From positions 70,013-134,012 of IMG/VR virus record IMGVR_UViG_2934543808_000001: a stretch of 64,000 bases of DNA; one strand, written 5' to 3'. Of this stretch, positions 1-64,000 are shown piece after piece. Within the stretch, counting starts at the first letter, position 1, and every line of letters begins with the position of its first letter. The stretch comes from a virus (Duplodnaviria; Caudoviricetes). The position numbers and the translations under genes were made by a program. The notes beneath the pieces were generated by a model. It made no database searches. It had not been told where the DNA came from and was given only the letters and a program-made list of their open reading frames with translations.

Positions 1-738
1 GTACTTGTTCTTCTTGCCGGGGCCGAACTTGTCGCGGCCGGGGAACGCCGGGGGCGTCGGCTTCGGCTTCGGCTTGGTGGTCGAGCCGCCGCCGGTGGAC
101 GGCTTGGTGCCGGCGACGATCGCCTTGGCCTTGGCCAGGATCTTGGCGAACGGGATGTTCCCGGGGTCGCCGTGGACGTTCTCCGGGGCGTGGAGGTGGC
201 CGCAGATGCCCTTGAAGGCGTTCCACTCGGAGAAGGTCATGCGCGCGCTGGTGGCGCCGTACGAGGACGGGTAGGCGGGCCACTCCGACGGGCCGCTCAG
301 CGGGATGCCCATGTTCTTGTGCATCCAGGCGATGAGGTCGGCGAGCGCGTCGTAGGCCCACTCCGGGGCGTCGGGCCAGTAGATGTAGTCGACGCCCGCC
401 TTGAGCTTGCCCCAGGTCTTCTTGTGCGAGGGGTCGCAGGTGCCGATCAGTTCGAGCTGGATGACGTTGAGGGTGTTCGTCTCGACGCCCCCGGCCTTGT
501 TGACCAGGGCGCGCGCCGACCGGTTCAGCGCGAAGTGCTGGTAGACGTCGAAGCCCTTCTTCGTGAAGTTGGGCTTCGCGGTGAGGTTCGGGGCCTCGGC
601 GCCGTTGCTGTAGGAGACGATGCCGGTCCCCTCGGTGGTGTGCAGGGCGAGGACGTTGGGGTCCATCAGGTCGCCCTCGTACGTGTCGCCGTACCAGTGC
701 GTGCCGCGGATCGCGCCCGGGTAGAGGGTGGTGGCCAT
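1..738 (-). CDS. Endolysin, N-acetylmuramoyl-L-alanine amidase-like (truncated at window edge)
   Basis: Not in the ORF track. Manual translation from ATG 738 (GGAGG RBS upstream): MATTLYPGA...LALHTTEG...IQLELIG...GICGHLHAPENVHGDPG, then a Pro/Lys linker and FPG start of a cell-wall-binding region. The HTTE and H..PEN.HGDPG motifs are typical of actinophage amidases. Confidence 0.8.
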   Translation of the reverse strand, partial: MATTLYPGAIRGTHWYGDTYEGDLMDPNVLALHTTEGTGIVSYSNGAEAPNLTAKPNFTKKGFDVYQHFALNRSARALVNKAGGVETNTLNVIQLELIGTCDPSHKKTWGKLKAGVDYIYWPDAPEWAYDALADLIAWMHKNMGIPLSGPSEWPAYPSSYGATSARMTFSEWNAFKGICGHLHAPENVHGDPGNIPFAKILAKAKAIVAGTKPSTGGGSTTKPKPKPTPPAFPGRDKFGPGKKNKY

Positions 739-775
739 GTGTGCTTCCTCCGGAGCTGGTGAGCAGGGGGGAAGC

Positions 776-808
776 ACCGTGCGGGGCGGGGGGCGCTAGC
801 GTCCCGGG
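776..808 (-). promoter_or_regulatory. Late-promoter motif copy (endolysin)
   Basis: CCCGGGACGCTAG; CACGGT lies 19 nt after GAC. Confidence 0.6.
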
Positions 809-809
809 C

Positions 810-1418
810 TCACTCGGCGCCCGGCACGTCTTGGTCCTGGTCGTCGTCCGGGTACTGGAGCGCGTGCAGCGTCTCGGCGAGCCGTGTGGCGAGGTCGGCC
901 GAGGGGCCGGTGTTCTCGACGGCGACCGGGCCCCCGGCCGCGCCGGTCAGCTCGACCTCCAGGTGGTCTTCCTTGCCGTACTGCTTGCGGTGCTGCCGCT
1001 CCAGGTACCAGGCCGCCGCCCTCCAGTCCGGCGGCGTCGTGATCGTCTCCTCCAGCACCTTGCCCGAGTGCGGGTCGAACTTCCTGTGGGTGGTGACGAT
1101 GCCGCCGCGGCTGGCGCGGCGGATGTCGAGGGCGGCCGAGAGGGCGGCGGAGGCGCGGGCACGCTCGACCTTCTCGAAGAACTCCACGAAGTGGTCGAGG
1201 TCGGGGTCGGGGTCGTTGCCGGCCGCGCGGTCGACGGCCTCGGTGCGGCCGTAGGCCATCCAGCGCAGGAAGGTGGCGCGGCTGATGCCCGCGTTGACGG
1301 CCGCCAGGTCCACGGCGAGGCCGGCGCGGGACGCCTCGACCAGGCGCGTCTCGACCTCCGGCGTCAGGAGCCGGGTACGCGCCGCGGCTTGGGAGCGGCG
1401 GACTTTGCGGCTGGGCAT
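810..1418 (-). CDS. Putative terminase small subunit
   Basis: N-terminal HTH (AAVNAGISRATFLRW), DWRAAAWYLER motif and ELTGAAGGPV tail, as in actinophage small terminases. Confidence 0.65.
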   Translation of the reverse strand: MPSRKVRRSQAAARTRLLTPEVETRLVEASRAGLAVDLAAVNAGISRATFLRWMAYGRTEAVDRAAGNDPDPDLDHFVEFFEKVERARASAALSAALDIRRASRGGIVTTHRKFDPHSGKVLEETITTPPDWRAAAWYLERQHRKQYGKEDHLEVELTGAAGGPVAVENTGPSADLATRLAETLHALQYPDDDQDQDVPGAE

Positions 1419-1425
1419 GGCGGGG

Positions 1426-1458
1426 ACCGTAGATCGACTGCCGGGTTACTGTCCCGGG
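1426..1458 (-). promoter_or_regulatory. Late-promoter motif copy (leaderless small terminase)
   Basis: CCCGGGACAGTAA; TACGGT 19 nt after GAC and 7 nt before the ATG. Confidence 0.65.
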
Positions 1459-2078
1459 CTGAACAGGTGGCCGCAGGCCGGGCAGCAGACGGAGCCGGAG
1501 CGTTCGTTGTCGCCGCTGTCGCCGTATCCGTCGTCGGTGAAGTCCTCGCCGAGCATGTCCCGCTCCGGCGTCTCGGTGCCGTCCGGTCCCTGCGGCAGGC
1601 CCTCGGGGTCGACCTCCCGCAGCAGTTGCTCCATCTCGTCGTCGGAGATGCACAGGGAGTCGAACAGGTCGGCGTCGGAGGTCGCCAGCTCTTCCAGGAT
1701 CGCGGCGAGGGCTCGGGAGTCCCATCCGCCTGCCATCGGCAGCCGGTTGAGGAGGATGAGCACGGCGTGGGCCTGGCGGTCGCTGGCGGAGGCCCAGCCG
1801 CGGGTGACGGGGACCAGCCATCCGCCGTCGTCGTCCAGGAGCAGGCCGTCAGGGATGGGCTCGCCGCGGACCTGCATCTCTATCAGCGCTTCGCGGCGGC
1901 CGTGGCCTGCGATCACCAGGCTGGTGCGCTCGTCCACGACGGGGGTGTCGATGAACCCGTGGTCCTTGATCGAGGCGATGATCCGCTCGATCTCATGCTT
2001 CTTGGGGTTCGCCGGGTCCGGGGGGAGATCGGTGAGCGGGATGTAGCTGATGTAGCGGGGGGCGGCGAGTCCGGTCAC
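1446..2078 (-). CDS. ParB/Srx N-terminal domain protein with C-terminal CPACG Zn ribbon
   Basis: DLPPDPANPKKH...IASIKDHGFIDTPVVD...IAGHGRREA; this gene type commonly sits beside terminase genes. Confidence 0.75.
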   Translation of the reverse strand: MTGLAAPRYISYIPLTDLPPDPANPKKHEIERIIASIKDHGFIDTPVVDERTSLVIAGHGRREALIEMQVRGEPIPDGLLLDDDGGWLVPVTRGWASASDRQAHAVLILLNRLPMAGGWDSRALAAILEELATSDADLFDSLCISDDEMEQLLREVDPEGLPQGPDGTETPERDMLGEDFTDDGYGDSGDNERSGSVCCPACGHLFSPGQ

Positions 2079-2519
2079 GGCTGCTCCTGTCGCGCAGCTC
2101 GGGCCGGGGGTGAGGAGCGGCCGTTGGTCAGCGAGCCCGCGGACTTCAACCGCGGCGCCCCGGCTCGCTACCGGGACATGCCGTCATGGCCGGACCGTCG
2201 GGCCGCTCCTCGGCCGGCGCCGCCCCACGTGTCCGGACGGGGCTGCGCCGGGGCCCGCGTGGCGAGTTCGGCGGGTGCGCGTTCCACCGGTCGTCTCTCG
2301 GGCCGGGCGGAAGGAACTCATCCCGTCGCGGTTTCTGTCCTGGCCCGTGATCCGGACATGGTGTACAGTCCCCGTTTGTGGCCGCACGAGCGAGCAGCCA
2401 CACCCGGTCTGGTGTAACGAATTCCGGCCTCACTCCGTCCATAGGGCGGAAGGCCACCAGCGCCAGACCTTCAACGCTCCAAAGCCGGGTCACCGGCAAA
2501 CCAGAGAGGTACGTACGCG

Positions 2520-3080
2520 ATGCCCGAGACGGACAACGCACCGACGGTCGGTCAGAGCGACCTGGCGCTGAGGGCTGCGGTGGCCTACCGCGTGAAGAAG
2601 CGTGTCGCCGAGATCTGCGACCCGGTCATCGAGGAGAACGCCGAGCACATCCGGAACACGAAGGGCACCCGCAGCCTGTCGGCCGAGATGCCCCTTGCCG
2701 AGGGCGGCACCCAGCCGCTCGGCACCTTCACCCGGACGATGGCGAAGGCGAAGTTCCGCATCGAGGACCGGAAGAAGGTGCTCGACTACGCCGACGCGCT
2801 GGAAGAGACCGAGTACGTCATCCGCCCCTCCTTCGAGAAGGCGCTCCTGAGCCGCCTGGTCTGGAAGGACTCCCAGGTGATCGACACGGCCACCGGCGAG
2901 ATCGTGGAGGGCATCAGCTACGACCCGGGCGGCCTGACCGACACCGTCAGCCCGAAGTGGAACGACGCCGGCATGGAGGCCCTGGACGCCCTGCTCGGCT
3001 TCGTTGACGCGGCGCTGGAGAACCTGCCCCACCTGACGGCGGACGACTTCGCCCTTCCGGTGCTGGAGGCGGGCGAATGA
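2520..3080 (+). CDS. Hypothetical phage early protein
   Basis: GAGG RBS, strong GC3 bias, ATGA overlap with the whiB-like gene. Confidence 0.7.
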   Translation: MPETDNAPTVGQSDLALRAAVAYRVKKRVAEICDPVIEENAEHIRNTKGTRSLSAEMPLAEGGTQPLGTFTRTMAKAKFRIEDRKKVLDYADALEETEYVIRPSFEKALLSRLVWKDSQVIDTATGEIVEGISYDPGGLTDTVSPKWNDAGMEALDALLGFVDAALENLPHLTADDFALPVLEAGE

Positions 3081-3382
3081 TCCCCGCGTTCATGACCGAG
3101 TCGCCGTGCTCGCGCATCGACCCCGAGGCGATGTTCCCGGCCCCGTCGGACACGGCGGCCATCGCCTTCGCCAAGGAGCAGGTCTGCGGCACCTGCCACT
3201 TCCGGGCCCAGTGCCTGGAGTGGGCCATCAGCCCGTTCAGCCGCTCCGAGTACGGCATCTTCGGCGGCCACACCGAGGACGAGCGCCGCGACCTGGTCAA
3301 GGCCCGGAAGCTCGCCAAGCCGGTGCGCCTGAACTACGGGCCGCTGCCGCCCAAGCACCAGCGCCTCTCGGCCGCCGCCTGA
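3077..3382 (+). CDS. WhiB family transcriptional regulator
   Basis: Four Cys (C...CGTC...C), DPEAMFP and YGIFGGHTEDERR (GIWGG-like turn). Confidence 0.9.
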   Translation: MIPAFMTESPCSRIDPEAMFPAPSDTAAIAFAKEQVCGTCHFRAQCLEWAISPFSRSEYGIFGGHTEDERRDLVKARKLAKPVRLNYGPLPPKHQRLSAAA

Positions 3383-3448
3383 TCGCCCGCACGCTTCTGC
3401 CCGCCCCGCACCCCGCGCGGGGGCGGGCACCTCTCGCAAGGAACCACC

Positions 3449-3775
3449 GTGATCCCCAGCGACACCCGCTTGGCGCTGATCGACCAGGCCACCGACAAGG
3501 CCGACGAGTCACCTGACGAACTCAGCCCGGAGACCCTGACCGCGTTCGTGCGGCACCTGCGGCGCAACGACCTCGACGTACGCGAGTGGCACCGCTGCGA
3601 CGACTTCGCCGCGTCGGCCGGCATGACCCACCACCAGGCCCGCCGGGCGGTCGGACAGCTCGTCCGTGCCGGCCTGCTGGACCGGGACGTCGTGCCGCGC
3701 CGCGTCCGCCGTCAGGACGGCCGGTACACCGTCTACCGCCTGTCGCCCAGCGCCATGGAAGGGGCAGGCCAGTGA
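3449..3775 (+). CDS. Small winged-HTH DNA-binding protein
   Basis: FAASAGMTHHQARRAVGQLVRAGLLDR...YRL; GTGA overlap with the next gene. Confidence 0.55.
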   Translation: MIPSDTRLALIDQATDKADESPDELSPETLTAFVRHLRRNDLDVREWHRCDDFAASAGMTHHQARRAVGQLVRAGLLDRDVVPRRVRRQDGRYTVYRLSPSAMEGAGQ

Positions 3776-5007
3776 GCAGCCACGAGATGGACGAGCTGGA
3801 CGAGCAGTTCGAGGTCGTCATCGGCCGCAAGGCGCCCTTCTCCATGATCCCGGACTGGGTGACCCTGTACCCGGGGAGCAAGTCCTCCCCGATGTACGCG
3901 GGGAAGATCCTGTCCCCGACCGCGAAGGCCGTCTACAACGTGCTGGCGATGCACGTGAACGTCTCGCGAGGGGACAGCGCATGCTGGCCCTCCCGCAAGA
4001 CCATCGCGCAGATCCTCGGCTTCTCCCGTGAGCAGTCCGTCGACCAGTACCTCGACCAGCTCGATGAGGTCGACGCCATCGACCGCGAGCCGATCACCCG
4101 CGCCAACGGCGCGAAGGGCGTGCGCTACATCGTGCACCAGACGCCGCCCAGCGACTTCGAGGGCGAGCAGAGCGTGGGCGAGCACTACAAGCACCGCCGC
4201 GCCATCGAGGCGGCGAAGCTGACCCGCTCCCCGGGCCGCCCCCGAAAGACGGAGGCCGCCGACGTCGAGCAGCCCCCGCTCGCCGTGACCGAGGTCGAGG
4301 CGGAGCCGCAGGAGAGCCCCGCGGACGCGCTCGTGCGCACGACCGTTGACGAGTGGTGGGCACAGGCGGAGGAGCGGGTCGTCCTCGGCGAGATGGACCC
4401 GCTCGGCACCGACCGGCAGAAGGAGCGTGCGCGCGGCAACCTGGTGGCACGCGTCCGGGACGCGGTCGCCACCGGCCACGACCCGGAGCTGATCAAGCTG
4501 GCGCTGCGCGAACTCGGCGAGTGGGGCCCCGCGAAGGCCAAGTTCGAACGAGCGCTCAAGACGTACAAGGACAAGACGCCCGAAGACATCGAACTCGACA
4601 AGCAGGCGCAGAGCGGCGCCAAGAAGTGGTGGGCCGAGGCCGAGACGCGGGTCGCCGACAAGAAGATGGGCCCGCTCCTCGCCGACACCAAGAGGCAGGA
4701 GACCGGCTACTACCTCAACCTCCGCACCCGCATCCGGGAGGCCCTGAAGGCGGGATACGACCGCTGGATCATCTGGGACGCCCTGGTGGAGCTGGGCGAG
4801 TGGTCGCCCGCGAAGCGCGAGTTCGACCGCACCCTGCGCCGGCTGTCCGGCGTGCGGCAGCCCCGAGGGGCCCGCGGAGGCCGGGCGCCGCTGTTCACCA
4901 ACGACCAGTGGAAGCAGAAAGATCCGCCACCGCAGAGCGGAGCCCCCGACGTTCCGACCGCACCCGACCTGAGCGTGTTCGGTGTCCAGTCCGATGACGC
5001 CGCCTGA
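3772..5007 (+). CDS. Replication initiator (HTH_36-like N-terminus, duplicated C-terminal domain)
   Basis: FSMIPDWV...LSPTAKAVYNVL...CWPSRKTIAQILG; GTG start overlaps the upstream TGA; followed by a DnaC-like gene. Confidence 0.7.
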   Translation: MSSHEMDELDEQFEVVIGRKAPFSMIPDWVTLYPGSKSSPMYAGKILSPTAKAVYNVLAMHVNVSRGDSACWPSRKTIAQILGFSREQSVDQYLDQLDEVDAIDREPITRANGAKGVRYIVHQTPPSDFEGEQSVGEHYKHRRAIEAAKLTRSPGRPRKTEAADVEQPPLAVTEVEAEPQESPADALVRTTVDEWWAQAEERVVLGEMDPLGTDRQKERARGNLVARVRDAVATGHDPELIKLALRELGEWGPAKAKFERALKTYKDKTPEDIELDKQAQSGAKKWWAEAETRVADKKMGPLLADTKRQETGYYLNLRTRIREALKAGYDRWIIWDALVELGEWSPAKREFDRTLRRLSGVRQPRGARGGRAPLFTNDQWKQKDPPPQSGAPDVPTAPDLSVFGVQSDDAA

Positions 5008-5026
5008 CGAGAGGAGGACCGACGAC

Positions 5027-5833
5027 ATGTCCCTCACCATGACCGCCCCAGCGATCCCGGAGACCCGGCAGGTGGTGCGCGCGGACGGCCCCATAGCCGC
5101 GGTCGCGAGCATCCTGCGGCGCCGCGGGATGGACCCCGGCAAGGCGGCGCTGACCGAGGACCGCCCGGACAGCACGGACGAGTACCAGCGGGAGGTGTAC
5201 CGGCAGGCGTGGGTGAACTCGCTGCGCCTGTCCGGGCACGACGACTACGCCCGCTTCACCCTCGCCAAGCTGCACGCGGATCAGTTCCCCGACCACGTGC
5301 GCACCTACGTGGACAAGTGCGTGGAGGCGCGGGCCCTCAACCGCGAGCAGGAAAAGCTCCCGGAGGACGAGCGGGAGATCGTCCGGCCGACGATCCAGCA
5401 CCTGATCCTGCACGGCTCGACCGGCACCAGGAAGACGGCCACCGCCGCCGCGGCCGGCGCGTACGCCGTGGAGCGCGGCCTGATGACCCGCTTCGTCTCG
5501 CACTCGAAGTATCTGGGCTGGCTCCGGCCGGACAGCGCGCCTGCCGGGCTCACGCGGACGCAGATCCTGGAGCGCTACGAGCGGTGCGACGTGCTGATCC
5601 TGGACGACCTGTGCGAGGAGATGGACGAGTACGCCACCAACCACGTCCGGACGCTCACCAACAACCTGATCACGGCACGCGCCAACAAGGGTCGCGGGAC
5701 GATCTTCACGACGAACCTGAACTTCGACCAGGTCGAGGTCGTTCTCGGCGAGCGCCTGGCGTCCCGGATCGGCGGCCGGGCGCTGCCGCTCAAGCTCGTC
5801 GGCGACGACGCCCGAAAGCCGCAAAGGTGGTGA
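5027..5833 (+). CDS. DnaC/IstB-like AAA+ helicase loader
   Basis: LILHGSTGTRKT (variant Walker A), DVLILDDL (Walker B), TIFTTNL, GERLASRI; GGAGG RBS before ATG 5027. Confidence 0.8.
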   Translation: MSLTMTAPAIPETRQVVRADGPIAAVASILRRRGMDPGKAALTEDRPDSTDEYQREVYRQAWVNSLRLSGHDDYARFTLAKLHADQFPDHVRTYVDKCVEARALNREQEKLPEDEREIVRPTIQHLILHGSTGTRKTATAAAAGAYAVERGLMTRFVSHSKYLGWLRPDSAPAGLTRTQILERYERCDVLILDDLCEEMDEYATNHVRTLTNNLITARANKGRGTIFTTNLNFDQVEVVLGERLASRIGGRALPLKLVGDDARKPQRW

Positions 5834-5958
5834 ATGGCGCGGATTCCACTGGTGCGTCGAAAGGGTCACGCCCACCAAGCGGAAGGTGATCTAGTCTGTC
5901 CGGGACCGGTGCGCTCACGAGCGAGAGCGCAGCGCCAACGCTCCTGGAGGACAGCTTC

Positions 5959-7209
5959 GTGGCCCGACCCCTATCGACGGCGCGCTTCGCGACCATGTCC
6001 GAGGCGGAGATCCGAGCAGCCGAACGCACACTGATTGCAGGGACCTGGGCGATCACGGCCGGGGCCCTGCTCTTCAGCGTGCTCACCGTCACCCCGCTCG
6101 TCCGGTCGGTCAGTCCTCCGGGCTGGGAGTGGACGGCCCCCATCCTCCCGCTCGTCGTGGACGCCGCGGTGATCATCGTGGTGAAGCTCGACTCCGTCAT
6201 CTCCCGGCTCGGCGGCGAGGGCGGCGCGTGGCCGGTGTTCCTGCGGTGGATGACCGGCCTGATGACGCTCGCCCTCAACATCGGCGACAGCGCCCTGCAC
6301 CACGACTGGGTGGGCATGGCCGTCCACTCGGTGGCCCCGCTCCTGCTGATCGTCACCGCGGAAGCCGGCCTGTCGTACCGGCGCGCCATCAGCGGGGCCC
6401 TGGCGCGCATCGCTCGCGAGGAGGCGGAGGCGGCCGAGCGGGAGCGCGCGGAGCGCGAGGCGCAGGCGCAGGCCGACCGGGAGGAGCGGGAGCGGGCGCG
6501 TGCCGCCGAGGAGCAGGCCGAGCGGGACGCTCGCGAGCACGCCGCCAAGCTGGAGCGGGAGCGAGCGGAGCGTGAGGAGGCCCGGCTTGCCGCCGAGCGC
6601 GAGCACGCCCTGGCCGTGGAGAAGGAGCGCTCCGCCCGTGAGCGGGCCGAGCGGGACGCCGCCTTGGAGCAGGAGAAGGCGGCCCGCGAGTTCACCGCGC
6701 GCATGGAGCGGGAGCGGGCCGAGCGGGACGCCGCCGAGCGCCGCCGCCAGGAGGAGCGCGCCGACCGGGAGCGGCGCGAGAAGGCGGCCCGCGAGGACGA
6801 GGAGCGCCGGCGGGCGGACCGGGAGCGGCAGTTGGCGAAGGTGGCCACCACCGCGGCGGTTCCTGCCCCCGGGCGGCGCGTCGCCCCGGCGAAGGCTACT
6901 GGGGGGACGGGCCGCGTCGTGACGGCCGTCGTCATGGACAACGAGTTCGCCGGCATGACGAAGGACAAGGCGGAGGAGGCCCTGTTCGAGCTGTACCGCG
7001 CGGCGCGGGACGCGAGCACGTACGACGACTGGGAGCAGGACCCGCTCGCGCGGCCGGGCGGGGAGTTCTGCGGCAGCAACCTGGGCCGGCGGCTGGGCCG
7101 CTCGGACACTTCGGGCCGCACCAAGGTGAAGCCGAAGTTCGAGCGCTGGTACCAGGAGCACAAGGAGAAGGCTGCGGCCGAGGGCGGCGTGCTGGTCGGC
7201 GTGGGCTGA
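5959..7209 (+). CDS. DUF2637/SpdB-like membrane protein with long coiled coil
   Basis: About four hydrophobic helices (APILPLVVDAAVII; AVHSVAPLLLIVTAEA), then an E/R/A-rich coiled coil and a C-terminal HTH-like segment; start uncertain. Confidence 0.6.
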   Translation: MARPLSTARFATMSEAEIRAAERTLIAGTWAITAGALLFSVLTVTPLVRSVSPPGWEWTAPILPLVVDAAVIIVVKLDSVISRLGGEGGAWPVFLRWMTGLMTLALNIGDSALHHDWVGMAVHSVAPLLLIVTAEAGLSYRRAISGALARIAREEAEAAERERAEREAQAQADREERERARAAEEQAERDAREHAAKLERERAEREEARLAAEREHALAVEKERSARERAERDAALEQEKAAREFTARMERERAERDAAERRRQEERADRERREKAAREDEERRRADRERQLAKVATTAAVPAPGRRVAPAKATGGTGRVVTAVVMDNEFAGMTKDKAEEALFELYRAARDASTYDDWEQDPLARPGGEFCGSNLGRRLGRSDTSGRTKVKPKFERWYQEHKEKAAAEGGVLVGVG

Positions 7210-7223
7210 GCGCGCAAGCAGCA

Positions 7224-7264
7224 ACTGCGGCGGGTGTCCCGGAGAACGGGGCGCCCGCCGCAGT
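7224..7264 (+). terminator. Stem-loop after the Spd-like gene
   Basis: ACTGCGGCGGGTGTCCC ... GGGGCGCCCGCCGCAGT inverted repeat. Confidence 0.55.
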
Positions 7265-7416
7265 CGTGTCTGGGCTCGACGCAAGCGATAGACCACATGG
7301 TAAACTGTACACAGTGTCCGGAAGGGATCTAAGCCCTTCCGACGGCACACCATGCCCCGGTACGAGCAAGCCGCGGGCGCCAACGCTCCGAAGTCAGCCC
7401 AGGAGGACGGTCACCC

Positions 7417-8988
7417 ATGGCCGACACGACCACAGTGGCCGAGCAAGCCACGCAAGAACCCCTCACCGTCGATGAAGCCATGATCGCCGTCATGCAGGAG
7501 ATCGGCCCCGTCGGCAAGAACGGCCGAAACGAGAAGCAGAACTACCAGTTCCAGGCGTACGACGACATCGTGGCCGCCGCCCAGGGCCCCATGGCGAAGT
7601 ACGGCCTGCGCATGCTGCCCGAGGTCATCGACCAGAAGCACTTCGTGCGCGGCGAGCGTACGAACGTGGCCATCCTGACCGTGCGGTACCGCATCCGCGG
7701 GCCGCGCGGGGACGAGATCGACACCCCCATCGTGGTCGTCGGCGAGGGCGCGGACGTGGCGGACAAGGCCAGCAACAAGGCCATGACCGCTGCGAAGAAG
7801 TACGCCTTCAAGCAGGCATTCGAGATCAGCGACGACACCGACGACGGCGACTTCAAGCACCCGGTGGCCGCCGGGGGCCCTGTGGACTGGTATGTCGCGC
7901 AGCTCGACCGCCCCAACGTCTGGCAGAACCCGAACGCCCTGGCCAGTCTGCTGGAGCGGGCAACTGGGGCGGGGCACGACGGTCTGCACATGCCGAACCG
8001 CCCCGGCATCACCCTCCGCGCGGTGATCGAGGCGCAGGGCCGCAAGCTGCTGGCCGAGCAGCAGGAGCGGCAGCGCCGACAGGCCGAGGAGGCAGAGGCG
8101 ATGCGGGCCCAGATGTCCGCCGAGTACCCGGAGCCCTCCGAGCCGTACGACGCGTGGTCCCAGGCCGTACCGGCGCCGCAGGCCCCCCAGCGCTTGGATG
8201 CTCCGGCACCCCCGCCGGCCGCCCCCGCGCCGCAGTGGAACACCCCGCAGGTCCCCGCGCCCGCTCCGCCCGCGCCCGCTCCGCCCGCGCCGGCTCCGCC
8301 CGCCCCCGCTCCGCCTGCCCCCGCCCCGGACGCGACCGTGGTCCAGCGCGAGTTCGCCGCAGCCCTGGCCGACCCGGTCAACGGCTGGCAGGCGCTCCAC
8401 GACATGCGCGCCCGCTGGGGGGCGCTGCTCGCCCAAGCCCTGATCCACACCGACCTGTGGGGGACGGTAGACGCCAACAGCGCGGTCAACATCGCCATCG
8501 CAAGCTGGGCGAGCCTCGTGCAGCAGCACCCCGCGGCCACCGCAGCGCCTATGCCGCCCGCCCCGCCCGCGCCCGCGCCTGCCGTCCCGACGGCGGCACC
8601 GACCGCGCCCGCGCCTCCAGCTGCCCCCGGGCCGGCGGAGGAAGCCACCGCGCCCGCGCTGCGGCTGGCTCCGCGCACGGCCGACATGAGCGCCGCCGAC
8701 CGCGCGCGAGCGAACACCGTGGCCGAGCTGGAGTTGCAGGCGCAGATGCTCGGCGTGCCCACGCTGGAGTTCGTCGCGGACCTCCTCCCCGAAGGAGGGA
8801 CGAGCGTTGAGGACATCAAGGGCGGGAGCCGCCTCCAGGACCACGTGAAGCAGCACCGCCCCGAGGTCCTGGCGGCGTTCGTCAGCAGGGGGATGACGGA
8901 GGCGGCCTCCGAGTACGCGAAGTTCGGAGATCGCGTGCCTGCCCGAGACATCAACAAGTTCCTCCAGAACATGCTCCAGGTGACCTGA
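7417..8988 (+). CDS. ERF-family ssDNA annealing protein with long Pro/Ala-rich C-terminal extension
   Basis: VGKNGRNEKQNYQF..YDDI..A..P.MAKYGL and GEGADVADKASNKAMTAAKKYA; AGGAGG RBS. Confidence 0.85.
   Translation: MADTTTVAEQATQEPLTVDEAMIAVMQEIGPVGKNGRNEKQNYQFQAYDDIVAAAQGPMAKYGLRMLPEVIDQKHFVRGERTNVAILTVRYRIRGPRGDEIDTPIVVVGEGADVADKASNKAMTAAKKYAFKQAFEISDDTDDGDFKHPVAAGGPVDWYVAQLDRPNVWQNPNALASLLERATGAGHDGLHMPNRPGITLRAVIEAQGRKLLAEQQERQRRQAEEAEAMRAQMSAEYPEPSEPYDAWSQAVPAPQAPQRLDAPAPPPAAPAPQWNTPQVPAPAPPAPAPPAPAPPAPAPPAPAPDATVVQREFAAALADPVNGWQALHDMRARWGALLAQALIHTDLWGTVDANSAVNIAIASWASLVQQHPAATAAPMPPAPPAPAPAVPTAAPTAPAPPAAPGPAEEATAPALRLAPRTADMSAADRARANTVAELELQAQMLGVPTLEFVADLLPEGGTSVEDIKGGSRLQDHVKQHRPEVLAAFVSRGMTEAASEYAKFGDRVPARDINKFLQNMLQVT
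8254..8328 (+). repeat. 15-bp tandem repeat, five copies (PAPAP linker)
   Basis: CCCGCGCCCGCTCCG and variants in tandem. Confidence 0.8.
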
Positions 8989-9123
8989 CGCGACGTGCCG
9001 ACCCCCGCGGGAACCGCAGAGCCCGCGGGGACGGGAGTGGCACGCGCCCCGTCGCGTCACGTCACGTCACGACGGCCGCCCTGTCGAGCAGCGCGGCACT
9101 GCTCGGGGGACGGCCGAGCAAGA

Positions 9124-9697
9124 GGGGTACGGGTCGGTGAGGTCCGCTCGGCGAGGGGTACGCCCGGACCGGGGTACGGGGGGTACGCCCGCGCGAGGGT
9201 GCGGGTACGCCAGCGCATGGGTACGGGGTACGGCCTCAGAGGGGTACGGGGTACGGCCCCGGAGGGGTACGGGGTACGGCGCCGATGCCCGGGGTACGGG
9301 GCACGCCGCTGCAAGGTGCGGTTGCTGCGCGCCGGCCGACTGGGCGCTGTTCCCCGTGGGAACAGCGGAGCCGCAGGCGGCCCTGCGAACTCCCTGGAGC
9401 AGGACCCCCAGCCCCGTACGGCCCTGTGAGCTGCGATGACGCGCGTACCCCCGCCACGGCGTACCGCGTCCGGTGCACGTACCCGTACGCCGTACCCCGT
9501 ACCTCGGGACGGCCCCGTACCCCGTACCTGCCGCGCGGCCGTACCCCGTACCCGCCGACCCGTACCCCCGCGCACCCTCTGTGCCGAGGCGTACCCCCGG
9601 GAACGGCCGTACCCCGTACTCCCTGCGCGGGGGTACGGGGTACGGATCGTTCAGCGAAGGCGTACCCCTCGGGGAAGGTACGCCTTCGTAAGGTACG
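9124..9697. repeat. Non-coding polar GGGGTAC(G) repeat array, about 30 GTAC-core copies, orientation flips near 9350
   Basis: About 12 GGGTACG on + at 9124-9298, then mostly CGTACCC(C) at 9444-9668; lies between convergent operons. Confidence 0.85.
9348..9364. promoter_or_regulatory. 17-bp parS-like palindrome, copy 1
   Basis: TGTTCCCCGTGGGAACA. Confidence 0.65.
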
Positions 9698-9705
9698 GCG
9701 TTGCC

Positions 9706-10266
9706 CTACCGACCGGCGGCAGCCGCCTGGGCCGCGTCGCGCTCTTTCCGGCGTTCCTCGGCGGCGAGCCGATCGGCCTCTTCCTCCTCACGCACCAGCG
9801 CAAGGAAGCGCTCCGGGTGCTCGTCGGCCAGTCGCCGGCGCGCGCGGCTGCGGGGACTGCGCTCCGGCAGCAGGTGGCCCCTGCGGGCCACGATCCCGGC
9901 CCAGATGTAGAAGAAGAGCTGGGCCTCCGTCTCGGCCCTGGCGCGGAACTGGTCCAGACGGCGGCGGCGGGCGTTCTCGGACTCACTGGCTGGAGGCGGC
10001 AGGTACTTGTCCGGTTGGGCCAGAAGGTCGGGGATCAGCCGGCGGGCCTTCTTCGTGAGCTGAGGAGATCGGATCGCGTACGCAACCACGGGGTCCCGGT
10101 CGGCTTCGTCCGCTGAGATGAACGTCGCCAGCACTGCGCCGAACTGCCGGTTGGTGAGGGCGGCGAAGGCGTCGATCTGCGCCTCGACGGCCGCGGGGTC
10201 CGGCTCCGTCCAATTGCTCTGACGCGAGCCCTTGCCCTCGGGCACGTCTTGCTGCGGTGCCGCCAT
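9706..10266 (-). CDS. Hypothetical protein
   Basis: 186-aa ORF with GC3 bias and a charged helical C-terminus; start uncertain. Confidence 0.6.
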   Translation of the reverse strand: MAAPQQDVPEGKGSRQSNWTEPDPAAVEAQIDAFAALTNRQFGAVLATFISADEADRDPVVAYAIRSPQLTKKARRLIPDLLAQPDKYLPPPASESENARRRRLDQFRARAETEAQLFFYIWAGIVARRGHLLPERSPRSRARRRLADEHPERFLALVREEEEADRLAAEERRKERDAAQAAAAGR

Positions 10267-10576
10267 TCCGGCTGGCCCTCCTGGACTCGATCGTGGCCGG
10301 CTGGAGCCGACAGCGGTACGGGCAAGGTGGCCGCCCTGCGACCGATCTCCCCGCGGCCGGATCGTCCCGGATAGCGGCCGGTCCCCGGCGTTCTGGGCCC
10401 GTGGGGCGCAGTGTCTTGGGTGGTTCTCGCGCTAACGCTCCGGGGTCAACCCTGAAGGAGGACAAACACCCCAAAGAATCGCGAGTCCATCGCCTGCGAC
10501 GGTGAGATCGGCGGCACGGCGGCCACCTAGTGCGGATGATACCCGCGCGGCCCCGCGGGACCGCTATCGAGCAGCC

Positions 10577-10900
10577 CTATTCGGCCGCTGAGGCGCTTCT
10601 CGGACTGGTGACGGACTCGATGGCCGGGGTGACCCCGCTGGGCTTCCAGATCAGATCGTGCGCGCTCTGCGAGACGGCGAGGACGGCTCCGATCGTGCCG
10701 AGCGTGGGAAGGCCGTGCTGGAACTGGTCCAGCCCGCTGGTGGAGACGACGGTGACGACGCCGGCGACCAGGGCCATGACGGCGGCGACGATCTTCTTGT
10801 TCCGTACGGACCACTCGGGGCGCTGCACGACGGCGGTGATCAGCGGCATGAGGCCGCCGACGGCGGAGCCGGTGCCGATGAGTTGGAGGGTGGAGGACAT
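10577..10900 (-). CDS. Putative holin
   Basis: 107 aa with 2-3 TM segments; PLITAVVQRPEWS..K pattern of actinophage holins; at the end of the tail module. Confidence 0.7.
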   Translation of the reverse strand: MSSTLQLIGTGSAVGGLMPLITAVVQRPEWSVRNKKIVAAVMALVAGVVTVVSTSGLDQFQHGLPTLGTIGAVLAVSQSAHDLIWKPSGVTPAIESVTSPRSASAAE

Positions 10901-10934
10901 GGGGTTCCCGTCTGTCGGTGGCTGAGACGGCGGG

Positions 10935-10967
10935 AGAGTGCCGCCCGGCTGGGGCTTGCGTCCCGGG
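10935..10967 (-). promoter_or_regulatory. Late-promoter motif copy (holin)
   Basis: CCCGGGACGCAAG; CACTCT 19 nt after GAC. Confidence 0.6.
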
Positions 10968-10984
10968 GCGCGGGCGGCGTCCGG

Positions 10985-11416
10985 TCAGTCCCGGTCCTGG
11001 GCGTCCACGTCGGCTTCGATCTCCTCGGGCGGGGCGGGGGCGGGCCGGCCGAGGGTCTTCGCCACCAGGTCCCGCAGGTCCCGGATGTACTCCAGCGCCG
11101 CGGCCTTCCAGCGGCGCCACTGCCGCTGCTCCTCCTCCAGGCGCTCGACCTTGCGCTCCAGGTCGACCTGTCGCTCTTCCAGCGTCGTGACCCGGGCCAT
11201 CGTGGACTCGTTCACCGAGCGCTGCTGTTCGAGCAGCGAGGTGAACCCCTCCGTCACGGTCTTCATGGACGAGACGAACGTCTGGCCCTCGGCGATCTCG
11301 GCGTCGGCCTTGTTCTTCTTGGTGTTCTGCCGGTACACCAGCCAGCCCCCGCCGAGGACTCCGGTCATGCCGAACAGCGGGGAAAGGACGGGCGCCAGAG
11401 AGGTAAGCCACTCCAC
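10985..11416 (-). CDS. Lysis-cassette membrane protein (N-terminal TM + coiled coil)
   Basis: Single TM followed by a coiled coil; GAGGAGG RBS; adjacent to the holin. Confidence 0.6.
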   Translation of the reverse strand: MEWLTSLAPVLSPLFGMTGVLGGGWLVYRQNTKKNKADAEIAEGQTFVSSMKTVTEGFTSLLEQQRSVNESTMARVTTLEERQVDLERKVERLEEEQRQWRRWKAAALEYIRDLRDLVAKTLGRPAPAPPEEIEADVDAQDRD

Positions 11417-11499
11417 GGGCGCCTCCTCGGTCGGTGATGGTCAGGTCGGGGTGCGCGGGAGCCGGGGCCCGTGAAGGCCCGCGGCTCCCCGCATCCGGC

Positions 11500-11532
11500 A
11501 AGCTGCACCATCGAGCCGGCTTACGTCCCCGG
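11500..11532 (-). promoter_or_regulatory. Late-promoter motif copy (overlaps the upstream stop codon)
   Basis: CCGGGGACGTAAG; CAGCTT 19 nt after GAC. Confidence 0.5.
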
Positions 11533-11904
11533 CGGCGGCGTTCCGGTGGCCGCGCTCGGGCTGACGCCGGCAACCGGGTTCCACCCGACCCGGATTGCGG
11601 CCAGGAGCTGCTCGTCGCTGATGGCCTCGGCCATCGCCACCGGGTCGGTCGTCCCGGCCGCCGCCGCCGCGATCATGAGCGGCGGGGAGACGACCAGCCC
11701 GACCATCATCGCCAGGGCCTGCGCCTCGGTGGGGCTGAGCACCGTCTTGGCCAGGTTCCAGCGCAAGGGGTAGCCGGGCGTCTCCACCGGCTCGACGAAG
11801 ACCTCTTGTGCCACCACGGCGATGGCCATGCGCACGCGGGGCAGTAACGAGGGCTCGCAGGCCAGGGCGCACAGCGTGGACAGCGGCAGGGGCAGGGCGG
11901 ACAT
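11521..11904 (-). CDS. Hypothetical protein downstream of the tail fibre
   Basis: 127-aa ORF with a GAGG RBS, 12 nt after the fibre stop. Confidence 0.6.
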   Translation of the reverse strand: MSALPLPLSTLCALACEPSLLPRVRMAIAVVAQEVFVEPVETPGYPLRWNLAKTVLSPTEAQALAMMVGLVVSPPLMIAAAAAGTTDPVAMAEAISDEQLLAAIRVGWNPVAGVSPSAATGTPPPGT

Positions 11905-11916
11905 GGGGCGGTTTCC

Positions 11917-14900
11917 TCACTTGGTGTAGGTGACGCGGAGCTTCGGCGGGTTGGTCTGGCCGTAGCCGCGGGCGCGGCCGTAGTAGGTCGAGGACGTCGA
12001 GTTCGGGTCCAGGGCGATGCCGCGCCACGACGTCGAGTCGAAGACCGAGGTGATGTCGACCCACTTGCCCTCGTTGCGGGCCCAGGAGATCGTCGTGGCC
12101 TCGCTGTCGGAGGAGAACGTGGACGGGCGGGAGGTGTGCTTGTGGGCCTTGATGACGGCCTTGCCGCCCGAGTTCGAGTACCAGTGATCGAAGTAGAGGT
12201 AGATCTCCGCCTTCGAGATCGTGGCGCCGGACAGGTCGGTGGCCAGGCTGGACGGGAAGCCGATCAAGGACGCCTGGGTGCCGTTCGTGGACGAGTAGTA
12301 GCCCTGCATGCAGGAGTTGCCGTAGTACGAGTTGTACGAGCTGCGGCTGGCGTACGAGCCGGACCAGGAAGCGGAGTACGTCTTGGTGTACTTCTGCACG
12401 GGTGGGGCGGTCGTGCCGCCGCCGTCGTTGTACTGACCCGTCTCCGGGACGTGCGGGCCGACGTCCTCGATGTAGAAGTAGCCCATCGACGTGGAGGACC
12501 CCGTCATCTCGCAGGTCTGGCCGGACGGCCCCAAGGCGTTCTGGAACGTGATCAGGTACCGGTGCAGGCCGGCCCCGAGTCCGGCACCGTTGACGACGTA
12601 CTCCATCCGGCAGGTGAAGGAGTTCCCGAGGGCCATGTGGGTCACGTCGACGTACTTCTGCGGTGACGTGATCTTGGGGGCGCCGGTGCCGCCGTCGCGG
12701 AGCCGCACCTGAAGTTCTCCGCCGGCGACGGACGGGTTGGCTCGGGCGGAGAAGACGAACCTGTACATCCGCGTCGGGTCGATCTCGCAGGCCAGCTCCA
12801 CGAGCCCCATCTCGGTCCCGGACGCGGTGCGGGTGCTCGCGATGTAGTCGATGGCCTGGAGCCCGCGCGGGTAGACGTTCAGGTACTCCATGAAGTCCGA
12901 GCCGCCGATGGTCAGGCCCTCGGCGACGGCGAGACGCTGGAACCCCGCGGCCCCCTCCTGGTCGATCGTCGCGACGGGCAGGCCGCCGGTCGACAGCGTC
13001 AGGTAGTTCGGGCGGCCGGTGACGAGAGCGACCGCTTCCTCTCCGGCGTCATCGAACAACTGGAGGCCGCGTGGGCTGATCTCCGCTCGGGCCCCGGCGA
13101 CGCCGGACGCCAGGACGACGCGGCACGCCGCGTTGTCGTACTGCACGGTGCCCGCGCTGGAGTCGACGGTGGACATCGCGACGCGGAGCTGCACGGTGCC
13201 GGCGGGGGCGGCCACATCCGGAACGCCGCTGATGGACGTCCAGGCGCCCTTGACGGTGGAGCCGTCGCCTGTGGTCACGGTGCTGTACCCGAGGATGTTC
13301 CCCGAGGCGTCCAGCCACTGCCCGTAGAGACTGAGGCGGAGTCCGTTCCAGTCGCTGGAGGCGAAGTAGTCCATGCTCAGCCACAGCTTCGTCCCGGGGA
13401 CCGCGGGCAGCGTGGCCAGGGTCATCGACCGGGTGACGACCGTGGCGTTGGCGGCGTTGACCTGCAAGGCCCGTGGGGTGCCGTTGCCGGGCGTGGCGAT
13501 CGACCACCACTGATTCGAGGCGGCGCGCTGGTCGGACACGGCGCCCTCGAAGGAGGGGTCCGCGATCACGTTGCCGTCGGTGCCCAGGGACAGGCGGTCT
13601 GCGGTCAGGGAGCCGGCCTTGACGTGGGTGGCGTCGATGACTCCGGCCGCGATCTTCGTGGCGGTGACGCTGTTCACGGCGAGCTTGTCCGCGGTCACGG
13701 ACAGGGCGGCGATCTTGTCCGCGGTGATCGCCAGCGCCGCGATCTTCTCGGCGGTGACGGCCAGGGCCGTGAGCTTGTCCGTCGTGACGGCCCCGGCGAA
13801 GATCTTCGGCGCGGTGATCGCGCCGTCCGCGATCTGCACGCCCGGGACGACGGGTCTGACGGCTGCGTTGTCGAACCAGACGGCGCCGGCCGTGGCGTTG
13901 CCGGACTCGGCCCGTACGCGGCCCTGCACGGCGTCTGCGGGGGCCGTGACGGTTCCCGCGAAGCGGGCCCACGCGCCCTTGGCGGGGGCGGTGGTGCTCA
14001 GCTTGCTGTAGCTGAGGATTGTGCCGTCCGACTTCTCCCACCGCACCTGGAGGTTGATCTCGGCACCGGCCCAGTCCGTGGAGGGGTAGTAGTCGGTGGC
14101 GATGTAGAGCTGGTCCCCGGGCGTGACGGGCAGCACGGTCAGTTCGGCAGCCCGGTACGCGGCGGTCGCCGAGACGGTGTCGATCTTCAGCGAGGACGGG
14201 GAGCCGTTGCCGAACGTCTTGTCCTGCGCGAGGAAGGTCTGCTTCGCGGCGATGGCCGCGCCGCCCGCGCCCTCGAAGGAGGGGTCCGGCAGGACGTTGG
14301 GGCTGCCGACGATCGTCAGCTTGTCCGCGGTGATCGTGCCGGCGGCGATGGCTGGGGTCGTGACGGACCCGGCGGACAGCTCCGAGGCGGTGACGGACCC
14401 GGCCTTCAGCTCCCGCGCCGTGATGGCGTCGGCGGCGACCTTCCCGGCCGTGACGGAGTCCGTGGCGAGCGCCGCGGTGGTCACTGATCCGGCGACCAAG
14501 TTGACGGAGTCGACAATGCCGGTCTTCAGGGCCTCCAGGGTGACGACGTCCACCTGCATGGTCGCGGCCGAGTTCGCCGCGTTCTGTTCCCCGTAGTTCA
14601 GCCACAGGTACGGCGTGATGAACCGGACGTCGGCGTGGACCAGGCCGGCCGCGCGGGGGTCGTTGTTCGGGCCTGCCGAGCCGTTCGCGCCGGCTGCGGC
14701 CCGGCCGTTGAGGAAGCCGATGACCTGTACCCAGCCGTCGCCGGTCGTGATCGCCTTGCCCGAGGCGGCCACGTAGTAGTGCGAGTTCGGGCTGTCGGGG
14801 GTGCCGTTGCGGTTGACCAGCGTCTTGCCGTCCGCGCCGAGTCCGGCGACGCCGACGTAGAACGAGTCCGTGCCCGCTGCGCCCGCCGCGGTGAGCCGCA

Positions 14901-15855
14901 CCCGGGCGCTCAGCCGGTACAGCACGCCTGGCTCGTACGGGATGACGGTCTGGCCGAGGATGCGGTTGTAGCCCTTGGCCTCGCCCACGGTCTGTCCGGT
15001 GGGGGCGTCCGCGATCCCGGAACGGTGCTCCCAGGTGGCGCCGGTGCCCTTGTCGTTGATGGTCCAGGCGGCCGGGTCGCCCATCGCATCGACGTAGCGC
15101 TGCGCCGCGCTGTCCGAGAGGGCGCCGCCGAGCGCGTTGATCGTCACCGCGCCTTCGGCGATCTTCCCGAGGGTGACGGCCGCCTTGGCGAGTTTGTCTT
15201 CGAGGACCGCGCCGTCGGCCAGCGCGGTCGTGCCCACGGCGCCGAGGGCGATCTTCGCGGCCGTCACCGCGGACTCGGCGAGCTTGACCTCGGTCACGAT
15301 CCCGTCGACCAGGTCCTTCGGGACGGCCTGACGGGGCTGGCCTTGTACGGCTGCTGACGGGGGCCCGGTGACGGCGGCGGTGTTCTGGCCGACCAGGCGC
15401 ACCCATACGGCGTCGTAGCCCTCGATGGCGATGGTGACCGTGCCGCCGAGCGGGGCGGTGATGTCGGCGACGTGCGTGGTCACGTCCGGGGTGAAGTCGG
15501 CGGTCTGGCCGACGTGGACCTGGACGAGGAAGAAGTCCGAGGGGGTGGTGTAGCTGTCGTCCCACTGGCCGTCCCAGCCGACCACGAGCCCGGACAGGCG
15601 GGCCTCGATGGTGGGAGGCATCGGCGTGGGCGGTGGGACGGTGTTGACGGGGACCAGGGCCACCGCGCCGTCCGGCTGGACGCCGACGCTGCCCTTCAGG
15701 GTCCCCTCGGCGTCGTAGATGTCGAGGGAACCGCCCTCGATCGAGGTGTAGGCCGCCTGCGAGGTCCGCTCCAGCGCCTGGAGCCGCCGGTCGTAGTCGT
15801 TGAGCAGCGCCGCGAAGGCCCGCGCATCCGACTGGTTGTCCAGGAAGTTCGCCAT
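11917..15855 (-). CDS. Tail fibre / receptor-binding minor tail protein
   Basis: RRLQALER N-terminus, 10-aa VTAxKIAAG repeats, two NVxxDPSFEG carbohydrate-binding-like modules, C-terminal PKLRVTY beta domain. Confidence 0.8.
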   Translation of the reverse strand: MANFLDNQSDARAFAALLNDYDRRLQALERTSQAAYTSIEGGSLDIYDAEGTLKGSVGVQPDGAVALVPVNTVPPPTPMPPTIEARLSGLVVGWDGQWDDSYTTPSDFFLVQVHVGQTADFTPDVTTHVADITAPLGGTVTIAIEGYDAVWVRLVGQNTAAVTGPPSAAVQGQPRQAVPKDLVDGIVTEVKLAESAVTAAKIALGAVGTTALADGAVLEDKLAKAAVTLGKIAEGAVTINALGGALSDSAAQRYVDAMGDPAAWTINDKGTGATWEHRSGIADAPTGQTVGEAKGYNRILGQTVIPYEPGVLYRLSARVRLTAAGAAGTDSFYVGVAGLGADGKTLVNRNGTPDSPNSHYYVAASGKAITTGDGWVQVIGFLNGRAAAGANGSAGPNNDPRAAGLVHADVRFITPYLWLNYGEQNAANSAATMQVDVVTLEALKTGIVDSVNLVAGSVTTAALATDSVTAGKVAADAITARELKAGSVTASELSAGSVTTPAIAAGTITADKLTIVGSPNVLPDPSFEGAGGAAIAAKQTFLAQDKTFGNGSPSSLKIDTVSATAAYRAAELTVLPVTPGDQLYIATDYYPSTDWAGAEINLQVRWEKSDGTILSYSKLSTTAPAKGAWARFAGTVTAPADAVQGRVRAESGNATAGAVWFDNAAVRPVVPGVQIADGAITAPKIFAGAVTTDKLTALAVTAEKIAALAITADKIAALSVTADKLAVNSVTATKIAAGVIDATHVKAGSLTADRLSLGTDGNVIADPSFEGAVSDQRAASNQWWSIATPGNGTPRALQVNAANATVVTRSMTLATLPAVPGTKLWLSMDYFASSDWNGLRLSLYGQWLDASGNILGYSTVTTGDGSTVKGAWTSISGVPDVAAPAGTVQLRVAMSTVDSSAGTVQYDNAACRVVLASGVAGARAEISPRGLQLFDDAGEEAVALVTGRPNYLTLSTGGLPVATIDQEGAAGFQRLAVAEGLTIGGSDFMEYLNVYPRGLQAIDYIASTRTASGTEMGLVELACEIDPTRMYRFVFSARANPSVAGGELQVRLRDGGTGAPKITSPQKYVDVTHMALGNSFTCRMEYVVNGAGLGAGLHRYLITFQNALGPSGQTCEMTGSSTSMGYFYIEDVGPHVPETGQYNDGGGTTAPPVQKYTKTYSASWSGSYASRSSYNSYYGNSCMQGYYSSTNGTQASLIGFPSSLATDLSGATISKAEIYLYFDHWYSNSGGKAVIKAHKHTSRPSTFSSDSEATTISWARNEGKWVDITSVFDSTSWRGIALDPNSTSSTYYGRARGYGQTNPPKLRVTYTK

Positions 15856-15863
15856 GGCCGCGG

Positions 15864-15896
15864 ATGCTGCGGCGGGCAGGGTGCTTGCGTCCCGGG
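15864..15896 (-). promoter_or_regulatory. Late-promoter motif copy (tail fibre)
   Basis: CCCGGGACGCAAG; CAGCAT 19 nt after GAC and 8 nt before the ATG. Confidence 0.6.
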
Positions 15897-15899
15897 CGC

Positions 15900-15916
15900 T
15901 GTTCCCCGTGGGAACA
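15900..15916. promoter_or_regulatory. 17-bp parS-like palindrome, copy 2 (extended arms GGGCGC/GCGCCC)
   Basis: TGTTCCCCGTGGGAACA. Confidence 0.65.
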
Positions 15917-15930
15917 GCGCCCCGGCGGCG

Positions 15931-17148
15931 TCAGTAGTGGAAGGAGTCGCTGCGCTTGAGGGTGAGGACGACCAGGCCGTCCGCGCTGATCTCGTCGGCG
16001 ACGATCCGGTGCCACACCTGGACGTCGCCCACCCACGGCACGTGGACCTGGACGAGGATGTCGTCACCGAGGGACCACGACCCCAGCCGGGCGTTGGGGT
16101 GGTCAACGATCTGGATGGCGGGGATCTGGAGCGCGGCCGTGCGGCCGGCCAGCTCCTGCTCGCCGCGCTTGCGCAGCGCACTGTCGGAGCTGAGCGTCTT
16201 GTCCGTGACGGTGGCGACTCGGCGCAGGCGGTTGTCGCTGCGGTAGACCTGGGCGCGCTTCATCTTCTTGCCCTCGCCCGTGCCGAGGACGACGACTTCG
16301 TTGGCGAAGTCGTCGCCCATGCCCTCGGGCTTGGCGATGGCCAGGATGTTCTCGCCGTCGGCGAACCTCAGATCGGTGCGCTTCCGTCCGAGCCGCGGCT
16401 TCCCCAGGGTGATGCGGTGGGAGATGGTGTTCCCGCCGCCGGACCAGGAGTGCGACTCGACCCAGTCGAACGGCATGTCGCGGGCGAGGCTGTCGAGGGC
16501 CTGCCCGCAGTCGGGGTTGTTCCACCACGCCAGTTCCCAGGGGTCGGAGCCGTCCTTGGCGCCGAGGAGTTCGCCGGAGTCGTGGCTGTCGATGGTCAGG
16601 CCGAGGTTGCCGTTCGGGCGGCTCTGGATGTGGCTCCAGATGGAGCGGAACGCGTCGTAGGTGTCGATGCGGGGGCCGCCGTAGGGCTTCGGCGGGTCGG
16701 GGACGCGCTGCTTGCCCTTCTTGCCGTCGACCCACCCGTCGTGGTTCTTGTCCTTGCCGGCGTAGGGGTCTTTCGGGGTGATCAGGGCGCCGGAGATCAG
16801 GTATCCCTCGAAGGGGATGCCCTGGGGGTAGGCGGTGAAGCCCTCGCAGTTCACCGTGCACTTCGCCCCGTCGAACGCCGTCTTCGTGACGAGGCCGCCC
16901 CACCGGATGACGCCCTCGATCTCCAGGTAGAGCTTGGTTCCCCAGTCCTGGAGGATCGGCTGGCCGTCGGAGCCGATCATGCGGGCGTACTCGGGCTCGA
17001 TGGTGCCGGCCAGTGCACCGGGGCCGGACAGCTCCCGCTGCGGGTTCGAGGAGAGGGAGAGAGGGACCTCCCAGTCGAGGATGGGTTCGGCTGTTCCGGC
17101 CCACCTGCCGGCCGCCCGTTGTGCGATGTACCTCCAGCCCTCCGGCAT
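15931..17148 (-). CDS. Minor tail protein (ReqiPepy6 Gp37-like hub)
   Basis: RELSGPGAL, IRWGGLV, ANEVVVLGTGEG and GSWSLGDDI motifs; position after Dit. Confidence 0.7.
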   Translation of the reverse strand: MPEGWRYIAQRAAGRWAGTAEPILDWEVPLSLSSNPQRELSGPGALAGTIEPEYARMIGSDGQPILQDWGTKLYLEIEGVIRWGGLVTKTAFDGAKCTVNCEGFTAYPQGIPFEGYLISGALITPKDPYAGKDKNHDGWVDGKKGKQRVPDPPKPYGGPRIDTYDAFRSIWSHIQSRPNGNLGLTIDSHDSGELLGAKDGSDPWELAWWNNPDCGQALDSLARDMPFDWVESHSWSGGGNTISHRITLGKPRLGRKRTDLRFADGENILAIAKPEGMGDDFANEVVVLGTGEGKKMKRAQVYRSDNRLRRVATVTDKTLSSDSALRKRGEQELAGRTAALQIPAIQIVDHPNARLGSWSLGDDILVQVHVPWVGDVQVWHRIVADEISADGLVVLTLKRSDSFHY

Positions 17149-18122
17149 CAGTACTCGTCCTCGTCGGGGGCCTCCACGAACTCCACGTCCGCGATGATCG
17201 AGGTGGACCCGTCCACGCTGAGGTCACCGGTCTCGATCTTGGACATGTACGTCTGGAGGTAGAGGTTCTGCGTGGTCCCTCGCAGGGCCGTCGAGACGCT
17301 GAGGTTGTCGGCGACGACGATGGTCTGCCGCCGGGTCTGGGTGCCGGTGTCGTCGTCGATCACCGTGTTCTGGCCCTGGATGCCGGCGAAGACGTTCTGC
17401 ATGGTCGCGAAGACGTCGGACTTGGTCATGCGCAGGCCCGCGATCGTCGTCACGATCTTCACGCGCGTCGCCCACCGTGGGATGTCGATGCTCCACTTCG
17501 CTGCTCCCGGCCACGTGTGCCACTTGTTGTCGGAGTAGCTGAGCGTGCTGAGCGAGCCCGGGAACGAGGTGAACAGGCGGCGATCCCGGCGCGGGGCCAC
17601 CATCGTCCGCAGATCCTTGATCATGGACTGCGTGATGGCGTTCGTGTTCGGCGGGATGTCGATCCGGGCCAGGACGATCGCCGAGTTGTTGCTGCTGAGC
17701 GAGCGCACGTCCGTCGCCGTCTTCGGCACGTTGCTGACCACGCGGGTGTAGATGTACGGCCCGACCTTCGGGTTGGACGGCTGCGGCCACGTCTCGCCGT
17801 ACGCGTATGGGTTCTCGACGCGGGCCACGATCAGGTCCGAGCGGGCCGACACCCCGGTCGCGGCGATCGAGACGCGGTCGGCCGTCGGCAGCCGGCCCGC
17901 GTACGCCTGGTAGGTGGCGCCCGCGGTCCGGTTCTCGATGGCGCACGCCCCGGCGGTGATCTGCACCTCGGCGGACGGGGTGGACAGGGCCTTCACCCGT
18001 AGGTCGCCGGAGCCGACGACGCCTTCAGCCCCTCCGAAGGCCGCGTACGCCAGCAGGCGGGCGACCTCCGCGCTGTGCTCGGCACCGCCTTCGGTGAACC
18101 ACGGCACGTTGTCCCAGGGCAT
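17148..18122 (-). CDS. Minor tail protein
   Basis: Start re-called at ATG 18122 (MPWDNVPW; GGAGGAG RBS); GVVGSGDLRV, RSDLIVARV and LARIDIP..T.AIT..MI.DLR motifs. Confidence 0.75.
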   Translation of the reverse strand: MPWDNVPWFTEGGAEHSAEVARLLAYAAFGGAEGVVGSGDLRVKALSTPSAEVQITAGACAIENRTAGATYQAYAGRLPTADRVSIAATGVSARSDLIVARVENPYAYGETWPQPSNPKVGPYIYTRVVSNVPKTATDVRSLSSNNSAIVLARIDIPPNTNAITQSMIKDLRTMVAPRRDRRLFTSFPGSLSTLSYSDNKWHTWPGAAKWSIDIPRWATRVKIVTTIAGLRMTKSDVFATMQNVFAGIQGQNTVIDDDTGTQTRRQTIVVADNLSVSTALRGTTQNLYLQTYMSKIETGDLSVDGSTSIIADVEFVEAPDEDEY

Positions 18123-18157
18123 GACACTCCTCCGCTGCTTGGGGGTTGGGCAGCGGG

Positions 18158-18190
18158 ACTGTTCACCGTGGGAGCGCCTTGCGTCTCGGG
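18158..18190 (-). promoter_or_regulatory. Late-promoter motif copy overlapping a degenerate parS-like site
   Basis: CCCGAGACGCAAG; AACAGT 19 nt after GAC; TGTTCACCGTGGGAGCG at 18160-18176. Confidence 0.55.
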
Positions 18191-18209
18191 CCGACGGTCG
18201 CGGGATCGG

Positions 18210-18226
18210 TGTTCCCACGGGGAACA
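18210..18226. promoter_or_regulatory. 17-bp parS-like palindrome, copy 3
   Basis: TGTTCCCACGGGGAACA. Confidence 0.65.
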
Positions 18227-18229
18227 GCG

Positions 18230-19171
18230 TCAGAGGTAGGCGTAGGCGTCTCTCCAGGCGACCGTCATGTACGCCGTGCCGGTCTCGTCTGTGCCGCGCA
18301 GCACGAAGTCCTGGCGGCCGATCGGGACGCGCATGTCCGCCAGGCGGGGCGAACCCCGGTACAGCGATCCGGCGACGGAGGCGCTGCCGTTGCGCAGGAC
18401 GGTCCGTACCCAGGGGCGCGGGTCGATGACGACCCGTTCGCCGGCCCCCAGCGTGAGGTTGAGGCTCGCCTTCCAGCGGCCCACGACCTCGCACGCGGGT
18501 TGGGAGATGGGGCCGTAGATCGTGATGACGGGCCAGGCGGGCTTCGTGCCGCCGATCGTCACGTCGCTCGTCGGCCGGGACCCGCTCTCGCCCGTCATCG
18601 TCAACGGTGTCGTCAGGGGGCCGACCAGGCCGTAGTGCGGCGGGGGCACCAGGTCCACGCGCAGCCGCTGCTCCACGTCGTCGTAGGCGGTGTCATCCAG
18701 GCATGTGAAGGTGGCGACCACGGGGGTGTAGCCCTGGCGCGTCAGCCGAGAGCCGGCGGGGGCGCACTTCCTGGGTCGCCCGTAGAAGAGGCGGGCCCGG
18801 CCGCCCTGGGTGGTGCGCAGCACTGCGGGGGTGGCGAAGCGTCGGCGGACCGCTTCGGCGTCCCATGCCTGGAGCATCTTGGAGACGGCGCCGAGGTTGG
18901 CGCCGTGCCGTCCGTGCGCGTCGGCCGCGTCGTCCACGGTGTCGACGCCGACCTCGAAGGTGATGGTCGCCTGCGAGCGGAAGTCCTGGCCGAGGCGGAC
19001 TCCGTCCTCGCGGGGCATCGGGGTGTCTCCGGCGTCGGTGTCGCCGTAGGTGATTTCGTACGGCTCCAGCAGGTAGTAGCCGGTGCGGAACGTGCCGAAC
19101 GTGAAGTTGGCGGCCGGGTGCACGCCGTTCGAGCTGTACGACAGGTTCCACTCGCCCTCAGCCAGCGGCAT
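18230..19171 (-). CDS. Distal tail protein (Dit-like)
   Basis: Directly after the tape measure gene; GGAGG RBS before ATG 19171; WPVITIYGP and WRDAY terminus. Confidence 0.7.
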   Translation of the reverse strand: MPLAEGEWNLSYSSNGVHPAANFTFGTFRTGYYLLEPYEITYGDTDAGDTPMPREDGVRLGQDFRSQATITFEVGVDTVDDAADAHGRHGANLGAVSKMLQAWDAEAVRRRFATPAVLRTTQGGRARLFYGRPRKCAPAGSRLTRQGYTPVVATFTCLDDTAYDDVEQRLRVDLVPPPHYGLVGPLTTPLTMTGESGSRPTSDVTIGGTKPAWPVITIYGPISQPACEVVGRWKASLNLTLGAGERVVIDPRPWVRTVLRNGSASVAGSLYRGSPRLADMRVPIGRQDFVLRGTDETGTAYMTVAWRDAYAYL

Positions 19172-22100
19172 ACGCACCTCCGCGGCGGATGCGGCGCAGC
19201 TCGAACAGCGCGTCGCCAAGGGCTTCGCTTGGGGACATCGGGGCTCCGGTCATCGTGAGGTTGAGGTCGCCGCCGACGAGCGAGGTGTTCCCCGTGGGAA
19301 CAGCGCTCCGCGGGGCGGTGGTGGAGGTGCTGGCGCGGTGCATGGAGACGGCGCCGTTCGCGAAGGCGCTGAGGGCCCCTTGGCCGGGGTAGACGACCAT
19401 GCCGCCGAACATCCGGGCGACCTCATCGAGGATCATCTTGCTGCGCTTGCGCTTGGCTTTGGCCAAAGGCAGGTAAGCCTCGCCCCCGGTCTCGTCCTCC
19501 GCCCATATGCGCCATTCGCCCGCCTTTGCGATCTGGGCGACGTGGCGTTCGGTGCCGTTGGCGAAGGCGCGGATGCGGCTGCCCGCTGCGCGGATGCCGC
19601 CCTCGGCGTAGCGGAGGATGCCGCCGTTCGCCTGCGGGCGGCCGACCACGGACGGCTTGCCGGACTCCGAGTACTGGACGGTGACGTGCACCGTCTTGCC
19701 CGTGAGCCCGTTGATCTTCTCCTGGATGCGCTGGACCTGGGCCAGAGGTGTGGCGTTGGGGGCGGTGATCTCGATCTTCTTGCCCTTGAGCACCTTGACC
19801 TCGTAGCCGAGATCCTTCAGCTCCTCCTGGGCCAGCTTCGTCGGCGCCTCCATCTTGAGCTTCTTGCCGGCGGGGAGACCGGCCACCTTGTCGCGCACGC
19901 CGGTCAGGTCCGTGACGGCCTGCTTGACGAGGGTCTGGACGGTGACCTTCTTGTTCCCGGGCGTGGCCGCCAGGTCGCTGACGAGCGCGCCCAGGCTGGC
20001 CCTGGCCGTGCCGGTCGGCGCGGAGATGCTGACCTGCTTGCCGCCGGGCAGCTTGGTCACCTCGAACCCGAGGTTCTGCAACGCCGTGATGGCGGCGGCC
20101 GTCGGGGTCTTGACGGTGATCGTCTTGTTCGGGGGCAGGGCGAGGAGCTTGGTGGACAGGCTGAGGATGTCGGCCGTCACCTTCTCCATGCCGTTCGCCT
20201 GGAGCAGCACGGACACGGAGGACGGGATCAGGCCCATCTGGTTGGCGAGGCCGGCGGCCTGGTCCTTGGTCAGGCCGAGGTCGGTGCCGTACTTGATCGC
20301 CGCATCGCGTGCCTTCTGCACTTCGCCCTCCGCCATCTTCATGGCCTCGGGCAGGCTGATCTGGTGCTGCTTGGCCATCTCGAAGGCGGCGTTGGCCGCG
20401 TCGAGGCTGGAGTCCCGCAGCTCGGTGATGTGCTGGTTGTAGTCCTGGCCGGCGCGGGTGACGGTCCGCAGGCTGCCGTCCTGGTTGATCAGCTCCTTGT
20501 TGGCGTCCTTCAGTTCCTTCGTGTTGTTGGCGATGGCGTCGTTGACCGACAGGACGGCCGCGTTGACCCGGGTCTGCGCGTCGTGGAAGGACTGCGTGCC
20601 GCCGGTCAGCTCGTCCAGGGCCCGCTTCAGGCCGTCGACCCGCGAGTCGGCGGTGGCGGTCGCGCTCGACATGCCTTCCACCGCGGTCTTCAGCCGGGTG
20701 AAGGAGTCGGTGCCCTTGTTGCCGCTGGTGTTGGTGGCGTCCGCGAACTCCTTGTACTTCTGCTTGCCCTTCTCCAGCTCGCCGCTCATGCCCGACAGGG
20801 CGTCGGCGGCGGCCTTGTACTCCTTGCCCTTGTCGGTCATGACCTGCTTGCTCGCCTTGCCGCCGGCGACGTCCTCCCAGTGGAGGGTGGCGTCGGCGGC
20901 GTCGCGGAGCTGCTTCTCCAGCTTCTCCAGGCCGTCGCCGTCGTCCAGGTAGGCGTCGGTCAACTGCCGGAGGTTGATGCCCGCGTCGCGCATCGCGTCC
21001 ACGAGCTTGCCCTTGCCGTCGGCGAGGTCGGCGTCCTGGAGGAGCTGCGCGGCCTGCGCCCTGACATTGGCGTCGATCGCGCCGTTGGAGTCCCGCAGGG
21101 CGGTCGCGAGGGAGCTGATGCGCTCCTTGTGGGCCTCGGTCGCGCGCGCGGCCTTCTCCTGGCTGTTCGCCCACAGGCCGATGAGGATGGTGCCCGCGGT
21201 GATCGCTGCTGCCCACGGGCCGCCGAGGGCGGTGACCATGCCGCCGAGGGCCGTCTTGAGGCCGCCGCCCGCGACGCGGATGGCGCCCATGGACCCGGAC
21301 AGCCGCCGGCCGTCGGCCGCCGCGGTGCGGTAGGTCGAGCCCATCCGCTGCCACATCGTGGTCTGCGTGGCGACGCCCGCCGCGCTGGTGGTCGAGACGG
21401 TGCCCACTTGGCGGATCGACCCGACGAGGCCCTGCACGCCGCGCGAGATGCTGGTGGCGACCCTCAGCATGAGCAGGCCGCCGAGGAAGGCGCCCAGGGC
21501 GAAGCTGGCTCCGGGGATCACGTTCATGATCCCGTTGAAGATGTTCAGCAGCCCGTTCAGCGCCTGGAGGAGCGCGCCGAGACCGAGCCCGGCCGAGGAC
21601 AGGGACGCGATGGCGCTGGCGATGTTGGAGATCAGGCCGATGACGGCCGGTCCGACCGAGCCGCCGATGGAGTCGAGGAAGGCGCCGACCGCCGGCATCA
21701 GCTCCGTACGGATCTGGCGGACCAGGTCCGTGACGCCGCTGTCGGTGGCCATGCGGCCGAGGCCGCGCACCAAGTCCCCGACGAGCGCGTTGAGCTCGTG
21801 GAAGGTGGGGGCTGCGTCGCTGAAGAACTTCTTCATCGACTTCTGGCCCTCGCCCGAGTTCGCCCAGCGGTTGAACCGCTGCATGGCGCCTTCGAGGCCG
21901 TCGAGGAGGGCGTTGCCGGAGTCCATCCCGGCGCGGGCCACGCCCGCGATGCCCTTGCCGAGTTCGAGGGTTGTGCGGCCGAGCTGCTTGGCCTTGTCGG
22001 CGGCGTGGTCGAGGAATTTGCCGAGAGAGCCGGTCTCGCGCCCGGCCTGCGCGGACGCGCGAACCCAGAGAGTGAACCTTTCTCCGGCCTCGGCGACGCG

Positions 22101-23186
22101 CTCCACGAACGGCCCGCTCGCCACGAGGAAGTGCCCGGCCGCCGCCGCGAGGTTGGCGACGCCGTCCGTGACGTTGCCGATGACCTTGCTGTTGGACGCG
22201 GCGACCGTCTTGAAGTCCTTGGCGAACGGGCCGCTCTGCATGGCGTCCGCGCCGCGCTTCGCGAGGTTGCCCATCTGCCCGGCGGCGTCGCCGAGGGCGC
22301 CCTTCAGCAGCGGCAGGACCGCCGACGACAGGGGCTTGATCTCGTCGGAGATCTTCGAGAAGAAGCGTTCCTGCACGGACTGCTTCATCGAGCGCCACTC
22401 GCCGCTCAGGCTCGCGACGGTCTTCACCGTGGCGCGTGCGGACGTGGAGAGCCCCTTCAGGGACTCGTCCAGCGCCTTCTGCTGGGCCTCGGTGAGCTTG
22501 GTGCCGGCGGCGAGCTGCTGCTGCGCCTTGAGGGTCTGCTTCAGGGCCTCGCCGAAGCCACCGAAGGCGACCTTGGTGGCGATGGCCGCGGTACCGCCCG
22601 CGAGGATCAGGCCGGGGATGGCGCCCAGGACACCGACGGCGGGCGCCGCGGCGGACACCAGGGCGGTGAGCGCGGCGCCGTACTGGGTGATGGCGGCGAT
22701 GGCGGGCTGCGCGACCGAGACGAGCGCGCCCATCGCGAGCATGCGCAACTTGCCGCGCCCGCCCCGGCCGCCGCCCATGCTGAACTGGAACGGGACGTTG
22801 ACGGGCTGGGCGTCGGCTTCGTCCTGCGCCCCGCGCAGCAGCCGGCGGATGCGGCCGAGCAGCCCGCCGCCGGTGTCGCCTTCGTCGTCCGGCCGTACGG
22901 GTACGCGGACGTCGCTGTCGGCGACGCGGCGGGCGACTTCGTCCAACTCCCCGCGCAGGCCGTCGCGGTCGACGCGGACGTTGACCGTGGCGGTGACGCC
23001 CTTGGATGCCTTCTCGACGGCCTTCTTCAGGCGCTTCCGCAGGCCCTTGTCGTCGATCTCGACCTTGACCTTGGCGGCCAGGCCCTCGGCGGCGGCTTCG
23101 ACCTTGGTCCGCAGCTCGGCCGCGAAGCCGTCGAGCACCGAGACGACCGTGACCTCAAGGCGGCCGGCCTGCAACCCCTCAGCCAT
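19158..23186 (-). CDS. Tape measure protein
   Basis: 1342 aa, Ala/Gly/Leu-rich and helical, central hydrophobic segments, C-terminal ANGG...WAEDETGGEAYLPL motif; follows the tail chaperones. Confidence 0.9.
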   Translation of the reverse strand: MAEGLQAGRLEVTVVSVLDGFAAELRTKVEAAAEGLAAKVKVEIDDKGLRKRLKKAVEKASKGVTATVNVRVDRDGLRGELDEVARRVADSDVRVPVRPDDEGDTGGGLLGRIRRLLRGAQDEADAQPVNVPFQFSMGGGRGGRGKLRMLAMGALVSVAQPAIAAITQYGAALTALVSAAAPAVGVLGAIPGLILAGGTAAIATKVAFGGFGEALKQTLKAQQQLAAGTKLTEAQQKALDESLKGLSTSARATVKTVASLSGEWRSMKQSVQERFFSKISDEIKPLSSAVLPLLKGALGDAAGQMGNLAKRGADAMQSGPFAKDFKTVAASNSKVIGNVTDGVANLAAAAGHFLVASGPFVERVAEAGERFTLWVRASAQAGRETGSLGKFLDHAADKAKQLGRTTLELGKGIAGVARAGMDSGNALLDGLEGAMQRFNRWANSGEGQKSMKKFFSDAAPTFHELNALVGDLVRGLGRMATDSGVTDLVRQIRTELMPAVGAFLDSIGGSVGPAVIGLISNIASAIASLSSAGLGLGALLQALNGLLNIFNGIMNVIPGASFALGAFLGGLLMLRVATSISRGVQGLVGSIRQVGTVSTTSAAGVATQTTMWQRMGSTYRTAAADGRRLSGSMGAIRVAGGGLKTALGGMVTALGGPWAAAITAGTILIGLWANSQEKAARATEAHKERISSLATALRDSNGAIDANVRAQAAQLLQDADLADGKGKLVDAMRDAGINLRQLTDAYLDDGDGLEKLEKQLRDAADATLHWEDVAGGKASKQVMTDKGKEYKAAADALSGMSGELEKGKQKYKEFADATNTSGNKGTDSFTRLKTAVEGMSSATATADSRVDGLKRALDELTGGTQSFHDAQTRVNAAVLSVNDAIANNTKELKDANKELINQDGSLRTVTRAGQDYNQHITELRDSSLDAANAAFEMAKQHQISLPEAMKMAEGEVQKARDAAIKYGTDLGLTKDQAAGLANQMGLIPSSVSVLLQANGMEKVTADILSLSTKLLALPPNKTITVKTPTAAAITALQNLGFEVTKLPGGKQVSISAPTGTARASLGALVSDLAATPGNKKVTVQTLVKQAVTDLTGVRDKVAGLPAGKKLKMEAPTKLAQEELKDLGYEVKVLKGKKIEITAPNATPLAQVQRIQEKINGLTGKTVHVTVQYSESGKPSVVGRPQANGGILRYAEGGIRAAGSRIRAFANGTERHVAQIAKAGEWRIWAEDETGGEAYLPLAKAKRKRSKMILDEVARMFGGMVVYPGQGALSAFANGAVSMHRASTSTTAPRSAVPTGNTSLVGGDLNLTMTGAPMSPSEALGDALFELRRIRRGGAYAAG
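19286..19302. promoter_or_regulatory. 17-bp parS-like palindrome, copy 4 (inside the tape measure CDS)
   Basis: TGTTCCCCGTGGGAACA, read as VPTGN in the gene. Confidence 0.6.
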
Positions 23187-23616
23187 TGGGGCGCACCATT
23201 CCTCTCCGGGCGGCAGCCGCGAGCATCTTGCGGTGCCCGTTCATGGGGGCGGGCTGCTGCTGCGCCGGAGCGCTGTTCCCCGTGGGAACAGTCGAGTCGG
23301 ACGGCGTCGGGTAGGGCCGGGCGATCGTCCGGTGCTCCTTGCGGCGCCGGTCGGCGGCGAGCAGCGAGACTTCCTCGATGAGCTGCGCCAGGAGTTCGGT
23401 GTGGACCGTCCAGCCGCCTATGGGGCCGGAGGCGACGCGGGACTCCTCGGGCAGGCCGTCGAGGTACGAGATCAGCCGTCGGAGTCCGATGAAGCCGGGC
23501 TGTCCTGGGCGGAGCCAGACGCCTCGGGCGTCGAGTCCGTTGTGGAATCGGGAGAGGTCGGACTCGACGTCGCGGAAGCGTTCGCGGAGGAGGTGCCCGA
23601 CCTGAAGAGCTTTCCC
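23179..23616 (-). CDS. Tail assembly chaperone -1 frameshift extension (gpGT-like)
   Basis: GGGAAAG slippery site at 23610-23616. The -1 frame is open (ALQVGHLLRERFRDVESDLSRFH...LISYLDGLPEESR...RGMVRPNG*) and overlaps the tape measure ATG. Confidence 0.85.
   Translation of the reverse strand, partial: GKALQVGHLLRERFRDVESDLSRFHNGLDARGVWLRPGQPGFIGLRRLISYLDGLPEESRVASGPIGGWTVHTELLAQLIEEVSLLAADRRRKEHRTIARPYPTPSDSTVPTGNSAPAQQQPAPMNGHRKMLAAAARRGMVRPNG
23274..23290. promoter_or_regulatory. 17-bp parS-like palindrome, copy 5
   Basis: TGTTCCCCGTGGGAACA. Confidence 0.6.
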
Positions 23617-24002
23617 AGGTCCACCCCGTAGACCTGGCCGAGGGCCTTCGTGAGGCGGACGTAGTCGGGGATGGACGGCCGTACGGCCTTGAAGTCCTTG
23701 TAGGTGTCCTCGCCGAGGAGTTCCTTGTAGATCTCCTTGACCGCCTCGTAGAACCGGGCGGGGAGCTGCGGGCGCCGGAAGATCAGCTCCACGATCTCGC
23801 CGGTCGTGGTGGTGCCGCTCTCCGCGTTGACGATGTCGCGGAGGATGCCCATGAGGTCCAGCTCGTCGGAGAACAGCGGATCGAGGCAGTCGGCCGGGAT
23901 CTCGGCCGGGAAGATGAACTGCTCGCCGCGCAGCTTCACGGGGATGCCGTTCGGGTACTGCACCTCGCGACGCTCGGCGTCGAGGTCAATCACGAAACTC
24001 AT
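23472..24002 (-). CDS. Tail assembly chaperone (gpG-like)
   Basis: MSFVIDLDAERRE; GGAGG RBS; carries the slippery site at LGK. Confidence 0.8.
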   Translation of the reverse strand: MSFVIDLDAERREVQYPNGIPVKLRGEQFIFPAEIPADCLDPLFSDELDLMGILRDIVNAESGTTTTGEIVELIFRRPQLPARFYEAVKEIYKELLGEDTYKDFKAVRPSIPDYVRLTKALGQVYGVDLGKLFRSGTSSANASATSSPTSPDSTTDSTPEASGSAQDSPASSDSDG

Positions 24003-24039
24003 GGGGTGGTCCTCCCGGGTGGGGTGTCGAAGCCCGGGG

Positions 24040-24072
24040 AAGGTAGGAGGACCACGCGGCTAGCGTCTCGGG
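24040..24072 (-). promoter_or_regulatory. Late-promoter motif copy (tail chaperone)
   Basis: CCCGAGACGCTAG; TACCTT 19 nt after GAC. Confidence 0.65.
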
Positions 24073-24117
24073 CCGACGGCACGAACACGGCCGGACGCCG
24101 CGCCGCCGGCCTTTTCC

Positions 24118-24131
24118 TATCAACCTTGATA
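24118..24131. promoter_or_regulatory. AT-rich palindrome TATCAA-CC-TTGATA (operator candidate)
   Basis: The same site recurs reversed at 28586-28599. Confidence 0.5.
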
Positions 24132-24150
24132 CCTAGAACCGGCTGGGCGG

Positions 24151-24167
24151 TGTTCCCACGGGGAACG
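24151..24167. promoter_or_regulatory. 17-bp parS-like palindrome, copy 6 (upstream of parB)
   Basis: TGTTCCCACGGGGAACG. Confidence 0.65.
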
Positions 24168-24263
24168 CCCGGCCGCGTGTTCCTGGCATCTGGGCGCAGA
24201 CCCGGGGGGTCTGGCGGATAGCCTCTATCGCGTTCACATCGTCACGGCATCGCAAGGAGCAGC

Positions 24264-25712
24264 GTGGCCCTGCAAGTAGTCAAACCGAAGAAGACTGCGG
24301 CAAAGCCGCCCAAGTCGGGTGACGACAAGCCCAAGTCCGAGCTGTACAAGCGCGTCCACCAGAACGGGGACGTGATCGAGGTCCCCGTCGAGGACATCGA
24401 CGCGAACCCGTTCAACGACCGCGAGATGGTCGACCTGGACCAACTCGCGGAGTCCATCCGCGAGGACGGTCTCCTCAGCCCGGTCACCCTGATCCGCCGC
24501 ACGACGTTCGCGGAAGCCCACCCGGATGCGGCTGAAGGGCTGACGAAGGAATGGGTCCTCGGCCCGGGTGAGCACCGGTGGCGAGCGTCGATGCTCGCGG
24601 AGCAGCGGACGATTCGCGGCATCCTCCGCGACGACCTGGCGCCGAAGATCCGCGGCATCCTCCTGCTGGAGAACGTCTACCGGACCGACCCCAGCCCCAT
24701 GGAGAAGGCGCGGCAGATCAACGACGCCATGGAGAAGGACGGTCTGTCGATCCGCGAGGCCGCCCGCATCCTCAAGATGGGCTCCACCAGCGTCCACAAG
24801 CTGACCGAGCTGCTGAAGCTGCCTGCCGACGCGGCCGAAGCCGTGCACCGGGGCACGCTGGTTCCCACGCACGCCCGGAAGCTGCTGACGCTGGACGACC
24901 CGCAGTCGGTGAGCCGGGCCTACCAGCTCATGGAGCAGCGCGGGTTGAAGGTGGACGAAGCGGTCCGCCTGGTCCTCGCCGGGGCGGATGCCGGGAACGA
25001 CGAGGCCGAGGACGAGACCGCGCCTTCCGAGGAGCCCTCCGCCTCCGGAGGTTCGGAGTTGGAGCCGGCAGGCGGCGGAGTCCCAGCGCAGACCCGGGTC
25101 GAGACCACCGAAGAGGAACCGGCACCGGACGCGCCGGAGAACGAGGACCAGCCCGAGGGCGAGGACGAAGCCGAGGAGAAGACCGAGCCGGCCGCCGCGC
25201 CGAGGCCACCAGCCGTCCGCAAGTCCCCGAAGGCAACGGCGACCACCGACCCGTACGCGGCCGAGCGGGACACCGCGTCGGCCGACCGGGATGCCGCCTG
25301 CTGGTCCCTCCTCCAGCGTGACGTCTACGCGACAGCCGATCAGGTCGCCGGCACGATGGCCCGTGCTCTGCTCGTGCCCTTCAAGCAGGAGGCCGCGCGG
25401 GCGAAGGCGCACGTCTGGCTGCGGAAGGCCAACAAGCTCAGTTTCGACGTGAGCAACGCCGACGCGTACCACCAGGCGGTACTCTCCTCGCGCGATCCGG
25501 AGCTGATCGCCCGCGTCACGTTCGCCACCGCACTCGCCGCGAGCGAGATCCGCGCAGCCGACCGCCGCCGTCGCACCTGGGACCAGCACGACGCCGCCCA
25601 CGTCCAACTCCTCATCGAGAGCACCGGCTACGTCCCGGAGACGGACTGGGAAATGCGAGAGCTGACCCGGCACAACGTGTCCGTCCCCGAGAAGCAGCCC
25701 ACCGAAGGCTGA
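24264..25712 (+). CDS. parB: ParB/RepB/Spo0J partition protein
   Basis: IDANPFNDR, LAESIREDGLLSPV, GEHRWRA (CTP-binding GxxRxxA), LLENVYRTDPSPMEKA and an HTH; AAGGAG RBS. Confidence 0.9.
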   Translation: MALQVVKPKKTAAKPPKSGDDKPKSELYKRVHQNGDVIEVPVEDIDANPFNDREMVDLDQLAESIREDGLLSPVTLIRRTTFAEAHPDAAEGLTKEWVLGPGEHRWRASMLAEQRTIRGILRDDLAPKIRGILLLENVYRTDPSPMEKARQINDAMEKDGLSIREAARILKMGSTSVHKLTELLKLPADAAEAVHRGTLVPTHARKLLTLDDPQSVSRAYQLMEQRGLKVDEAVRLVLAGADAGNDEAEDETAPSEEPSASGGSELEPAGGGVPAQTRVETTEEEPAPDAPENEDQPEGEDEAEEKTEPAAAPRPPAVRKSPKATATTDPYAAERDTASADRDAACWSLLQRDVYATADQVAGTMARALLVPFKQEAARAKAHVWLRKANKLSFDVSNADAYHQAVLSSRDPELIARVTFATALAASEIRAADRRRRTWDQHDAAHVQLLIESTGYVPETDWEMRELTRHNVSVPEKQPTEG

Positions 25713-25748
25713 GCCCCCTCGCCCTCCCGATCTACCCGGAGCACACCA

Positions 25749-26681
25749 ATGAGCACAGCCAAAACCACGCTCGTCACCCATAGGGACCTGCGGCCCCGCG
25801 GGCGCCTCCACCCCCTGATCCTGGCGATGGTCCTCGCCGCAGGCGGGACGGCCAAGACCAGTACGACGACCATCCTCGGGACGATCCTCGCGCTCCGCGG
25901 GTACATCGTCCGCATCTTCGACCTGGACCCCCAGTGCAACACCTCGGAGATCCTGGGTCGCCGCGAGGAGCACAAGGAGCCGGACCAGAAGACGGTGTGG
26001 GACCTCATCCAGGGCCTGTGCACGCTGGAAGAGGCCACGGTCCCGGCCCGCTACCGGACGGGGTACGACGAGGACGGCGACCCGATCTTCGCGGAAGTCC
26101 CCAACATGTTCGTGGTGCACGGCGACAGTCAACTCACCGACACCGACACCCTCCTGGCCAACAAGCCGAACAAGTTCAGTTGGTTCTACAACTTGACCGG
26201 GCAGTACACCAAGGGCGCCCTGGTCGCTGACGAGCGTGAGGTCTGGCTGCTGGACCTGCCCGCGAACTACGGCAAGCTCACGCTCAGCACCCTGTTCGGC
26301 CTGACCGAGGACGACGAGGTGATCCCGCCCCTGCTGGTCACTGGCAAGGAGTCCGGGGCGCTGGAGAAGCTGCTGCGGGAGCTGCTGCGCATGCAGAAGG
26401 AGTTCGCCGGCGACATGGCGCCCGCGGCACCGACCGTGAAGAACATCCTGCTGTGCGCGACTCCCACGTCGAGCCACAACGCGCAGGAGTACCACGACAC
26501 CGTCGAGGAGGTAGAGCGCGACTACCCGGGCATGGTCCTGCCGCACGTCCGGCACAGCGGCGTGACTGCGAAGCAGTACCGCCGCCAGGTCACGCCGCCG
26601 ATCTCGGACCCGAAGTCGGCGCCGTCAGTGGACTACGAGAAGGTCGCTGACGCGCTCGGCTTCCCGGACCTGGAGCCGTAA
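25749..26681 (+). CDS. parA: ParA family ATPase
   Basis: AGGTAKTSTT (deviant Walker A), IFDLDPQCNTS, LLDLP and SVDYEKVA. Confidence 0.85.
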   Translation: MSTAKTTLVTHRDLRPRGRLHPLILAMVLAAGGTAKTSTTTILGTILALRGYIVRIFDLDPQCNTSEILGRREEHKEPDQKTVWDLIQGLCTLEEATVPARYRTGYDEDGDPIFAEVPNMFVVHGDSQLTDTDTLLANKPNKFSWFYNLTGQYTKGALVADEREVWLLDLPANYGKLTLSTLFGLTEDDEVIPPLLVTGKESGALEKLLRELLRMQKEFAGDMAPAAPTVKNILLCATPTSSHNAQEYHDTVEEVERDYPGMVLPHVRHSGVTAKQYRRQVTPPISDPKSAPSVDYEKVADALGFPDLEP

Positions 26682-26693
26682 CCCGCACACGCC

Positions 26694-26748
26694 CAAGGCC
26701 CGTACCGATCGTGGAAGTCGGCATCTCCCACGCCCGGTACGGGCCTTG
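26694..26748. terminator. Bidirectional terminator between parA and the major tail gene
   Basis: CAAGGCCCGTACCG ... CGGTACGGGCCTTG, 14-bp inverted repeat between convergent genes. Confidence 0.7.
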
Positions 26749-26766
26749 TCGTTGTACCCGCCCAGG

Positions 26767-27360
26767 TTACGCGGCCTCTGCGAACGCGGGGTCGTTGGTG
26801 ATCAAGTACCAGGCGTCCGAGTCGTCACCGCCCTGGACGGCGAGGCGCAGCGGCAGGATCGACTCCTTCGCCTTCTGGAGGTCGGTCTGCACGCCCTCCA
26901 TCTGCATGGCTCGCGGGATGATGTACCGGTAGACCTTGGCGCCGTCGATGACCTCGATCACCGCGGCGATCTCGGTACGGCCGCCGATCCGCGGCGGCGC
27001 GAACTTGTAGTGCTTAGCCCCGGTACCGCCTGCCGCCGGGGTGATCTCCGAGATGGTGCCGCCGCCGAATACGGCCTTGAAGTTCTTGGCGTTCCACTGC
27101 TGGAGGTCGACTTCGATCGTGGCCGAGTCGGAGGTCTGGAAGGTGCGGGAAGGGAAGTCGGTCTGGGCCGACTTCACCTGTTCGAACTGGGGCTCCTCGT
27201 TGAACTTGAGGCTGTCCTCGGTGGTCAGGCCGACCGAGTACCAGCCTTCCGGCATCGTGACGGTCGCGTCGGCGGGAGCCTCCGTGCCGACGACGGCGAG
27301 CCAGAGTCGGGTGCGTGCGGGGACGACAATCTGTGTCGCGTTGGTGATCTCGCCAGCCAT
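26767..27360 (-). CDS. Major tail (tube) protein
   Basis: ATG 27360 with GAGGAG RBS; LWLAVVGTEAP..W.SVGLTTEDSL motif; ends WYLITNDPAF. Confidence 0.85.
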   Translation of the reverse strand: MAGEITNATQIVVPARTRLWLAVVGTEAPADATVTMPEGWYSVGLTTEDSLKFNEEPQFEQVKSAQTDFPSRTFQTSDSATIEVDLQQWNAKNFKAVFGGGTISEITPAAGGTGAKHYKFAPPRIGGRTEIAAVIEVIDGAKVYRYIIPRAMQMEGVQTDLQKAKESILPLRLAVQGGDDSDAWYLITNDPAFAEAA

Positions 27361-27400
27361 GGCGGTGGGTCTCCTCGTGGCCAGGGGAAAGGGCCGGGCC

Positions 27401-27433
27401 ACGATGCGAAGGGCGGCTGGCTACCGTCCCGGG
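27401..27433 (-). promoter_or_regulatory. Late-promoter motif copy (major tail; overlaps the upstream TAG)
   Basis: CCCGGGACGGTAG; CATCGT 19 nt after GAC. Confidence 0.65.
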
Positions 27434-27831
27434 CTCAGAAGTGCGGCGGGCACGCCCACGACCTGGTCGTGGAGATGCGCGGCGCGGTCGGGGAACGGCG
27501 CAGGGCACGGCAGGAGTGCGGACGCCAGGGCCTCGGTGAGCGCCGCGGTGATCCGCTCCCGCTGGGCGTGCTCCTCGATGGCGCGGATGGTCCACTCGCA
27601 CTGGAGCGACGCGGGCGGCACGAGATGCCGGATGACGCGCAGGGGCACGGTGAACGTGGTGGTGAGCTGCACCGGCCAGCCCTCGGGGAGGAGCACGTCC
27701 AGGTCCTCGTCGGTCTCGAACGTCACGTCGTTGGCGTAGCCGACGTGCGTCCACGCGCCGGCGCCGTCCGGGTCCGTGCCCGCGGGGGCGATCCACACGC
27801 TGCCGCTGTTGGCCGGGTTGGTGAGGGTCAC
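27421..27831 (-). CDS. Hypothetical protein with a tail-tube-like N-terminus
   Basis: GTG 27831 overlaps the upstream TGA; GGAG RBS; SVWIAPAGT...WTHVGY resembles the start of tail tube proteins. Confidence 0.55.
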   Translation of the reverse strand: MTLTNPANSGSVWIAPAGTDPDGAGAWTHVGYANDVTFETDEDLDVLLPEGWPVQLTTTFTVPLRVIRHLVPPASLQCEWTIRAIEEHAQRERITAALTEALASALLPCPAPFPDRAAHLHDQVVGVPAALLSPGR

Positions 27832-28271
27832 GAGGTCTCCGGGTTGGGGTGCTGGGTGATGAGCAGGCCCATGACCCATCGGGGCTGGCCTGTCTCCAGG
27901 GGAGATTCGAGGAGCACGCCGGATGGGCGGACTCCGCTGATGATGGGCAGGCCGGGGGTCGACGGCGCCTCGGGCAGCTCGGCCGCGGCGACCGCGCACA
28001 GCTTGAGGATTCGGCTGAGGGCGGCCGGGCCGGGCCAGCCGCCCGGGTCGCCGAACAGCTCCAGCGTCACCTCCGGCTCGGTGCGCCACGTCAGGGTTCC
28101 GAGGTCGCCGCCGGGGCCAGCCGCGACGCGTAGGTGCGGCCACGGAGCTTCGCGGGTTCCAGAGACATGGCCGGGCCCGCCGAGCGCTTCCGTGACCTTC
28201 GGGTGCTCGGCGAGCCAGGCGAGGACGGCCGCGACCTCATCCGCGTCGGCGAGGGCGTACGCGTCGTTCAT
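27828..28271 (-). CDS. Putative tail terminator
   Basis: 147 aa; LADADEVAAVLAWL...WPHLRV...TGQPRW; position before the tail tube gene. Confidence 0.65.
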   Translation of the reverse strand: MNDAYALADADEVAAVLAWLAEHPKVTEALGGPGHVSGTREAPWPHLRVAAGPGGDLGTLTWRTEPEVTLELFGDPGGWPGPAALSRILKLCAVAAAELPEAPSTPGLPIISGVRPSGVLLESPLETGQPRWVMGLLITQHPNPETS

Positions 28272-28273
28272 GG

Positions 28274-28525
28274 TCAGGCGCGTCCGCGGGCGATGTAGCC
28301 GTTGCCGCGGAGCTGCCGGGCGTAGTCGGGAGACACGAACGCCTTCTGGCCGGGCTGGTAGTCGCGGCCGGCGATGCGCAGGTGGTGGGCGAAGGTGACC
28401 TCTTCGGGGGTCTGGCCGTGGCGCAGCGCCGGACCGACCACGGTCTTGGTCTCCTCTGCGGCGGCGGTCTCTGCCGTGGTGTCGGGCTCGGTGGTGGCGG
28501 TGGTGGACTTCCGGGTGTTCGTCAT
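28274..28525 (-). CDS. Small hypothetical virion-module protein
   Basis: ATG 28525 (MTNTRK...DYQPGQ..V..DYARQLRGNGY); probably leaderless. Confidence 0.6.
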   Translation of the reverse strand: MTNTRKSTTATTEPDTTAETAAAEETKTVVGPALRHGQTPEEVTFAHHLRIAGRDYQPGQKAFVSPDYARQLRGNGYIARGRA

Positions 28526-28533
28526 GAGGCGGA

Positions 28534-28565
28534 AGAGTGCAGGAGCGGACGGCTTGTGTCGCCCG
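28534..28565 (-). promoter_or_regulatory. Late-promoter motif copy (degenerate)
   Basis: CGGGCGACACAAG; CACTCT 18 nt after GAC and 8 nt before the ATG. Confidence 0.45.
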
Positions 28566-28585
28566 CTCGCGAGCCGGCCCGCCGC

Positions 28586-28599
28586 TATCAAGGTTGATA
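28586..28599. promoter_or_regulatory. AT-rich palindrome TATCAA-GG-TTGATA
   Basis: Reverse complement of 24118-24131. Confidence 0.5.
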
Positions 28600-28615
28600 C
28601 CAGCGGCTCACGGAC

Positions 28616-28632
28616 TGTTCCCCGTGGGAACG
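28616..28632. promoter_or_regulatory. 17-bp parS-like palindrome, copy 7
   Basis: TGTTCCCCGTGGGAACG. Confidence 0.6.
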
Positions 28633-28633
28633 G

Positions 28634-29167
28634 CTACCGGTGGCGGGCGGCGACCACCGCGGCGGCGCGCTGCATGTAGAAGGCGCCCTGCGCTTCGAGG
28701 TTGCCGGGGTAGAGGGTGCCGATTTCGGCCTCGACAACCCAGTCGCCTTCCGCGACGACCTTCACGGTGACGGTGGAGCCCGCGACGACGGGCGGCAGGG
28801 TCCGGATGTTCCGGGATATGCCGTCGGGGATGCTCTGGGCGTGGCACCGGCAGTTCTTGATGTTGGCGACGGCCCGTGACGAGGAGTCGCGCGGCTCCTT
28901 CATGTAGGTGATGGGCCCCAGGCCGCGGTGCTGCATGTCCCACTGCATGGAGTTGACCTTGAAGCGGAGGTTCGCGGGTACCTCCTGGCCATGGGCGGCG
29001 ACGTGCGTGGGGCGGACCTTGTCGTCGGCGACGGTGATCCACTTCTTAGTCGGCGGGGCGAAGACCTTGGCCTGCCGCTCTACTTCGCGGGCGATCTCGT
29101 GGATCTTCGGAGCGACGAGCTGGGCGAGCTTGTGCTCCAGGCCGGGTTCCGCGTGGAAGGTGGCCAT
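28634..29167 (-). CDS. HK97 gp10-like tail-completion protein with an inserted MuF-like motif
   Basis: ATG 29167 with GGAGG RBS; AKVFAP...EIGT...YMQRA frame with internal WITVADDKVRPTH...NCRC. Confidence 0.6.
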   Translation of the reverse strand: MATFHAEPGLEHKLAQLVAPKIHEIAREVERQAKVFAPPTKKWITVADDKVRPTHVAAHGQEVPANLRFKVNSMQWDMQHRGLGPITYMKEPRDSSSRAVANIKNCRCHAQSIPDGISRNIRTLPPVVAGSTVTVKVVAEGDWVVEAEIGTLYPGNLEAQGAFYMQRAAAVVAARHR

Positions 29168-29496
29168 CACGGCACCTCCGGCGGGTTGAGGGTGGCAACG
29201 ATCGCGACGTAGTCCGCAGCGCCGAAACCGGGCACCCGCTTGAGCAGCGCGGTGACGACGGTCCACAGCCGGGTCCCGTCGCCGATCACGTCGCCGGGCT
29301 CGATCGGCCAGGCGGCCGGGTCGGCGCGCAGCGTCCACGAGCCGTCTGCCTGCTCGTTCGCGGCCCCGGGCCACGTCCCGCGCGCGGCGGGCCGGGCGTC
29401 GGGCGGCGGCGGTACGGGCACGCCGCGCGCGTCCCGGCCCCAGGGGTGGGCCAGGACGTACACGGTGAGGTTACGGTCGGCCAGCACGACGGCCAT
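29167..29496 (-). CDS. Putative head closure / head-tail joining protein
   Basis: 109 aa, beta-rich, IEPGDVI..G...W.V; position in the module. Confidence 0.55.
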   Translation of the reverse strand: MAVVLADRNLTVYVLAHPWGRDARGVPVPPPPDARPAARGTWPGAANEQADGSWTLRADPAAWPIEPGDVIGDGTRLWTVVTALLKRVPGFGAADYVAIVATLNPPEVP

Positions 29497-29497
29497 G

Positions 29498-30133
29498 TCA
29501 GCCCTGCCCCGCGGTGACCAGGCACTTAGTGATGCCCGCGTTCACGGCGGCGACGTACGCGGTGAACGCCGGCGTCGTGCTCTTGCGGCCCGTCCGGGTC
29601 ATGTCCCCGTTCACGAAGAACGCGGTGCGTTGCGCGGTGGTGAGTTCGAGCTGGACGCCCATGCCCCTCGTGCCGCGGTTGCAGATGTTCTGGGGGTCGT
29701 TGCCGTTCAGCTCTTCGCTTGCCAACTGCACGGCGAACCCTGCCTCCTTCAGGCTCTGCCCGATCTGGTCGCGGAGGTTGTAGTCGAGGCCGCCGAGGTA
29801 GGTCGTCGCGGTGGCTCCGGCTGCGCCGTGCCAGGAGACGACGTGGGAGGCGGCCCGCACCATGGCGAGGGCCTGCGGCTCGTCGTACCGGGTGCTGGTG
29901 ACGTGCAGCTCGTCGTTGCTGCCGGCCGCCTTGAATCCGTCGAGGGTGTACCAGTCGTGCATGTCGCCGGACGCCGCCGCAGCGAGTTCCGACGTGCCGG
30001 TCTCGATCCCGCCCCCGTGAATCGCCAGGTGCAGCAGGGTGGAGAACGCCGAGATCCGCCAGGAGCGTTGGTAGTCGATGCCCTCGATCTGCCCGCTCGC
30101 CAGTTCGGCGTAGGAGTTGTAGAGGTCGCCCAT
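29498..30133 (-). CDS. Poly-gamma-glutamate hydrolase family (PghP/DUF867)
   Basis: YNSYAEL, AIHGGGIETGTSELA, LHVTSTRYDEP, SWHG, NICNR and GVQLEL motifs. Confidence 0.85.
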   Translation of the reverse strand: MGDLYNSYAELASGQIEGIDYQRSWRISAFSTLLHLAIHGGGIETGTSELAAAASGDMHDWYTLDGFKAAGSNDELHVTSTRYDEPQALAMVRAASHVVSWHGAAGATATTYLGGLDYNLRDQIGQSLKEAGFAVQLASEELNGNDPQNICNRGTRGMGVQLELTTAQRTAFFVNGDMTRTGRKSTTPAFTAYVAAVNAGITKCLVTAGQG

Positions 30134-30160
30134 GAGGGTCCTGTCTGGTTCGGTGCCGGG

Positions 30161-31027
30161 TTACCAGCGGCTGTAGCGGCGCCCGCGGCCGTAGGGCCAG
30201 GGCGCGGCCGGAGCGGTCGGGATCGGCCGGTAGAGGCGCTTGCGGTAGCCGGCCAGGGAGTCCAGCGCTGGCAGGGCCCCCGCCTGGCCAGCGAGCGGCG
30301 CTGCCTCGTAGCTGATGGACTGTCCCTCGGCGGAGACGGAGGTGACGCGCCGGCCGCCGCCGTCGGCGCCCGCGGCGGTGCGGATGCTTTCGGAGGCGTG
30401 GGCGATCACGTACCGGACGATCGGCTCCTCCAGGACACCGTCCAGCCCGACGAGGAGCTGCACGTCGTACGCGCCGTCCAGGTTGTCGATGTGCTGGACC
30501 ACCGTGACCGCGTCGTCCAGGTGCTGGATGGGCCACGCCTGCGGGTCTTCGAGGTCGTAGCCGAACAGCGGGTGCACTCCCAGCAGGGTTCGCGGCTGCG
30601 GGACGACGGGGCGGCCGAGGTAGGCGACCACGTCGGCCTGCGCCTCGGCGATCACGGTTCGGTACTGCTCGCGCTGGGCTGCGGTGAGCGGCAGGGGCAC
30701 GCCGAGCTTGTCGGCGATCTGCTCGGCGGAGGCGAGCAGCCCGGTACCTATCGGGAAATCCACGCGCACGGTGCGGTCCGTGGTGGCCGGCTGGTCCTTG
30801 CCGGGTGTGAAGGTGACGGTGCACCAGTACCGCCCGTCCGGCAGGTTCTCCGGCAACGTGAACCGGTAGACCGTCGAGCGCAGCCGTACGGCTGGCCCGG
30901 CGGTCGCCACGACGGTGCCGTTGCGCTCGGGGGTCGCGTACAGGTCGATGCGGCTGACCTGGCCGCCGTCGGTGTCCGGGTCGCGCAGGGCGCCTGCCCA
31001 GACAGGTCGGTAGTCGTACACCGCCAC
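30161..31027 (-). CDS. Head-tail adaptor with an N-terminal beta-sandwich domain
   Basis: LASAEQIADKLG...IAEAQADVVAYLGRP...VTSVSAEGQSISY...LAGYRK. Confidence 0.7.
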   Translation of the reverse strand: MAVYDYRPVWAGALRDPDTDGGQVSRIDLYATPERNGTVVATAGPAVRLRSTVYRFTLPENLPDGRYWCTVTFTPGKDQPATTDRTVRVDFPIGTGLLASAEQIADKLGVPLPLTAAQREQYRTVIAEAQADVVAYLGRPVVPQPRTLLGVHPLFGYDLEDPQAWPIQHLDDAVTVVQHIDNLDGAYDVQLLVGLDGVLEEPIVRYVIAHASESIRTAAGADGGGRRVTSVSAEGQSISYEAAPLAGQAGALPALDSLAGYRKRLYRPIPTAPAAPWPYGRGRRYSRW

Positions 31028-31039
31028 TTTGGGTTCCCC

Positions 31040-31552
31040 CTACTCCGCGGCCGGGGCGAGCTGCGCGCGGAGCCGGGCGACGACCCGCTCCATCTGCCCG
31101 CGCTTCAGCTCCGCACCGATCGGCACGAGCAGCCGGGTGGCTGGCGTGTTGTACGCGCCCATGCCGACGTGCTCGATGAGGCGAGCAGTGCAGCGGAAGG
31201 TGTTGCCGTGTGGCGGCTGCACGTGCACGAACACCGCGTCGGGGTCCGCCGGGGCCGTCCCGGTGGCCTCGTCCACGATGTGGTCGCTGATCTGCGCGGG
31301 CAGGAGCTGCTGGGCCGTGGTCATCGGGTCGGGCTCCGGACGGGGCTCCGGCTCGGCCGGGGGCTCCAGCGGCGCCACGTCGGGCACCTTGGTCTCGGCC
31401 GGCTCGGGCGTCTTGGCCTCGGTCTCGACGGCCGCCGTCTTGTTCTCGGCGGCCTCAGCCGGCTCCGGGGCCTCCACCGTGTCCGGGGTCTTCTCCTCGG
31501 TACCGGTGTCGGCGTCGGTCGTGGTGGTCTTGCGTGCGCGGGGCGGGGTCAC
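31040..31552 (-). CDS. Hypothetical protein with an acidic Pro-rich N-terminus
   Basis: 170 aa; AGGAGG RBS. Confidence 0.6.
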   Translation of the reverse strand: MTPPRARKTTTTDADTGTEEKTPDTVEAPEPAEAAENKTAAVETEAKTPEPAETKVPDVAPLEPPAEPEPRPEPDPMTTAQQLLPAQISDHIVDEATGTAPADPDAVFVHVQPPHGNTFRCTARLIEHVGMGAYNTPATRLLVPIGAELKRGQMERVVARLRAQLAPAAE

Positions 31553-31589
31553 AGGGTCCTCCTGCCGTGTTCGTGAACGTGGAGGAGGA

Positions 31590-31622
31590 ACCCTGGACCG
31601 TGCGCGCCGCTACCGTCTCGGT
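31590..31622 (-). promoter_or_regulatory. Late-promoter motif copy
   Basis: CCGAGACGGTAG; CAGGGT 19 nt after GAC. Confidence 0.55.
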
Positions 31623-32104
31623 CAGGCGTAGGTGTAGGCGTTGGACTTGGTGACGTTTCCCGCCTCGTCGGCGACGACGACGCTCACGGCGCCCGCCGTG
31701 CCCGCCGGGGTGGTGACCTGGAGGCGCCCGGCGGACAGCACCTTGAGGTCCGTCCCCGTGGCGCTGCCGAACTTCACGCTGGCCACGCCGTCGAGGTTGG
31801 TGCCAGTGATGGTGACGACCGTGCCGCCCGCGGCCGGGCCGGTGGCGGGGCTGACGGCCGCGACCGTGGCCGGGGGGAACAGCGCGTCGATCTGCGACTG
31901 GCGCAGGATCGTTCCGGCCTTGTACAGCAGGGTCTTGATGGACCCTTCCGGCACGCTGTCGCGGGTGTCGCTGGGGCGCGTGCCCTGGTCGTGGTGGCGG
32001 GTCGAGTACACGTCCGCGGTGACCCGCTTCAGCGGGTCGGGGGCGTCGGTGGCGGGGAAGGCCGCCTTGGTGATGCGGGCGCCTGCCGTGTTGTAGAGGC
32101 CCAT
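31622..32104 (-). CDS. IPT/TIG (Ig-like) domain protein, probable capsid decoration
   Basis: VSPATGPAAGGTVVTITGTNL...VKFG...VTTPAG.AG.V.V.V. Confidence 0.8.
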   Translation of the reverse strand: MGLYNTAGARITKAAFPATDAPDPLKRVTADVYSTRHHDQGTRPSDTRDSVPEGSIKTLLYKAGTILRQSQIDALFPPATVAAVSPATGPAAGGTVVTITGTNLDGVASVKFGSATGTDLKVLSAGRLQVTTPAGTAGAVSVVVADEAGNVTKSNAYTYA

Positions 32105-32167
32105 GGGGTTCCCTTCAGTGGAGTACGGAGAGCGCAGCGTGCCGCAGCCGGGTGGCTTGGGTCCCGG

Positions 32168-33415
32168 TCACAGGATGCGGAGGTCGTCCCACCCGTCGGC
32201 GGTGACGGAGAAGACGAGCAGGCCGGGCTGGGACACCTCTCCGGAGCGCATCGCGTACCAGTCCGAGCCGTTGTCGAGCGTGGGGGCCTGCACCCACAGG
32301 CGGCCGGCGCCGAGCTGCTGGGCGCGGAAGTGGTGGAAGTGCCCCGAGACGAGGATCTTGGCGTCGGCGATGGGCTGGCGGCCGAAGGTCTGACCTCGCC
32401 ACCAGTCCGGGGCTTTCTCCGGGCGGGGGTACTGGTGGCCGTGGTTGAGGCCGACGATCGTCCCGGCCATGTCGAGGCTGACGGTGTCGCGCCAGGGTTC
32501 GGGCGTCACGAAGGAGACGTGGCCGTAGGCGTCCGTGTTCTTGGCGTAGGCGTCGGCGATCTGGCTCATGACCTCGATGCCCCAGTCGTCCTCGGGCGGG
32601 CCCACGGGGTCCTTGCCGCGCCGGACTCTGGCGTGGTTGGAGCCGCAGGTGGCGGCGACGACGCGAGGGAAGGCGGTGGCGAGCCGGTCCAGGCCCTCGA
32701 ACGTCAGCCTGCGGTGGACGCGCACCATCTGCGTGAGCGTCAGGTCGTTCGTGAATGCCTGGCTTGCGACGTTTTCGAATCCTTCGATGCAGTCGCCGGC
32801 GTCGAGCCAGTACGCAGAGTCCGGGCTGCGCCCGACCTTGCCGAGGTCGCGCAGGTGGTCTTCCAGCCGGTCGAACCGTTCGGCGACCCGGGACACCAGT
32901 TCCTTCGTGCCGCCGTCCCGGCCGACCTTTCCGGCCTGCGGGTCCGCGTACACCACGGCGAGGGCCCGAGCGCTGCTCGCCGCTGGGGTGCGCGGCTTGC
33001 GGCGGCGTCGCATCACGTCCCGGATCAGGGTGTTGAGGTCTTCGGCGGAGGCCCAGCCGGGCACGGTCGGCTCGATCAGGTACCGGCAGCGCCACACGGG
33101 CCGGGTCACGGCGTCGTCGCCCTGGGCGTCGCGGTGCCACGCGGCCGGGTCGTGGCGGGCTTCGACCAGGCGCACGCGGTAGCCGTCGGGGACGCTCAGC
33201 CCCAGCTCTTCAACGCGGGCGCGCCAGCCGGACTCGTCCTTGGGCGGGGGGTCGGCGGCCGGCGCCGTGACGAGCATGGCGCCGCCGGGCTCGTACCGTA
33301 CGCCGGGCTCCCATCCCTTGGGGGCGGAGACTGTGGGCCGGGTGGTCTCGGGCGGAGCGCTCTGTTCGGCAGTGGCCGGCGCGAGGAGCGCGTCGAGGTC
33401 GCTTTCGAGGCTCAT
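32168..33415 (-). CDS. Calcineurin-like metallophosphoesterase
   Basis: ADPQAG, GDCIEG, GSNH, HGH and GHFHH motifs; ATG 33415 overlaps the upstream TGA. Confidence 0.85.
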   Translation of the reverse strand: MSLESDLDALLAPATAEQSAPPETTRPTVSAPKGWEPGVRYEPGGAMLVTAPAADPPPKDESGWRARVEELGLSVPDGYRVRLVEARHDPAAWHRDAQGDDAVTRPVWRCRYLIEPTVPGWASAEDLNTLIRDVMRRRRKPRTPAASSARALAVVYADPQAGKVGRDGGTKELVSRVAERFDRLEDHLRDLGKVGRSPDSAYWLDAGDCIEGFENVASQAFTNDLTLTQMVRVHRRLTFEGLDRLATAFPRVVAATCGSNHARVRRGKDPVGPPEDDWGIEVMSQIADAYAKNTDAYGHVSFVTPEPWRDTVSLDMAGTIVGLNHGHQYPRPEKAPDWWRGQTFGRQPIADAKILVSGHFHHFRAQQLGAGRLWVQAPTLDNGSDWYAMRSGEVSQPGLLVFSVTADGWDDLRIL

Positions 33416-33681
33416 CGCGGGCACCTGCATCCGTTGGAGGCGCCACGGCGGCGGTGCCGGGCGACGGCCGGGGCCTGCACGCGGTGCCCGCCGCCGGTGA
33501 GGGTGTTGGCGATCCGCGTGGCGGTGACGGTCGGGTTGTCGAGCACGGACTGGAACTTGGCGGCCGTCGCGGCATCCAGCGTGTCGAGGATCGCGCCCAC
33601 GGTGCATCGCGGGCCCTTCGGGGGATCAGGCTCTTCCAAGAGCCGGGTGAGGGCCGTGCCCAGCCCATTCGTGTCTGCCAC
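33412..33681 (-). CDS. Small Cys/His-containing protein (HTH/Zn-binding) coupled to the phosphoesterase
   Basis: CTV...IANTL...VARHRR...CRCP; AGG RBS. Confidence 0.6.
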   Translation of the reverse strand: MADTNGLGTALTRLLEEPDPPKGPRCTVGAILDTLDAATAAKFQSVLDNPTVTATRIANTLTGGGHRVQAPAVARHRRRGASNGCRCPR

Positions 33682-33705
33682 GGCAGTCCTCGCTTCCTAC
33701 AAGGG

Positions 33706-33737
33706 AGCGGGGCCGGGCCGTACGGCCCGGCCCCGCT
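33706..33737 (-). terminator. Perfect 32-bp palindrome after the major capsid gene
   Basis: AGCGGGGCCGGGCCGT|ACGGCCCGGCCCCGCT. Confidence 0.65.
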
Positions 33738-33756
33738 GGAACGTTCCTGCGCTCGA

Positions 33757-35067
33757 TCAGGGGGCGGCCGGGGTGGTCCAGGAGCCGATCACGAAGGACT
33801 CGGGCCGGCTGACCTCAAGTGCCAGGCGCTCGTCGGCACGGAAGGTGAGAACGCCCCTCTCGAAGTTGTCGCTGTTCTCGCTGGAGACGGTGACCGAGAC
33901 GTTCTCCCGGTCGTAGAGCTGGGCGCCCATCCCGAAGGAGCCCAGAAGGTAGTTCCCATCCGGCATCGCCGTGGTCTCGACCACGTTCAGACGCCAGACA
34001 CGCTTCTGGGCGCCGACGGCGACCTGGAGGGCGACACGGAACGCGCCGTTGTCGTCGGTCTCGACCTCGACCTCTTCCCACATGGTGGGGCTGATGACGA
34101 TGCCGGTCGGCTCGTACTCGGCGAGCAGGGCCTTGGTCATGGCCCGGCGCATCTGGATCGAGAACTTGTCCTTCGCCAGGCCCTGGTAGGTCTGGACCCC
34201 GGGGGTGTTGAACAGGCCCGTGATGGACGTGCCGTCGCCGCCCGCGGAGTGGAGCAGGTCGTAGTCCTCGGCGAACTTGATGCCCTCCACGAGGCGCGAG
34301 TTGATGAACTGCTTCAGCCGCGGCTCGTCGGCGAGGATGTTCTTGTGGCCGTCGAGCATGTGCGCGATCTCGGCGACGGGGAAGGCCACGGGCTCCAGCT
34401 TCAGCTTCGACCGCGGGGCCTTGCCGAACACGTCGCTGTCCAGGCCGGTCGGCGCGGACACACCGTCGGCGGCCCGGCGCTCCGGTACCTGCGCGGCGTT
34501 GTTGACCCACCCGGTCTCGCGGATGCCGATCAGGACGGGGCTCTTGGTCTTGGCCTTCGGGAACAGATCCCTGATGTGCCACTTGCGGCGCTGCGCCTCG
34601 GTGATGCCGAGATCCTGCGCGGAGCCCAGGGCCTGCACGGTGTGGGTGCCGGCGGACAGGGAGAAGATCGACTTGCCCTCGATCTCGGCGCGGATGAACG
34701 GGCGCTCCTTGAACTCGCTCTCGGCGGCGCGCTGGTAGGCGGCGGACTCCACGAAGTAGTCGCCGAGGCTCTTGACCTCCGGGCCGGCCGCGGACGCGCT
34801 GCCGTAGAACTGCCCGGCGGCCGACGAACCCTCGGGGGCGTCGAGGTAGCCGGTCAGGTTCTCGGCTCCCTGCGCGGCGTCGAGGAGGCCCTTGATCTCC
34901 TGGGCGCTCTTGACGGCCTTGACGTAGGCGTTGCGCTGCTCGGTGGAGACGACGAACGCGCCGTTCTCCTCCTTGAAGGTGCCCGCGATGCGCTCGGCCT
35001 CCGCCGACTTCTCGGCGAGCTGTCCCTTCAGGGACCGGATGAGGCTCTTGTCGGTGGCGGTAGCCAT
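33757..35067 (-). CDS. Major capsid protein, HK97 fold with N-terminal delta domain
   Basis: ATG 35067 with AGGAG RBS; coiled-coil N-terminus, IAH....K.IL.D.P.L..FI..RL, GDGT.ITGL, NFER...TFRADERLALEV.RPESF. Confidence 0.92.
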   Translation of the reverse strand: MATATDKSLIRSLKGQLAEKSAEAERIAGTFKEENGAFVVSTEQRNAYVKAVKSAQEIKGLLDAAQGAENLTGYLDAPEGSSAAGQFYGSASAAGPEVKSLGDYFVESAAYQRAAESEFKERPFIRAEIEGKSIFSLSAGTHTVQALGSAQDLGITEAQRRKWHIRDLFPKAKTKSPVLIGIRETGWVNNAAQVPERRAADGVSAPTGLDSDVFGKAPRSKLKLEPVAFPVAEIAHMLDGHKNILADEPRLKQFINSRLVEGIKFAEDYDLLHSAGGDGTSITGLFNTPGVQTYQGLAKDKFSIQMRRAMTKALLAEYEPTGIVISPTMWEEVEVETDDNGAFRVALQVAVGAQKRVWRLNVVETTAMPDGNYLLGSFGMGAQLYDRENVSVTVSSENSDNFERGVLTFRADERLALEVSRPESFVIGSWTTPAAP

Positions 35068-35153
35068 GGTGTGGTTGCACTCTCCTGTGCTGGATGGGCG
35101 ATAGGCGTGCGTCGCTCGCCCGGCCAGCACCGGGACGCCTCAACGCGAGGCGC

Positions 35154-35186
35154 ATAGAAGGCGAGTGCGGGGGTTACCGTCTCGGG
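35154..35186 (-). promoter_or_regulatory. Late-promoter motif copy (major capsid)
   Basis: CCCGAGACGGTAA; TTCTAT 19 nt after GAC. Confidence 0.6.
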
Positions 35187-35235
35187 CTCCCGGGCACGAA
35201 AGTCCGCGCACCCGGGAGCCCGGCGTTTGTGCAGT

Positions 35236-37197
35236 TCAGAGCGTCAGTGAAGCGAGGAGCGCCTTCACCTCGTCCGCGTCCAGGCGGACTTCGTCGGCAT
35301 CGTCCTCGGGCTCGTCGTCCGTGTCCGGCTGCTCCGCCGGGACTGCGGCCGGGGTGTTCCCCGTGGGAACGGCGTCGTCGGTGGCGCCCGACTCCGGCTC
35401 GTCGTCGTCCCAGCCGTCGGTGATCTCGTAGTCGTCGTCCCACAGGTCCAGGGAGGAGCCGGCCGGGGGGTTGCTGTGCTGCTTGTCCATGGGGAGGCCC
35501 TTCTTCGCGAGGGAGTTGAGGAGTTGGGTGATCTTCGGCTTGAGGTGTTCGAGGTGGGAGGGGGCGGCGTCGGAGACCTCGATCAGGGCTGTGGCGTCGT
35601 CCAGCGCGACGGCCGTCGGCTGGACGAAGCGGGCGTCGATCTCTTCGGAGCCGCCGACGGCGTGGGTGTCGCCGGTGACGGGGAGCGCCACGGTGGTCAG
35701 CTCGACCTCGGTGGGCTTGCCGAGGTCGATGTCCCGGCCGGCGACGACGTACGGGACGGAGTAGGTGGTGGGGCCGGTGGCGTCGCTGTGCCGGGTGACG
35801 ATGACGTGGTCCGGGTACGTCGCTTCGACGCACACCCAGCAGTCGCCCTGATCCTTCTCGTACTCGTTCTTGAAGAGGTGCCGTACGGAGTCGGCGAGAC
35901 GGGCGTGTAGTTGCTCGTAGGACAGGGGCATGGGGCTCATGGGCGCGGTCTCCGGGTGTGGGGTGGACTTCGCTTCGAGGACGATCTGCGCCGCCGACTT
36001 CGTCTCGACGCGGGCGGCCGGGCGGGCGGACTTCGCTTCGAGGACGATCTGCGCGGCCGACTTCGTCTCGACAGGGGTCTGCTCGGGGGCGGGGGCCGGT
36101 GGCGGGGACGACGCAGGGGCCGACGCGGCGGTCTGGCCGAGGGGAATGAAGGAGGTGTCTCCGCCCCGGACGACGGCGATCTGCTCGAAGGTCACGGGGG
36201 TGGCGGGCACGGGCTCGATGTCCGGGAGGTTGTAGCCGAGGGTGACGTGCGGGGTGTAGCCGTGCCGGGCGTCGAGCTTGTCCGAGTACACCGACGTCCG
36301 CAGGGCGTCCACGACCCGTTGCCGAAGCTCGGCAAGCCCCGGCACGTCGACGGGCACCCAGGCCGGCTCACCGTCCCCGGTGTCGGGGAAGCGGCCGAGG
36401 CCGCCGATGGTGCCTGCCAGTGAGCTGCTGCCGGTGACGGCCGGGGTGACGATGTCGCGGAGGTCGTCCGGGTGGCCGCCGAGTTCCGCGGCGTCGCCGA
36501 GGTACGCGAGCGTGACGTGCAGGTGCTCGGCCGGGGTGCCCTCGGGATGCGCGATCTTCGCCGCCACGTCGGGCGGGAGCCGGAGCGCGACCATCACCCC
36601 GACGCCCGTCTGCGTCTCGGCGGCCTTCAGCTCGACCGCCGACCAGGTCGCCTTGTGCTCCAGCTCCCCCCGCTCCGCGCCGACGGACGCCTTCACCTCC
36701 AGACTCCGCGTGAGCGGATGAGCGCCGTGGAGCACCGGGCTGACCTCGTACAAGTCCAGGTCGTGGATGATCCGTACGCCGTCGTGACGCTTGGAGGCGC
36801 CGCCGGGGGTGACCTTGTACCCGATGGAGAACGCGGCTTCGCCGTTCTCGTGCCACTGCTTGACCTGCGCGTAGGCGTCCCGGCCCCACGACGTCCCCAT
36901 GTTGAACTGCACCGTGGCGACGAGCGCGCCCGCCTCGCGCGGCCAGACGCTGCCCCCGGGGATGGTGGCGAACCGCGGATCACCCGGCATCCACTCCTCG
37001 ACCTCCAGCACGCTCCCCACTGGGTCCTTCCAGGAGTGGTGCCAGACGCTCTTTACCCGGCGGGTGGCGAGGGTGCGGGTGAAAGCCCCCGGGAGGATGA
37101 GGTCTTGGACCTCATCCACCACGCCGGTGACAGCGAAGATGGCGCGGACGATGCCCCTGCTCGGGCGCGGGCGGCTGGACGGCGGGGTACGGGGCAC
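35236..37197 (-). CDS. HK97-type prohead protease fused to a 2H phosphoesterase (LigT/Acb1-like) domain
   Basis: VDEVQDLILPGAF, WHH..DPVG, FSIGY and LYEVSPVLHGA (S78 protease), then HVTLAYLG and PHVTLGY (two HxT motifs); GTG 37197 with AGGAGG RBS. Confidence 0.88.
   Translation of the reverse strand: MPRTPPSSRPRPSRGIVRAIFAVTGVVDEVQDLILPGAFTRTLATRRVKSVWHHSWKDPVGSVLEVEEWMPGDPRFATIPGGSVWPREAGALVATVQFNMGTSWGRDAYAQVKQWHENGEAAFSIGYKVTPGGASKRHDGVRIIHDLDLYEVSPVLHGAHPLTRSLEVKASVGAERGELEHKATWSAVELKAAETQTGVGVMVALRLPPDVAAKIAHPEGTPAEHLHVTLAYLGDAAELGGHPDDLRDIVTPAVTGSSSLAGTIGGLGRFPDTGDGEPAWVPVDVPGLAELRQRVVDALRTSVYSDKLDARHGYTPHVTLGYNLPDIEPVPATPVTFEQIAVVRGGDTSFIPLGQTAASAPASSPPPAPAPEQTPVETKSAAQIVLEAKSARPAARVETKSAAQIVLEAKSTPHPETAPMSPMPLSYEQLHARLADSVRHLFKNEYEKDQGDCWVCVEATYPDHVIVTRHSDATGPTTYSVPYVVAGRDIDLGKPTEVELTTVALPVTGDTHAVGGSEEIDARFVQPTAVALDDATALIEVSDAAPSHLEHLKPKITQLLNSLAKKGLPMDKQHSNPPAGSSLDLWDDDYEITDGWDDDEPESGATDDAVPTGNTPAAVPAEQPDTDDEPEDDADEVRLDADEVKALLASLTL
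35355..35371. promoter_or_regulatory. 17-bp parS-like palindrome, copy 8 (inside the protease CDS)
   Basis: TGTTCCCCGTGGGAACG, read as VPTGN in the gene. Confidence 0.6.
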
Positions 37198-37234
37198 GGC
37201 GGGTTCCTCCTGGCGGACGTCTCGGGCGGTGCGC

Positions 37235-37267
37235 ACCGTGCCCCCGCGGAGGGGTTACCGTCCTGCG
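37235..37267 (-). promoter_or_regulatory. Late-promoter motif copy (protease)
   Basis: CGCAGGACGGTAA; CACGGT 19 nt after GAC. Confidence 0.5.
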
Positions 37268-37304
37268 CTGGCCGTACGGCGGGCCGCACCCGCGTGCCGG
37301 AGGC

Positions 37305-37922
37305 TCACTTCCACGGCAGCTTGCCGCCCTTCTTCTTCGCCGGGTCGTCCTCGTCGGCGTCGGCGTCCTCCTCGCCGTCCGGGTCGTCGTCGGTCTCGGC
37401 GGCCGGGTCTTCCTCGGCGGGGTCGTCGCGGTCCTCTGCGTCCGCAGCGGGGTCGACTGCTTCGTCCGCGGTTCCGAGATCGAGCGGTTCCACGTCGCCC
37501 GGGGGGAGGGCGCCCGGGTCGGTGGCCGCCGGGTCCGTGGCGGCGGGGTCCTGTGCGCCGTCGGCGGGCGGCTCACCGTGGTTGCCGCCGGTCTCCTGCA
37601 TGCCGGCGTCGTCCACGTCGATGGCCCACGTGTCCGGGTCGGAGTACCGCCAGACCTGCCCGGTCTCGTCTCGTACCCAGCCCGTGAGGGTGCCGTCCTC
37701 GGCCTTGTCGAGCCACGCCTGCTCACCGTTCGGGCCGGACAGAGCGGCGTACGCCTGCGCGGGGTCGGTCTCGTCGCCCTCGTCGTACACGTCTCCGGCC
37801 CAGGGGCGCGCGTCGTCCGCTTGGGGCGGCTGCATCTCCGGTGGCGGTGGTGCGGCCGGGGGGCCGGCGGCCGGGTCGGCGGCGGGCTGGGGCAGGTTCT
37901 TCACGGCGTATGCGTAGTCCAC
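37305..37922 (-). CDS. Acidic hypothetical head-module protein
   Basis: 205 aa; Trp-rich core (AWLDKAEDGTLTGWVRDETGQVWRY) with an acidic tail ending KKKGGKLPWK. Confidence 0.65.
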   Translation of the reverse strand: MDYAYAVKNLPQPAADPAAGPPAAPPPPEMQPPQADDARPWAGDVYDEGDETDPAQAYAALSGPNGEQAWLDKAEDGTLTGWVRDETGQVWRYSDPDTWAIDVDDAGMQETGGNHGEPPADGAQDPAATDPAATDPGALPPGDVEPLDLGTADEAVDPAADAEDRDDPAEEDPAAETDDDPDGEEDADADEDDPAKKKGGKLPWK

Positions 37923-37929
37923 GGGCGGC

Positions 37930-37961
37930 AGGGTCCGGGCCGGGGCTGCTTACGTCTCGGG
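37930..37961 (-). promoter_or_regulatory. Late-promoter motif copy (leaderless)
   Basis: CCCGAGACGTAAG; GACCCT 18 nt after GAC and 7 nt before the GTG. Confidence 0.6.
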
Positions 37962-38005
37962 CTGATCCCCTGCCGTGGCTCCCGGCCGCTCGCTACTCTC
38001 GATGC

Positions 38006-38248
38006 ATGACTGAGTTGACGGTGTCCGTGGATGACCGCCTGGCGGACCAGGTGGCGGAGTCTGCCCGCCGGTACGGGCTGCCGGTGGACGTGTACGTGGA
38101 GCGGGTGCTGCGCGCGGCCGAGACCCCGGGCGCTCCTGACCGTGAGGAGCGCGCCCGGGAGCTGGCGCGCGGGGCCTTCCGGCAGTGGGATGAGGCCGGG
38201 CGGCCCGAGGCCGGCGCGATGAGCATGGCGGAGGTCTTCGGCAGGTGA
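38006..38248 (+). CDS. Putative antitoxin (ribbon-helix-helix-like)
   Basis: MTELTVSVDDRLADQVAESARRYG...MSMAEVFG; TACTCT -10 element 6 nt before the ATG; GTGA overlap with the partner gene. Confidence 0.6.
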   Translation: MTELTVSVDDRLADQVAESARRYGLPVDVYVERVLRAAETPGAPDREERARELARGAFRQWDEAGRPEAGAMSMAEVFGR

Positions 38249-38493
38249 GCGCGATCCCCGCGCGGTTCGCGTCGAACGTCGGCCGGACCATCCGTGACCT
38301 GCCCACCCCCGACCGGGACGAGCTTGAAGCGGCGATCGTCCGCGCCTGCGAGGACCCGTGGTCGTGGCCGCAGGCCGACAAGTACGAGATGGACGAGTCG
38401 GTGCGCGTCATCACGACGCGCACCGCGATCGTCCACTACGTGATCCTGCCGGGCCCCGACCCCCACCTTTGGGTGTTCGCGATCACTGTCTGA
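38245..38493 (+). CDS. Putative RelE/ParE-like toxin
   Basis: 82 aa; F...V.RTIRDLP..DRDELEAAI..ACEDP, C-terminal beta strands (IVHYVI...LWVFAI); coupled to the antitoxin. Confidence 0.55.
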   Translation: MSAIPARFASNVGRTIRDLPTPDRDELEAAIVRACEDPWSWPQADKYEMDESVRVITTRTAIVHYVILPGPDPHLWVFAITV

Positions 38494-38716
38494 CCTCTAC
38501 CACCCGGGTGCGGTCGCGAAGCAGCGCGAGCACCGCGGTAACGTCCGTGGGCTCCAGATCGCGCCGAGGCCCGAGCGGGCCGAGCAGAACCGGTTGCCCG
38601 GTGTGCTGCTCGACCAGGGCCCGCACGCGGCGGGAGCCGGCCACCGGCCGGTCTTCTCGACCGGTGACCTCCACGTCGTAGGCGCCACCGTCGTCCAGCG
38701 TGCCTATGACCCTCAT
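38483..38716 (-). CDS. Small hypothetical protein immediately downstream of the giant gene
   Basis: 77 aa; GGAGG RBS just after the giant gene stop. Confidence 0.6.
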   Translation of the reverse strand: MRVIGTLDDGGAYDVEVTGREDRPVAGSRRVRALVEQHTGQPVLLGPLGPRRDLEPTDVTAVLALLRDRTRVVEVRQ

Positions 38717-38728
38717 ATCGTCCTCCTT

Positions 38729-41700
38729 CTACCGGGTGGCGAGCAGTCCAAGAAGGAAAGCCCGCAGGTCGTCGTCCTCGTACCACTGGCCGTCGAACAG
38801 CGTCGCGATGCCGAGCGGAACCAGGTTCCCGGTGTCGCCCTGACCGTTGCTGTTGCGGAACAGACGCGCGAGGAGCCTGTCCAGCGACGTGCGGCGCCGC
38901 GCGCCCACCCGCCCGCTGTGGGTCCGGGTGAAGTGGAACGCCTCCTGCGCGGCCAGCAGATCCGGGTAGTGCTGCTGAAGGTGCGCGAGCAGGGCGTGCG
39001 CAGCCGTACGGCGGCCGTCGTCCCCAAGGTCGGCGACGGTCGCGATCCGGCTGGCCGGGTCGTAGCCGCCGGCGTCGCCGCCGCGGGCCGTGAGGAACCG
39101 GGCCTCGGTCGGAGACAGCCAGTCCCGGGGCACGAACTGGGCGATGCCCGTCAGGGCGCGCACGGCGTCCGGGTCGCTGTCCGGGGTGGTCACCAGCGTG
39201 GCCGTGGTGCCCGGCCCCATCTCGCGGACCTCGGCGAGGGTGCCCCGTACGGCGTCGGGGAGCGCCGCGGCGTACGCCTGCTGAAGCCGGGCGGCTTCCT
39301 GCCGTGCGGACTGCGCCTCGACGCGGGCCGCCGCGACCTCCAGGTCCGCGCCGGGTGCGCCGCCGGCCGCCGCCGCTTCGAGGTCGCGCAGGCGGCGCTC
39401 GGCGGTGTCGGCGTAGTTCGCGGCGTGCCGGACGGTGCCGTGCGGGTCGTCGCCGAGTTCCGGCGCGGCGGCGCTCAGCCGGGCTACGACGTCGGTGTCC
39501 ACGTCCTGTCCGGCCGCGCGTACGGCCGCGAGGTGACGCAGGGCCTGCGGGCCGGGCCCGCCGTCCACGGAGCGGTCCATCGTCCAGCGCACGCCGTCCT
39601 GTACCTCCGGGAGCTGGCCAGCAGCCAGGGAGGACCGGCTGGTCGGCCGGTACCAGCGGGCGCGGCGGGAGACCTGACCGAACCGGCCCGGGGCGGGCAG
39701 GAGCCGCGCCCAGTGGGCGACGCGGTCGCCGAGCGGCAGCCCATCTGTGTGCTGCGGGAGGCGCCCCGCGGCGGCCAGGCGACGCAGGCGACGGGCCTCG
39801 GGCCACGACCGGATGCGCCGCATCAGGCCCTGACGGAACCGGGAGATACGTTCCCGCATCCGGCGCAGGTTCTCGCGACCGGCCCGCCACGCCTTCGCGA
39901 GGGCCTTCAGGAAGGCCGCGACCAGGGCGATGATCCTCCGCGCGATGGCGACGAGTCCGGCCACGATGTGCGGCAGGATGCCGGCGCGCTGCCCCTCGGG
40001 CAGCCGGGAGGCGATCCGCTGGGCGGTGGCGTTGCGGCTGCTGTCCATACGAGCGGCGAGCTGCTGCACGATCGCGGCGCGACGCTCCGGGGTGAGGAGT
40101 TCACCGCTGTCCGCGGCTGCCTGGAGGGCTTCGCCCACGGCGTCGTCGGCGTGCTGGGTGACGTCGTCGTTCACGCCTGCCTCCCCGTCGGTGTTGTCGC
40201 CCCCAGCCGCCCGGGTGCGCAGGGCCTCCGGGATGAGGCGCAGCAGGTCGGCCGCGCGGCTGGCGGTGTCCTCCTCCGACTCGCCGTCCAGCGGCTCCAG
40301 GTCGTCCAGCGTGCGCACCGCGGCGCGAACAGCGTCGGTGCGTGCGCGGGCCGCCTCCTTCCGAAGCGACTGCACCAGGTCGTCGCGCTCCTGGCCCTCG
40401 AACCCGGCGTCGGTGATCGCGGCCATCGCCCCGTTGCGAGCCCTGCGCATGCCCGCGCGCAGCGCCTCGGGGGTGAGCCGTTCAGCGATCTGCTGGCGGA
40501 GCTGGTGGATGCTGCCCGGCGTGGTCGTGCCGTCGAGGGCGCTGTCGATCACCGCCCGCACGACTGCGTCCGCGTAGTCGGCGCGGACCTTGCCCGCGTC
40601 CGGAGCCGGGTTCGGGTCGCGCTGCTCAGCGTCGTCGTCCGCGGCCGGTGCCTCCGGGTCGGGGAGCTGGTACAGCGGCTCGGAGGACGCCAGGGACCGC
40701 TTGAAGCGCATGCCGTCCCCGTCCTCGATCGTGAGGACCCGCACCCCGCCCGGCGCCTCCTGGATCTGCACGACGCGGTACGCGGTCATGGTGTCCGGGT
40801 CGAACTCGTCCGGCAGGGTGATCGTGTCCCCCTCGCCGACGGAGCCCACGGTGCCCGGCTCCGGCTGGTCGACGTCGTCGGGCTCGTTGCCCGCCGCGGC
40901 GTCCAGGTGGTCGGCAGCTCGCTGCGCCGTTCGACCCTCGGGGGTCGCCGAGTCGGCACCCTCGCGCAGCTCCTCGGCGAGCGCGGTCGCCTGCCCAGGG
41001 GTGAGCGGCAGGTCGTTGGCGACGCGAGCCGCGCCCTGCTGGGCGTCGGGGTCGCTGGCCGGCGCCTGCCCACGGTCGGTGATCGCGTCGCGCTCCTCGG
41101 GGGAGAGCTGCGGGTCCACGGTGGGCCCGGCGACCGGGTCGACGGCCGGGGCCGGCTCGTGGCTGGTGATCTCGCCGCCGCTGGCCGGAGCATCTTCCGG
41201 CCCCAGCTCGGGCGGGTTGCCATCGGCCCCCAGCGCCCGCTGCACCTCGCTGTCGCTCGCAGTCGAGACCTTCTCGGTCTCGCCGGTGGTGGTGTCCTCC
41301 AGGTCGAGGTGAGTCTGCTCGCCCTCCTCCTCCCGGCCGGTGACCCGGGCGGTGCGCGGGCCGTCAGGGGACTCGCGTACGAGGACGTCGCCCTCCTGCA
41401 CGTCTCCCGCAGGGGCGGGTTCGACGGAGGAGACCTTGTGGTCGTTGTCGCCGTCGGCGGTGTCGCCGATGACGCGCAGGTCAGCGATGGGCAGATCCCT
41501 CATACCGTCCGGGGTGGCGACGGTGGCGGTGTCCCCGTCCACCGACTCGACGGTGCCGAGCATGTTGCCGTCCCGGTCGCCGACGACGTTGCCGTCGCGC
41601 ACCAGGCGGCCGTCTGCGGTCCAGCCGGAGGGCCGACCCGCGCCGCCGTCGGTGACGTTGAGGGAGGTGGGCGAGTGGTTGTCGTCGGTGCGGTCGTCGC

Positions 41701-44700
41701 CGAACTGGACGCGGACGCTGTTGGCGCTTGCGCCGGTGACCACGCCTTCCTTGCCGTCGTCGTCGGTGACGAGCGAGCCGGGGAAGAGACCGTTCCCTCG
41801 GGCGTCCGTGGGCACGCTGTCCGCGATCCGGCCGGTCAGGACGTCGGAGTCCGCGCCGGTCTGCGGGGAGCCCTGGAACTGGTCGGCGTCGTCGCGGGTA
41901 GCGCGAGCCGCCGCGGCGTCCGGCATGACGTACACCGGACTGCCGGTGCGGGCGTCCGGGCTGTCGGCGACCAGGACGCGGTACATGTCCGTGGCGCGGC
42001 CCTTCTTGGTCACCGGGATCAGCTTCGGTCCGCCCACGACGTGACCGGCGAGCGTGCGGGCCTTGCCCTGCTTGGTGACGCCGTCGATCCGGACCAGGTC
42101 GCGGAGCTGGAGTTCGCTGACCTGGACCCACTCGGCGGGCCGGCCGCCGACCGGCTCCGGCGCGGCCGGAGGCTCCGGCGTCGCGTCAGGCGCGCCCGCT
42201 GGCGCGTCCTGGCGGCGTTCGTCGCCACCACCTTCCGCGCGCGCGGGACGGTCGGCCGCCGGGTCCGCAGGCGGCTGGACCGGGGTGGTGCGCGCGGCGG
42301 CGGGTTCCGTACGGCCCTCCGACCGCGGGGCGTCCGTACCGCTCTCGGGGGCGGAGGTGTCCGTCGCGGCCGGGGTGACGGCCGTGTCGTCCTGACGCTC
42401 GGCCTCGGGGGCGTTGCTGCTGGACGAGGAGTCGTCGGCCGCCGCAGTGCGGGGGCCTTCGCCGATCTGCCGCCCGTAGCGGTGCTGATCGAACGGCAGG
42501 GTCACGTCCTCCGCCTCGGCGAGACGCAGGGCGGTGCCGCCGTCCGCCGGGATGATGAACGTGTCGCCGTTCGCACCGTGGCGCGTGCCCTCGAACTGGT
42601 CCTTGGAGACGGTGACGCGGTACCCCTTGTACCGGACTCCGGACGCCTTGAAGGTGGCCTTCGTCGGCTCGCCGATGACGTAGCCGAGTCGGCGGCCGGT
42701 GTACCCGGCGTAGAAGCCGGTGATACGCCCGTCGAGTTCTACGACGTCGCCTTCGCGGATGTCGGAGATGGGCACGCGTACGGCGTTGTTCCTGCCGCCG
42801 TTCTCCAGCAGCTCCTCGATGAACTGGTGGGCGGCGCGGTTCTTGCTGGCGTCGTGGTGCTGGGCCCTCGGGTCCTCCGGGCGGAGCACGTCGAAGTCCT
42901 CGCGGATCTGGTCCGCCAGCCAGCCCGGTCCGAGGATGTACTTGTCCTTCAGGTTGGGCTTCTGGTGCTTGTAGTGCGTGGCGTCGAGCCAGCGCAGTTC
43001 GTCGTGCAGGTGCGCCAGGTCGTCGGCCACGTTCCCGCTGGGCGTCACGCCGCGGCCGAGTTCGTCCAGCAGGGCGCGCAGCGCGTAGTAGCGCTCCAGG
43101 TCGACCGGGTTGTCGGCCAGGGTCTCCAGCCCGCGGAAGGGCTTCTCCTTGCCGGGGAAGCCCAGTGACTGGGCCGTGTGCCTCATGGTCCATGCGAGGT
43201 CCGGGTGCACGACGCTCAGGTCCGGCTCGCCGCGCTCCTTGTCGCGCAGCACGAGGTGCGCGATGGCGGCCTCGCGGGTGGCGAACTTCGTCAGGTCGGA
43301 GGCGAACGGCGGCTCGCTCCACCACTCACCGTCCGAAGAGGACCCGCCCGAGGAGTGCAGGTGAGGGGCGAACAGGGTGCCGATCAGCCGGCCGTCTCGC
43401 CAGATCTGACCATCGTGGTCCAGGCGCAGGACGGGCGTCGGGTTGAAGCCCTCGGCGGCGAGCGCGCGCATCCGCTCGGGCGAGCCGAACAGGACCCGCT
43501 CGCCTTCCTCGCTGACGACTCCCTTGGGCCCGGTCTCGTACTGCTCCATCTCCTTGGCCGTCGGTACGCGGCGGCCGTCTACGGTGCCGCCGCGGCGTCC
43601 CGTGCCGTGGGTGGCGTTGAGGAGGTACTGCGAGTCCGCAGCTCCCTCCGGCGCATCCGCCGCTTCTCCCTGCGCAGAGTCAGCCGGGCTTCCCGCGTTC
43701 GAGGCTGCCGCGCCATCGGCCGGCTGCTGCCCGTCGGTCTGCGCGCCGGACGACTCGGAACGGCCCGCGTCCGATTCCGGGGTGCTGGTGTCGTCCTTAC
43801 CGTCCTGGCGGCGGAAGCCGGGGGCGGCGTCCATGACGCTCTGGCGCGCCTGGTCGATCGCGGCACCGATGTGGTTGCCGTTGGCGTCGCGCCACGCCCG
43901 GAGGGCCTGTGCGTCCAGTTCGGGTGCCGACCAGTCGATCGGGTTGCCGTTCTCGTCCCGAAGCTGCTCGTAGGCGTCGGCAAGTCGCACGGCGCCGTCG
44001 CGGCCACCGATCTGTTCGCCGAGGGCTTCCCAGCCGGCGAGGTGCATGCCGCTGGCCGCGTGGCCGAACTGCCAGGTGCGGCCGTCGTCGTCGGACCAGG
44101 TGATGAGCCCGCCGCCCGGAGAAAGCGTCAGGGTGTCGTTGTTCGCGAGGCGCCGCAGGTAGGCGGCGTGCTCCTGCTTGTCGGCCCCGGCCGGGGTCGG
44201 GTTGTTGCCCGAGCGGTAACGGTTCTTCAGGCCGTCGAGTCCGCCAGGCCCGCCGGTGTTCGGCGAGCGGTCGCGGTCGTCATCCTCCCGGCCGCGGTCG
44301 CGGTCACGGTCTCGGCCGGGCAGGTGCGGCAGGCCGCCGTTCGGGGCGCCGCCGTTGCGCTCGCCGCGCTCCTTGTCTCGGTCGCGGTCGCGGCGCCGGC
44401 GGCGGTCGCGGCGCTGCTCGGAGTCCGAGTCATCCGCCTCGTCTCCGTCCTCCGGGCCGTCACCGTCGGGGTCGTGGTCGTCGTCGTTGCCGGCGTCGGG
44501 GCTGGGCGTGCCGCCGTCGCCGCCGTTACCGCTCGCTTCGTCGGGTGCAGCACCATCACGGTCACCGCGCCGACGGCTGCGGCTCTCGCCTTCCCGCTGG
44601 TCGTCGTCCTGGTTCTGCTCCTCCTCCGAGTCCTGCTCGCGGTCCTCGGGCTCGCCGTCCTGGCGGGCGTCGTCGTCCTGCTCGTCGCGGCCAGTCGCCT

Positions 44701-47700
44701 TGTCATGGGCGACCACGAGACCGGCCGTGGCGAGATCCTTGCCGTGCCATACGCGGCGCTCCCCGTCGGGGGAAATGCTCACGTACTCCAGCACCTTGTC
44801 CTTGTTGGTGTTGTCGATCCGGCCGATCACCACGCCGTCGACCCTGACGGTCCACTCCCGGTCCAGGCCGGGCTTGTCGCCGTCGTCAGCGGTGACCTCA
44901 GCTCGGGCCACCAGCGCCTTCACGCGTTCGGGGCCGCCGAGTTCGTAGGTCTCGTCGTCTACCGGAACATCCCAGCCGATGTTGATGTCGGTGCGCGCCC
45001 GGTTCGTCGCCCTCTTGCGGACGTTCGGCTCCGGCTTCTCCACCAGCACGACCCACTCATCAGGTCCCACCCTGTCCTGGCCGTGGTCGGCGTCGATGGA
45101 CACCGAGCGGACGGCGCCTTCGACTCCGCCGCGGTGGGTGTGGACGACGTAGTTCGGAGTCTCCATGCCGTCGAAGCCGTCGGTCGTGCCGCGTCGCGGG
45201 TGCTTCACGGTGTGGAAGATGTCGCCCTTGCGGAGTTCGGAGCCGCGCGCCCAGCGCATGCCCTTGGGCAGCTCGGCTTCGCCGATCTTCAGCTCTCCGG
45301 TTCCGGTCCGGGCGTCGGCGAAGGGAGCCATCGGCGCGCCGATGCTCTCCCGCCGGCCGTTCGCCCAGTGCATCCCGGCCCAGTTCGAGCTGTCTTCCTG
45401 CGTGGCCCATCCTGCGAAGGCGGCCCAGTAGGCGCCACTGTCGGACACAGCGGCGTTGAGGGGGCGCATGGCTTCGGGGAACTGGGCACGGATGCCGTAC
45501 GACTTCTGATCGGGGTTGTCGCCGCCGACCACGCTGACGACGAAGTCCTCCGCCTGCTGCTCGGAGAGACCGTGCCCTGCGGCTCCGGCGCGAGCGCGGG
45601 CGATCTGCTCGCGTACCGCCGCCTGGACCTTCTGCGCTCGCTCCTCGACCAACTGGTTCCGGAGTTCCGCAGCCTTCTTCCGCCCCGCCCGGGTGGCGAT
45701 GTGGTCCATCAGGATGGGGCGGAGGTCCGCGCGCAGCTCGTCGCCCATCTTGCTCACGGAGGCGCGGAGATCTTCCGCGAGGCCGGCGAGGAACTGGCGT
45801 CCCTCCAGCGGTGCTTCTTCCAGGCTGCGGCGGGTGTTCTCGTCGTACTGGGCCAGCGGCTCGACATCGGCCATCGTGGAGATCCACTGCATCACGGACC
45901 AGGGGTCGGCGCTGGCCGTCCAGCCCTCCCTGTTGTGAGCGATCGCACGGTCGAGGTAGACGTTGCGCACCCCGGCCGGCTGCGGCTGCGCCCATATACC
46001 GGCCCACCGGCGGATCGGTTCGGCACGGGCGGTTTCGCCCACGTCGCGGGGGAAGCTCAGGACGGGCTCGGAGTCCGATTCCGCGACGATGAGGGCGGCG
46101 GCGTGCGCCGCGTTGTCGAAGTCGCTGCTGCGGTACCACGGCTCACCGACGGCGCCGTGCAGCGTGTGGTCTGCGCGCCACGACTCCCCGCCCGTGAAGT
46201 GGGCCTTGTTGTCGTTGTACAGGAGTGAGCCGATCCGCTTGCCGTCGAGGTAGACGGCGCGGCGAACCTCGTCGGCCTGGAAGCGCCGCTCGGCGGGGAT
46301 GACGTGGATCTCGCCGATCTCCACGGTCTTGCCACCGCGCTCACCGACCGTCTCGCGGGTCTCGTCCGGGCCCTTCCAGCCGACCGTGGGCTGGTCGGTC
46401 TCGGGCGCGGTCAGGCGCTCGACCTTCTCGTCCGCCAGGAGGGAGACGCCGTTGCCGTCCGAGGGCTCTTCCCCCTGCTCCCCGACGTGCAGGCGCCATG
46501 CCTTGATGCTCTGCCCGTCGCGGGTGGCCGTGATCTTCTTCGGCGGGGCAAGCAGGTAGCCCTCGCGGACAACGGCGTTGCCCGCGCTGTCCTGGGTCTC
46601 CACGCGGACGTAGTCGCCCTCGTTCACCTGGTCGATGCCCTCGACTTCGGAGCGGTCGACGCCGTCGTCGGTTGGCTCCTCGGGGGCCGTGCTGCGCTTG
46701 ATCGCTTCCCTGATCTGCGCCCCGGCAGCTTCCTCGATCTCCTCGCGCTGCTGGTCTTCGGCGCGCCGCCTGCGGACGGTGGCCCGGTGCCGCGCGAGGT
46801 GGGTGTCGGTCACGTCGAGGAACCGGCGCAGCGGCTCCTCCATCTCCTGGCGTTCGTTGTCCTCCAGAGTGGCGAGCAGTCCGGCCGCGTGGTCGCGGGC
46901 GGCGACCAGGTACCGCTCCGCCTCGTCGTGGTCGTTGTCCTCCTGGGCGGCGAGCGCGTCCAGGACGGCCCGGCCCAGCAGGTTGACGCCGGCGGGGGTG
47001 TCGTCGTTTGCCCAGGTACGACCTGCCGCCCGACGGACCTGGAGTTCGGCGGCATCGACCGGGACCATCGCGGCCCGCCAGTCGCCATCAGTCGCGAACG
47101 GCTCGGCCGCCGGAACGTCCGGGGCTGCGGGAGCCTCCGGGGTGCCAGTCTCCGGTTCCTCGGCGCGCGGCTTGTACGGCTGGGCGTAGTGGTCGGTCTC
47201 GCCCGGGGCGGGGATCGTCGCCGCCTTGCGCGCGGAGTCGTACTGCTGGAACTCCATCTTGCTGGCGGCGCCGAGCAGCACCTTCCGGTTGCGGCGGCCC
47301 TCGGGGGTGCTCTGGTCCTGCTGGGCAGCGGCCTCGCGCGCCGCGGCGGCCAGCGCGCCGGCCTGCGCCGAGTAGGGGCTGTAGCGGCGGTGGCCCGGGT
47401 CCCACGGCAGTGTGTCGATCGGCGTGCCGTCGTCGTAGTTCCCGGACAGGGTGAGCTTGCTCAGCTCCCGAACCTGAGCCGGGGTGAGCGTCATCTCGGT
47501 GATCGCCCGGTCCGGCGTGACCGGCGTGCGCGTGGCCTGCTCCGGCTTGCCGTTCTCGTCCGTCCCGCCGGTGTACTTCTGGCGGAGGAAGTCGAGGCCG
47601 TCACGGACGATGGAGGCGGCGCGCACAGGGGCGGCACCGGCCTGGTTAGGCAGTTCCTCGTGCCACTGCATGTCCGCGGGGGCTCCGCCGTCGGCGTTCT

Positions 47701-50700
47701 GGCCCCACCAGTACCGGCGGCCGTTGTCGCCGATGCGGGCGCGGACCCATCCGACGGTGTTGCCGTCCGCGTCCACGATGGTGCCGTGGCCGGCTTCCAC
47801 GTCGAGGTCGCGCAGGCGGTACCCCGTGGACAGCTCCAGGCCCTCGGGGGTCGACGCCTGGGCGATGTCGTCCGCGTTCTTGCGGGCCTTCGTGTCCTCG
47901 CCGCTGCGGTCCCCTCCGAACGGGGTGCCGTCGGGGCGAGTCACGTCCTTCAGCGGCCACACGCGCGTGCTGCTGTCCCCGCGCACAAGCACCGACCCGT
48001 CGTGCACGGCCATGACGTCACCGAGGCCGTCAGGCGTCATCACCTGGTCGTCCTTGGCGGGCAGATCCTGCTCCGGGGCAGCCGCGGGGGTGGTCGTCTC
48101 GGCGGGCGGGACCGGGGCGTCCGTGTTCCGTTCGGGCGCCGGCGTGTTGGTGTCGTCGTTGTTGTTGAGGTTGGCGAGATCGTCGCGGACCCGCTGGGCG
48201 TCCAGCTTGGTGGTGCCTCCGGAGCCGTAGCGGCCTCCGGCGATGGCCTGGTCCAGCTCCTCGTCGGTGGCCGCGGGCAGCAGCGGCCGGGCCTGGCCGT
48301 TGCGGCGGCGCACCTGTGCGGGGCTGATCTCCTGTCGCTTGCCGCCCACGCCCGGCTCGTCGCTGGTGCTGACCACGGTGAGCATCGGCGGGTCGATCTC
48401 AGAGACCGTGCCGATGTTCGGCGTGCCGTCCTCGTCATCGAAGTCGACCTGGTCGCCGGCCTGGAAGTCGTCCAGCTTGAAGTCGCGGCGGTACTCGCCC
48501 TTCGGCGGCTGGGTGGGGTCGTCGTCGTTGACGGCCCGGAAGACCCAGCCGAGCGAGCCCGGGTCGAGGACTTCGGTGGCCCGGGTCACCGCGACGTACG
48601 CGACGCGCAGCGCCTCGTCGTCGGGGATGGTGTCCCAGTCGATGTTGCCGTCGTCGTTGTCCTCGGGCCCCTTGAAGTCGTCGGCGATGCGGACGCGTTC
48701 GGACTCCAGGCCCTTCGCCTTGTGGGCGGTGGTCACGAGCACGTCGTGCGGCTCGTGCTCGGGCACCAGGCGGCCGTTGCCGTCATCGCTGTCGTCCTGC
48801 GGGTACAGCTTCGCGAGGTGGGCGTCGATCCGCTGCTGCGCCTCTTCCAAGGACAGCTTGTTGTCGATCTTGTGGACGCCGGAGCGGGTCTTCGACTTCC
48901 ACGGCACGCTGCGCTTGCCGGGCTCGTAGTAGTACCGGCGGGTCGCCGGGTCGTACACGAGCTTGCCGACGCCGTTGTTCTTGCCGTCGCCGAGCCACCG
49001 CCGCAGGCCGTCGGCGTTGGGGTCGTTCCAGTCGAGGCGGACCCACACGCGGTCACCGACGAGTTCGGTGGCCGCCGGCCGGGAGCCGGAGGAAAGCAGG
49101 GCGTCGATGTCGTCGCCGTGCTTCTCCAGCAGGTTGAACAAGCTGGCGAGCTGCTGGAGGTCGGGGTCGGTCTTGACCTCCTCCACGATGTCGTCGAAGG
49201 CCATGCCGTTGAAGCGGGCCAGTTCGGCGTGATCGGTGTCCTCGCCCTCGGCCAGGGCGTGGGCGGCCTGCACGAACTCCTGGAGGGCCTTCACGCCGCC
49301 GGACACGGCGACGGTGCGGCCCGCGGTGAGCGCCTGCACCGCGGCGAGCGCGACGCCGGCGTTGGTGCGGGCGATGACCATGGACTCTTCGCCCGGGTGC
49401 AGTTGCTCGATGCGGGAGTTCTTGCGGTCGAAGCCCTTCAGCCGCATGCGGGTGCCGAGCAGCCGCAGGAACCGGTTGCCGACGTCGGCGACGGCCGGGC
49501 CGAAGCGGAAGGACTGGGTGAGGGTGGCGCGCGCGTCCACGGGGAGCTTGGCCAGGGCGTCACTCGCGCCCCGGAAGCCGTAAATGGCCTGGTTGGAGTC
49601 GCCAACGGCCACGACCTGCACGCCCTGGTCGAGGGCGGCGCGGACGACACCCTCCATCACCGGGTTCACGTCCTGGGCCTCGTCCCAGAACAGGGTGTCG
49701 GCGTCGATCTTGTAGCCGCCGAGCGCCCACTGCTTGACGATGTAGTCGAAGTCCATCGTCAGGTCGCGGTCGGGGTCGCCGGCCTCGGGGTCGCTGAGGT
49801 TCGCCCACATGCGGTCAGCGAGCGGCTTGACCGCGTTGAACAGGTCCCGACGCTCTTCGTCGGTCTTGGCCCTGACGTGCTGCGGGCCCATCTCGGCGTC
49901 GGCGGACTTCGCCCACTCGCGGATCATGCGCTCGGCGACGGTGGCCGCGCCGCCCGGGGTGAGGTCCCGGTTCCCGGCCTTGACCGTGTCGTACCAGCGC
50001 ATGCGGTCGGCGATCTGCTGGGCGCTGAGCTTCTTGAAGCCTCCGGCCTTGCTGCTGGGCAGCCGGTCGTTCAGACGCCGGTCGGCGACCCGGGCGGCGT
50101 ACGCGTTCGCCGTGGAGGCGAGCATGTTCTTCGCGTACTCGCCGCGGGCCTGGGCCTCGCGGGCCTCGGCGGCGACCGAGCGGTTGAACGCCAGGTAGAC
50201 GATCTTCTTGCCCGGCATGCGGTGCGAGAGCATCTTGAGCGTGGACGACTTGCCGGTACCGGCGAGAGCCATCACCGCCATGTTCAGGCCGCGGCGGGCC
50301 GCGCCCTCGATGATGATGTTCTGCTCGTCGGTGGGCGGGTAGTCCTCGCGGGCGGAGGCTTCGGAGCTGATGCGCTCCCACTCCTCATCGGAGTAGCCGC
50401 CCTCCTTCGCGTCGGGCAGATCCTCCACGCGCGTGACGAGGCCCTGGACTTCGGCGTCGTTCAGGCCGTAGCCCCCGAGCCGGTCCTGCACCGTGTCCCC
50501 GCGGGACGGCTCGACCAGCTTGCCGTTGTCGTCGTACTTGGGTTCCGGCTTCCACCGGCGGCGCTCTTCGTCCTCCAGCTCCCACTGACGCCGTTCCAGG
50601 CGCCGCCGCATGGCGAGGTCGAGGGGGTCGGTGGACTCGGCGAGGGGGCTGAGCTGGTCTTCGATCTCATCGATGGCGTCGCCGAGCTGTTCGGCGGTCA

Positions 50701-53700
50701 TGTCCGTCGGCGCGGTCTCCGGCTCCGGCTGCCGCTGCGGGCGGGCCGCGGGGGCGGGGCGCTCTCGACCATCGGCGGGCCTCGGCGCGCGCGGGGCGCC
50801 CGGCTCGCGGGTGCCCCCCGTGCCAGAGGTACGAGAGCGGGGTGAGGCGTTGGACGGCGTGCCGGAGTCCGCCGGGGCGTCCGTCTCGGCGGACTCCGCC
50901 GGGGCGCCCTCGGTCTCCTCCGGCTCCTCGGTGGTCTCGGGCTCCTCCTCCTGCGGCTGGTCCGCCTCGGGAGCAGCGGACTCGTCTTCCGGGGCACCGG
51001 ACTCGGGCGCGGCGGCGTCCTGCTCGGACTCGGCCGCTGCCTCATCGTCGGGCTGCGGGGCTTCCTCCTCGCCCGGCTCCGTCTCGTCCGTCTCCCCGGA
51101 GTCGTCAGGCTGCGGGGCCTCTTCCTCGGCCGGCTGCGTCTCGTCCGTCTCGTCGGAGTTCTCGCCACCTTCGGGCCGCAAGTCGTCCAGCTCGGCACGC
51201 ACCTGCGCGGGGTTGAGCGCGACGTCGCCGTCGACGGAGTCGGTGGTCTCCTCGCTGGGCGCCGGGGCGTCCGGCTGCGCCTCGCTCTGCTGCTGGTCGT
51301 TGTCGGCGGGCGGGGCGTCCTCGCTCAGCCCGTCCAGGTCGCTGCGCACCTGCGCGGGGTCGAGGGTGGTCTCGCCGCGCTCCTCGCGGGCACGCTGCTG
51401 CTTCTCCCGCTTCTTGCGTTCCTTCGCGGCCTTCCTCGCCTCGGCGTCCGGCCAGGTGATGCGCGGCCGGCCCTTCTCGTCGGTGCCGATCGACGGGGCG
51501 GCGGGCGTACGGGGGAGCAGGTCGGTGTCCTGCTCGGCCGCCGGGTCGTCCACGTCCGCGGCGTCCTCGCCGGCGGCAAGGCGGGCCTCGCGGAGCTGGT
51601 GCTCCAGCGCCTCCATGCGGTTGCGCTTGTCCTTGGCCGCGTCCTCGCTGCTGACCTCCCGGCCCTGCTCCTTGATGATCGCGGCGATCAGCTTGGAACG
51701 GCGCTCGGCGGCCTCCAGCTCGGCGGCCTGCTCGAAGGGGCGGTCGACGCGCTCTCGCGCGGTCGCGGCGGCGCGCTCCTCCTGGCGGAGTCGGCTCTCC
51801 AGCCGCACGATCATCTTCTCGACGTCGGCGAGCTTGTCCTCGATCCGGGTGATCGGAAGGGTCGACTCCTTCTTCAGGTCCTTCTCGTCGTACGAGAAGA
51901 GGCTCTGCGGGACGTCGGGCATGCGGATGTCCACCAGGTGCACGCGGCCGGCGTTGCTCCACGTGGTCCGGTACTTCGCGGTGACCTCGATGTTGCCGAC
52001 CTTGCCGATGACGACCTCGGGGTGGCCGCCAGGCTTGTACGGGTTCTCGGTGCCCTGCCGCAGCACGGCGCGCGCCGCGGTGGCGAGCGCCTGGGCGGCC
52101 TCGTCGCGCTTGGTGAAGTCCTTGGTGCCGATGGTGGCGTTGAAGTCGTCGCCGCGGGTGTTCTTCTTCCGCGCGACGACGTCGCGGAGCTGGGCGGTGA
52201 GTTCGTTGGTCTTCTCGCGCAGCCGCTCGGCGGCGTGGATCGTGGACTTGTAGCCCTCGATCGTGCGCATGTGGCCCTTGAGCTTGCGCGTCAGGGCGCC
52301 GAGGGCGACCTTCACGTTGGCCTGCTCCAGCAGGTACGGGTTGCCGGTGGAGATGGCCGTGACCTGCTCGGCGTTGAACACACCGTCGGGGATGTCCTCG
52401 ATGGTCCGCTCGGTCAGGTTGCCCTTCATGATCTGGCGGATGAACTTCGCCTTGCGGGCCACCGTCTGCCACGAGAAGCCGTCGAACGACCCCTCGGTGA
52501 CGTACTGGAAGATCGCGACCTCGGGGTTGAAGTTGCCCTGGCGGATGATGCGGCCGTTGCGCTGTTCGAGGTCGGCCGGTCGCCACGGGCAATCGAGGTG
52601 GTGCAGGGCGGTCGCGCGGAGCTGGACGTTGGTGCCGACGCCCATCTTCGTGGTGGAGCCGAGGAGGACGGAGATCTTGCCGTTCCGGGCGTCGGCGAAG
52701 AGCCGCGCCTTCTCCACGTCGTTCTTGGCCTCGTGGATGAAACGTATCTTCTCGGCGGGCACGCCCCGCTCGATGAGGAGATCCTTCAGCTCCTGGTAGG
52801 CGGGGAACTTGGACTGGCCCAGCTCCTCCATGTCGGCGGGGCCCTCGGTCTTGCCCTTCTTCTTCTTGGACTTGCCCGGGTCGACCGGGGTGCCCATGTC
52901 CAGGAAGACGATCTGAAGGCCGCCCGGCGTCTCGTGCGGGGTCGGGTTGTTCTTCGAGGTCGGGTAGACCGCGTCCTTGGTGTCGGCGTAGATCCGGGCG
53001 ATGTTGTCGGCCGCCGCGGGCAGCTTGGCGCCCTGCTCGTCAATGCCGACCATGCGGGGGTCGAGGGAGACCTTCCGACCGTCGGAGTTGATCTTGAGCA
53101 TGTTGTCGACGGTCGGTTCGACGTCGCCGCGCTTCACGGCCCGCGCGCGGGCCGCGATCTGATCCATGTAGGCCAGGAGCCCTTCGGTGGGCTCGACGGA
53201 AACGGTGACGGCCTTGCCGCCGGCCACGTCCGGGGTGTCCAGGTACTCGGCGAGGTCGTCGGAGTTCTTGACGTCGGCGACGGTGCGCCAGATCCTCAGC
53301 AGCTCCGGCATGTTCCGGAACGCGGCGAAGCGGCTGACTTCCCGGAAGCCGGACCCGTCGGCGGCCAGCTCGGTGCCGTTGACGACCTTGCCGTAGGTGG
53401 AGGCGAAGTCATCGAAGTTGCGGACCTTGGCCTTGTCCAGCAGGTCGGGCCGCAGGTAGCGCAGCATCGTGTGCGCTTCGGTGATCGAGTTGGAGATCGG
53501 CGTGGCCGTGGCGAAGGTGACGACGCGGCCGGACTTCGTGGTCTTGCGCAGGTACTCCAGCTTCATGTCGAGGTCGGAGGCCCTGTTCGAGCCCTCGATC
53601 GCTGCGCCGGGGAGCGTGGAGTTGGTGGTCAGGTTCTTGTAGTGGTGGGCTTCGTCTACGACGACGTAGTCGATGCCCGTGTCCTCGAAGTAGAGGCCCG

Positions 53701-56700
53701 CGGTGTCCTTCTGCGCCTCGACCTTGGCCGTGATCTTCGCTTCGAGCTTCTTGAGCCGGTTGCGGATCTCCTTGACCATGCGGGAGTCGGTCCGCTTGCC
53801 GGGGTTGGCCTCCTGGTCCTCCCGCTTCTGCCGCTTCAGGGCCTCTTCGAGCTGCTCCTTCTCCCGCTTGATGTATTCGAGCTGCACCTCCGGGCGCATG
53901 GGGATGGACTCGAAGGCGTTCTGGGTGAGGATCACCGCGTCGTAGTCGCCGGTGGCGACGCGGGCGATGAACTCCCGGCGCTTGCGTCCCTGGAGGTCGT
54001 CGCTGGACGCGGCGAGGATGCGGCCGTTGGACGCGGACTCGGGGTACAGCTCTGCGAACTCGTCGCGGAACTGGTTGAGCATGTGGTTCGGGACGACGAT
54101 GGCGGCCTTGTTGACCAGGCCGAGGCGCCGGAGCTCCATCACGCCCATGGTCATTTCGGCGGTCTTGCCGGCGCCGACCTCGTGGGCGAGGAGCACCGCG
54201 GGTTCGCTGACCATGCGCGCGACGGCGGCGTGCTGGTGGGCGTGCGGCTTGAACCACTCGGCCAGGCCCGGCATGGTGCGGCGCTGGCCGTCGTACGACC
54301 TCAGCGCCAAGTTGTTGTGCAGGTCGTTGTAGCGCTTCTTGACCTGCTCGGTGCGTTCCTGGGTGGCCCACAGCCAGTCCTGGAACTCCTCGCGCATCTC
54401 CTCGGCCTTGGTCTGGGCCGCGGCGGTGGCGTCCTCGTCGACCCAGGTCTTGCCGTCCTCATCGCGGTAGGTGACGCGAATCCGGCCGTTGGTCAGGATC
54501 GCCTCGGCGAGCTTGACCGCGTTGAAGTCCTCGGTGCCCCAGACCTTGCGGGCGGCCTGGCTGTTCTTCACGGCGTCGGGGGCGTCAACCCGCCACATCG
54601 AGCCGCCCTGGTAGCTGACGGTGACCGCGTCGGTGTTGAGCTTGTCCCGCAGGAACGCCTGGATCGGGCCACGGCCGAGCCAGGAGGCGCCCATGGGGGC
54701 GTCGATCTCGCCGGGGGAGATCTCCTCGGGGAGCACGTCTTCGAGGTGCTTGACGTTGATCTCGTACCGGGAGTCGTTCGCGGCGAGGGCCTGCGCCTGC
54801 TCCAGCTTCTCCCGCACGTTGCCGGACAGGTACTCGGCCGCCGGCACGAGGTTGCCCCGGTCGTGGGGCTCGAAGACCAGCGGGTACTCCTCGCCGGTCT
54901 CCGGGTCCTTGGAGCGGGCGGCGAGCAGCCGTTCCCGAGCCGTCTCCGGGCTGGCGCCCATCACGTCGGCGAGGGCGTCGATGTCGAGGGTGCCGCGCTG
55001 CTCCAGCACGATCGCCATCGCGTCCTCGGGACGGCTGGCCCGCTCAGCGATGGTGCGGTGCCGGGCCTGCCGCTTGGTGAAGATCGCGGCCGGCGTGCTG
55101 GTCTTCGTGTTCTCGTCGTACGAGTCCAGGGACAGGATCACGGCCATGGTCGGGTCCTTGGTCAGGAGTCCGCCCATGGGGGGTCGCTTGCGGAACGCCT
55201 TCTCGACCTGCTCGCCGGTCTCCGAGTCGGTGGTCTTGCGCTTCGACCACTCGAACCGGTTCACGGAGCCGAACTTGGCGTTGTACGTGTCGTAGCGGGA
55301 CTTCAGATCGGCGCGCAGCGTCTCGATCAGGGCCTCGTCGGCGTCCGGCCGGGACTCCTCCCGGACAAGGGCCTTCAGCGAGTCGCGGAGCCCGAGGAGC
55401 TGCTGGGCCTCCTCGATCTGCGTCTTCGGCACCTCGAAGGGGTGGACCATGCCGTCACGGACCTGAGTGAACGTCCCGTCCGATTCGAGCTGCACGTGCC
55501 CGTCGGGCCGGTCCGACTCCGCGGACAGCAGCTCGACCTTGCGGCGCTCGCCGGTGTCCGGCTTGTACGTGAGCCGGGCGTCCTTCGCGCGGCCGACGAC
55601 CCGCTTCAGGGTGTAGCCCAGCTCCTCGTTCAGGTCGCCGGCGACGTGCACGCGCAGCTCGCCCGGCCCGTACATGCCGTTGCCGACGTGCATGTCGCCG
55701 ATGACGTTGCGGGGGTGGTCCAGGAAGTACGGGTTGACGTGGACCTTGGGCGCTTCGTTGTCCTCCGCGTCCTGGCCGGGAAGGTCGTGGACCTGCACGG
55801 TGTGCACCCACGTCGGCGGGTCGTCCTGCTTGCGCTGCTCGGGCGGCTTCACCTCGCCCTTGCGGGTGCGGCCGGAGGTGAACTCCTTGTCCTTCTCCCG
55901 GCGCCGGAAGATGAGCAGGTCGGTGACGACGTCCGTGCCGGCCGTACGGCGGTGCGCTCCGGACGGCAGACGGATCGCGCCGACCAGGTCGGCCTTCCGC
56001 GCCATCTCCATGCGGGCGTCTTCGGAGCGCGGCGTGTCGCCGTCCATGGTGTAGCGGGAGGTGACGACGGCGACCAGGCCGCCGGGGCGGGTCAGGTCCA
56101 GCGACTTCAGGATGAAGTGGTTGTGGATGTTGTGGCCGCCCTTGTTGTGGCGCATGTCCACGACCTGGTAGTCGCCGAAGGGGACGTTGCCGACGGTCAT
56201 GTCGAACGTGCCGTTGGCGGCGCGGGTCTTCTCGAAGCCCTCGTTGCGGATGTTCGCGTGCGGGTAGAGGGCCTTGGCGATACCGGCGGTGATCGGGTCC
56301 AGCTCGACGCCGGTCATGTCCGCGTTCTCGGGCGCGTACCCGATGAAGTTGCCGGAGCCGCTGCCCGGCTCCAGGACGTTGCCGCCGTCGAAGCCCAGCT
56401 CCCGGACCGCCTTCCACACCTGCTGAGCGATGGCCGGGTCGGTGTAGTGGGCGTTGAGGGTGTTGTCCTGAGCGGCCTCGTACTCGGCGTCGCTGAGGAG
56501 TTCCCGGAGTCGTCGCTGAAGCGGCTCGAACTCGGGCTTCGGGGTGTCTACGAAGACCTGCGGCGTGGCGCCCCAGCCGGACCAGCGGGCCAGGGTCTCC
56601 TGCTCGGCGGCCGTGGCCGGCCGGTTCTCGTCCTGGAGGCGGCGCAGCACCTCGATGGCGGCGATGTTCGCCTTGACGCGGGCCAGGACGCCGCTGGGGA

Positions 56701-58843
56701 CGACGGGGCGGCCGTCCTCCGGCGGCTGGTACTGCGGGGCGGTCTGCTCCTGCTCGGGGGAGCCGAAGGTTACCCGGCTGCGATCTTCGGCAGACTCACC
56801 TTCGGCATCTCCTTCTCCTCCGTCCCGGGCTCCTTCTCCAGGCTGTACAGCTTCTCGTCCAGGGCCTTCTCCCTCGCCCGCAGCGTCGCCATGTGAATCA
56901 GCCCCATCGCGTCCCGGAAGTCCGCCCCCGGCTCCGGCTCCTCCCGGAAGTCGTCCCGGTACTCCGCGATCAGCTCCTCGATCTCCGCGCTCTCCTGCGC
57001 GAAGAACCTCTCCGGCGGCGTCGTCTCCGCCAGCGTCGCCAGCGCCTCCGGCCGGTACGTCTCCCAGAACGCCTTCACCAGCGCCTTGTACCCGCTCACT
57101 CTGCTCCTTCTGGTCGTCGCGCTGGCCGTCGGCCGGCTGCGGGGTCACATCTTCACCCGGCACGCCCGCAGTGGGGGTGTCGGGGGCGGTCTCGGGGTTT
57201 TGACGCTGCTCTTCGTTCGGTTCGTCGCGGCGGCGGCCGAGGCGGGCCGCGGCGCTGTCGGTGGCGCCGCGCTCGCGGTCGAACTGGCCGGCGAGCTGCC
57301 AGATGGCGCGGCCGGACCGCTGGTCGTCCTTGTCGCGGAACTCAATCAGCTCGGCGTTCAGGCGGGGGCCGCCCCAGTCGACGGTGCGGCCGTCCGCGTG
57401 GCGGAGGTTGCTCGCCAGGAACAGGGTGAACCGGTCGGCGGTGTCGCGGTCGCCGAAGTGGCCGTAGGTGTGGAGGCCGCGGTTGCCGAGGCTCGACAGG
57501 CCGCGGCCGGTGCCGGCGGCGCGCACCTCGTAGCGGTAGTCGTCGTCGCGGGTGGTGTCCTCCACGATGGCGAAGCCGCGGTGGTCGGCGAGGTGGAGCT
57601 TGTACTTCGGGTCGTTGGCGTACCGGCGCATCACGTCGCGCTGGCCTTCGGGGGTGTCGTCGCTGCCGCCGCGCTTCCAGAACTCGTGCAGCTCGGCATC
57701 GTTGCGCGGGCGGCCCCGCTCGTCGCCGAATTTCTGCGGGCCGACGTGCCCGACGGCGATGTTCGAGGCGGGGGCGCCGGAGCGGTCCGCGACCTGCTGG
57801 GCGGCCTGCGCGAGGGGACTCTTCGGCGGCGTCTGGGTCGGGGCGGCGGGCTTCGTGCGGGAGGTGGCGCCCTCACGCTTCTTGGCGGCCCGCTGGGCGA
57901 AGCGCTGCCGGGACTCGGCAGCCAGCCGGCCGGCCTTCTCCAGGCCGTCCGGGGTGTTGAGCCGGTCGAAGGACGCGGGGTCGTTCCAGTCGATGCGTTC
58001 GCCGTCGACCTCGAAGGACTCCATGTTGTTGGCGAAGTCGATCGCTTCGCCCTTGCGGTCGGAGATGATGAGGCGCACGCCGGTCTCGGTGTGCATGACG
58101 CCCCAGCCGGCCTGCTCACCGTTCTTCGTGCGCCACGTGGTGTGGCCGACGACGAAGTGGCCGTTGCGGGAGAGCTGGGGCTTGTCCAGCTTGTCGAGCA
58201 GTTCGGTCGTGAACTTGTTGTGGCTGTCCTGCGCCTTCTCGTCCTTGGTGAAGGCGCGGACCTTGCCGCTGGCCCAGTGGGCGCGGACGTCGTCCAGGGT
58301 CTTGAAGCGGCGGTTCGGGTCGCGGCGGGCACGCTTCGCGGCGGGCTTCGGCTCGGGCTCGTCGTCCGGCTCGTCGTCGTCCGGCTCCGGGCCCTGGCCG
58401 AGGTCTTCGCCGTCGATGTCCTCCCCGATGTCCTCGCCCTGGTCGTCCTGGTCGTGGGGGTCGTCGGAGGTGTCGCCCTGGTCGCCGGCGTCGTCGTCGT
58501 TCAGGCCGGTGCCGCGGCGGCCGTCGGAGAGGCGGCGCTCGTCCTCGTCGCGGACCTTCTTCTTGCTCTTGGTGGGGGCGGTGCCGTCCGGCCGGGCGAC
58601 CATCGTCAGGCGGGAGCCGTGAACGGTGGACTGCTGGTGCGTGGTCAGGTTCTCGACCAGCACGTTCCGGCCGCCGAGGGAGCGCACGACCCGGGCCAGG
58701 CCGCCGCCCCAGAGCCGCGCGATGCCGCCCGTCTCGATGAATCGGCCCTTGGAGTCACGCGGATGCAGATCGGGGTTCCAGGGGCGGCGAGCCTTGGCTT
58801 CAAGGCGAGCGGCGAGACGGTCAGCGGCGTTCGTGATCTGCAT
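38729..58843 (-). CDS. Giant 6,704-aa polyvalent protein: DarB-like N6-adenine MTase + SNF2 helicase, UvrD-like SF1 helicase, repeat domains
   Basis: MTase: VLEPGSGSGNF, GNVPF. SNF2: HEVGAGKT, VDEAH, ATATPISN, QRNGRIIRQGN. SF1: ALAGTGKS, DEAQD, VGDSNQAIYGFRGA, TAHKAKGLE, YVAVTRA. N-terminal WNPDLHPRDSKGRF. Start set from the promoter geometry. Confidence 0.88.
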   Translation of the reverse strand: MQITNAADRLAARLEAKARRPWNPDLHPRDSKGRFIETGGIARLWGGGLARVVRSLGGRNVLVENLTTHQQSTVHGSRLTMVARPDGTAPTKSKKKVRDEDERRLSDGRRGTGLNDDDAGDQGDTSDDPHDQDDQGEDIGEDIDGEDLGQGPEPDDDEPDDEPEPKPAAKRARRDPNRRFKTLDDVRAHWASGKVRAFTKDEKAQDSHNKFTTELLDKLDKPQLSRNGHFVVGHTTWRTKNGEQAGWGVMHTETGVRLIISDRKGEAIDFANNMESFEVDGERIDWNDPASFDRLNTPDGLEKAGRLAAESRQRFAQRAAKKREGATSRTKPAAPTQTPPKSPLAQAAQQVADRSGAPASNIAVGHVGPQKFGDERGRPRNDAELHEFWKRGGSDDTPEGQRDVMRRYANDPKYKLHLADHRGFAIVEDTTRDDDYRYEVRAAGTGRGLSSLGNRGLHTYGHFGDRDTADRFTLFLASNLRHADGRTVDWGGPRLNAELIEFRDKDDQRSGRAIWQLAGQFDRERGATDSAAARLGRRRDEPNEEQRQNPETAPDTPTAGVPGEDVTPQPADGQRDDQKEQSERVQGAGEGVLGDVPAGGAGDAGGDDAAGEVLRAGERGDRGADRGVPGRLPGGAGAGGGLPGRDGADSHGDAAGEGEGPGREAVQPGEGARDGGEGDAEGESAEDRSRVTFGSPEQEQTAPQYQPPEDGRPVVPSGVLARVKANIAAIEVLRRLQDENRPATAAEQETLARWSGWGATPQVFVDTPKPEFEPLQRRLRELLSDAEYEAAQDNTLNAHYTDPAIAQQVWKAVRELGFDGGNVLEPGSGSGNFIGYAPENADMTGVELDPITAGIAKALYPHANIRNEGFEKTRAANGTFDMTVGNVPFGDYQVVDMRHNKGGHNIHNHFILKSLDLTRPGGLVAVVTSRYTMDGDTPRSEDARMEMARKADLVGAIRLPSGAHRRTAGTDVVTDLLIFRRREKDKEFTSGRTRKGEVKPPEQRKQDDPPTWVHTVQVHDLPGQDAEDNEAPKVHVNPYFLDHPRNVIGDMHVGNGMYGPGELRVHVAGDLNEELGYTLKRVVGRAKDARLTYKPDTGERRKVELLSAESDRPDGHVQLESDGTFTQVRDGMVHPFEVPKTQIEEAQQLLGLRDSLKALVREESRPDADEALIETLRADLKSRYDTYNAKFGSVNRFEWSKRKTTDSETGEQVEKAFRKRPPMGGLLTKDPTMAVILSLDSYDENTKTSTPAAIFTKRQARHRTIAERASRPEDAMAIVLEQRGTLDIDALADVMGASPETARERLLAARSKDPETGEEYPLVFEPHDRGNLVPAAEYLSGNVREKLEQAQALAANDSRYEINVKHLEDVLPEEISPGEIDAPMGASWLGRGPIQAFLRDKLNTDAVTVSYQGGSMWRVDAPDAVKNSQAARKVWGTEDFNAVKLAEAILTNGRIRVTYRDEDGKTWVDEDATAAAQTKAEEMREEFQDWLWATQERTEQVKKRYNDLHNNLALRSYDGQRRTMPGLAEWFKPHAHQHAAVARMVSEPAVLLAHEVGAGKTAEMTMGVMELRRLGLVNKAAIVVPNHMLNQFRDEFAELYPESASNGRILAASSDDLQGRKRREFIARVATGDYDAVILTQNAFESIPMRPEVQLEYIKREKEQLEEALKRQKREDQEANPGKRTDSRMVKEIRNRLKKLEAKITAKVEAQKDTAGLYFEDTGIDYVVVDEAHHYKNLTTNSTLPGAAIEGSNRASDLDMKLEYLRKTTKSGRVVTFATATPISNSITEAHTMLRYLRPDLLDKAKVRNFDDFASTYGKVVNGTELAADGSGFREVSRFAAFRNMPELLRIWRTVADVKNSDDLAEYLDTPDVAGGKAVTVSVEPTEGLLAYMDQIAARARAVKRGDVEPTVDNMLKINSDGRKVSLDPRMVGIDEQGAKLPAAADNIARIYADTKDAVYPTSKNNPTPHETPGGLQIVFLDMGTPVDPGKSKKKKGKTEGPADMEELGQSKFPAYQELKDLLIERGVPAEKIRFIHEAKNDVEKARLFADARNGKISVLLGSTTKMGVGTNVQLRATALHHLDCPWRPADLEQRNGRIIRQGNFNPEVAIFQYVTEGSFDGFSWQTVARKAKFIRQIMKGNLTERTIEDIPDGVFNAEQVTAISTGNPYLLEQANVKVALGALTRKLKGHMRTIEGYKSTIHAAERLREKTNELTAQLRDVVARKKNTRGDDFNATIGTKDFTKRDEAAQALATAARAVLRQGTENPYKPGGHPEVVIGKVGNIEVTAKYRTTWSNAGRVHLVDIRMPDVPQSLFSYDEKDLKKESTLPITRIEDKLADVEKMIVRLESRLRQEERAAATARERVDRPFEQAAELEAAERRSKLIAAIIKEQGREVSSEDAAKDKRNRMEALEHQLREARLAAGEDAADVDDPAAEQDTDLLPRTPAAPSIGTDEKGRPRITWPDAEARKAAKERKKREKQQRAREERGETTLDPAQVRSDLDGLSEDAPPADNDQQQSEAQPDAPAPSEETTDSVDGDVALNPAQVRAELDDLRPEGGENSDETDETQPAEEEAPQPDDSGETDETEPGEEEAPQPDDEAAAESEQDAAAPESGAPEDESAAPEADQPQEEEPETTEEPEETEGAPAESAETDAPADSGTPSNASPRSRTSGTGGTREPGAPRAPRPADGRERPAPAARPQRQPEPETAPTDMTAEQLGDAIDEIEDQLSPLAESTDPLDLAMRRRLERRQWELEDEERRRWKPEPKYDDNGKLVEPSRGDTVQDRLGGYGLNDAEVQGLVTRVEDLPDAKEGGYSDEEWERISSEASAREDYPPTDEQNIIIEGAARRGLNMAVMALAGTGKSSTLKMLSHRMPGKKIVYLAFNRSVAAEAREAQARGEYAKNMLASTANAYAARVADRRLNDRLPSSKAGGFKKLSAQQIADRMRWYDTVKAGNRDLTPGGAATVAERMIREWAKSADAEMGPQHVRAKTDEERRDLFNAVKPLADRMWANLSDPEAGDPDRDLTMDFDYIVKQWALGGYKIDADTLFWDEAQDVNPVMEGVVRAALDQGVQVVAVGDSNQAIYGFRGASDALAKLPVDARATLTQSFRFGPAVADVGNRFLRLLGTRMRLKGFDRKNSRIEQLHPGEESMVIARTNAGVALAAVQALTAGRTVAVSGGVKALQEFVQAAHALAEGEDTDHAELARFNGMAFDDIVEEVKTDPDLQQLASLFNLLEKHGDDIDALLSSGSRPAATELVGDRVWVRLDWNDPNADGLRRWLGDGKNNGVGKLVYDPATRRYYYEPGKRSVPWKSKTRSGVHKIDNKLSLEEAQQRIDAHLAKLYPQDDSDDGNGRLVPEHEPHDVLVTTAHKAKGLESERVRIADDFKGPEDNDDGNIDWDTIPDDEALRVAYVAVTRATEVLDPGSLGWVFRAVNDDDPTQPPKGEYRRDFKLDDFQAGDQVDFDDEDGTPNIGTVSEIDPPMLTVVSTSDEPGVGGKRQEISPAQVRRRNGQARPLLPAATDEELDQAIAGGRYGSGGTTKLDAQRVRDDLANLNNNDDTNTPAPERNTDAPVPPAETTTPAAAPEQDLPAKDDQVMTPDGLGDVMAVHDGSVLVRGDSSTRVWPLKDVTRPDGTPFGGDRSGEDTKARKNADDIAQASTPEGLELSTGYRLRDLDVEAGHGTIVDADGNTVGWVRARIGDNGRRYWWGQNADGGAPADMQWHEELPNQAGAAPVRAASIVRDGLDFLRQKYTGGTDENGKPEQATRTPVTPDRAITEMTLTPAQVRELSKLTLSGNYDDGTPIDTLPWDPGHRRYSPYSAQAGALAAAAREAAAQQDQSTPEGRRNRKVLLGAASKMEFQQYDSARKAATIPAPGETDHYAQPYKPRAEEPETGTPEAPAAPDVPAAEPFATDGDWRAAMVPVDAAELQVRRAAGRTWANDDTPAGVNLLGRAVLDALAAQEDNDHDEAERYLVAARDHAAGLLATLEDNERQEMEEPLRRFLDVTDTHLARHRATVRRRRAEDQQREEIEEAAGAQIREAIKRSTAPEEPTDDGVDRSEVEGIDQVNEGDYVRVETQDSAGNAVVREGYLLAPPKKITATRDGQSIKAWRLHVGEQGEEPSDGNGVSLLADEKVERLTAPETDQPTVGWKGPDETRETVGERGGKTVEIGEIHVIPAERRFQADEVRRAVYLDGKRIGSLLYNDNKAHFTGGESWRADHTLHGAVGEPWYRSSDFDNAAHAAALIVAESDSEPVLSFPRDVGETARAEPIRRWAGIWAQPQPAGVRNVYLDRAIAHNREGWTASADPWSVMQWISTMADVEPLAQYDENTRRSLEEAPLEGRQFLAGLAEDLRASVSKMGDELRADLRPILMDHIATRAGRKKAAELRNQLVEERAQKVQAAVREQIARARAGAAGHGLSEQQAEDFVVSVVGGDNPDQKSYGIRAQFPEAMRPLNAAVSDSGAYWAAFAGWATQEDSSNWAGMHWANGRRESIGAPMAPFADARTGTGELKIGEAELPKGMRWARGSELRKGDIFHTVKHPRRGTTDGFDGMETPNYVVHTHRGGVEGAVRSVSIDADHGQDRVGPDEWVVLVEKPEPNVRKRATNRARTDINIGWDVPVDDETYELGGPERVKALVARAEVTADDGDKPGLDREWTVRVDGVVIGRIDNTNKDKVLEYVSISPDGERRVWHGKDLATAGLVVAHDKATGRDEQDDDARQDGEPEDREQDSEEEQNQDDDQREGESRSRRRGDRDGAAPDEASGNGGDGGTPSPDAGNDDDHDPDGDGPEDGDEADDSDSEQRRDRRRRRDRDRDKERGERNGGAPNGGLPHLPGRDRDRDRGREDDDRDRSPNTGGPGGLDGLKNRYRSGNNPTPAGADKQEHAAYLRRLANNDTLTLSPGGGLITWSDDDGRTWQFGHAASGMHLAGWEALGEQIGGRDGAVRLADAYEQLRDENGNPIDWSAPELDAQALRAWRDANGNHIGAAIDQARQSVMDAAPGFRRQDGKDDTSTPESDAGRSESSGAQTDGQQPADGAAASNAGSPADSAQGEAADAPEGAADSQYLLNATHGTGRRGGTVDGRRVPTAKEMEQYETGPKGVVSEEGERVLFGSPERMRALAAEGFNPTPVLRLDHDGQIWRDGRLIGTLFAPHLHSSGGSSSDGEWWSEPPFASDLTKFATREAAIAHLVLRDKERGEPDLSVVHPDLAWTMRHTAQSLGFPGKEKPFRGLETLADNPVDLERYYALRALLDELGRGVTPSGNVADDLAHLHDELRWLDATHYKHQKPNLKDKYILGPGWLADQIREDFDVLRPEDPRAQHHDASKNRAAHQFIEELLENGGRNNAVRVPISDIREGDVVELDGRITGFYAGYTGRRLGYVIGEPTKATFKASGVRYKGYRVTVSKDQFEGTRHGANGDTFIIPADGGTALRLAEAEDVTLPFDQHRYGRQIGEGPRTAAADDSSSSSNAPEAERQDDTAVTPAATDTSAPESGTDAPRSEGRTEPAAARTTPVQPPADPAADRPARAEGGGDERRQDAPAGAPDATPEPPAAPEPVGGRPAEWVQVSELQLRDLVRIDGVTKQGKARTLAGHVVGGPKLIPVTKKGRATDMYRVLVADSPDARTGSPVYVMPDAAAARATRDDADQFQGSPQTGADSDVLTGRIADSVPTDARGNGLFPGSLVTDDDGKEGVVTGASANSVRVQFGDDRTDDNHSPTSLNVTDGGAGRPSGWTADGRLVRDGNVVGDRDGNMLGTVESVDGDTATVATPDGMRDLPIADLRVIGDTADGDNDHKVSSVEPAPAGDVQEGDVLVRESPDGPRTARVTGREEEGEQTHLDLEDTTTGETEKVSTASDSEVQRALGADGNPPELGPEDAPASGGEITSHEPAPAVDPVAGPTVDPQLSPEERDAITDRGQAPASDPDAQQGAARVANDLPLTPGQATALAEELREGADSATPEGRTAQRAADHLDAAAGNEPDDVDQPEPGTVGSVGEGDTITLPDEFDPDTMTAYRVVQIQEAPGGVRVLTIEDGDGMRFKRSLASSEPLYQLPDPEAPAADDDAEQRDPNPAPDAGKVRADYADAVVRAVIDSALDGTTTPGSIHQLRQQIAERLTPEALRAGMRRARNGAMAAITDAGFEGQERDDLVQSLRKEAARARTDAVRAAVRTLDDLEPLDGESEEDTASRAADLLRLIPEALRTRAAGGDNTDGEAGVNDDVTQHADDAVGEALQAAADSGELLTPERRAAIVQQLAARMDSSRNATAQRIASRLPEGQRAGILPHIVAGLVAIARRIIALVAAFLKALAKAWRAGRENLRRMRERISRFRQGLMRRIRSWPEARRLRRLAAAGRLPQHTDGLPLGDRVAHWARLLPAPGRFGQVSRRARWYRPTSRSSLAAGQLPEVQDGVRWTMDRSVDGGPGPQALRHLAAVRAAGQDVDTDVVARLSAAAPELGDDPHGTVRHAANYADTAERRLRDLEAAAAGGAPGADLEVAAARVEAQSARQEAARLQQAYAAALPDAVRGTLAEVREMGPGTTATLVTTPDSDPDAVRALTGIAQFVPRDWLSPTEARFLTARGGDAGGYDPASRIATVADLGDDGRRTAAHALLAHLQQHYPDLLAAQEAFHFTRTHSGRVGARRRTSLDRLLARLFRNSNGQGDTGNLVPLGIATLFDGQWYEDDDLRAFLLGLLATR
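56770..57099 (-). CDS. TnpV-like small protein nested out of frame inside the giant gene
   Basis: AAGGAG RBS 4 nt before the GTG; near-total GC3 in this frame; W..YRP..LA.L..PERFF...G.D......L..A.LRAREKAL pattern. Confidence 0.7.
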   Translation of the reverse strand: MSGYKALVKAFWETYRPEALATLAETTPPERFFAQESAEIEELIAEYRDDFREEPEPGADFRDAMGLIHMATLRAREKALDEKLYSLEKEPGTEEKEMPKVSLPKIAAG

Positions 58844-58850
58844 GCGGCGG

Positions 58851-58883
58851 ACCATGCACAACCGAAGTGGTTAGCGTCGCGTC
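58851..58883 (-). promoter_or_regulatory. Late-promoter motif copy (leaderless giant gene)
   Basis: GACGCGACGCTAA; CATGGT 19 nt after GAC and 7 nt before ATG 58843. Confidence 0.55.
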
Positions 58884-58917
58884 CTCACCGGCACGGCAAA
58901 TCGGGACGCCGCGGCGG

Positions 58918-59130
58918 CTACATCGTCTCGGTGAGGATGTGCAGCAGGAACCAGCCGCTGAAGCCGAGCCAGCCAACGGTGAACACGGCCCGGCCGGTCT
59001 TCGAACTGCGGGTGCGGAAGAGCGCCCGGGTGTTCTCGCTGAGGGTGTCGCCCTCCTTCTTGTTGATCAGCGCCCAGGTCTCGAACAGGGCGAAGAGGGC
59101 GGTCCACAGGGCCCAGATGATCCAGCTCAC
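58918..59130 (-). CDS. Small two-TM membrane protein (70 aa)
   Basis: GTG 59130 overlaps the portal TGA; AAGGAG RBS; MSWIIWALWTALFALFETWALINKKEGDTLSENTR...WFLLHI. Confidence 0.7.
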   Translation of the reverse strand: MSWIIWALWTALFALFETWALINKKEGDTLSENTRALFRTRSSKTGRAVFTVGWLGFSGWFLLHILTETM

Positions 59131-61565
59131 GGGGTTTCTCCTTCGGTGCGGTAGCGCAGGCGGCAGCGGCAGTTGGCGGTCAGGTACAGGGGGGCGAGCT
59201 GGTCGCCGGGGTAGCGCATGGGGTAGCCGTCCACGTCGTACGGCTCGGTGACGGGCAAGGTGATCCCGTCGACGTCGGCGTGGGCTTCCCGTACGCGGTC
59301 GTCGCCGCGGGTCACCCAGGTCCGGACGATGTCGGGGCCGATCGCCGCGGCGGTGGCGTCGGCTGCGCCGTTGACGGTGGCGACGGCGGTGCTCTCGGCG
59401 ATGCCGACGGCCGTGCGGGGCCCGATGTCGGCGAAGGCCGTGCGGACGAGCGCCAGCAGGTCCTCGATGTCGCCGGTCACGTCCTGCGCTTGGCCGAGGA
59501 GTCCGCTCAGGGTGTCCAGGAAGTGCCGGGCGGTCTCCTCGGCCGCGTAGACGGCATCGAGCACCGCGGTGGTGACGCGGGCGGCGGCGGAAGCGGGCGG
59601 CTCCGGGGCGCCGAGGGCGGCGGCCGTGCGCTGGGATACCCCGTGCGCGATGCCGGCCAGGACGTGCGCCAGGGTGCCGGAGACCTCGTCCAGCCACCGG
59701 TCGGTGCCGATGATGCGCTCGATGTCCAGTGCCGCGTCCCCGCCGCGGGTGTCGGTCGGGCCGTCGTCCCGCCAGAACCGGGTGCCCTTGCGGGCCTTGG
59801 GGGAGCGCAGGCGAGCGGTGATCACGCCCTTCTGCCGGTCGAACAGCGGGGCGAGGGCTGCGGAGACGGTCTGCATCGCCTGGTCGAAGTCGTCGTCGGT
59901 GACCTCGAAGCCGGTCGGTCCGGACAGGAGCGCCTTGGCTTGGAGGCCGCGGGCCTCGGCGACGGCCGCCGCCGCTTCCCCGGGCATCCGCTGCTCCGTC
60001 TGGCGTGCCGACTCGACGGCCGCGGCTGCTGCGCCCGGCTGCCCGCCGAGGCTGCCGTCTTCGCGGGCAGCGGCGACGGCCGCCGCTGCCGCCCCGGTGC
60101 CGGCCGTGGCCGGGTCTGCGGGCTGGCCTCCCTCGGCGCGGGCCTGAGCGACGGCCGCCGCGGCGTCCCCGCCACCCGGGTCGGCGGGCGGGAGCGGCGC
60201 GTTCGGGTCGCTGCCGGGCGGGAGCTGCCCGCCGGGGGCGTGGGGGTCGCCAGCACCCTGGATGCCCAGTGCTGCGGCGTCCTCCGGCCGGGCGGGGACG
60301 GGCGCTTTCTGCGGGGAGATCCACAGGGCCCGGCTGTGGGGGTTGTTGTAGGCGGGCAGGCCCGCGCGGCGCCGGTACTCGTCGATCGAGATCAGGCCCG
60401 CTTCCCACTCCTCGCGGGCCTCGGCGCGCCGCCGGCGGCGGGGCAGCTCCAGCACCTCGACGCTGCTGGTGTTGAACCGGATGTCGGCTTCCGGGTTGCT
60501 GATGTCGCTCGCGAAGGCGTTGGAGATCATCGCGAGGTGGTCCAGCTCGGTGTGGGACCAGAAGTTGAACTCTTCCTGCTCGGCGTTGTCGAAGGTGCGG
60601 CCGGAGGCGTTGCCGAGGACGCTCTCCGGGACGCCGAACGCTCCCAAGATCTCGATCTTGGCGTTCTGCGCGGCGTGCTCGTACGCCATCTCGCGGGGCT
60701 TGGCCGCCAGGTCGACGTAGTTCATGCCGCCGGGGCCGGCGCCGACGACGGAGACGTGGCCGGCGAATTCGCTGCCGGGCAGGAACCGGGACTCCAGGCG
60801 GTTCATCTCCTGCTCGCTGAGCGAGGTGGTGTCCACGGCGACGATGCCGCCGGGGCGGGCGTCGTTGCGGATGAAAGCCACGTTGTAGAGGCGCGAAAGG
60901 TAGTCCAGCTCGATGCTGACGCCCGCGGCCTCCAGGGGCGTCATGCCGGAAAAAGGATCAGTTGGATGAGGGTCCCGAATCCAGCGGACGCGCTCGGGGT
61001 CCAGCTCACGGACCTCGCCGAACAGGGTGGTGAACTCGAAGTGGGCGATGTACTCGCCGCGAGGGTCGGGGACGGGGATGACCCGGTCGGGCGGGAGGAG
61101 GTCGAGGCGGGTGATGGTGCCGCGGTTGCTCCTGGTCACCTCCACGAACGCGCCCCGCTTGGACAGCAGGATCTGAGCGGAGAGGCGCTTGCGGAACTGG
61201 GCGCCCGTCTCGACGGGGTTCGCCCGGCCGTTGAGGACCCGGAGGAGCGGGTCGTCCTCGATGACCTGCTCGAACTCGCCGTCTTCGGAGAGGCCCATCC
61301 CGATCTCGATGGGGAGGCGGCCGGCGTGCTTGCTGATCGTCTCGATGGCCTTGTAGACCCAGATGACGCGCTCGTAGCCCTCGGTCACGACACGGTCGAG
61401 GTCCCAGCCGTCCGCGCGGCCCTCGGTGGACCACACGTTGGAGGTGCCCGCGTAGGTGGTGGAGGCGTAGCCGCCGGTCCACGAGAGGTTCTTGGTCTCG
61501 GGCTCGGCCTCGGGGCGCTCGGGGATGAGCGACCGGAGAGCGGGGAGCCAACGGCGCTTGGCCAC
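59127..61565 (-). CDS. Portal protein fused to a MuF (minor head) domain
   Basis: WVYKAIETIS, GMTPLEAA, NDARPGGIV and ILGAFGVPESVLG (HK97 portal); C-terminal WVTRGDDRVREAH...YPGD...NCRC (MuF). Confidence 0.9.
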   Translation of the reverse strand: MAKRRWLPALRSLIPERPEAEPETKNLSWTGGYASTTYAGTSNVWSTEGRADGWDLDRVVTEGYERVIWVYKAIETISKHAGRLPIEIGMGLSEDGEFEQVIEDDPLLRVLNGRANPVETGAQFRKRLSAQILLSKRGAFVEVTRSNRGTITRLDLLPPDRVIPVPDPRGEYIAHFEFTTLFGEVRELDPERVRWIRDPHPTDPFSGMTPLEAAGVSIELDYLSRLYNVAFIRNDARPGGIVAVDTTSLSEQEMNRLESRFLPGSEFAGHVSVVGAGPGGMNYVDLAAKPREMAYEHAAQNAKIEILGAFGVPESVLGNASGRTFDNAEQEEFNFWSHTELDHLAMISNAFASDISNPEADIRFNTSSVEVLELPRRRRRAEAREEWEAGLISIDEYRRRAGLPAYNNPHSRALWISPQKAPVPARPEDAAALGIQGAGDPHAPGGQLPPGSDPNAPLPPADPGGGDAAAAVAQARAEGGQPADPATAGTGAAAAAVAAAREDGSLGGQPGAAAAAVESARQTEQRMPGEAAAAVAEARGLQAKALLSGPTGFEVTDDDFDQAMQTVSAALAPLFDRQKGVITARLRSPKARKGTRFWRDDGPTDTRGGDAALDIERIIGTDRWLDEVSGTLAHVLAGIAHGVSQRTAAALGAPEPPASAAARVTTAVLDAVYAAEETARHFLDTLSGLLGQAQDVTGDIEDLLALVRTAFADIGPRTAVGIAESTAVATVNGAADATAAAIGPDIVRTWVTRGDDRVREAHADVDGITLPVTEPYDVDGYPMRYPGDQLAPLYLTANCRCRLRYRTEGETP

Positions 61566-61566
61566 G

Positions 61567-61926
61567 TCAGTCTCCCTCGCTGCTCAGGAAGACGCCGACG
61601 GCGACCAGGAGGGCGAACAGCAGGGACCAGGGGGTGAGGGCGAACGCGAGCCCGGCCAACACGGTGAGGCCGAGGGACAGCGCGCAGTACCCGGCGACGA
61701 GCCGCACCGCAGGGTTCAGCGGCGGGGTGATGTACAGGACCGTGTAGCCGCCGACACAGAGGACCAGGCCGGCCAGGAGGAGCGCGACGAGCGGTTCGGC
61801 GATGTACAGGGCCCCGAGCAGCCCGACCGTCCCTGAGCCGATCAGGAAGAGGCCGAGCAGGTCGCGGAGGATGCGACGGCGCGGTGCCCGGTGGCTTGGG
61901 GGCGGAGACTGCGTTGGAGGATTCAC
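61567..61926 (-). CDS. Four-TM membrane protein upstream of the portal
   Basis: 119 aa, hydrophobic; stop 1 nt before the portal GTG. Confidence 0.7.
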   Translation of the reverse strand: MNPPTQSPPPSHRAPRRRILRDLLGLFLIGSGTVGLLGALYIAEPLVALLLAGLVLCVGGYTVLYITPPLNPAVRLVAGYCALSLGLTVLAGLAFALTPWSLLFALLVAVGVFLSSEGD

Positions 61927-61933
61927 GCGGCGG

Positions 61934-61965
61934 ACCGTAGGAACCCGCCGGGCTTACGTCTCGGG
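61934..61965 (-). promoter_or_regulatory. Late-promoter motif copy (head operon, leaderless)
   Basis: CCCGAGACGTAAG; TACGGT 18 nt after GAC and 7 nt before the GTG. Confidence 0.65.
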
Positions 61966-61966
61966 C

Positions 61967-62128
61967 CTACTCCGAATCGAACACGAAGATCAGCGTGGCC
62001 ACGCCGAGCCACGTGGCGACGGCGGCCAAGACGCCCACCGCGGCGGCGAGCTGCGGATCGCCGGTGGAGTGCTGGGCGATGCCGCCGGAGACGCCGCCGA
62101 GGAAGAGGCCGAGGAGGAAGATGCGCAC
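61967..62128 (-). CDS. Small membrane protein (53 aa), below the ORF-track cutoff
   Basis: Manual translation MRIFLLGLFLGGVSGGIAQHSTGDPQLAAAVGVLAAVATWLGVATLIFVFDSE; AGGGGG RBS; high GC3. Confidence 0.6.
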   Translation of the reverse strand: MRIFLLGLFLGGVSGGIAQHSTGDPQLAAAVGVLAAVATWLGVATLIFVFDSE

Positions 62129-62136
62129 GCTTCCCC

Positions 62137-62595
62137 CTACCGGGCCGGCCGGGAGACGCCGCTGATGTACGAGCCGATGCCCCGTCGCTGGATCACACCG
62201 CCGGGCAGGAGACGGGCGGCGGGCGGCGGCTCGGGCACCTTGCGCTTCGCCCGCTGTGACTGGTCGCCGCCGATCAGGTGCCGGTTGTCGATCAGGGCCT
62301 CGCAGTCGTTCTCCGCGACGTCCTCGTACGGCCGCCGGCAGTTGCGGCAGTACACCTCCAGGGCGTCCACGCGGGTGCCGACGTCCGTGGTGAAGCTGCC
62401 CCGGAAGTCGGCGACCTTGGCGATGCGCTCCTCGACCTTAATCTCGGCCGCGATGATCCAGACGTGCGCGAGGGTCTGCTGCTCCGGCTCCTCGGCGGCG
62501 TCCGGTGGCGTCGGCTCGTCCAAGGACGCAGCGAAGAGGTCTGCGAACGGCTCGAAGAAGAGCTGTTCGCTCACATCGAGAACGGGGGTCGGCAC
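62137..62595 (-). CDS. Hypothetical protein with CxxC
   Basis: GGAGG RBS; HVW...YCRNCRRPY...C. Confidence 0.65.
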   Translation of the reverse strand: MPTPVLDVSEQLFFEPFADLFAASLDEPTPPDAAEEPEQQTLAHVWIIAAEIKVEERIAKVADFRGSFTTDVGTRVDALEVYCRNCRRPYEDVAENDCEALIDNRHLIGGDQSQRAKRKVPEPPPAARLLPGGVIQRRGIGSYISGVSRPAR

Positions 62596-62691
62596 AGTCT
62601 GGGTCCTCCCGGCGGCGGTACATCAGATCGTGGCCGAGCGTCAACGCCTGGCCGCCTGTATGGACGGAGCGGGCGGCTCAGGCGTTACACC

Positions 62692-63825
62692 TCAAACCTG
62701 TGCACCAGTCCCTTCTTGCTGAGGGTGGGGGTGCCCGACGCTGGCCCGGATCACCTCGTCGCTGACCCGCAGCGCCTCCGTCATCTTCGCGAGCCGGGGC
62801 TCAGGGAGGTTGCCGCTGCCCAGCGCGCAGGCGCGGACGAGCTGCTGGGCCGCCTCGATCTGGCGTGGCTCGGCGAGGCTGAGGAACCGGTCGTCAGCCA
62901 GGCACTCACGGGCGGCGTAGCCGTCGGTCGCCGCGGCGGCCCGGCGGTGGAGCTCGGTGACCATCCGGTGCGCCGCGTCTTCCTGATGCGGCTCCAGCAG
63001 GTCCAGGATCGTCAGCCCGAGGCGCGTGTCGAAGACGGTCATGCCCGGCTCGGGTTGGTGCGCGAGGTAGTAGTCCTCAACGAGCGCGTCGAGGGTGGGC
63101 ACGGTCGGGCCGAGAAGGGCCTTGTTGCACATCACGTTGAGGCACCCGGTGACGGCGTTCTCCCACACCTCGCCGGGAGCAGTATCGGAGACGAGTGCGG
63201 CTGCGGCGGCGGGATCTCGGCTGAGCGCGGCCACAACGGCGACCTGCCGACCGTCCAACATGCGCTGGCCGATGCCGCGGTGGTCAAGGATGTGGGCCAG
63301 CGCTTCCGTCCAGCGGCCGGCCGTGGTCAAGGTACGTGTGCCGTCGGCCAGGACGACTTTCCACAGCCAGGTGCGCACCTCGTGGCGGTCGGTGTCAGTG
63401 AGGGTGAGGTCGGCCGGTACGTGGACCCCCTCGAACTGCGCGCTGGTGCCGTTGGTGACGGCCTCGAAGAGGTGCAGCAGACGGTGGCGTCCGTCGTCGG
63501 CGGCGCCCGCGCGGATCTGGAGGCGGGCGAGGTTCACCACGGGTTCGAGGGCACGGATCGCGGTCATGCCGGGCAGGGGGGCGGCGTGGAGGTAGGCGGC
63601 GGCGTGCTGGTGGCACATCTTCCGCGCGAGGTCCGGGAGGCCGAGGTCGGAGGCGATGAGGGCGGCCTGGTTGTAGACGGCCGAGGCGAGGCCCTGATCC
63701 GCCTTTGCGGCGGCGGCTTCGGCGAGTTCGACCAGGCCGTGGACGCGCCGGGGCAGGGGCAGGCACGCGGGGCGGAAGCGGTAGATGAGCGGGAAGCGCT
63801 GGGCTATGGGTCCGTTCGGGTCCAT
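62692..63825 (-). CDS. Conserved actinobacterial helical protein (RFPL..R.RPAC family)
   Basis: ATG 63825 with GGGG(A) RBS; ASAVYNQAALIASDLG, LEPVVNLARL and MLDGRQV. From recollection this type neighbours PCMT/FxLD-type methyltransferases; not verified. Confidence 0.6.
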   Translation of the reverse strand: MDPNGPIAQRFPLIYRFRPACLPLPRRVHGLVELAEAAAAKADQGLASAVYNQAALIASDLGLPDLARKMCHQHAAAYLHAAPLPGMTAIRALEPVVNLARLQIRAGAADDGRHRLLHLFEAVTNGTSAQFEGVHVPADLTLTDTDRHEVRTWLWKVVLADGTRTLTTAGRWTEALAHILDHRGIGQRMLDGRQVAVVAALSRDPAAAAALVSDTAPGEVWENAVTGCLNVMCNKALLGPTVPTLDALVEDYYLAHQPEPGMTVFDTRLGLTILDLLEPHQEDAAHRMVTELHRRAAAATDGYAARECLADDRFLSLAEPRQIEAAQQLVRACALGSGNLPEPRLAKMTEALRVSDEVIRASVGHPHPQQEGTGAQV

Positions 63826-63865
63826 GAGGTCCCCCCGGGGGTGACGGCGACGAGGAGCGGGCAAG

Positions 63866-63907
63866 GGCCGCGTGGTGCCCGCCGACGAGCGGGGGCACCA
63901 CGCGGCC
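63866..63907 (-). terminator. Intergenic stem-loop
   Basis: GGCCGCGTGGTGCCC ... GGGCACCACGCGGCC. Confidence 0.55.
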
Positions 63908-63914
63908 GGATCTG

Positions 63915-64000
63915 CTACTGCCAGGTGACGCGGACGCGGTTCAGCGGGGTGTCGAGGACGAAGACACCGGGCTGCTCGTCCGCGGGCGCACCGAGCGGCA
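63915..64000 (-). CDS. 3' end of a gene entering from the right, possibly an FxLD-type/PCMT methyltransferase
   Basis: ...PLGAPADEQPGVFVLDTPLNRVRVTWQ*; only 27 codons are visible. Confidence 0.35.
   Translation of the reverse strand, partial: PLGAPADEQPGVFVLDTPLNRVRVTWQ

What the first reader, a model, noticed from the sequence alone, without database searches (positions are those of the whole stretch)
38729..58843. 20-kb gene for a 6,704-aa polyvalent protein (MTase + SNF2 + UvrD) inside the head operon
Seen: one uninterrupted ORF between portal-MuF and the prohead protease, with motifs for an N6-adenine MTase (~56700-55700), an SNF2 ATPase (~54260-52430) and a second SF1/UvrD-like helicase (~50330-48560), plus over 3,000 aa of unassigned repeat domains. 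Known: phage P1 DarB is a capsid-packaged, co-injected MTase-helicase antirestriction protein, and polyvalent proteins occur next to MuF. Inference: this is a packaged, probably processed polyprotein delivering several DNA-protecting activities on infection. Two helicase superfamilies in one chain at this size is unusual.
Basis: partly seen in the sequence, partly recalled or inferred. Interest (0 to 1): 0.9.

Follow-up and report, generated by a model that had tools for sequence, protein, structure and literature searches.

The report
Giant DarB-like polyvalent phage protein
A 20-kb gene in the head-gene cluster of a Streptomyces phage-plasmid encodes one 731-kDa multi-enzyme protein of a known kind, probably packed in the capsid and injected with the DNA to protect it.

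Summary
Window 38729-58861 (-) is one open frame of 6,710 codons (6,704 from the ATG at 58843) with coding-type GC3 nearly throughout. It lies between a portal-MuF fusion and a prohead protease-2H fusion plus an HK97 capsid gene, in a complete 134-kb record.

It has a DarB-like LPD36-methylase-SNF2 module, an SF1 (UvrD/FBH1-like) helicase, and about 4,000 residues with no family match.

It is a known kind, a polyvalent protein (Iyer 2017). That paper already reports SNF2 with UvrD in giant actinomycete proteins of up to 12,242 aa. Streptomyces phage Gilgamesh gp48 (4,624 aa) and a RefSeq plasmid gene (5,247 aa) occupy the same slot. This scan noted similar genes on other DNA (e1-6219773, e1-6250175).

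New here:
- The family has a conserved N-terminal module and a 1,100-aa C-terminal module around swappable cargo.
- One relative fuses the N-module to portal-MuF.
- The C-end is a zincin-like domain whose HExxH is lost in this clade.
- The putative protease motif E-x-K-S/A is rare in the giant, which argues against cutting into many pieces.
- A conserved 109-aa gene is nested in the +1 frame ahead of the methylase.

Packaging and injection are inferred, not shown.

The parts
38729..58861 (-). Giant ORF, 6,710 codons from TTG 58861 (ATG alternatives at 58855 and 58843), stop at 38729-38731. Product 731 kDa, pI 4.98.
58574..58804 (-). N-module, aa 20-96: LEAK-ARRPWNPDLHPRDSKGRFIETGG... followed by a short beta-rich part. 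Conserved in nearly all family members. Proposed portal-MuF docking or capsid-targeting module. Holds the giant's only E-x-K-A site (aa 21-24).
   Evidence: Present in 23 of 32 large relatives by BLAST. 30 invariant columns in 18 sequences. Fused to the C-terminus of a portal-MuF protein in P0110. The HPRD..GRF motif is unique in the six-frame genome.
57302..58264 (-). Two unassigned N-proximal globular segments (aa 200-300 and 372-520), separated by charged, low-hydrophobicity linkers. Present in only part of the family.
56768..57121 (-). Gly/Asp/Ala-rich low-complexity leader of the DarB-like cassette (aa 581-698). GC3 of the giant frame falls to 0.40-0.54 here.
56770..57099 (-). Nested gene X: 109 aa, +1 frame relative to the giant, GTG start behind AAGGAG, own stop. 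Acidic (pI 4.7) four-helix protein of unknown function.
   Evidence: GC1/2/3 0.62/0.49/0.95. RBS. Conserved 78/75/34/31% in four relatives, always at +1. Found in 15 of 401 Streptomyces genomes, 12 of them directly before a DarB-like methylase. AF2 pLDDT 92.2.
52049..57274 (-). DarB-like module (PHROG 10089 match, aa 530-2271): LPD36-like helical domain with GWGA (aa 762), N6-adenine-type methylase (VLEPGSGSGNF; NVPF at aa 892), SNF2 ATPase (DEAH at aa 1736; Helicase_C aa 2027-2109).
   Evidence: LPD36, GxGU and NPP(Y/F) as defined in PMC5512222.
51170..51370 (-). Two copies of the motif (V/T)xL(D/N)PxQVRxxLDxL (aa 2498-2515 and 2547-2564) inside a 288-aa acidic linker (aa 2449-2736).
48566..50341 (-). 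SF1 helicase (aa 2841-3432), UvrD/FBH1-like. AGTGKSS P-loop, DEAQD at aa 3060, VAVTRA.
   Evidence: Pfam UvrD-helicase 52.8 bits, PHROG 1967. Nearest solved relative F-box DNA helicase 1, E 1.2e-22. Motifs.
48158..48211 (-). Third copy of the tail-like motif (aa 3551-3568, TKLDAQRVRDDLANL).
42116..48565 (-). Unassigned middle (aa 3433-5582): about ten globular segments separated by acidic or proline-rich linkers. Variable between relatives.
   Evidence: No hit in Pfam, PHROGs, NCBIfam, PDB sequences or the Atlas. Linkers. Patchy presence.
38732..42115 (-). Conserved C-module (aa 5583-6710), always C-terminal in the family: beta-barrels, helical bundle, zincin-like end.
39884..39997 (-). Long helix (aa 6289-6326) holding the only strongly hydrophobic stretch of the protein, from aa 6293. 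Candidate membrane-inserting helix.
   Evidence: Only Kyte-Doolittle window above 1.5. Helix 284-321 of the model.
38732..39733 (-). Alpha/beta end domain (aa 6377-6710) with an inserted helical hairpin. HALLAH (aa 6622-6627) stands where distant homologues have HExxH, so this is a degenerate zincin-like domain.
   Evidence: Model pLDDT about 90. Alignment columns. HExxH in the last 220 aa of 44 of 88 family representatives.
59127..61565 (-). Portal protein (aa 42-647) fused to a MuF-like head-morphogenesis domain (aa 668-810).
58918..59130 (-). 70-aa protein with two hydrophobic stretches. Its GTG start overlaps the portal stop (GTGA). Counterpart of Gilgamesh gp47 'membrane protein'.
   Evidence: phrog_3555
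35236..37236 (-). Prohead protease (S78, aa 28-192) + 2H phosphoesterase (aa 194-394) + C-terminal part ending in the tail VRLDADEVKALLASLTL (35239-35289). Eight E-x-K-S/A sites, most at the domain borders.
33757..35130 (-). HK97-fold major capsid protein. E-x-K-S sites at aa 118 and 151, ahead of the capsid-fold match.

Best explanation
The gene encodes a single, very large polyvalent protein of a temperate Streptomyces phage-plasmid. It is built as a fixed chassis carrying exchangeable cargo.

Chassis:
- A roughly 80-residue N-terminal module.
- A roughly 1,100-residue C-terminal module made of beta-barrels, a helical bundle with one hydrophobic helix, and a catalytically degenerate zincin-like end domain.

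Cargo in this phage:
- A DarB-type LPD36-N6-adenine-methylase-SNF2 translocase.
- A UvrD/FBH1-like SF1 helicase.
- About ten small unassigned domains strung on long acidic linkers.

Proposed mechanism (inferred):
1. The protein is made late, together with the head proteins.
2. Its N-module docks on the MuF domain fused to the portal, and it is enclosed in the prohead.
3. It escapes the prohead protease because it lacks that enzyme's E-x-K-S/A sites, except possibly one N-terminal trimming site.
4. It leaves through the tail with, or just ahead of, the DNA.
5. In the new cell the methylase-translocase and the helicase act in cis on the incoming DNA to blunt restriction, as shown for P1 DarB.

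A separate 109-aa acidic protein, X, is encoded in the +1 frame inside the leader of the methylase cassette. It is probably a partner or regulator of that enzyme.

Shown: the ORF, its domains, the chassis-and-cargo pattern, the gene context, the fusion in one relative, the motif statistics, and the conservation of X.
Inferred: packaging, docking, intactness, injection, anti-restriction activity, and expression of X.
For: Real gene. Coding GC3 over 20 kb. Uninterrupted ORFs of 4,624-7,243 codons in the same slot in Gilgamesh and four IMG/VR relatives. RefSeq annotates a 5,247-aa CDS there on the circular plasmid NZ_CP107821.1. A contig of a second isolate's run covers it at about 5% divergence.

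Polyvalent and DarB-like. PHROG 10089 at 1,304 bits. 33-36% identity over about 1,500 aa to genes annotated 'DarB-like antirestriction' in Ochrobactrum, Erwinia, Vibrio and Ralstonia phages. SNF2, Helicase_C and UvrD above Pfam cut-offs. GWGA, NVPF, DEAH and DEAQ motifs present.

Head context. The order portal-MuF, small membrane protein, giant gene, protease-2H, capsid protein is kept in Gilgamesh and the plasmid. Major tail protein, tape measure and tail-fibre proteins lie downstream.

Chassis and cargo. Among 32 large relatives, the N-module and the C-module are present in nearly all. The DarB module is in about 19 and the SF1 helicase in about 10. The C-module profile finds 88 cluster representatives in 1.84 billion; the module ends within about 15 residues of the C-terminus in nearly all listed hits, with one clear exception (P0033).

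Docking. P0110 (924 aa) is a portal-MuF protein, 49% identical to ours over 820 aa, with the N-module (62% identity) at its C-terminus. P0033 carries a MuF domain and the C-module in one chain. Two of 28 members of alignment A2 match Phage_Mu_F.

Protease motif. E-x-K-S/A occurs 8 times in the protease fusion (0.26 expected) and 2 times in the capsid protein, at conserved places in 6 of 6 relatives. The giant has 1 (3.4 expected). Thirteen giants together have 18 against 36.6 expected.

Tail motif. The conserved C-terminal tail of the protease (7 of 7 relatives) resembles a motif found 3 times in the giant's linkers and nowhere else in the six-frame genome.

Background from PMC5512222 (passages). 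DarB is a P1 head component that protects DNA in cis. About 35% of polyvalent proteins are phage-encoded and are predicted to be packaged. The region of N4 vRNAP that contains its MPTase domain is needed for encapsidation.
Against: - No virion proteomics or expression data exist for this phage or its relatives. No RNA holder was listed.
- The protein has no MuF domain of its own.
- The Rosetta-stone fusion is a single protein, from one of the 21 N-module hits.
- The tail-like motif is found in only 11 of 33 family members. It is absent from Gilgamesh gp48 and G003. The pattern was written after the copies had been seen.
- The motif depletion is about two-fold. It is counted on related, non-independent sequences, and the cleavage specificity itself is inferred.
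- A 731-kDa chain would have to unfold to pass through a tail.
- Iyer et al. place the SNF2+UvrD giants in contexts like conjugative transfer, and this element is also a plasmid, so action outside the virion is possible.
- The zincin reading rests on one motif. Pfam, a profile search of PDB sequences and fold searches of the whole model gave no peptidase match.
Confidence: 0.6

Rival explanations
1. The protein is real but is not packaged. It is made late and works in the producing cell or during plasmid life, for example by methylating progeny or plasmid DNA, remodelling replication intermediates, or helping cell-to-cell DNA transfer of the phage-plasmid in mycelium.
For: Close relatives are circular plasmids or phage-sized contigs of Streptomyces isolates. 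Iyer et al. found SNF2+UvrD giants in contexts like conjugative transfer. Cassettes of X plus a DarB-like methylase occur in 12 of 401 Streptomyces genomes, some without the phage N-module.
Against: The position between portal-MuF and the protease is strict in all seven contexts examined: this window, Gilgamesh, the four IMG/VR records G001, G002, G003 and G005, and the plasmid. The N-module is fused to a portal in P0110. The protease tail motif and the protease-site depletion point to the prohead interior.
Confidence: 0.2
2. The giant chain is a polyprotein that is cut into separate enzymes, either by the prohead protease in the capsid or by another protease after injection.
For: Thirteen long, low-hydrophobicity linkers separate the domains. 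P1 DdrB/DarA are processed, and polyvalent proteins often carry a peptidase for self-processing (PMC5512222). One E-x-K-A site lies at aa 21-24.
Against: The giant has 1 E-x-K-S/A site against 3.4 expected, and none in a linker. Thirteen giants have 18 against 36.6 expected. There is no HExxH anywhere in the chain, and the zincin-like end has lost it. N4 vRNAP is packaged unprocessed.
Confidence: 0.12
3. The long ORF is not one translation unit. In 71% GC DNA, frames stay open by chance, so separate genes (the N-part, X, the DarB cassette and others) merely look fused.
For: Over aa 581-698 the frame cannot acquire a stop, because its first codon position is the GC-only third position of gene X. 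X and the methylase cassette have their own ribosome-binding sites in stand-alone loci. The ARC14 copy of the N-part is annotated as a separate 434-aa protein.
Against: GC3 is 0.87-0.97 in the one frame on both sides of X, so a ribosome that starts at the N-terminus has no stop to end at. Continuity is kept in all five relatives despite deep divergence and cargo swaps. The tail of the ARC14 protein looks like a frameshifted read.
Confidence: 0.06

Closest known systems
Phage P1 DarB (defence against restriction)
   Same: Methylase fused to an SF2/SNF2-type ATPase. The family model 'DarB-like antirestriction' (PHROG 10089) matches aa 530-2271 at 1,304 bits. DarB is a head component that protects injected DNA in cis (PMC5512222).
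   Different: The DarB-like part is about a quarter of this chain. It is embedded between a phage-specific N-module and a 1,100-aa C-module, with a second helicase. Packaging is untested. No DarA/Hdf partners were sought.
Polyvalent proteins of phages and conjugative elements (Iyer et al. 2017), including S. viridifaciens plasmid protein OJH72069.1 (12,242 aa)
   Same: Many unrelated domains in one chain. The LPD36-methylase-SNF2 triad. UvrD-like SF1 helicase together with SNF2 in actinomycetes. Late or packaging gene context. A zincin-like domain as a recurrent element.
   Different: The SNF2+UvrD type was described in contexts like conjugative transfer; here it sits in a head module. MuF is on the portal, not in the chain. 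The zincin-like end has lost HExxH. I could not align with OJH72069.1 because it was not retrievable.
Streptomyces phage Gilgamesh gp48 (MN234216, 4,624 aa, 'hypothetical protein')
   Same: Same slot after a portal-MuF fusion (53% identical portal). The N-terminus is 40% identical and the C-terminal 1,140 aa 43-45% identical.
   Different: No DarB module, no SF1 helicase and no Pfam hit at all. The cargo differs entirely.
Phage N4 virion RNA polymerase
   Same: A giant (about 3,500 aa) capsid-packaged, injected protein, packaged unprocessed. The region holding its zincin-like MPTase domain is needed for encapsidation (PMC5512222).
   Different: No RNA polymerase domain was found here. No sequence or fold similarity was shown. 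This is an analogy only.
T4 internal proteins with an N-terminal capsid-targeting sequence (recalled, not from a call)
   Same: A short N-terminal leader that ends at a prohead-protease site would fit the single LEAK|A site at aa 21-24.
   Different: No homology. Cleavage and targeting are untested. The residue after the Lys varies in relatives.

Membership tests
Polyvalent proteins (Iyer et al. 2017) | One polypeptide, often over 2,000 aa, that combines several unrelated enzymatic or binding domains | tested here: met
   6,710 aa with methylase, SNF2 and SF1 helicase plus unassigned domains.
Polyvalent proteins (Iyer et al. 2017) | Encoded beside a portal-terminase packaging system or a conjugative transfer system | tested here: met
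   Portal-MuF directly upstream; protease and capsid protein downstream; tail genes further on. The terminase was not identified in the window.
Polyvalent proteins (Iyer et al. 2017) | LPD36 (four helices, GxGU motif) - adenine methylase - SWI2/SNF2 module | tested here: met
   GWGA at aa 762 ahead of the methylase motifs, then SNF2. Definition read. LPD36 itself was not matched with a profile.
Polyvalent proteins (Iyer et al. 2017) | MuF or zincin-like MPTase hub domain in the chain | tested here: inconclusive
   No MuF in the chain; it sits on the neighbouring portal. The C-end aligns with homologues bearing HExxH but reads HALLAH here. No Pfam peptidase family reached significance.
P1 DarB family | N6-adenine methylase with an NPP(Y/F)-type motif fused to an SF2 helicase-like ATPase | tested here: met
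   PHROG 10089 at 1,304 bits. NVPF at aa 892 as a variant of NPP(Y/F). DEAH and Helicase_C present.
P1 DarB family | Packaged in the virion head and protects incoming DNA from type I restriction in cis | not testable with these tools
   Needs virion proteomics and plating tests.
SWI2/SNF2 ATPases | SNF2 N-lobe and Helicase_C lobe with Walker A, DExH and motif VI | tested here: met
   SNF2-rel_dom 33.6 bits (cut-off 24.9) and Helicase_C 34.4 bits (cut-off 23.5). GAGKT, DEAH and QRNGRIIRQG read.
UvrD/Rep/PcrA-type SF1 helicases | UvrD N- and C-terminal domains with P-loop, DEAQD and motif VI | tested here: met
   UvrD-helicase 52.8 bits (cut-off 23). UvrD_C 24.3 bits, just under its 25.6 cut-off. 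Aligned with FBH1 at E 1.2e-22, with GTGKS, DEAQD and VAVTRA.
Zincin metallopeptidases | HExxH zinc-binding and catalytic motif | tested here: not met
   No HExxH in the 6,710 aa. HALLAH stands at the homologous columns. 44 of 88 homologues keep HExxH.
TnpV (first-reader label for nested gene X) | Match to the Pfam TnpV family model | tested here: inconclusive
   hmmscan of X at E up to 1 listed only DUF3135 (E 0.31). My own impression of a similar sequence pattern is recalled, not tested.

The most novel reading that the evidence does not exclude
The DarB-type anti-restriction cassette of Streptomyces mobile elements is a dual-coding unit. A conserved 109-aa acidic four-helix protein (X) is translated from the +1 frame inside the low-complexity leader of the methylase-translocase. 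In this phage lineage the same leader also serves as the in-frame splice joint that welds the cassette into a capsid-delivered 731-kDa chain. That chain would be anchored by its N-module to portal-MuF, kept whole by avoiding prohead-protease sites, and ended by a dead zincin domain re-used for encapsidation or ejection. X would be the producer-cell partner (inhibitor, chaperone or DNA mimic) of the injected enzyme.
Probability: 0.3. Interest if true: 0.7.

Novelty: new variant of a known kind. Interest (0 to 1): 0.5.

Why it matters
Packaged polyvalent proteins are thought to decide whether incoming phage DNA survives its first minutes, yet only a few have been studied, such as P1 DarB and N4 vRNAP.

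This family offers a clean natural experiment. The same N- and C-terminal chassis carries different cargo in related Streptomyces phage-plasmids, and one relative (Gilgamesh) is in culture.

The analysis yields concrete, testable handles:
- an 80-residue candidate docking module;
- a candidate prohead-protease site rule (E-x-K-S/A) and its avoidance in the giant;
- a dead zincin end domain;
- a nested gene tied to the methylase cassette.

If confirmed, these would show how a protein of 700 kDa is loaded into a capsid and delivered from it, and how new anti-defence cargo is plugged in.

Tried and rejected
Searches that found nothing
- Megablast of 10 kb against isolated phages: no match.
- PDB sequence searches of aa 1-720, 3430-5000, 5000-6710 and the DarB module: nothing credible.
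- ESM Atlas on aa 3430-5000: no usable hit.
- Pfam at E up to 1 on the dark parts: only chance-level rows.
- Pfam on nine shorter homologues of the C-module: no hit.

Fold searches
- C-module model (705 aa, pLDDT 82) by Foldseek against PDB and BFVD and by VIA wide: only generic helical hairpins and SH3/KOW-like barrels for residues 8-53. There was no peptidase match, but the model is multi-domain, so this says little.
- Profile of alignment A2 against PDB sequences: no peptidase.
- tblastn of X against phages: no match.

Repeats
- The whole-protein self-BLAST printed no rows because of my own filter, so it was uninformative. I replaced it with the chunked run.
- A profile search for repeated beta-barrels found only 2 copies, so I do not claim a repeat array.

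Frame comparison for X
- Amino-acid identity in the two frames over X is not informative, because low complexity inflates identity in the giant frame. I used the distribution of differences over codon positions instead.
- Those differences are uniform over the three positions in the X stretch: 10/9/8, 12/18/16, 16/15/11 and 9/10/11. In the flanks the third position dominates. This fits dual constraint, but the counts are small.

Literature and expression
- Searches for 'Gilgamesh' with 'Streptomyces phage' (0 papers) and for DarB/virion/polyvalent/mass spectrometry (225 papers held at least 4 of the 5 terms; none of the 15 listed bore on this family apart from Iyer et al. 2017) gave no virion data.
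- So 'no proteomics in print' rests on these two searches of the held library only. Supplements were closed; the files of Iyer et al. may list this architecture.
- No RNA holder was listed by the look-up of sequencing runs.
- The contig tables of run X2 show small indels in low-complexity parts that I could not turn into a frame check.

Rejected ideas
- A programmed frameshift joining X to the methylase: there is no slippery site at the junction, and the stand-alone cassettes have their own start upstream of X.
- The tail-like motif as a universal packaging signal: only 11 of 33 family members carry it.


Full report
**What is there**

The window is the last 64 kb of a 134,012-bp virus record that is classed as complete and has short terminal repeats; 95 bases are identical at the two ends. 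On the minus strand, 38729-58861 is a single open frame of 6,710 codons from a TTG. ATGs at 58855 and 58843 are equally possible starts, and none has a clear Shine-Dalgarno.

The DNA is about 71% G+C, so long antisense ORFs abound and openness alone means little. The frame, however, has GC3 of 0.87-0.97 in 32 of 33 blocks of 200 codons. The product is 731 kDa, pI 4.98, with two cysteines, one strongly hydrophobic stretch, and 13 long low-hydrophobicity, mostly acidic linkers.

**Context**

Upstream lies a portal protein with a MuF-like domain fused to its C-terminus (59127-61565). A 70-aa protein with two hydrophobic stretches follows, its start overlapping the portal stop (58918-59130).

Downstream are:
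- a 205-aa acidic ORF;
- a prohead S78 protease fused to a 2H phosphoesterase (35236-37236);
- an HK97-type capsid protein (33757-35130);
- further on, a major tail protein, a tail assembly chaperone, a 1,342-aa tape measure, minor tail proteins and a 1,312-aa tail-fibre-like protein.

**Recognisable domains**

| Part | Residues | Evidence |
|---|---|---|
| DarB-like module | 530-2271 | PHROG 10089 'DarB-like antirestriction', 1,304 bits |
| SNF2-rel_dom, Helicase_C | 1542-1813, 2027-2109 | Both above Pfam cut-offs |
| Methylase | 822-954 | Only weak Pfam hits |
| SF1 helicase | 2841-3432 | Pfam UvrD-helicase 52.8 bits, PHROG 1967 |

tblastn gives 33-36% identity over about 1,500 residues to genes annotated as DarB-like or DNA methylase in phages of Ochrobactrum, Erwinia, Vibrio, Pseudomonas and Ralstonia.

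Read directly from the sequence:
- a GWGA motif in a helical region ahead of the methylase, matching the GxGU mark of LPD36 as defined by Iyer et al.;
- VLEPGSGSGNF and NVPF in the methylase;
- DEAH in the SNF2 part.

The nearest solved relative of the SF1 helicase is F-box DNA helicase 1 (E 1.2e-22), with GTGKS, DEAQD and VAVTRA aligned. The remaining roughly 4,000 residues match nothing in Pfam, PHROGs, NCBIfam, PDB sequences or the Atlas.

**Relatives, and the chassis-and-cargo pattern**

The closest isolated phage is Streptomyces phage Gilgamesh (129 kb, host S. lividans). Its portal-MuF is 53% identical and is followed, after a small membrane protein, by gp48, a 4,624-aa 'hypothetical protein'. 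gp48 shares only the N-terminus (40%) and the last 1,140 residues (43-45%) with our protein, and has no Pfam hit.

Five IMG/VR loci hold the C-module. The ORFs of four records were completed, at 5,644, 5,917, 7,058 and 7,243 codons stop to stop. Each is uninterrupted and lies right after the portal.

Segment maps show modular exchange:
- G001 and G002 have the DarB module but no SF1 helicase.
- G003 has a divergent methylase-SNF2 and the helicase.
- G005 has both.

A profile of the last 705 residues, searched against 1.84 billion cluster representatives, found 88 proteins, 31 of them below 1e-30. The match ends within about 15 residues of the C-terminus in nearly all listed hits; P0033 is a clear exception (match ends at 2,451 of 2,835 aa).

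In a presence-absence table of 32 large relatives:
- the N-terminal 87 residues and the C-terminal roughly 1,100 residues are nearly universal;
- the DarB module is present in about 19;
- the helicase is present in about 10.

NCBI names for members are 'UvrD-helicase domain-containing protein' from Streptomyces and Kitasatospora, on contigs of 111-132 kb. A complete RefSeq plasmid, NZ_CP107821.1 (circular, 132,597 bp), carries the same head module with a 5,247-aa 'DEAD/DEAH box helicase family protein'. The element is therefore a phage-plasmid, as earlier notes of this scan also said.

**The N-module**

Residues 20-96 are strongly conserved, with 30 invariant columns among 18 sequences, including W28, N29, H33-P-R-D-S37, G39-R-F41 and R90-P-D-G93. 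The HPRD..GRF motif occurs once in the six-frame translation of the genome.

A search for longer proteins holding this module found 21. One, P0110 (924 aa, named 'phage portal protein', Actinacidiphila), is a portal-MuF protein 49% identical to ours over 820 residues, with the N-module (62% identical) attached at residues 830-911.

This natural fusion is the best evidence I have that the module works at the portal-MuF complex. It is a single case.

**The C-module**

An AlphaFold2 model built from 28 sequences (mean pLDDT 82) shows:
- a small beta-barrel;
- a long helical bundle that includes the hydrophobic helix (giant aa 6289-6326);
- an alpha/beta end domain (pLDDT about 90) with an inserted helical hairpin.

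Fold searches of this multi-domain model gave nothing specific.

The alignment is informative. Where our clade reads H-A-L-L-A-H (aa 6622-6627), distant homologues read HExxH followed by a Glu three residues on. Of the 88 family representatives, 44 have HExxH in their last 220 residues. The order three strands, helix bearing the motif, second helix fits a zincin core.

No Pfam peptidase family is hit significantly, and a profile search of PDB sequences found none. I therefore call it a candidate zincin-like domain that has lost its catalytic motif here.

One homologue (P0033, 2,835 aa) has a MuF domain at its N-terminus, and 2 of 28 alignment members match Phage_Mu_F. Iyer et al. note that the region of N4 vRNAP that holds its zincin-like domain is needed for encapsidation, although the protein is not processed.

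**Is it processed?**

- The protease-2H fusion has 8 (0.26 expected from shuffles). Three lie between the protease and the 2H domain, four between the 2H domain and the C-terminal part, and one in the tail.
- The capsid protein has 2, ahead of the capsid-fold match.
- The sites are kept at the same places in 6 of 6 relatives, including Gilgamesh.

This is a strong candidate for the maturation cleavage motif, although that is inferred.

The giant has one such site (3.4 expected), LEAK|A at aa 20-24 inside the N-module, where E21 and K23 are nearly invariant or invariant. Thirteen giants together have 18 against 36.6 expected, and four of those 18 are this N-terminal site. The sequences are related, so this is suggestive only.

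There is no HExxH in the chain. I read this as evidence against cutting into many pieces. It is compatible with removal of a short N-terminal leader.

**A shared tail motif**

The protease fusion ends in ...VRLDADEVKALLASLTL, a tail conserved in 7 of 7 relatives. A similar motif, (V/T)xL(D/N)PxQVRxxLDxL, occurs three times in the giant's acidic linkers (aa 2498, 2547, 3551) and nowhere else in the six-frame genome; shuffles give 0.0015 per sequence.

It is present in 11 of 33 family members and absent from Gilgamesh gp48 and G003. The pattern was written after the copies had been seen. It may be an auxiliary capsid-interior contact but cannot be the general signal.

**The nested gene**

Between aa 581 and 680 the giant frame's GC3 drops to 0.40-0.54, while its first position reaches 0.96-1.0. 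The +1 frame there has the normal signature (0.62/0.49/0.95). It encodes a non-repetitive 109-aa acidic protein, X (56770-57099), that starts with GTG five bases behind AAGGAG.

Conservation of X:
- 78, 75, 34 and 31% identity in G002, G001, G005 and G003, always in the +1 frame.
- Found in 15 of 401 sampled Streptomyces genomes, in 12 of them directly ahead of a DarB-like methylase.
- In three of these loci the methylase ORF opens only just upstream of X, with a candidate start behind a good ribosome-binding site about 30-50 bases before X. X therefore lies nested in the leader of the cassette even where nothing is fused upstream.

Against close relatives, nucleotide differences in the X stretch are spread evenly over the three codon positions, unlike the flanks.

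X folds with mean pLDDT 92.2 from 18 sequences, as four helices with no convincing fold match. Pfam finds no family, so the 'TnpV-like' label is untested. Five homologues are annotated as separate 109-112-aa proteins.

Two consequences follow. The giant ORF is an in-frame fusion made through the cassette's own low-complexity leader. Its openness over those 120 codons is automatic, so continuity there rests on the flanking frames and on the relatives.

**Comparison with what is known**

Iyer et al. 2017 (PMC5512222; I read passages, not the whole text or the supplements) defined polyvalent proteins. According to those passages:
- the LPD36-methylase-SNF2 module, with DarB as archetype, is the third most common element;
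- about 35% of polyvalent proteins are phage-encoded and likely packaged;
- in a few actinomycetes a UvrD-like helicase co-occurs with SNF2 in gigantic proteins (12,242 aa in a S. viridifaciens plasmid), in contexts like conjugative transfer.

Neither the size nor the two helicases are therefore unprecedented. This scan also met similar genes on other DNA.

What differs here:
- the head-module location of the SNF2+UvrD type;
- MuF on the portal rather than in the chain;
- the defined N- and C-modules;
- the degenerate zincin end;
- the nested gene.

**Verdict**

I rate it a new variant of a known kind, with interest 0.5.

Noticed in passing
window 56770-57099 (-): 109-aa gene X nested in the +1 frame of the giant ORF, with its own AAGGAG-GTG start. 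It is conserved ahead of DarB-like methylases in 12 of 401 Streptomyces genomes and folds confidently (pLDDT 92) into four helices. Function unknown.
   Followed up: yes
window 35236-37236 (-): Prohead protease fused to a 2H/LigT-type phosphoesterase. Eight E-x-K-S/A sites (0.26 expected), most of them bracketing the domains. A duplicated VETKSAAQIVLEAKS stretch. A conserved C-terminal tail VRLDADEVKALLASLTL. The 2H enzyme may be released inside the capsid.
   Followed up: partly
window 33757-35130 (-): The capsid protein has conserved E-x-K-S sites at aa 118 (PEVKS-LGD) and aa 151 (EGKS-IFS) in all relatives examined. These are candidate delta-domain cleavage points.
   Followed up: partly
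window 58918-59130 (-): 70-aa protein with two hydrophobic stretches, translationally coupled to the portal (GTGA overlap). Matches PHROG 3555. Its counterpart in Gilgamesh (gp47) is annotated as a membrane protein. An odd component between the portal and the packaged cargo.
   Followed up: partly
window 32168-33607 (-) and 29498-30133 (-): An exonuclease-family gene (PHROG 284) and a poly-gamma-glutamate hydrolase-like gene (PHROG 4175) lie between the capsid and tail genes.
   Followed up: no
L033 (NZ_CP107821.1) locus 5464-7313: The related circular plasmid carries QueD-, QueE- and FolE-like genes (7-deazaguanine pathway) upstream of the virion module. This suggests DNA hypermodification as a second anti-restriction layer. 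I did not check this window's genome for them.
   Followed up: no
P0095 / P0091 (Streptomyces sp. ARC14, neighbouring locus tags): A chromosomal copy in which the N-part is annotated as a 434-aa protein with a Ser/Pro/Thr/Arg-rich tail typical of a frameshifted read, next to a separately annotated X. Probably a decaying integrated copy.
   Followed up: no
window 37305-37922 (-): 205-aa very acidic ORF between the giant gene and the protease, with no family match. Its acidic stretch resembles the giant's linker at aa 2551-2678 (E 2e-8, compositional).
   Followed up: no

What the first reader, a model, noticed from the sequence alone, without database searches (positions are those of the whole stretch)
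56770..57099. TnpV-like gene nested out of frame within the giant ORF
Seen: a 109-aa ORF on the same strand with its own AAGGAG RBS and almost all G/C third positions. Over the same stretch the giant frame drops to atypical codons (AGT GAG CGG GTA CAA GGC GCT GGT GAA) and Gly-rich low complexity. It ends just before the MTase domain. Inference: the giant gene formed by fusing an N-terminal head-targeting module to a conjugative-element MTase-helicase by reading through the small upstream gene, which has stayed intact. The small protein may be a partner or regulator.
Basis: partly seen in the sequence, partly recalled or inferred. Interest (0 to 1): 0.75.

Follow-up and report, generated by a model that had tools for sequence, protein, structure and literature searches.

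The report
TnpV-like gene nested in giant gene
A small, well-folded TnpV-family protein gene lies completely inside a 6,710-codon methylase-helicase gene in another reading frame, and the same two-frame arrangement is kept in plasmids across the actinobacteria, so it looks like a real, old overlapping gene pair and not a chance open frame.

Summary
ORF 56770-57099 (minus strand, 109 aa, GTG start, AAGGAG 4 nt upstream) is the only place in the 6,710-codon ORF where the GC3 signal changes frame.

The protein is real. AlphaFold2 gives pLDDT 95.4. A profile finds 97 clusters of about 100-aa relatives. Some relatives are annotated 'TnpV protein'.

In the window's own clade the giant frame cannot hold stops, because the nested third positions are almost all G or C. 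But in 15 of 15 actinomycete genome loci and 13 of 14 plasmid loci that I examined, a TnpV-like ORF sits directly before an MTase-helicase homologue, nearly always one base out of frame.

In lower-GC plasmids the MTase frame stays open across the whole small ORF. About 23 stops were expected in 18 loci and none was seen. There the MTase frame starts about 76 nt upstream with a conserved peptide that evolves as coding sequence.

So the overlap predates the phage-plasmid fusion. Fourfold sites in the nested ORF are unusually conserved (12 of 32 variable against 95 of 127; P = 1e-4). A -1 frameshift is disfavoured. Translation of either frame was not shown.

The parts
56770..57099 (-). Nested TnpV-like ORF: 109 aa, GTG start at 57099, TAA stop at 56770-56772. 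It is read one base later than the giant frame.
   Evidence: GC3 0.97. Intact in 8 of 8 distinct clade members. AF2 pLDDT 95.4, pTM 0.84, four helices. Family of 97 representative clusters.
57104..57109 (-). AAGGAG Shine-Dalgarno-like site, 4 nt before the GTG of the nested ORF. It lies inside giant-frame codons for K-E-Q.
   Evidence: An SD-like core is present at -18..-4 in 22 of 25 loci, against 0.18 at random positions.
38729..58861 (-). Giant ORF, 6,710 codons from the first TTG. The likely true start is the ATG at 58843, by analogy with the annotated start in L001. It is a polyvalent protein with MTase, SNF2 helicase and UvrD-like parts.
   Evidence: Pfam hits on the segment from 56770: SNF2-rel_dom, Helicase_C and ResIII above their cut-offs; Eco57I at 22.7 bits is below its 25.3 cut-off.
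57100..58861 (-). N-terminal part of the giant ORF (about 587 codons) upstream of the nested ORF. It codes in the giant frame right up to the nested start and has no stop.
   Evidence: GC3 is in the giant frame. All indels among the 8 relatives are multiples of 3. No Pfam, NCBIfam or PHROG family apart from a sub-threshold GBP_repeat hit. No Atlas hit.
56773..57099 (-). The same DNA read in the giant frame: about 110 G/A/D/E/R-rich codons, probably a disordered linker between the N-terminal part and the MTase module.
   Evidence: Translation. No stop in any of 31 loci in this frame, against 2-8 stops in the third frame. Fourfold sites of the nested frame are less variable here than in the flanks.
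56570..56593 (-). LARWSGWG motif of the helical domain before the MTase. It is probably the LPD36 'GxGU' motif of Iyer et al. 2017.
   Evidence: W63, W66 and G67 are invariant and S64 nearly invariant in alignment A3. The motif description was read in PMC5512222 section 14. The assignment is my inference.
56000..56398 (-). Adenine-MTase core. The Pfam Eco57I and Methyltransf_23 matches are below their cut-offs.
   Evidence: residues 125-257 of the segment starting at 56770. NVPF is conserved in A3.
52535..54238 (-). SNF2-type helicase module (SNF2-rel_dom / ResIII and Helicase_C).
   Evidence: residues 845-1055 and 1330-1412 of the segment starting at 56770.

Best explanation
The 330-nt stretch is read in two frames. 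An internal Shine-Dalgarno site and a GTG start give a 109-aa, four-helix TnpV-family protein. Ribosomes that started far upstream read the same DNA one base earlier, as a Gly/Ala/Asp/Glu/Arg-rich linker that joins the N-terminal part of the giant polyvalent protein to its MTase-SNF2 helicase module. The TnpV-like frame is the older one: it carries the codon-usage signature and encodes a folded protein. The helicase gene grew its 5' end across it (overprinting). This happened in the ancestral actinobacterial plasmid gene, whose product starts with a short conserved peptide (basic residues, then GQLSxEALW) encoded just upstream of the small gene. The phage-plasmid lineage later added about 560 more codons in front. 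Shown here: both frames are intact in all relatives, the helicase frame is kept free of stops beyond chance in lower-GC relatives, it codes upstream of the small ORF, and synonymous change inside the small ORF is reduced. Inferred, not shown: that both products are made, and that the small protein works with the MTase-helicase as a partner, chaperone or regulator whose supply is tied to that of the big protein by the overlap.
For: (1) Frame switch: GC3 moves to the nested frame only at 56790-57180 in the whole giant ORF. (2) Nested protein is real: pLDDT 95.4; 97 representative clusters at E <= 1e-3, most about 100-140 aa; SD-like core in 22 of 25 loci against 0.18 background. (3) Linkage: all 15 loci from the 15 of 401 Actinomycetes genomes with a family member have an MTase homologue directly downstream, as do 13 of 14 plasmid loci fetched. 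The MTase frame is the small frame +2 in 13 of the 15 genome loci by script; L022 also has it at the junction by eye, and L017 is degraded. It is +2 in 11 of the 14 plasmid loci. (4) Stops: 0 stops in the MTase frame across the small ORF in 31 of 31 loci, against 2-8 in the other frame. Over 18 diverse loci, synonymous-codon shuffles expect 9.8 stops in the 5' halves and 13.0 in the 3' halves, and 0 were observed; the products of P(no stop) are 10^-5.1 and 10^-6.9. (5) The MTase frame codes upstream of the small ORF. It has an ATG or GTG 76-200 nt upstream, then a conserved peptide with synonymous third-position changes and an AGC/TCG serine switch. (6) Window clade: fourfold sites are variable in 12 of 32 in the nested ORF against 95 of 127 in the flanks, Fisher P = 1.1e-4. 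dS is 0.20 against 0.42-0.59. All indels upstream are multiples of 3. There is no ATG/GTG/TTG in the MTase frame between the small start and the MTase homology in any of the 8, and none in the last 43 codons before it in L005. (7) MTase-frame protein homology begins at or before the small stop (gaps -25 to +2 in several lineages).
Against: No data on translation: no RNA run is on record, and no ribosome profiling or proteomics was available. In the window's own clade, openness of the giant frame is what GC3 of about 0.97 gives by itself (P = 0.69-1.0), so selection there rests on the fourfold-site and indel evidence only. dN/dS in the nested region is 0.69 for the nested frame and 1.09 for the giant frame, so the linker's residues are not visibly constrained. 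The loci in the shuffle test share ancestry, so the product of P values overstates independence. Lower dS could partly reflect local recombination. One locus (L044) has the TnpV-like domain in the same frame as the MTase, and one (L041) has no MTase downstream. The dS contrast in two other clades is weaker or flawed: 0.54 against 0.70, and 0.39 against 0.91 with a frameshifted member included.
Confidence: 0.72

Rival explanations
1. Chance open frame. The 6,710-codon ORF is not one gene here: the giant frame is open across the small gene only because G+C-rich third positions exclude stops, and the MTase-helicase is made in some other way.
For: Synonymous-codon shuffles keep the frame open in 69-100% of trials for the window and its close relatives. 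Giant-frame dN/dS in the overlap is 1.09.
Against: The upstream part has no stop in 8 of 8 relatives, and its indels are all multiples of 3 up to the small start. There is no start codon in the MTase frame from the small start to beyond the start of MTase homology. In lower-GC relatives the frame is open although about 23 stops are expected over 18 loci. Fourfold sites are over-conserved.
Confidence: 0.1
2. Programmed -1 frameshift. Translation starts at the small ORF, and near its stop some ribosomes slip back one base and continue into the MTase-helicase, giving the TnpV-like protein alone and a TnpV-MTase-helicase fusion.
For: The MTase frame is -1 relative to the small frame in nearly all loci. 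MTase-frame homology starts right at the small stop. One locus (L044, Iamia plasmid) has the two in one frame.
Against: There is no X XXY YYZ heptamer in the small frame in the window or in 21 of 27 loci, none conserved in position, and no homopolymer run. The MTase frame is kept open in the 5' half of the small ORF too (9.8 stops expected, 0 seen). A start codon and a conserved, coding N-terminal peptide lie in the MTase frame upstream of the small ORF. None of the 97 listed family hits is longer than 345 aa, so no fused giant form was found.
Confidence: 0.07
3. Relic. The small ORF is no longer translated and only the giant protein is made. The nested-frame codon signature is left over from an absorbed gene.
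For: Nested-frame dN/dS is high for a gene (0.69). Annotators of several records call only the large CDS.
Against: The ORF is intact in 31 of 31 loci spanning several orders, with 24-80% identity to the window's protein. The SD-like core is kept in 22 of 25 loci. dN/dS is 0.19 and 0.47 in two other clades. The fold is confidently predicted. GC3 of 0.97 would decay if the giant frame alone were selected.
Confidence: 0.05
4. Remnant of a mobile insertion. A TnpV-carrying element once integrated into the snf2-type gene and left only its tnpV behind.
For: In Streptococcus suis, elements that carry TnpV genes are integrated in snf2 genes (PMC9815147, passages seen).
Against: No recombinase or repeats were seen beside the ORF in the loci examined. 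The position just before the MTase module and the frame relation are the same across orders, which fits one old event followed by selection and not repeated insertion. I did not search for att-like repeats.
Confidence: 0.03

Closest known systems
TnpV of Tn4451 and relatives (Pfam PF14198)
   Same: A small protein of about 100-120 aa on mobile elements. 17 of 52 members of the nested protein's family touch PF14198 at E <= 1. Homologues are annotated 'TnpV protein'. Atlas structure matches have TM 0.71-0.73.
   Different: The window's protein itself gives no PF14198 hit. TnpV of Tn4451 was postulated to act in excision by likeness to lambda Xis (PMC3158075, passage). Here there is no neighbouring TnpX-type recombinase in the loci seen, and the constant neighbour is an MTase-helicase. 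No function has been tested for either.
Polyvalent proteins with the DNA methylase-helicase dyad (DarB of phage P1; Iyer et al. 2017, PMC5512222, section 14 read)
   Same: An MTase fused to a SWI2/SNF2 helicase, preceded by a helical domain with a GxG(G/A/S) motif, on phages and conjugative elements. The paper notes giant actinomycete forms with an added UvrD-like helicase. The window has Pfam SNF2, Helicase_C and weak MTase hits.
   Different: A term search of that paper's main text found 0 occurrences of 'TnpV', 'overlapping' and 'frameshift', so the nested gene is not described there. Packaging or injection of this protein is not shown.
Same-strand nested genes such as comS inside srfAB of Bacillus subtilis and Rz1 inside Rz of phage lambda
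   Same: A short ORF with its own start lies wholly inside a longer gene on the same strand in another frame, and both are expressed.
   Different: Here the embedded gene appears to be the older, folded, widely distributed one, and the long gene supplies only a low-complexity linker over it. The pair is kept across several actinobacterial orders.
Overprinting in viruses (review PMC8227390, seen only in the search listing)
   Same: One frame is ancestral and structured, and the newer frame is compositionally biased and probably disordered.
   Different: The newer frame here is not a new protein. It is a 5' extension of an existing enzyme gene, later used as a bridge to further N-terminal modules.

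Membership tests
TnpV (Pfam PF14198) | The protein matches the PF14198 model at or above the 27-bit gathering score. | tested here: not met
   P0001 has no Pfam family at E <= 0.1. There is no PF14198 match at E <= 10 anywhere in the 134-kb record.
TnpV (Pfam PF14198) | Transitive homology: relatives of the protein match PF14198. | tested here: inconclusive
   17 of 52 aligned family members hit PF14198 at E <= 1, best 1.3e-4. I did not see whether any reach the cut-off. No NCBIfam model names the family.
TnpV (Pfam PF14198) | Same fold or annotation as proteins called TnpV. | tested here: met
   tblastn with a family member lands on CDSs annotated 'TnpV protein' in Sinomonas, Arthrobacter, Paenarthrobacter and Kocuria plasmids. 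Atlas structure search gives TM 0.71-0.73 to clusters auto-named TnpV. Names are annotations, not tested functions.
Same-strand nested overlapping gene pair (both frames functional) | Both frames are intact in relatives. | tested here: met
   31 of 31 loci have the small ORF intact and 0 stops in the MTase frame across it. This count holds only loci that already passed as intact: the degraded or odd loci L017, L040, L041, L042 and L044, and the duplicate L031, were left out.
Same-strand nested overlapping gene pair (both frames functional) | The second frame is open more often than codon usage predicts. | tested here: met
   Not met in the window's clade (P = 0.69-1.0). Met over 18 diverse loci: 22.8 stops expected, 0 seen. 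The loci are related, so the combined P is approximate.
Same-strand nested overlapping gene pair (both frames functional) | Synonymous change is reduced in the overlap. | tested here: met
   Fourfold sites are variable in 12 of 32 against 95 of 127, P = 1.1e-4. dS is 0.20 against 0.42-0.59. The contrast is weaker in two other clades.
Same-strand nested overlapping gene pair (both frames functional) | Both products are detected. | not testable with these tools
   No RNA holder is listed. No ribosome profiling or proteomics was available.
Programmed -1 ribosomal frameshift site | A conserved slippery heptamer X XXY YYZ (or a slippage-prone run) lies near the end of the upstream ORF. | tested here: not met
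   None in the window. Present in 6 of 27 loci at differing positions. No A/T runs of 6 or more and no G/C runs of 7 or more.
Polyvalent protein with MTase-SNF2 dyad (DarB-like) | An adenine MTase is followed by a SWI2/SNF2 helicase in one polypeptide. | tested here: met
   SNF2-rel_dom 35.1 bits, Helicase_C 35.7 bits and ResIII 32.9 bits are above their cut-offs. Eco57I MTase at 22.7 bits is below its 25.3 cut-off. NVPF and the AdoMet-site glycines are invariant in A3.
Polyvalent protein with MTase-SNF2 dyad (DarB-like) | Delivered with the DNA (in the virion or through the conjugation pore). | not testable with these tools
   Context only: a portal gene lies upstream in relative L001.

The most novel reading that the evidence does not exclude
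The TnpV-like protein is an obligate partner of the LPD36-MTase-SNF2 module, for example an assembly chaperone, an inhibitor that keeps the enzyme idle in the donor, or an adaptor for export. The complete overlap would then be a device that ties its synthesis to that of the giant protein: two sets of ribosomes share one stretch of mRNA, so the rate of initiation at the internal start sets a fixed ratio of the two products, and neither gene can be lost or moved without the other. This would give TnpV, a widespread mobile-element protein of unknown function, its first concrete role. It would also be a family-wide, ancient same-strand gene overlap in bacteria.
Probability: 0.3. Interest if true: 0.75.

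Novelty: new member of a known kind. Interest (0 to 1): 0.62.

Why it matters
Long same-strand overlaps kept over large evolutionary distances are rare and often doubted in bacteria, above all in G+C-rich genomes where open alternative frames are cheap. This case has an internal control for that doubt. Lower-GC relatives keep the frame open against expectation, and the big gene demonstrably codes upstream of the small one.

Annotation pipelines treat the locus inconsistently. Some call 'TnpV protein' plus a shortened helicase; others call one big helicase and no small gene. So one of the two products is missing from most records, and the true N-terminus of the MTase-helicase is often mis-set.

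The finding ties TnpV, whose function is unknown, to the methylase-helicase dyad of polyvalent anti-restriction proteins, which gives a testable lead. It also shows how a giant polyvalent gene can grow: its reading frame is extended across a neighbouring gene without destroying it.

Tried and rejected
Direct family searches with the nested protein gave nothing usable: Pfam, NCBIfam and PHROGs and PF14198 against the whole record.

Structure searches with the AF2 model gave no convincing match. Foldseek against PDB had no hit at E <= 0.001. VIA-align wide had a best Z of 5.6 (2apl_A, 62 residues aligned), within the noise for helical models. No function can be read from the fold.

The N-terminal 560 residues gave no Atlas hit and no family. 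I therefore could neither support nor reject 'head-targeting'.

No RNA holder is listed for the stretch. Laying contigs of four runs showed relatives covering the stretch. In the one record spanning all of it, the listed differences were few inside the nested ORF and many upstream, but 47 rows were not shown, so I made no count.

The search for slippery heptamers and homopolymer runs was negative.

I looked for an internal MTase-frame start in the window's clade. A GTG about 45 nt upstream of the nested start is present in 6 of 8 relatives but is GTC in L004 and L005, so I did not adopt it.

Literature: 'TnpV' occurs in 38 papers, none by title or listing about an overlap with a helicase gene. 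The 'TnpV/helicase/methyltransferase' search gave nothing relevant. The 'overlapping gene/alternative frame/Streptomyces/nested' search gave general works only. The frameshifting review PMC5009743 has no passage on such a gene among its 'Streptomyces' and 'methyltransferase' hits.

Loci left out of counts: L002, L006 and L016 (100% identical to the window); L013-L015 (the same places as L004, L005 and L003); L031 (the same place as L026); L011 and L012 (no clear family member; L011 has a weak hit of E = 0.0017 in a separate upstream gene).

Full report
WHAT IS THERE. The window is the last 64 kb of a 134-kb virus record with direct terminal repeats. Its close relatives include Streptomyces plasmids: L001 of 132.6 kb and L005 of 135.3 kb. 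A more distant relative is L010, a 131.5-kb Streptomyces plasmid. In relative L001 a phage portal gene lies just upstream of the giant gene.

On the minus strand, one ORF runs from 58861 to 38729 (6,710 codons). Inside it, one base out of frame, lies ORF 57099..56770 (109 codons, GTG start), with AAGGAG four bases upstream. G+C content by codon position shows that over 56791-57060 the third-position signal (0.97-1.00) sits in the nested frame. The giant frame's third position falls there to 0.33-0.50. A scan of the whole giant ORF found no second place of this kind.

IS THE SMALL ORF A GENE? It is intact, with the same start context, in the seven other distinct members of the clade (L001, L003, L004, L005, L007, L008, L009).
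- A profile of six close sequences finds 97 representative clusters at E <= 1e-3 in 1.84 billion proteins, nearly all 85-200 aa and none longer than 345 aa.
- With an alignment of 52 of these, AlphaFold2 predicts a four-helix protein at mean pLDDT 95.4 and pTM 0.84.
- An SD-like core lies 4-18 nt before the start in 22 of 25 loci, against 18% of random positions.

Pfam does not recognise the window's protein. But 17 of 52 family members touch PF14198 (TnpV) at E <= 1, best 1.3e-4. RefSeq names homologues on Sinomonas, Arthrobacter, Paenarthrobacter and Kocuria plasmids 'TnpV protein'. The Atlas structure search returns clusters auto-named TnpV at TM 0.71-0.73. 'TnpV-like' is thus a fair label for a distant relative. 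It says little about function: TnpV of Tn4451 was only postulated to act in excision (PMC3158075, passage). Fold searches gave nothing above noise.

IS THE GIANT FRAME'S CONTINUITY MEANINGFUL? In this clade it is not, taken alone. The giant frame's first codon position is the nested frame's third position, which is almost never T, so stop codons cannot form. Synonymous-codon shuffles keep the frame open in 69-100% of trials.

Other evidence does bear on it.
- The upstream 587 codons code in the giant frame right up to the nested start.
- They have no stop in 8 of 8 relatives.
- All indels among the eight are multiples of three.
- No ATG, GTG or TTG exists in the MTase frame between the nested start and well into the MTase homology. 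In L005 there is none in the 43 codons before the nested start either.
- Fourfold-degenerate sites of the nested frame are variable in only 12 of 32 cases, against 95 of 127 in the flanking giant-frame sequence (Fisher P = 1.1e-4).
- Pairwise dS is 0.20 against 0.42-0.59.

Something besides the nested protein constrains these sites. However, dN/dS of the giant frame in the overlap is 1.09. So if the linker is made, its exact residues matter little.

THE WIDER FAMILY CHANGES THE STORY. I searched 401 Actinomycetes genomes with the family profile. Fifteen had a member, and in all 15 loci an MTase homologue lies directly downstream on the same strand. Of 14 plasmid loci fetched from 69 plasmid records with a tblastn hit, 13 have one. 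L041 does not.

The frame relation is nearly constant.
- Genome loci: the MTase frame is the small frame +2 (that is, -1) in 13 of 15 by script. L022 has the same relation at the junction and a frameshift about 100 codons later. L017 is degraded.
- Plasmid loci: it is +2 in 11 of 14. L040 is degraded, L044 is in frame, and L041 has no MTase.
- MTase-frame protein homology starts at, or up to 25 nt before, the small stop in several lineages.

In plasmids of lower G+C (loci at 0.60-0.62, small-ORF GC3 0.78-0.84), the MTase frame is still open through the whole small ORF. It begins at an ATG about 76 nt upstream of it. Across 31 loci the MTase frame has 0 stops in the overlap, while the third frame has 2-8. 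For 18 diverse loci, shuffles expect 9.8 stops in the 5' halves and 13.0 in the 3' halves. The loci share ancestry, so the combined probabilities (10^-5 and 10^-7) are rough.

Upstream of the small ORF, where there is no overlap, the MTase frame encodes a conserved peptide: M, basic residues, then (E/D)GQLS(F/L/I)(E/D)ALW. It occurs in Sinomonas, Arthrobacter, Paenarthrobacter, Nocardia and Kocuria plasmids. Differences among them are mostly at third positions, and there is an AGC/TCG serine switch in Iamia. That is the signature of coding sequence. The MTase-helicase gene of ordinary actinobacterial plasmids therefore starts before the TnpV-like gene and crosses all of it. Annotators split on this: some records carry 'TnpV protein' plus a helicase starting after it, others one large helicase CDS over both.

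MECHANISM AND HISTORY. The best reading is a true dual-coding stretch. The TnpV-like frame is older: it has the codon-usage signature, a folded product and a wide family. The helicase gene extended its 5' end across it, and the new frame supplies only a low-complexity linker. The phage-plasmid clade (and, independently or not, L010, L018 and L033) then added long N-terminal parts in the same frame.

The strict linkage, the overlap and one in-frame fusion (L044; it may be a one-base error) suggest that the small protein works with the MTase-helicase. That is inference.

RIVALS. A programmed -1 frameshift would explain the constant frame offset. Against it:
- No slippery heptamer is found in the window or in 21 of 27 loci, and none is conserved in position.
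- The MTase frame is protected in the 5' half of the small ORF too.
- The MTase frame has its own conserved start and N-terminal peptide.

A chance-open frame and a dead relic are each contradicted by the points above. A remnant of a TnpV-carrying insertion into an snf2 gene, as seen in Streptococcus suis elements (PMC9815147), cannot be excluded as the distant origin.

KNOWN OR NEW. The giant protein is a polyvalent protein with the methylase-helicase dyad described by Iyer et al. 2017, who mention giant actinomycete forms with UvrD-like helicases (PMC5512222, section 14 read). A term search of that paper's main text found no occurrence of 'TnpV', 'overlapping' or 'frameshift'. My four other searches found no description of this overlap. 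Supplements were closed.

Nested same-strand genes are a known kind (comS in srfAB, Rz1 in Rz; recalled). This is a new, unusually widely conserved member of that kind, in which the embedded gene is the older one.

LIMITS. Nothing here shows translation of either frame.

Noticed in passing
L032, L034-L036, L038, L039, L043, L044 (about 30-80 nt upstream of the small ORF, MTase frame): The plasmid MTase-helicase proteins begin with a conserved peptide: basic residues, then (E/D)GQLS(F/L/I)(E/D)ALW. The Iamia plasmid has EQLSLFDD. This resembles the QLSLF-type sliding-clamp-binding motif (papers seen only in a search listing). In L029 and L030 a similar SLFDE lies just after the small ORF's stop instead. 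In the window's clade the matching spot reads ADGQRDDQ, so the motif has decayed there.
   Followed up: partly
L044:2001-2600 (Iamia sp. plasmid): The TnpV-like domain and the MTase are in the same frame and are annotated as one 'methyltransferase domain-containing protein'. The old upstream start and EQLSLFDD peptide persist in the -1 frame. This is either a real in-frame fusion or a one-base error.
   Followed up: partly
L017, L022, L040: The MTase-helicase genes next to intact or extended TnpV-like ORFs are frameshifted or broken into several frames. These look like decaying copies.
   Followed up: no
L026:888-1773 (same place as L031): Two TnpV-like ORFs lie in tandem before one MTase gene. 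The upstream copy is separated from the MTase frame's open stretch by a single stop.
   Followed up: no
L038:2495-3968 (Nocardia farcinica pNF1): About 1.47 kb of extra open MTase-frame sequence lies between the small ORF's stop and the MTase homology. RefSeq starts the helicase gene inside this stretch.
   Followed up: no
window 57130-57160 and relatives: A conserved block (P/A)G(E/D)DV(T)PQ(P/Q)A(D/A)GQ lies in the giant frame about 45 nt before the nested start. Its Val is GTG in 6 of 8 relatives, so a second, internal start for a shorter MTase-helicase isoform is possible in some of them.
   Followed up: partly
window 58700-58861: The giant ORF's first TTG is probably not the start. The relative L001 is annotated from the ATG that gives MQITNAADR..., which corresponds to 58843 here. 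The N-terminus carries an NPDLHPRDSKGRF motif that I could not place.
   Followed up: no
L041 (Rhodococcus antarcticus plasmid, start of record): A TnpV-like ORF with no MTase-helicase gene downstream. This is the only such case among the 29 loci examined for context.
   Followed up: no
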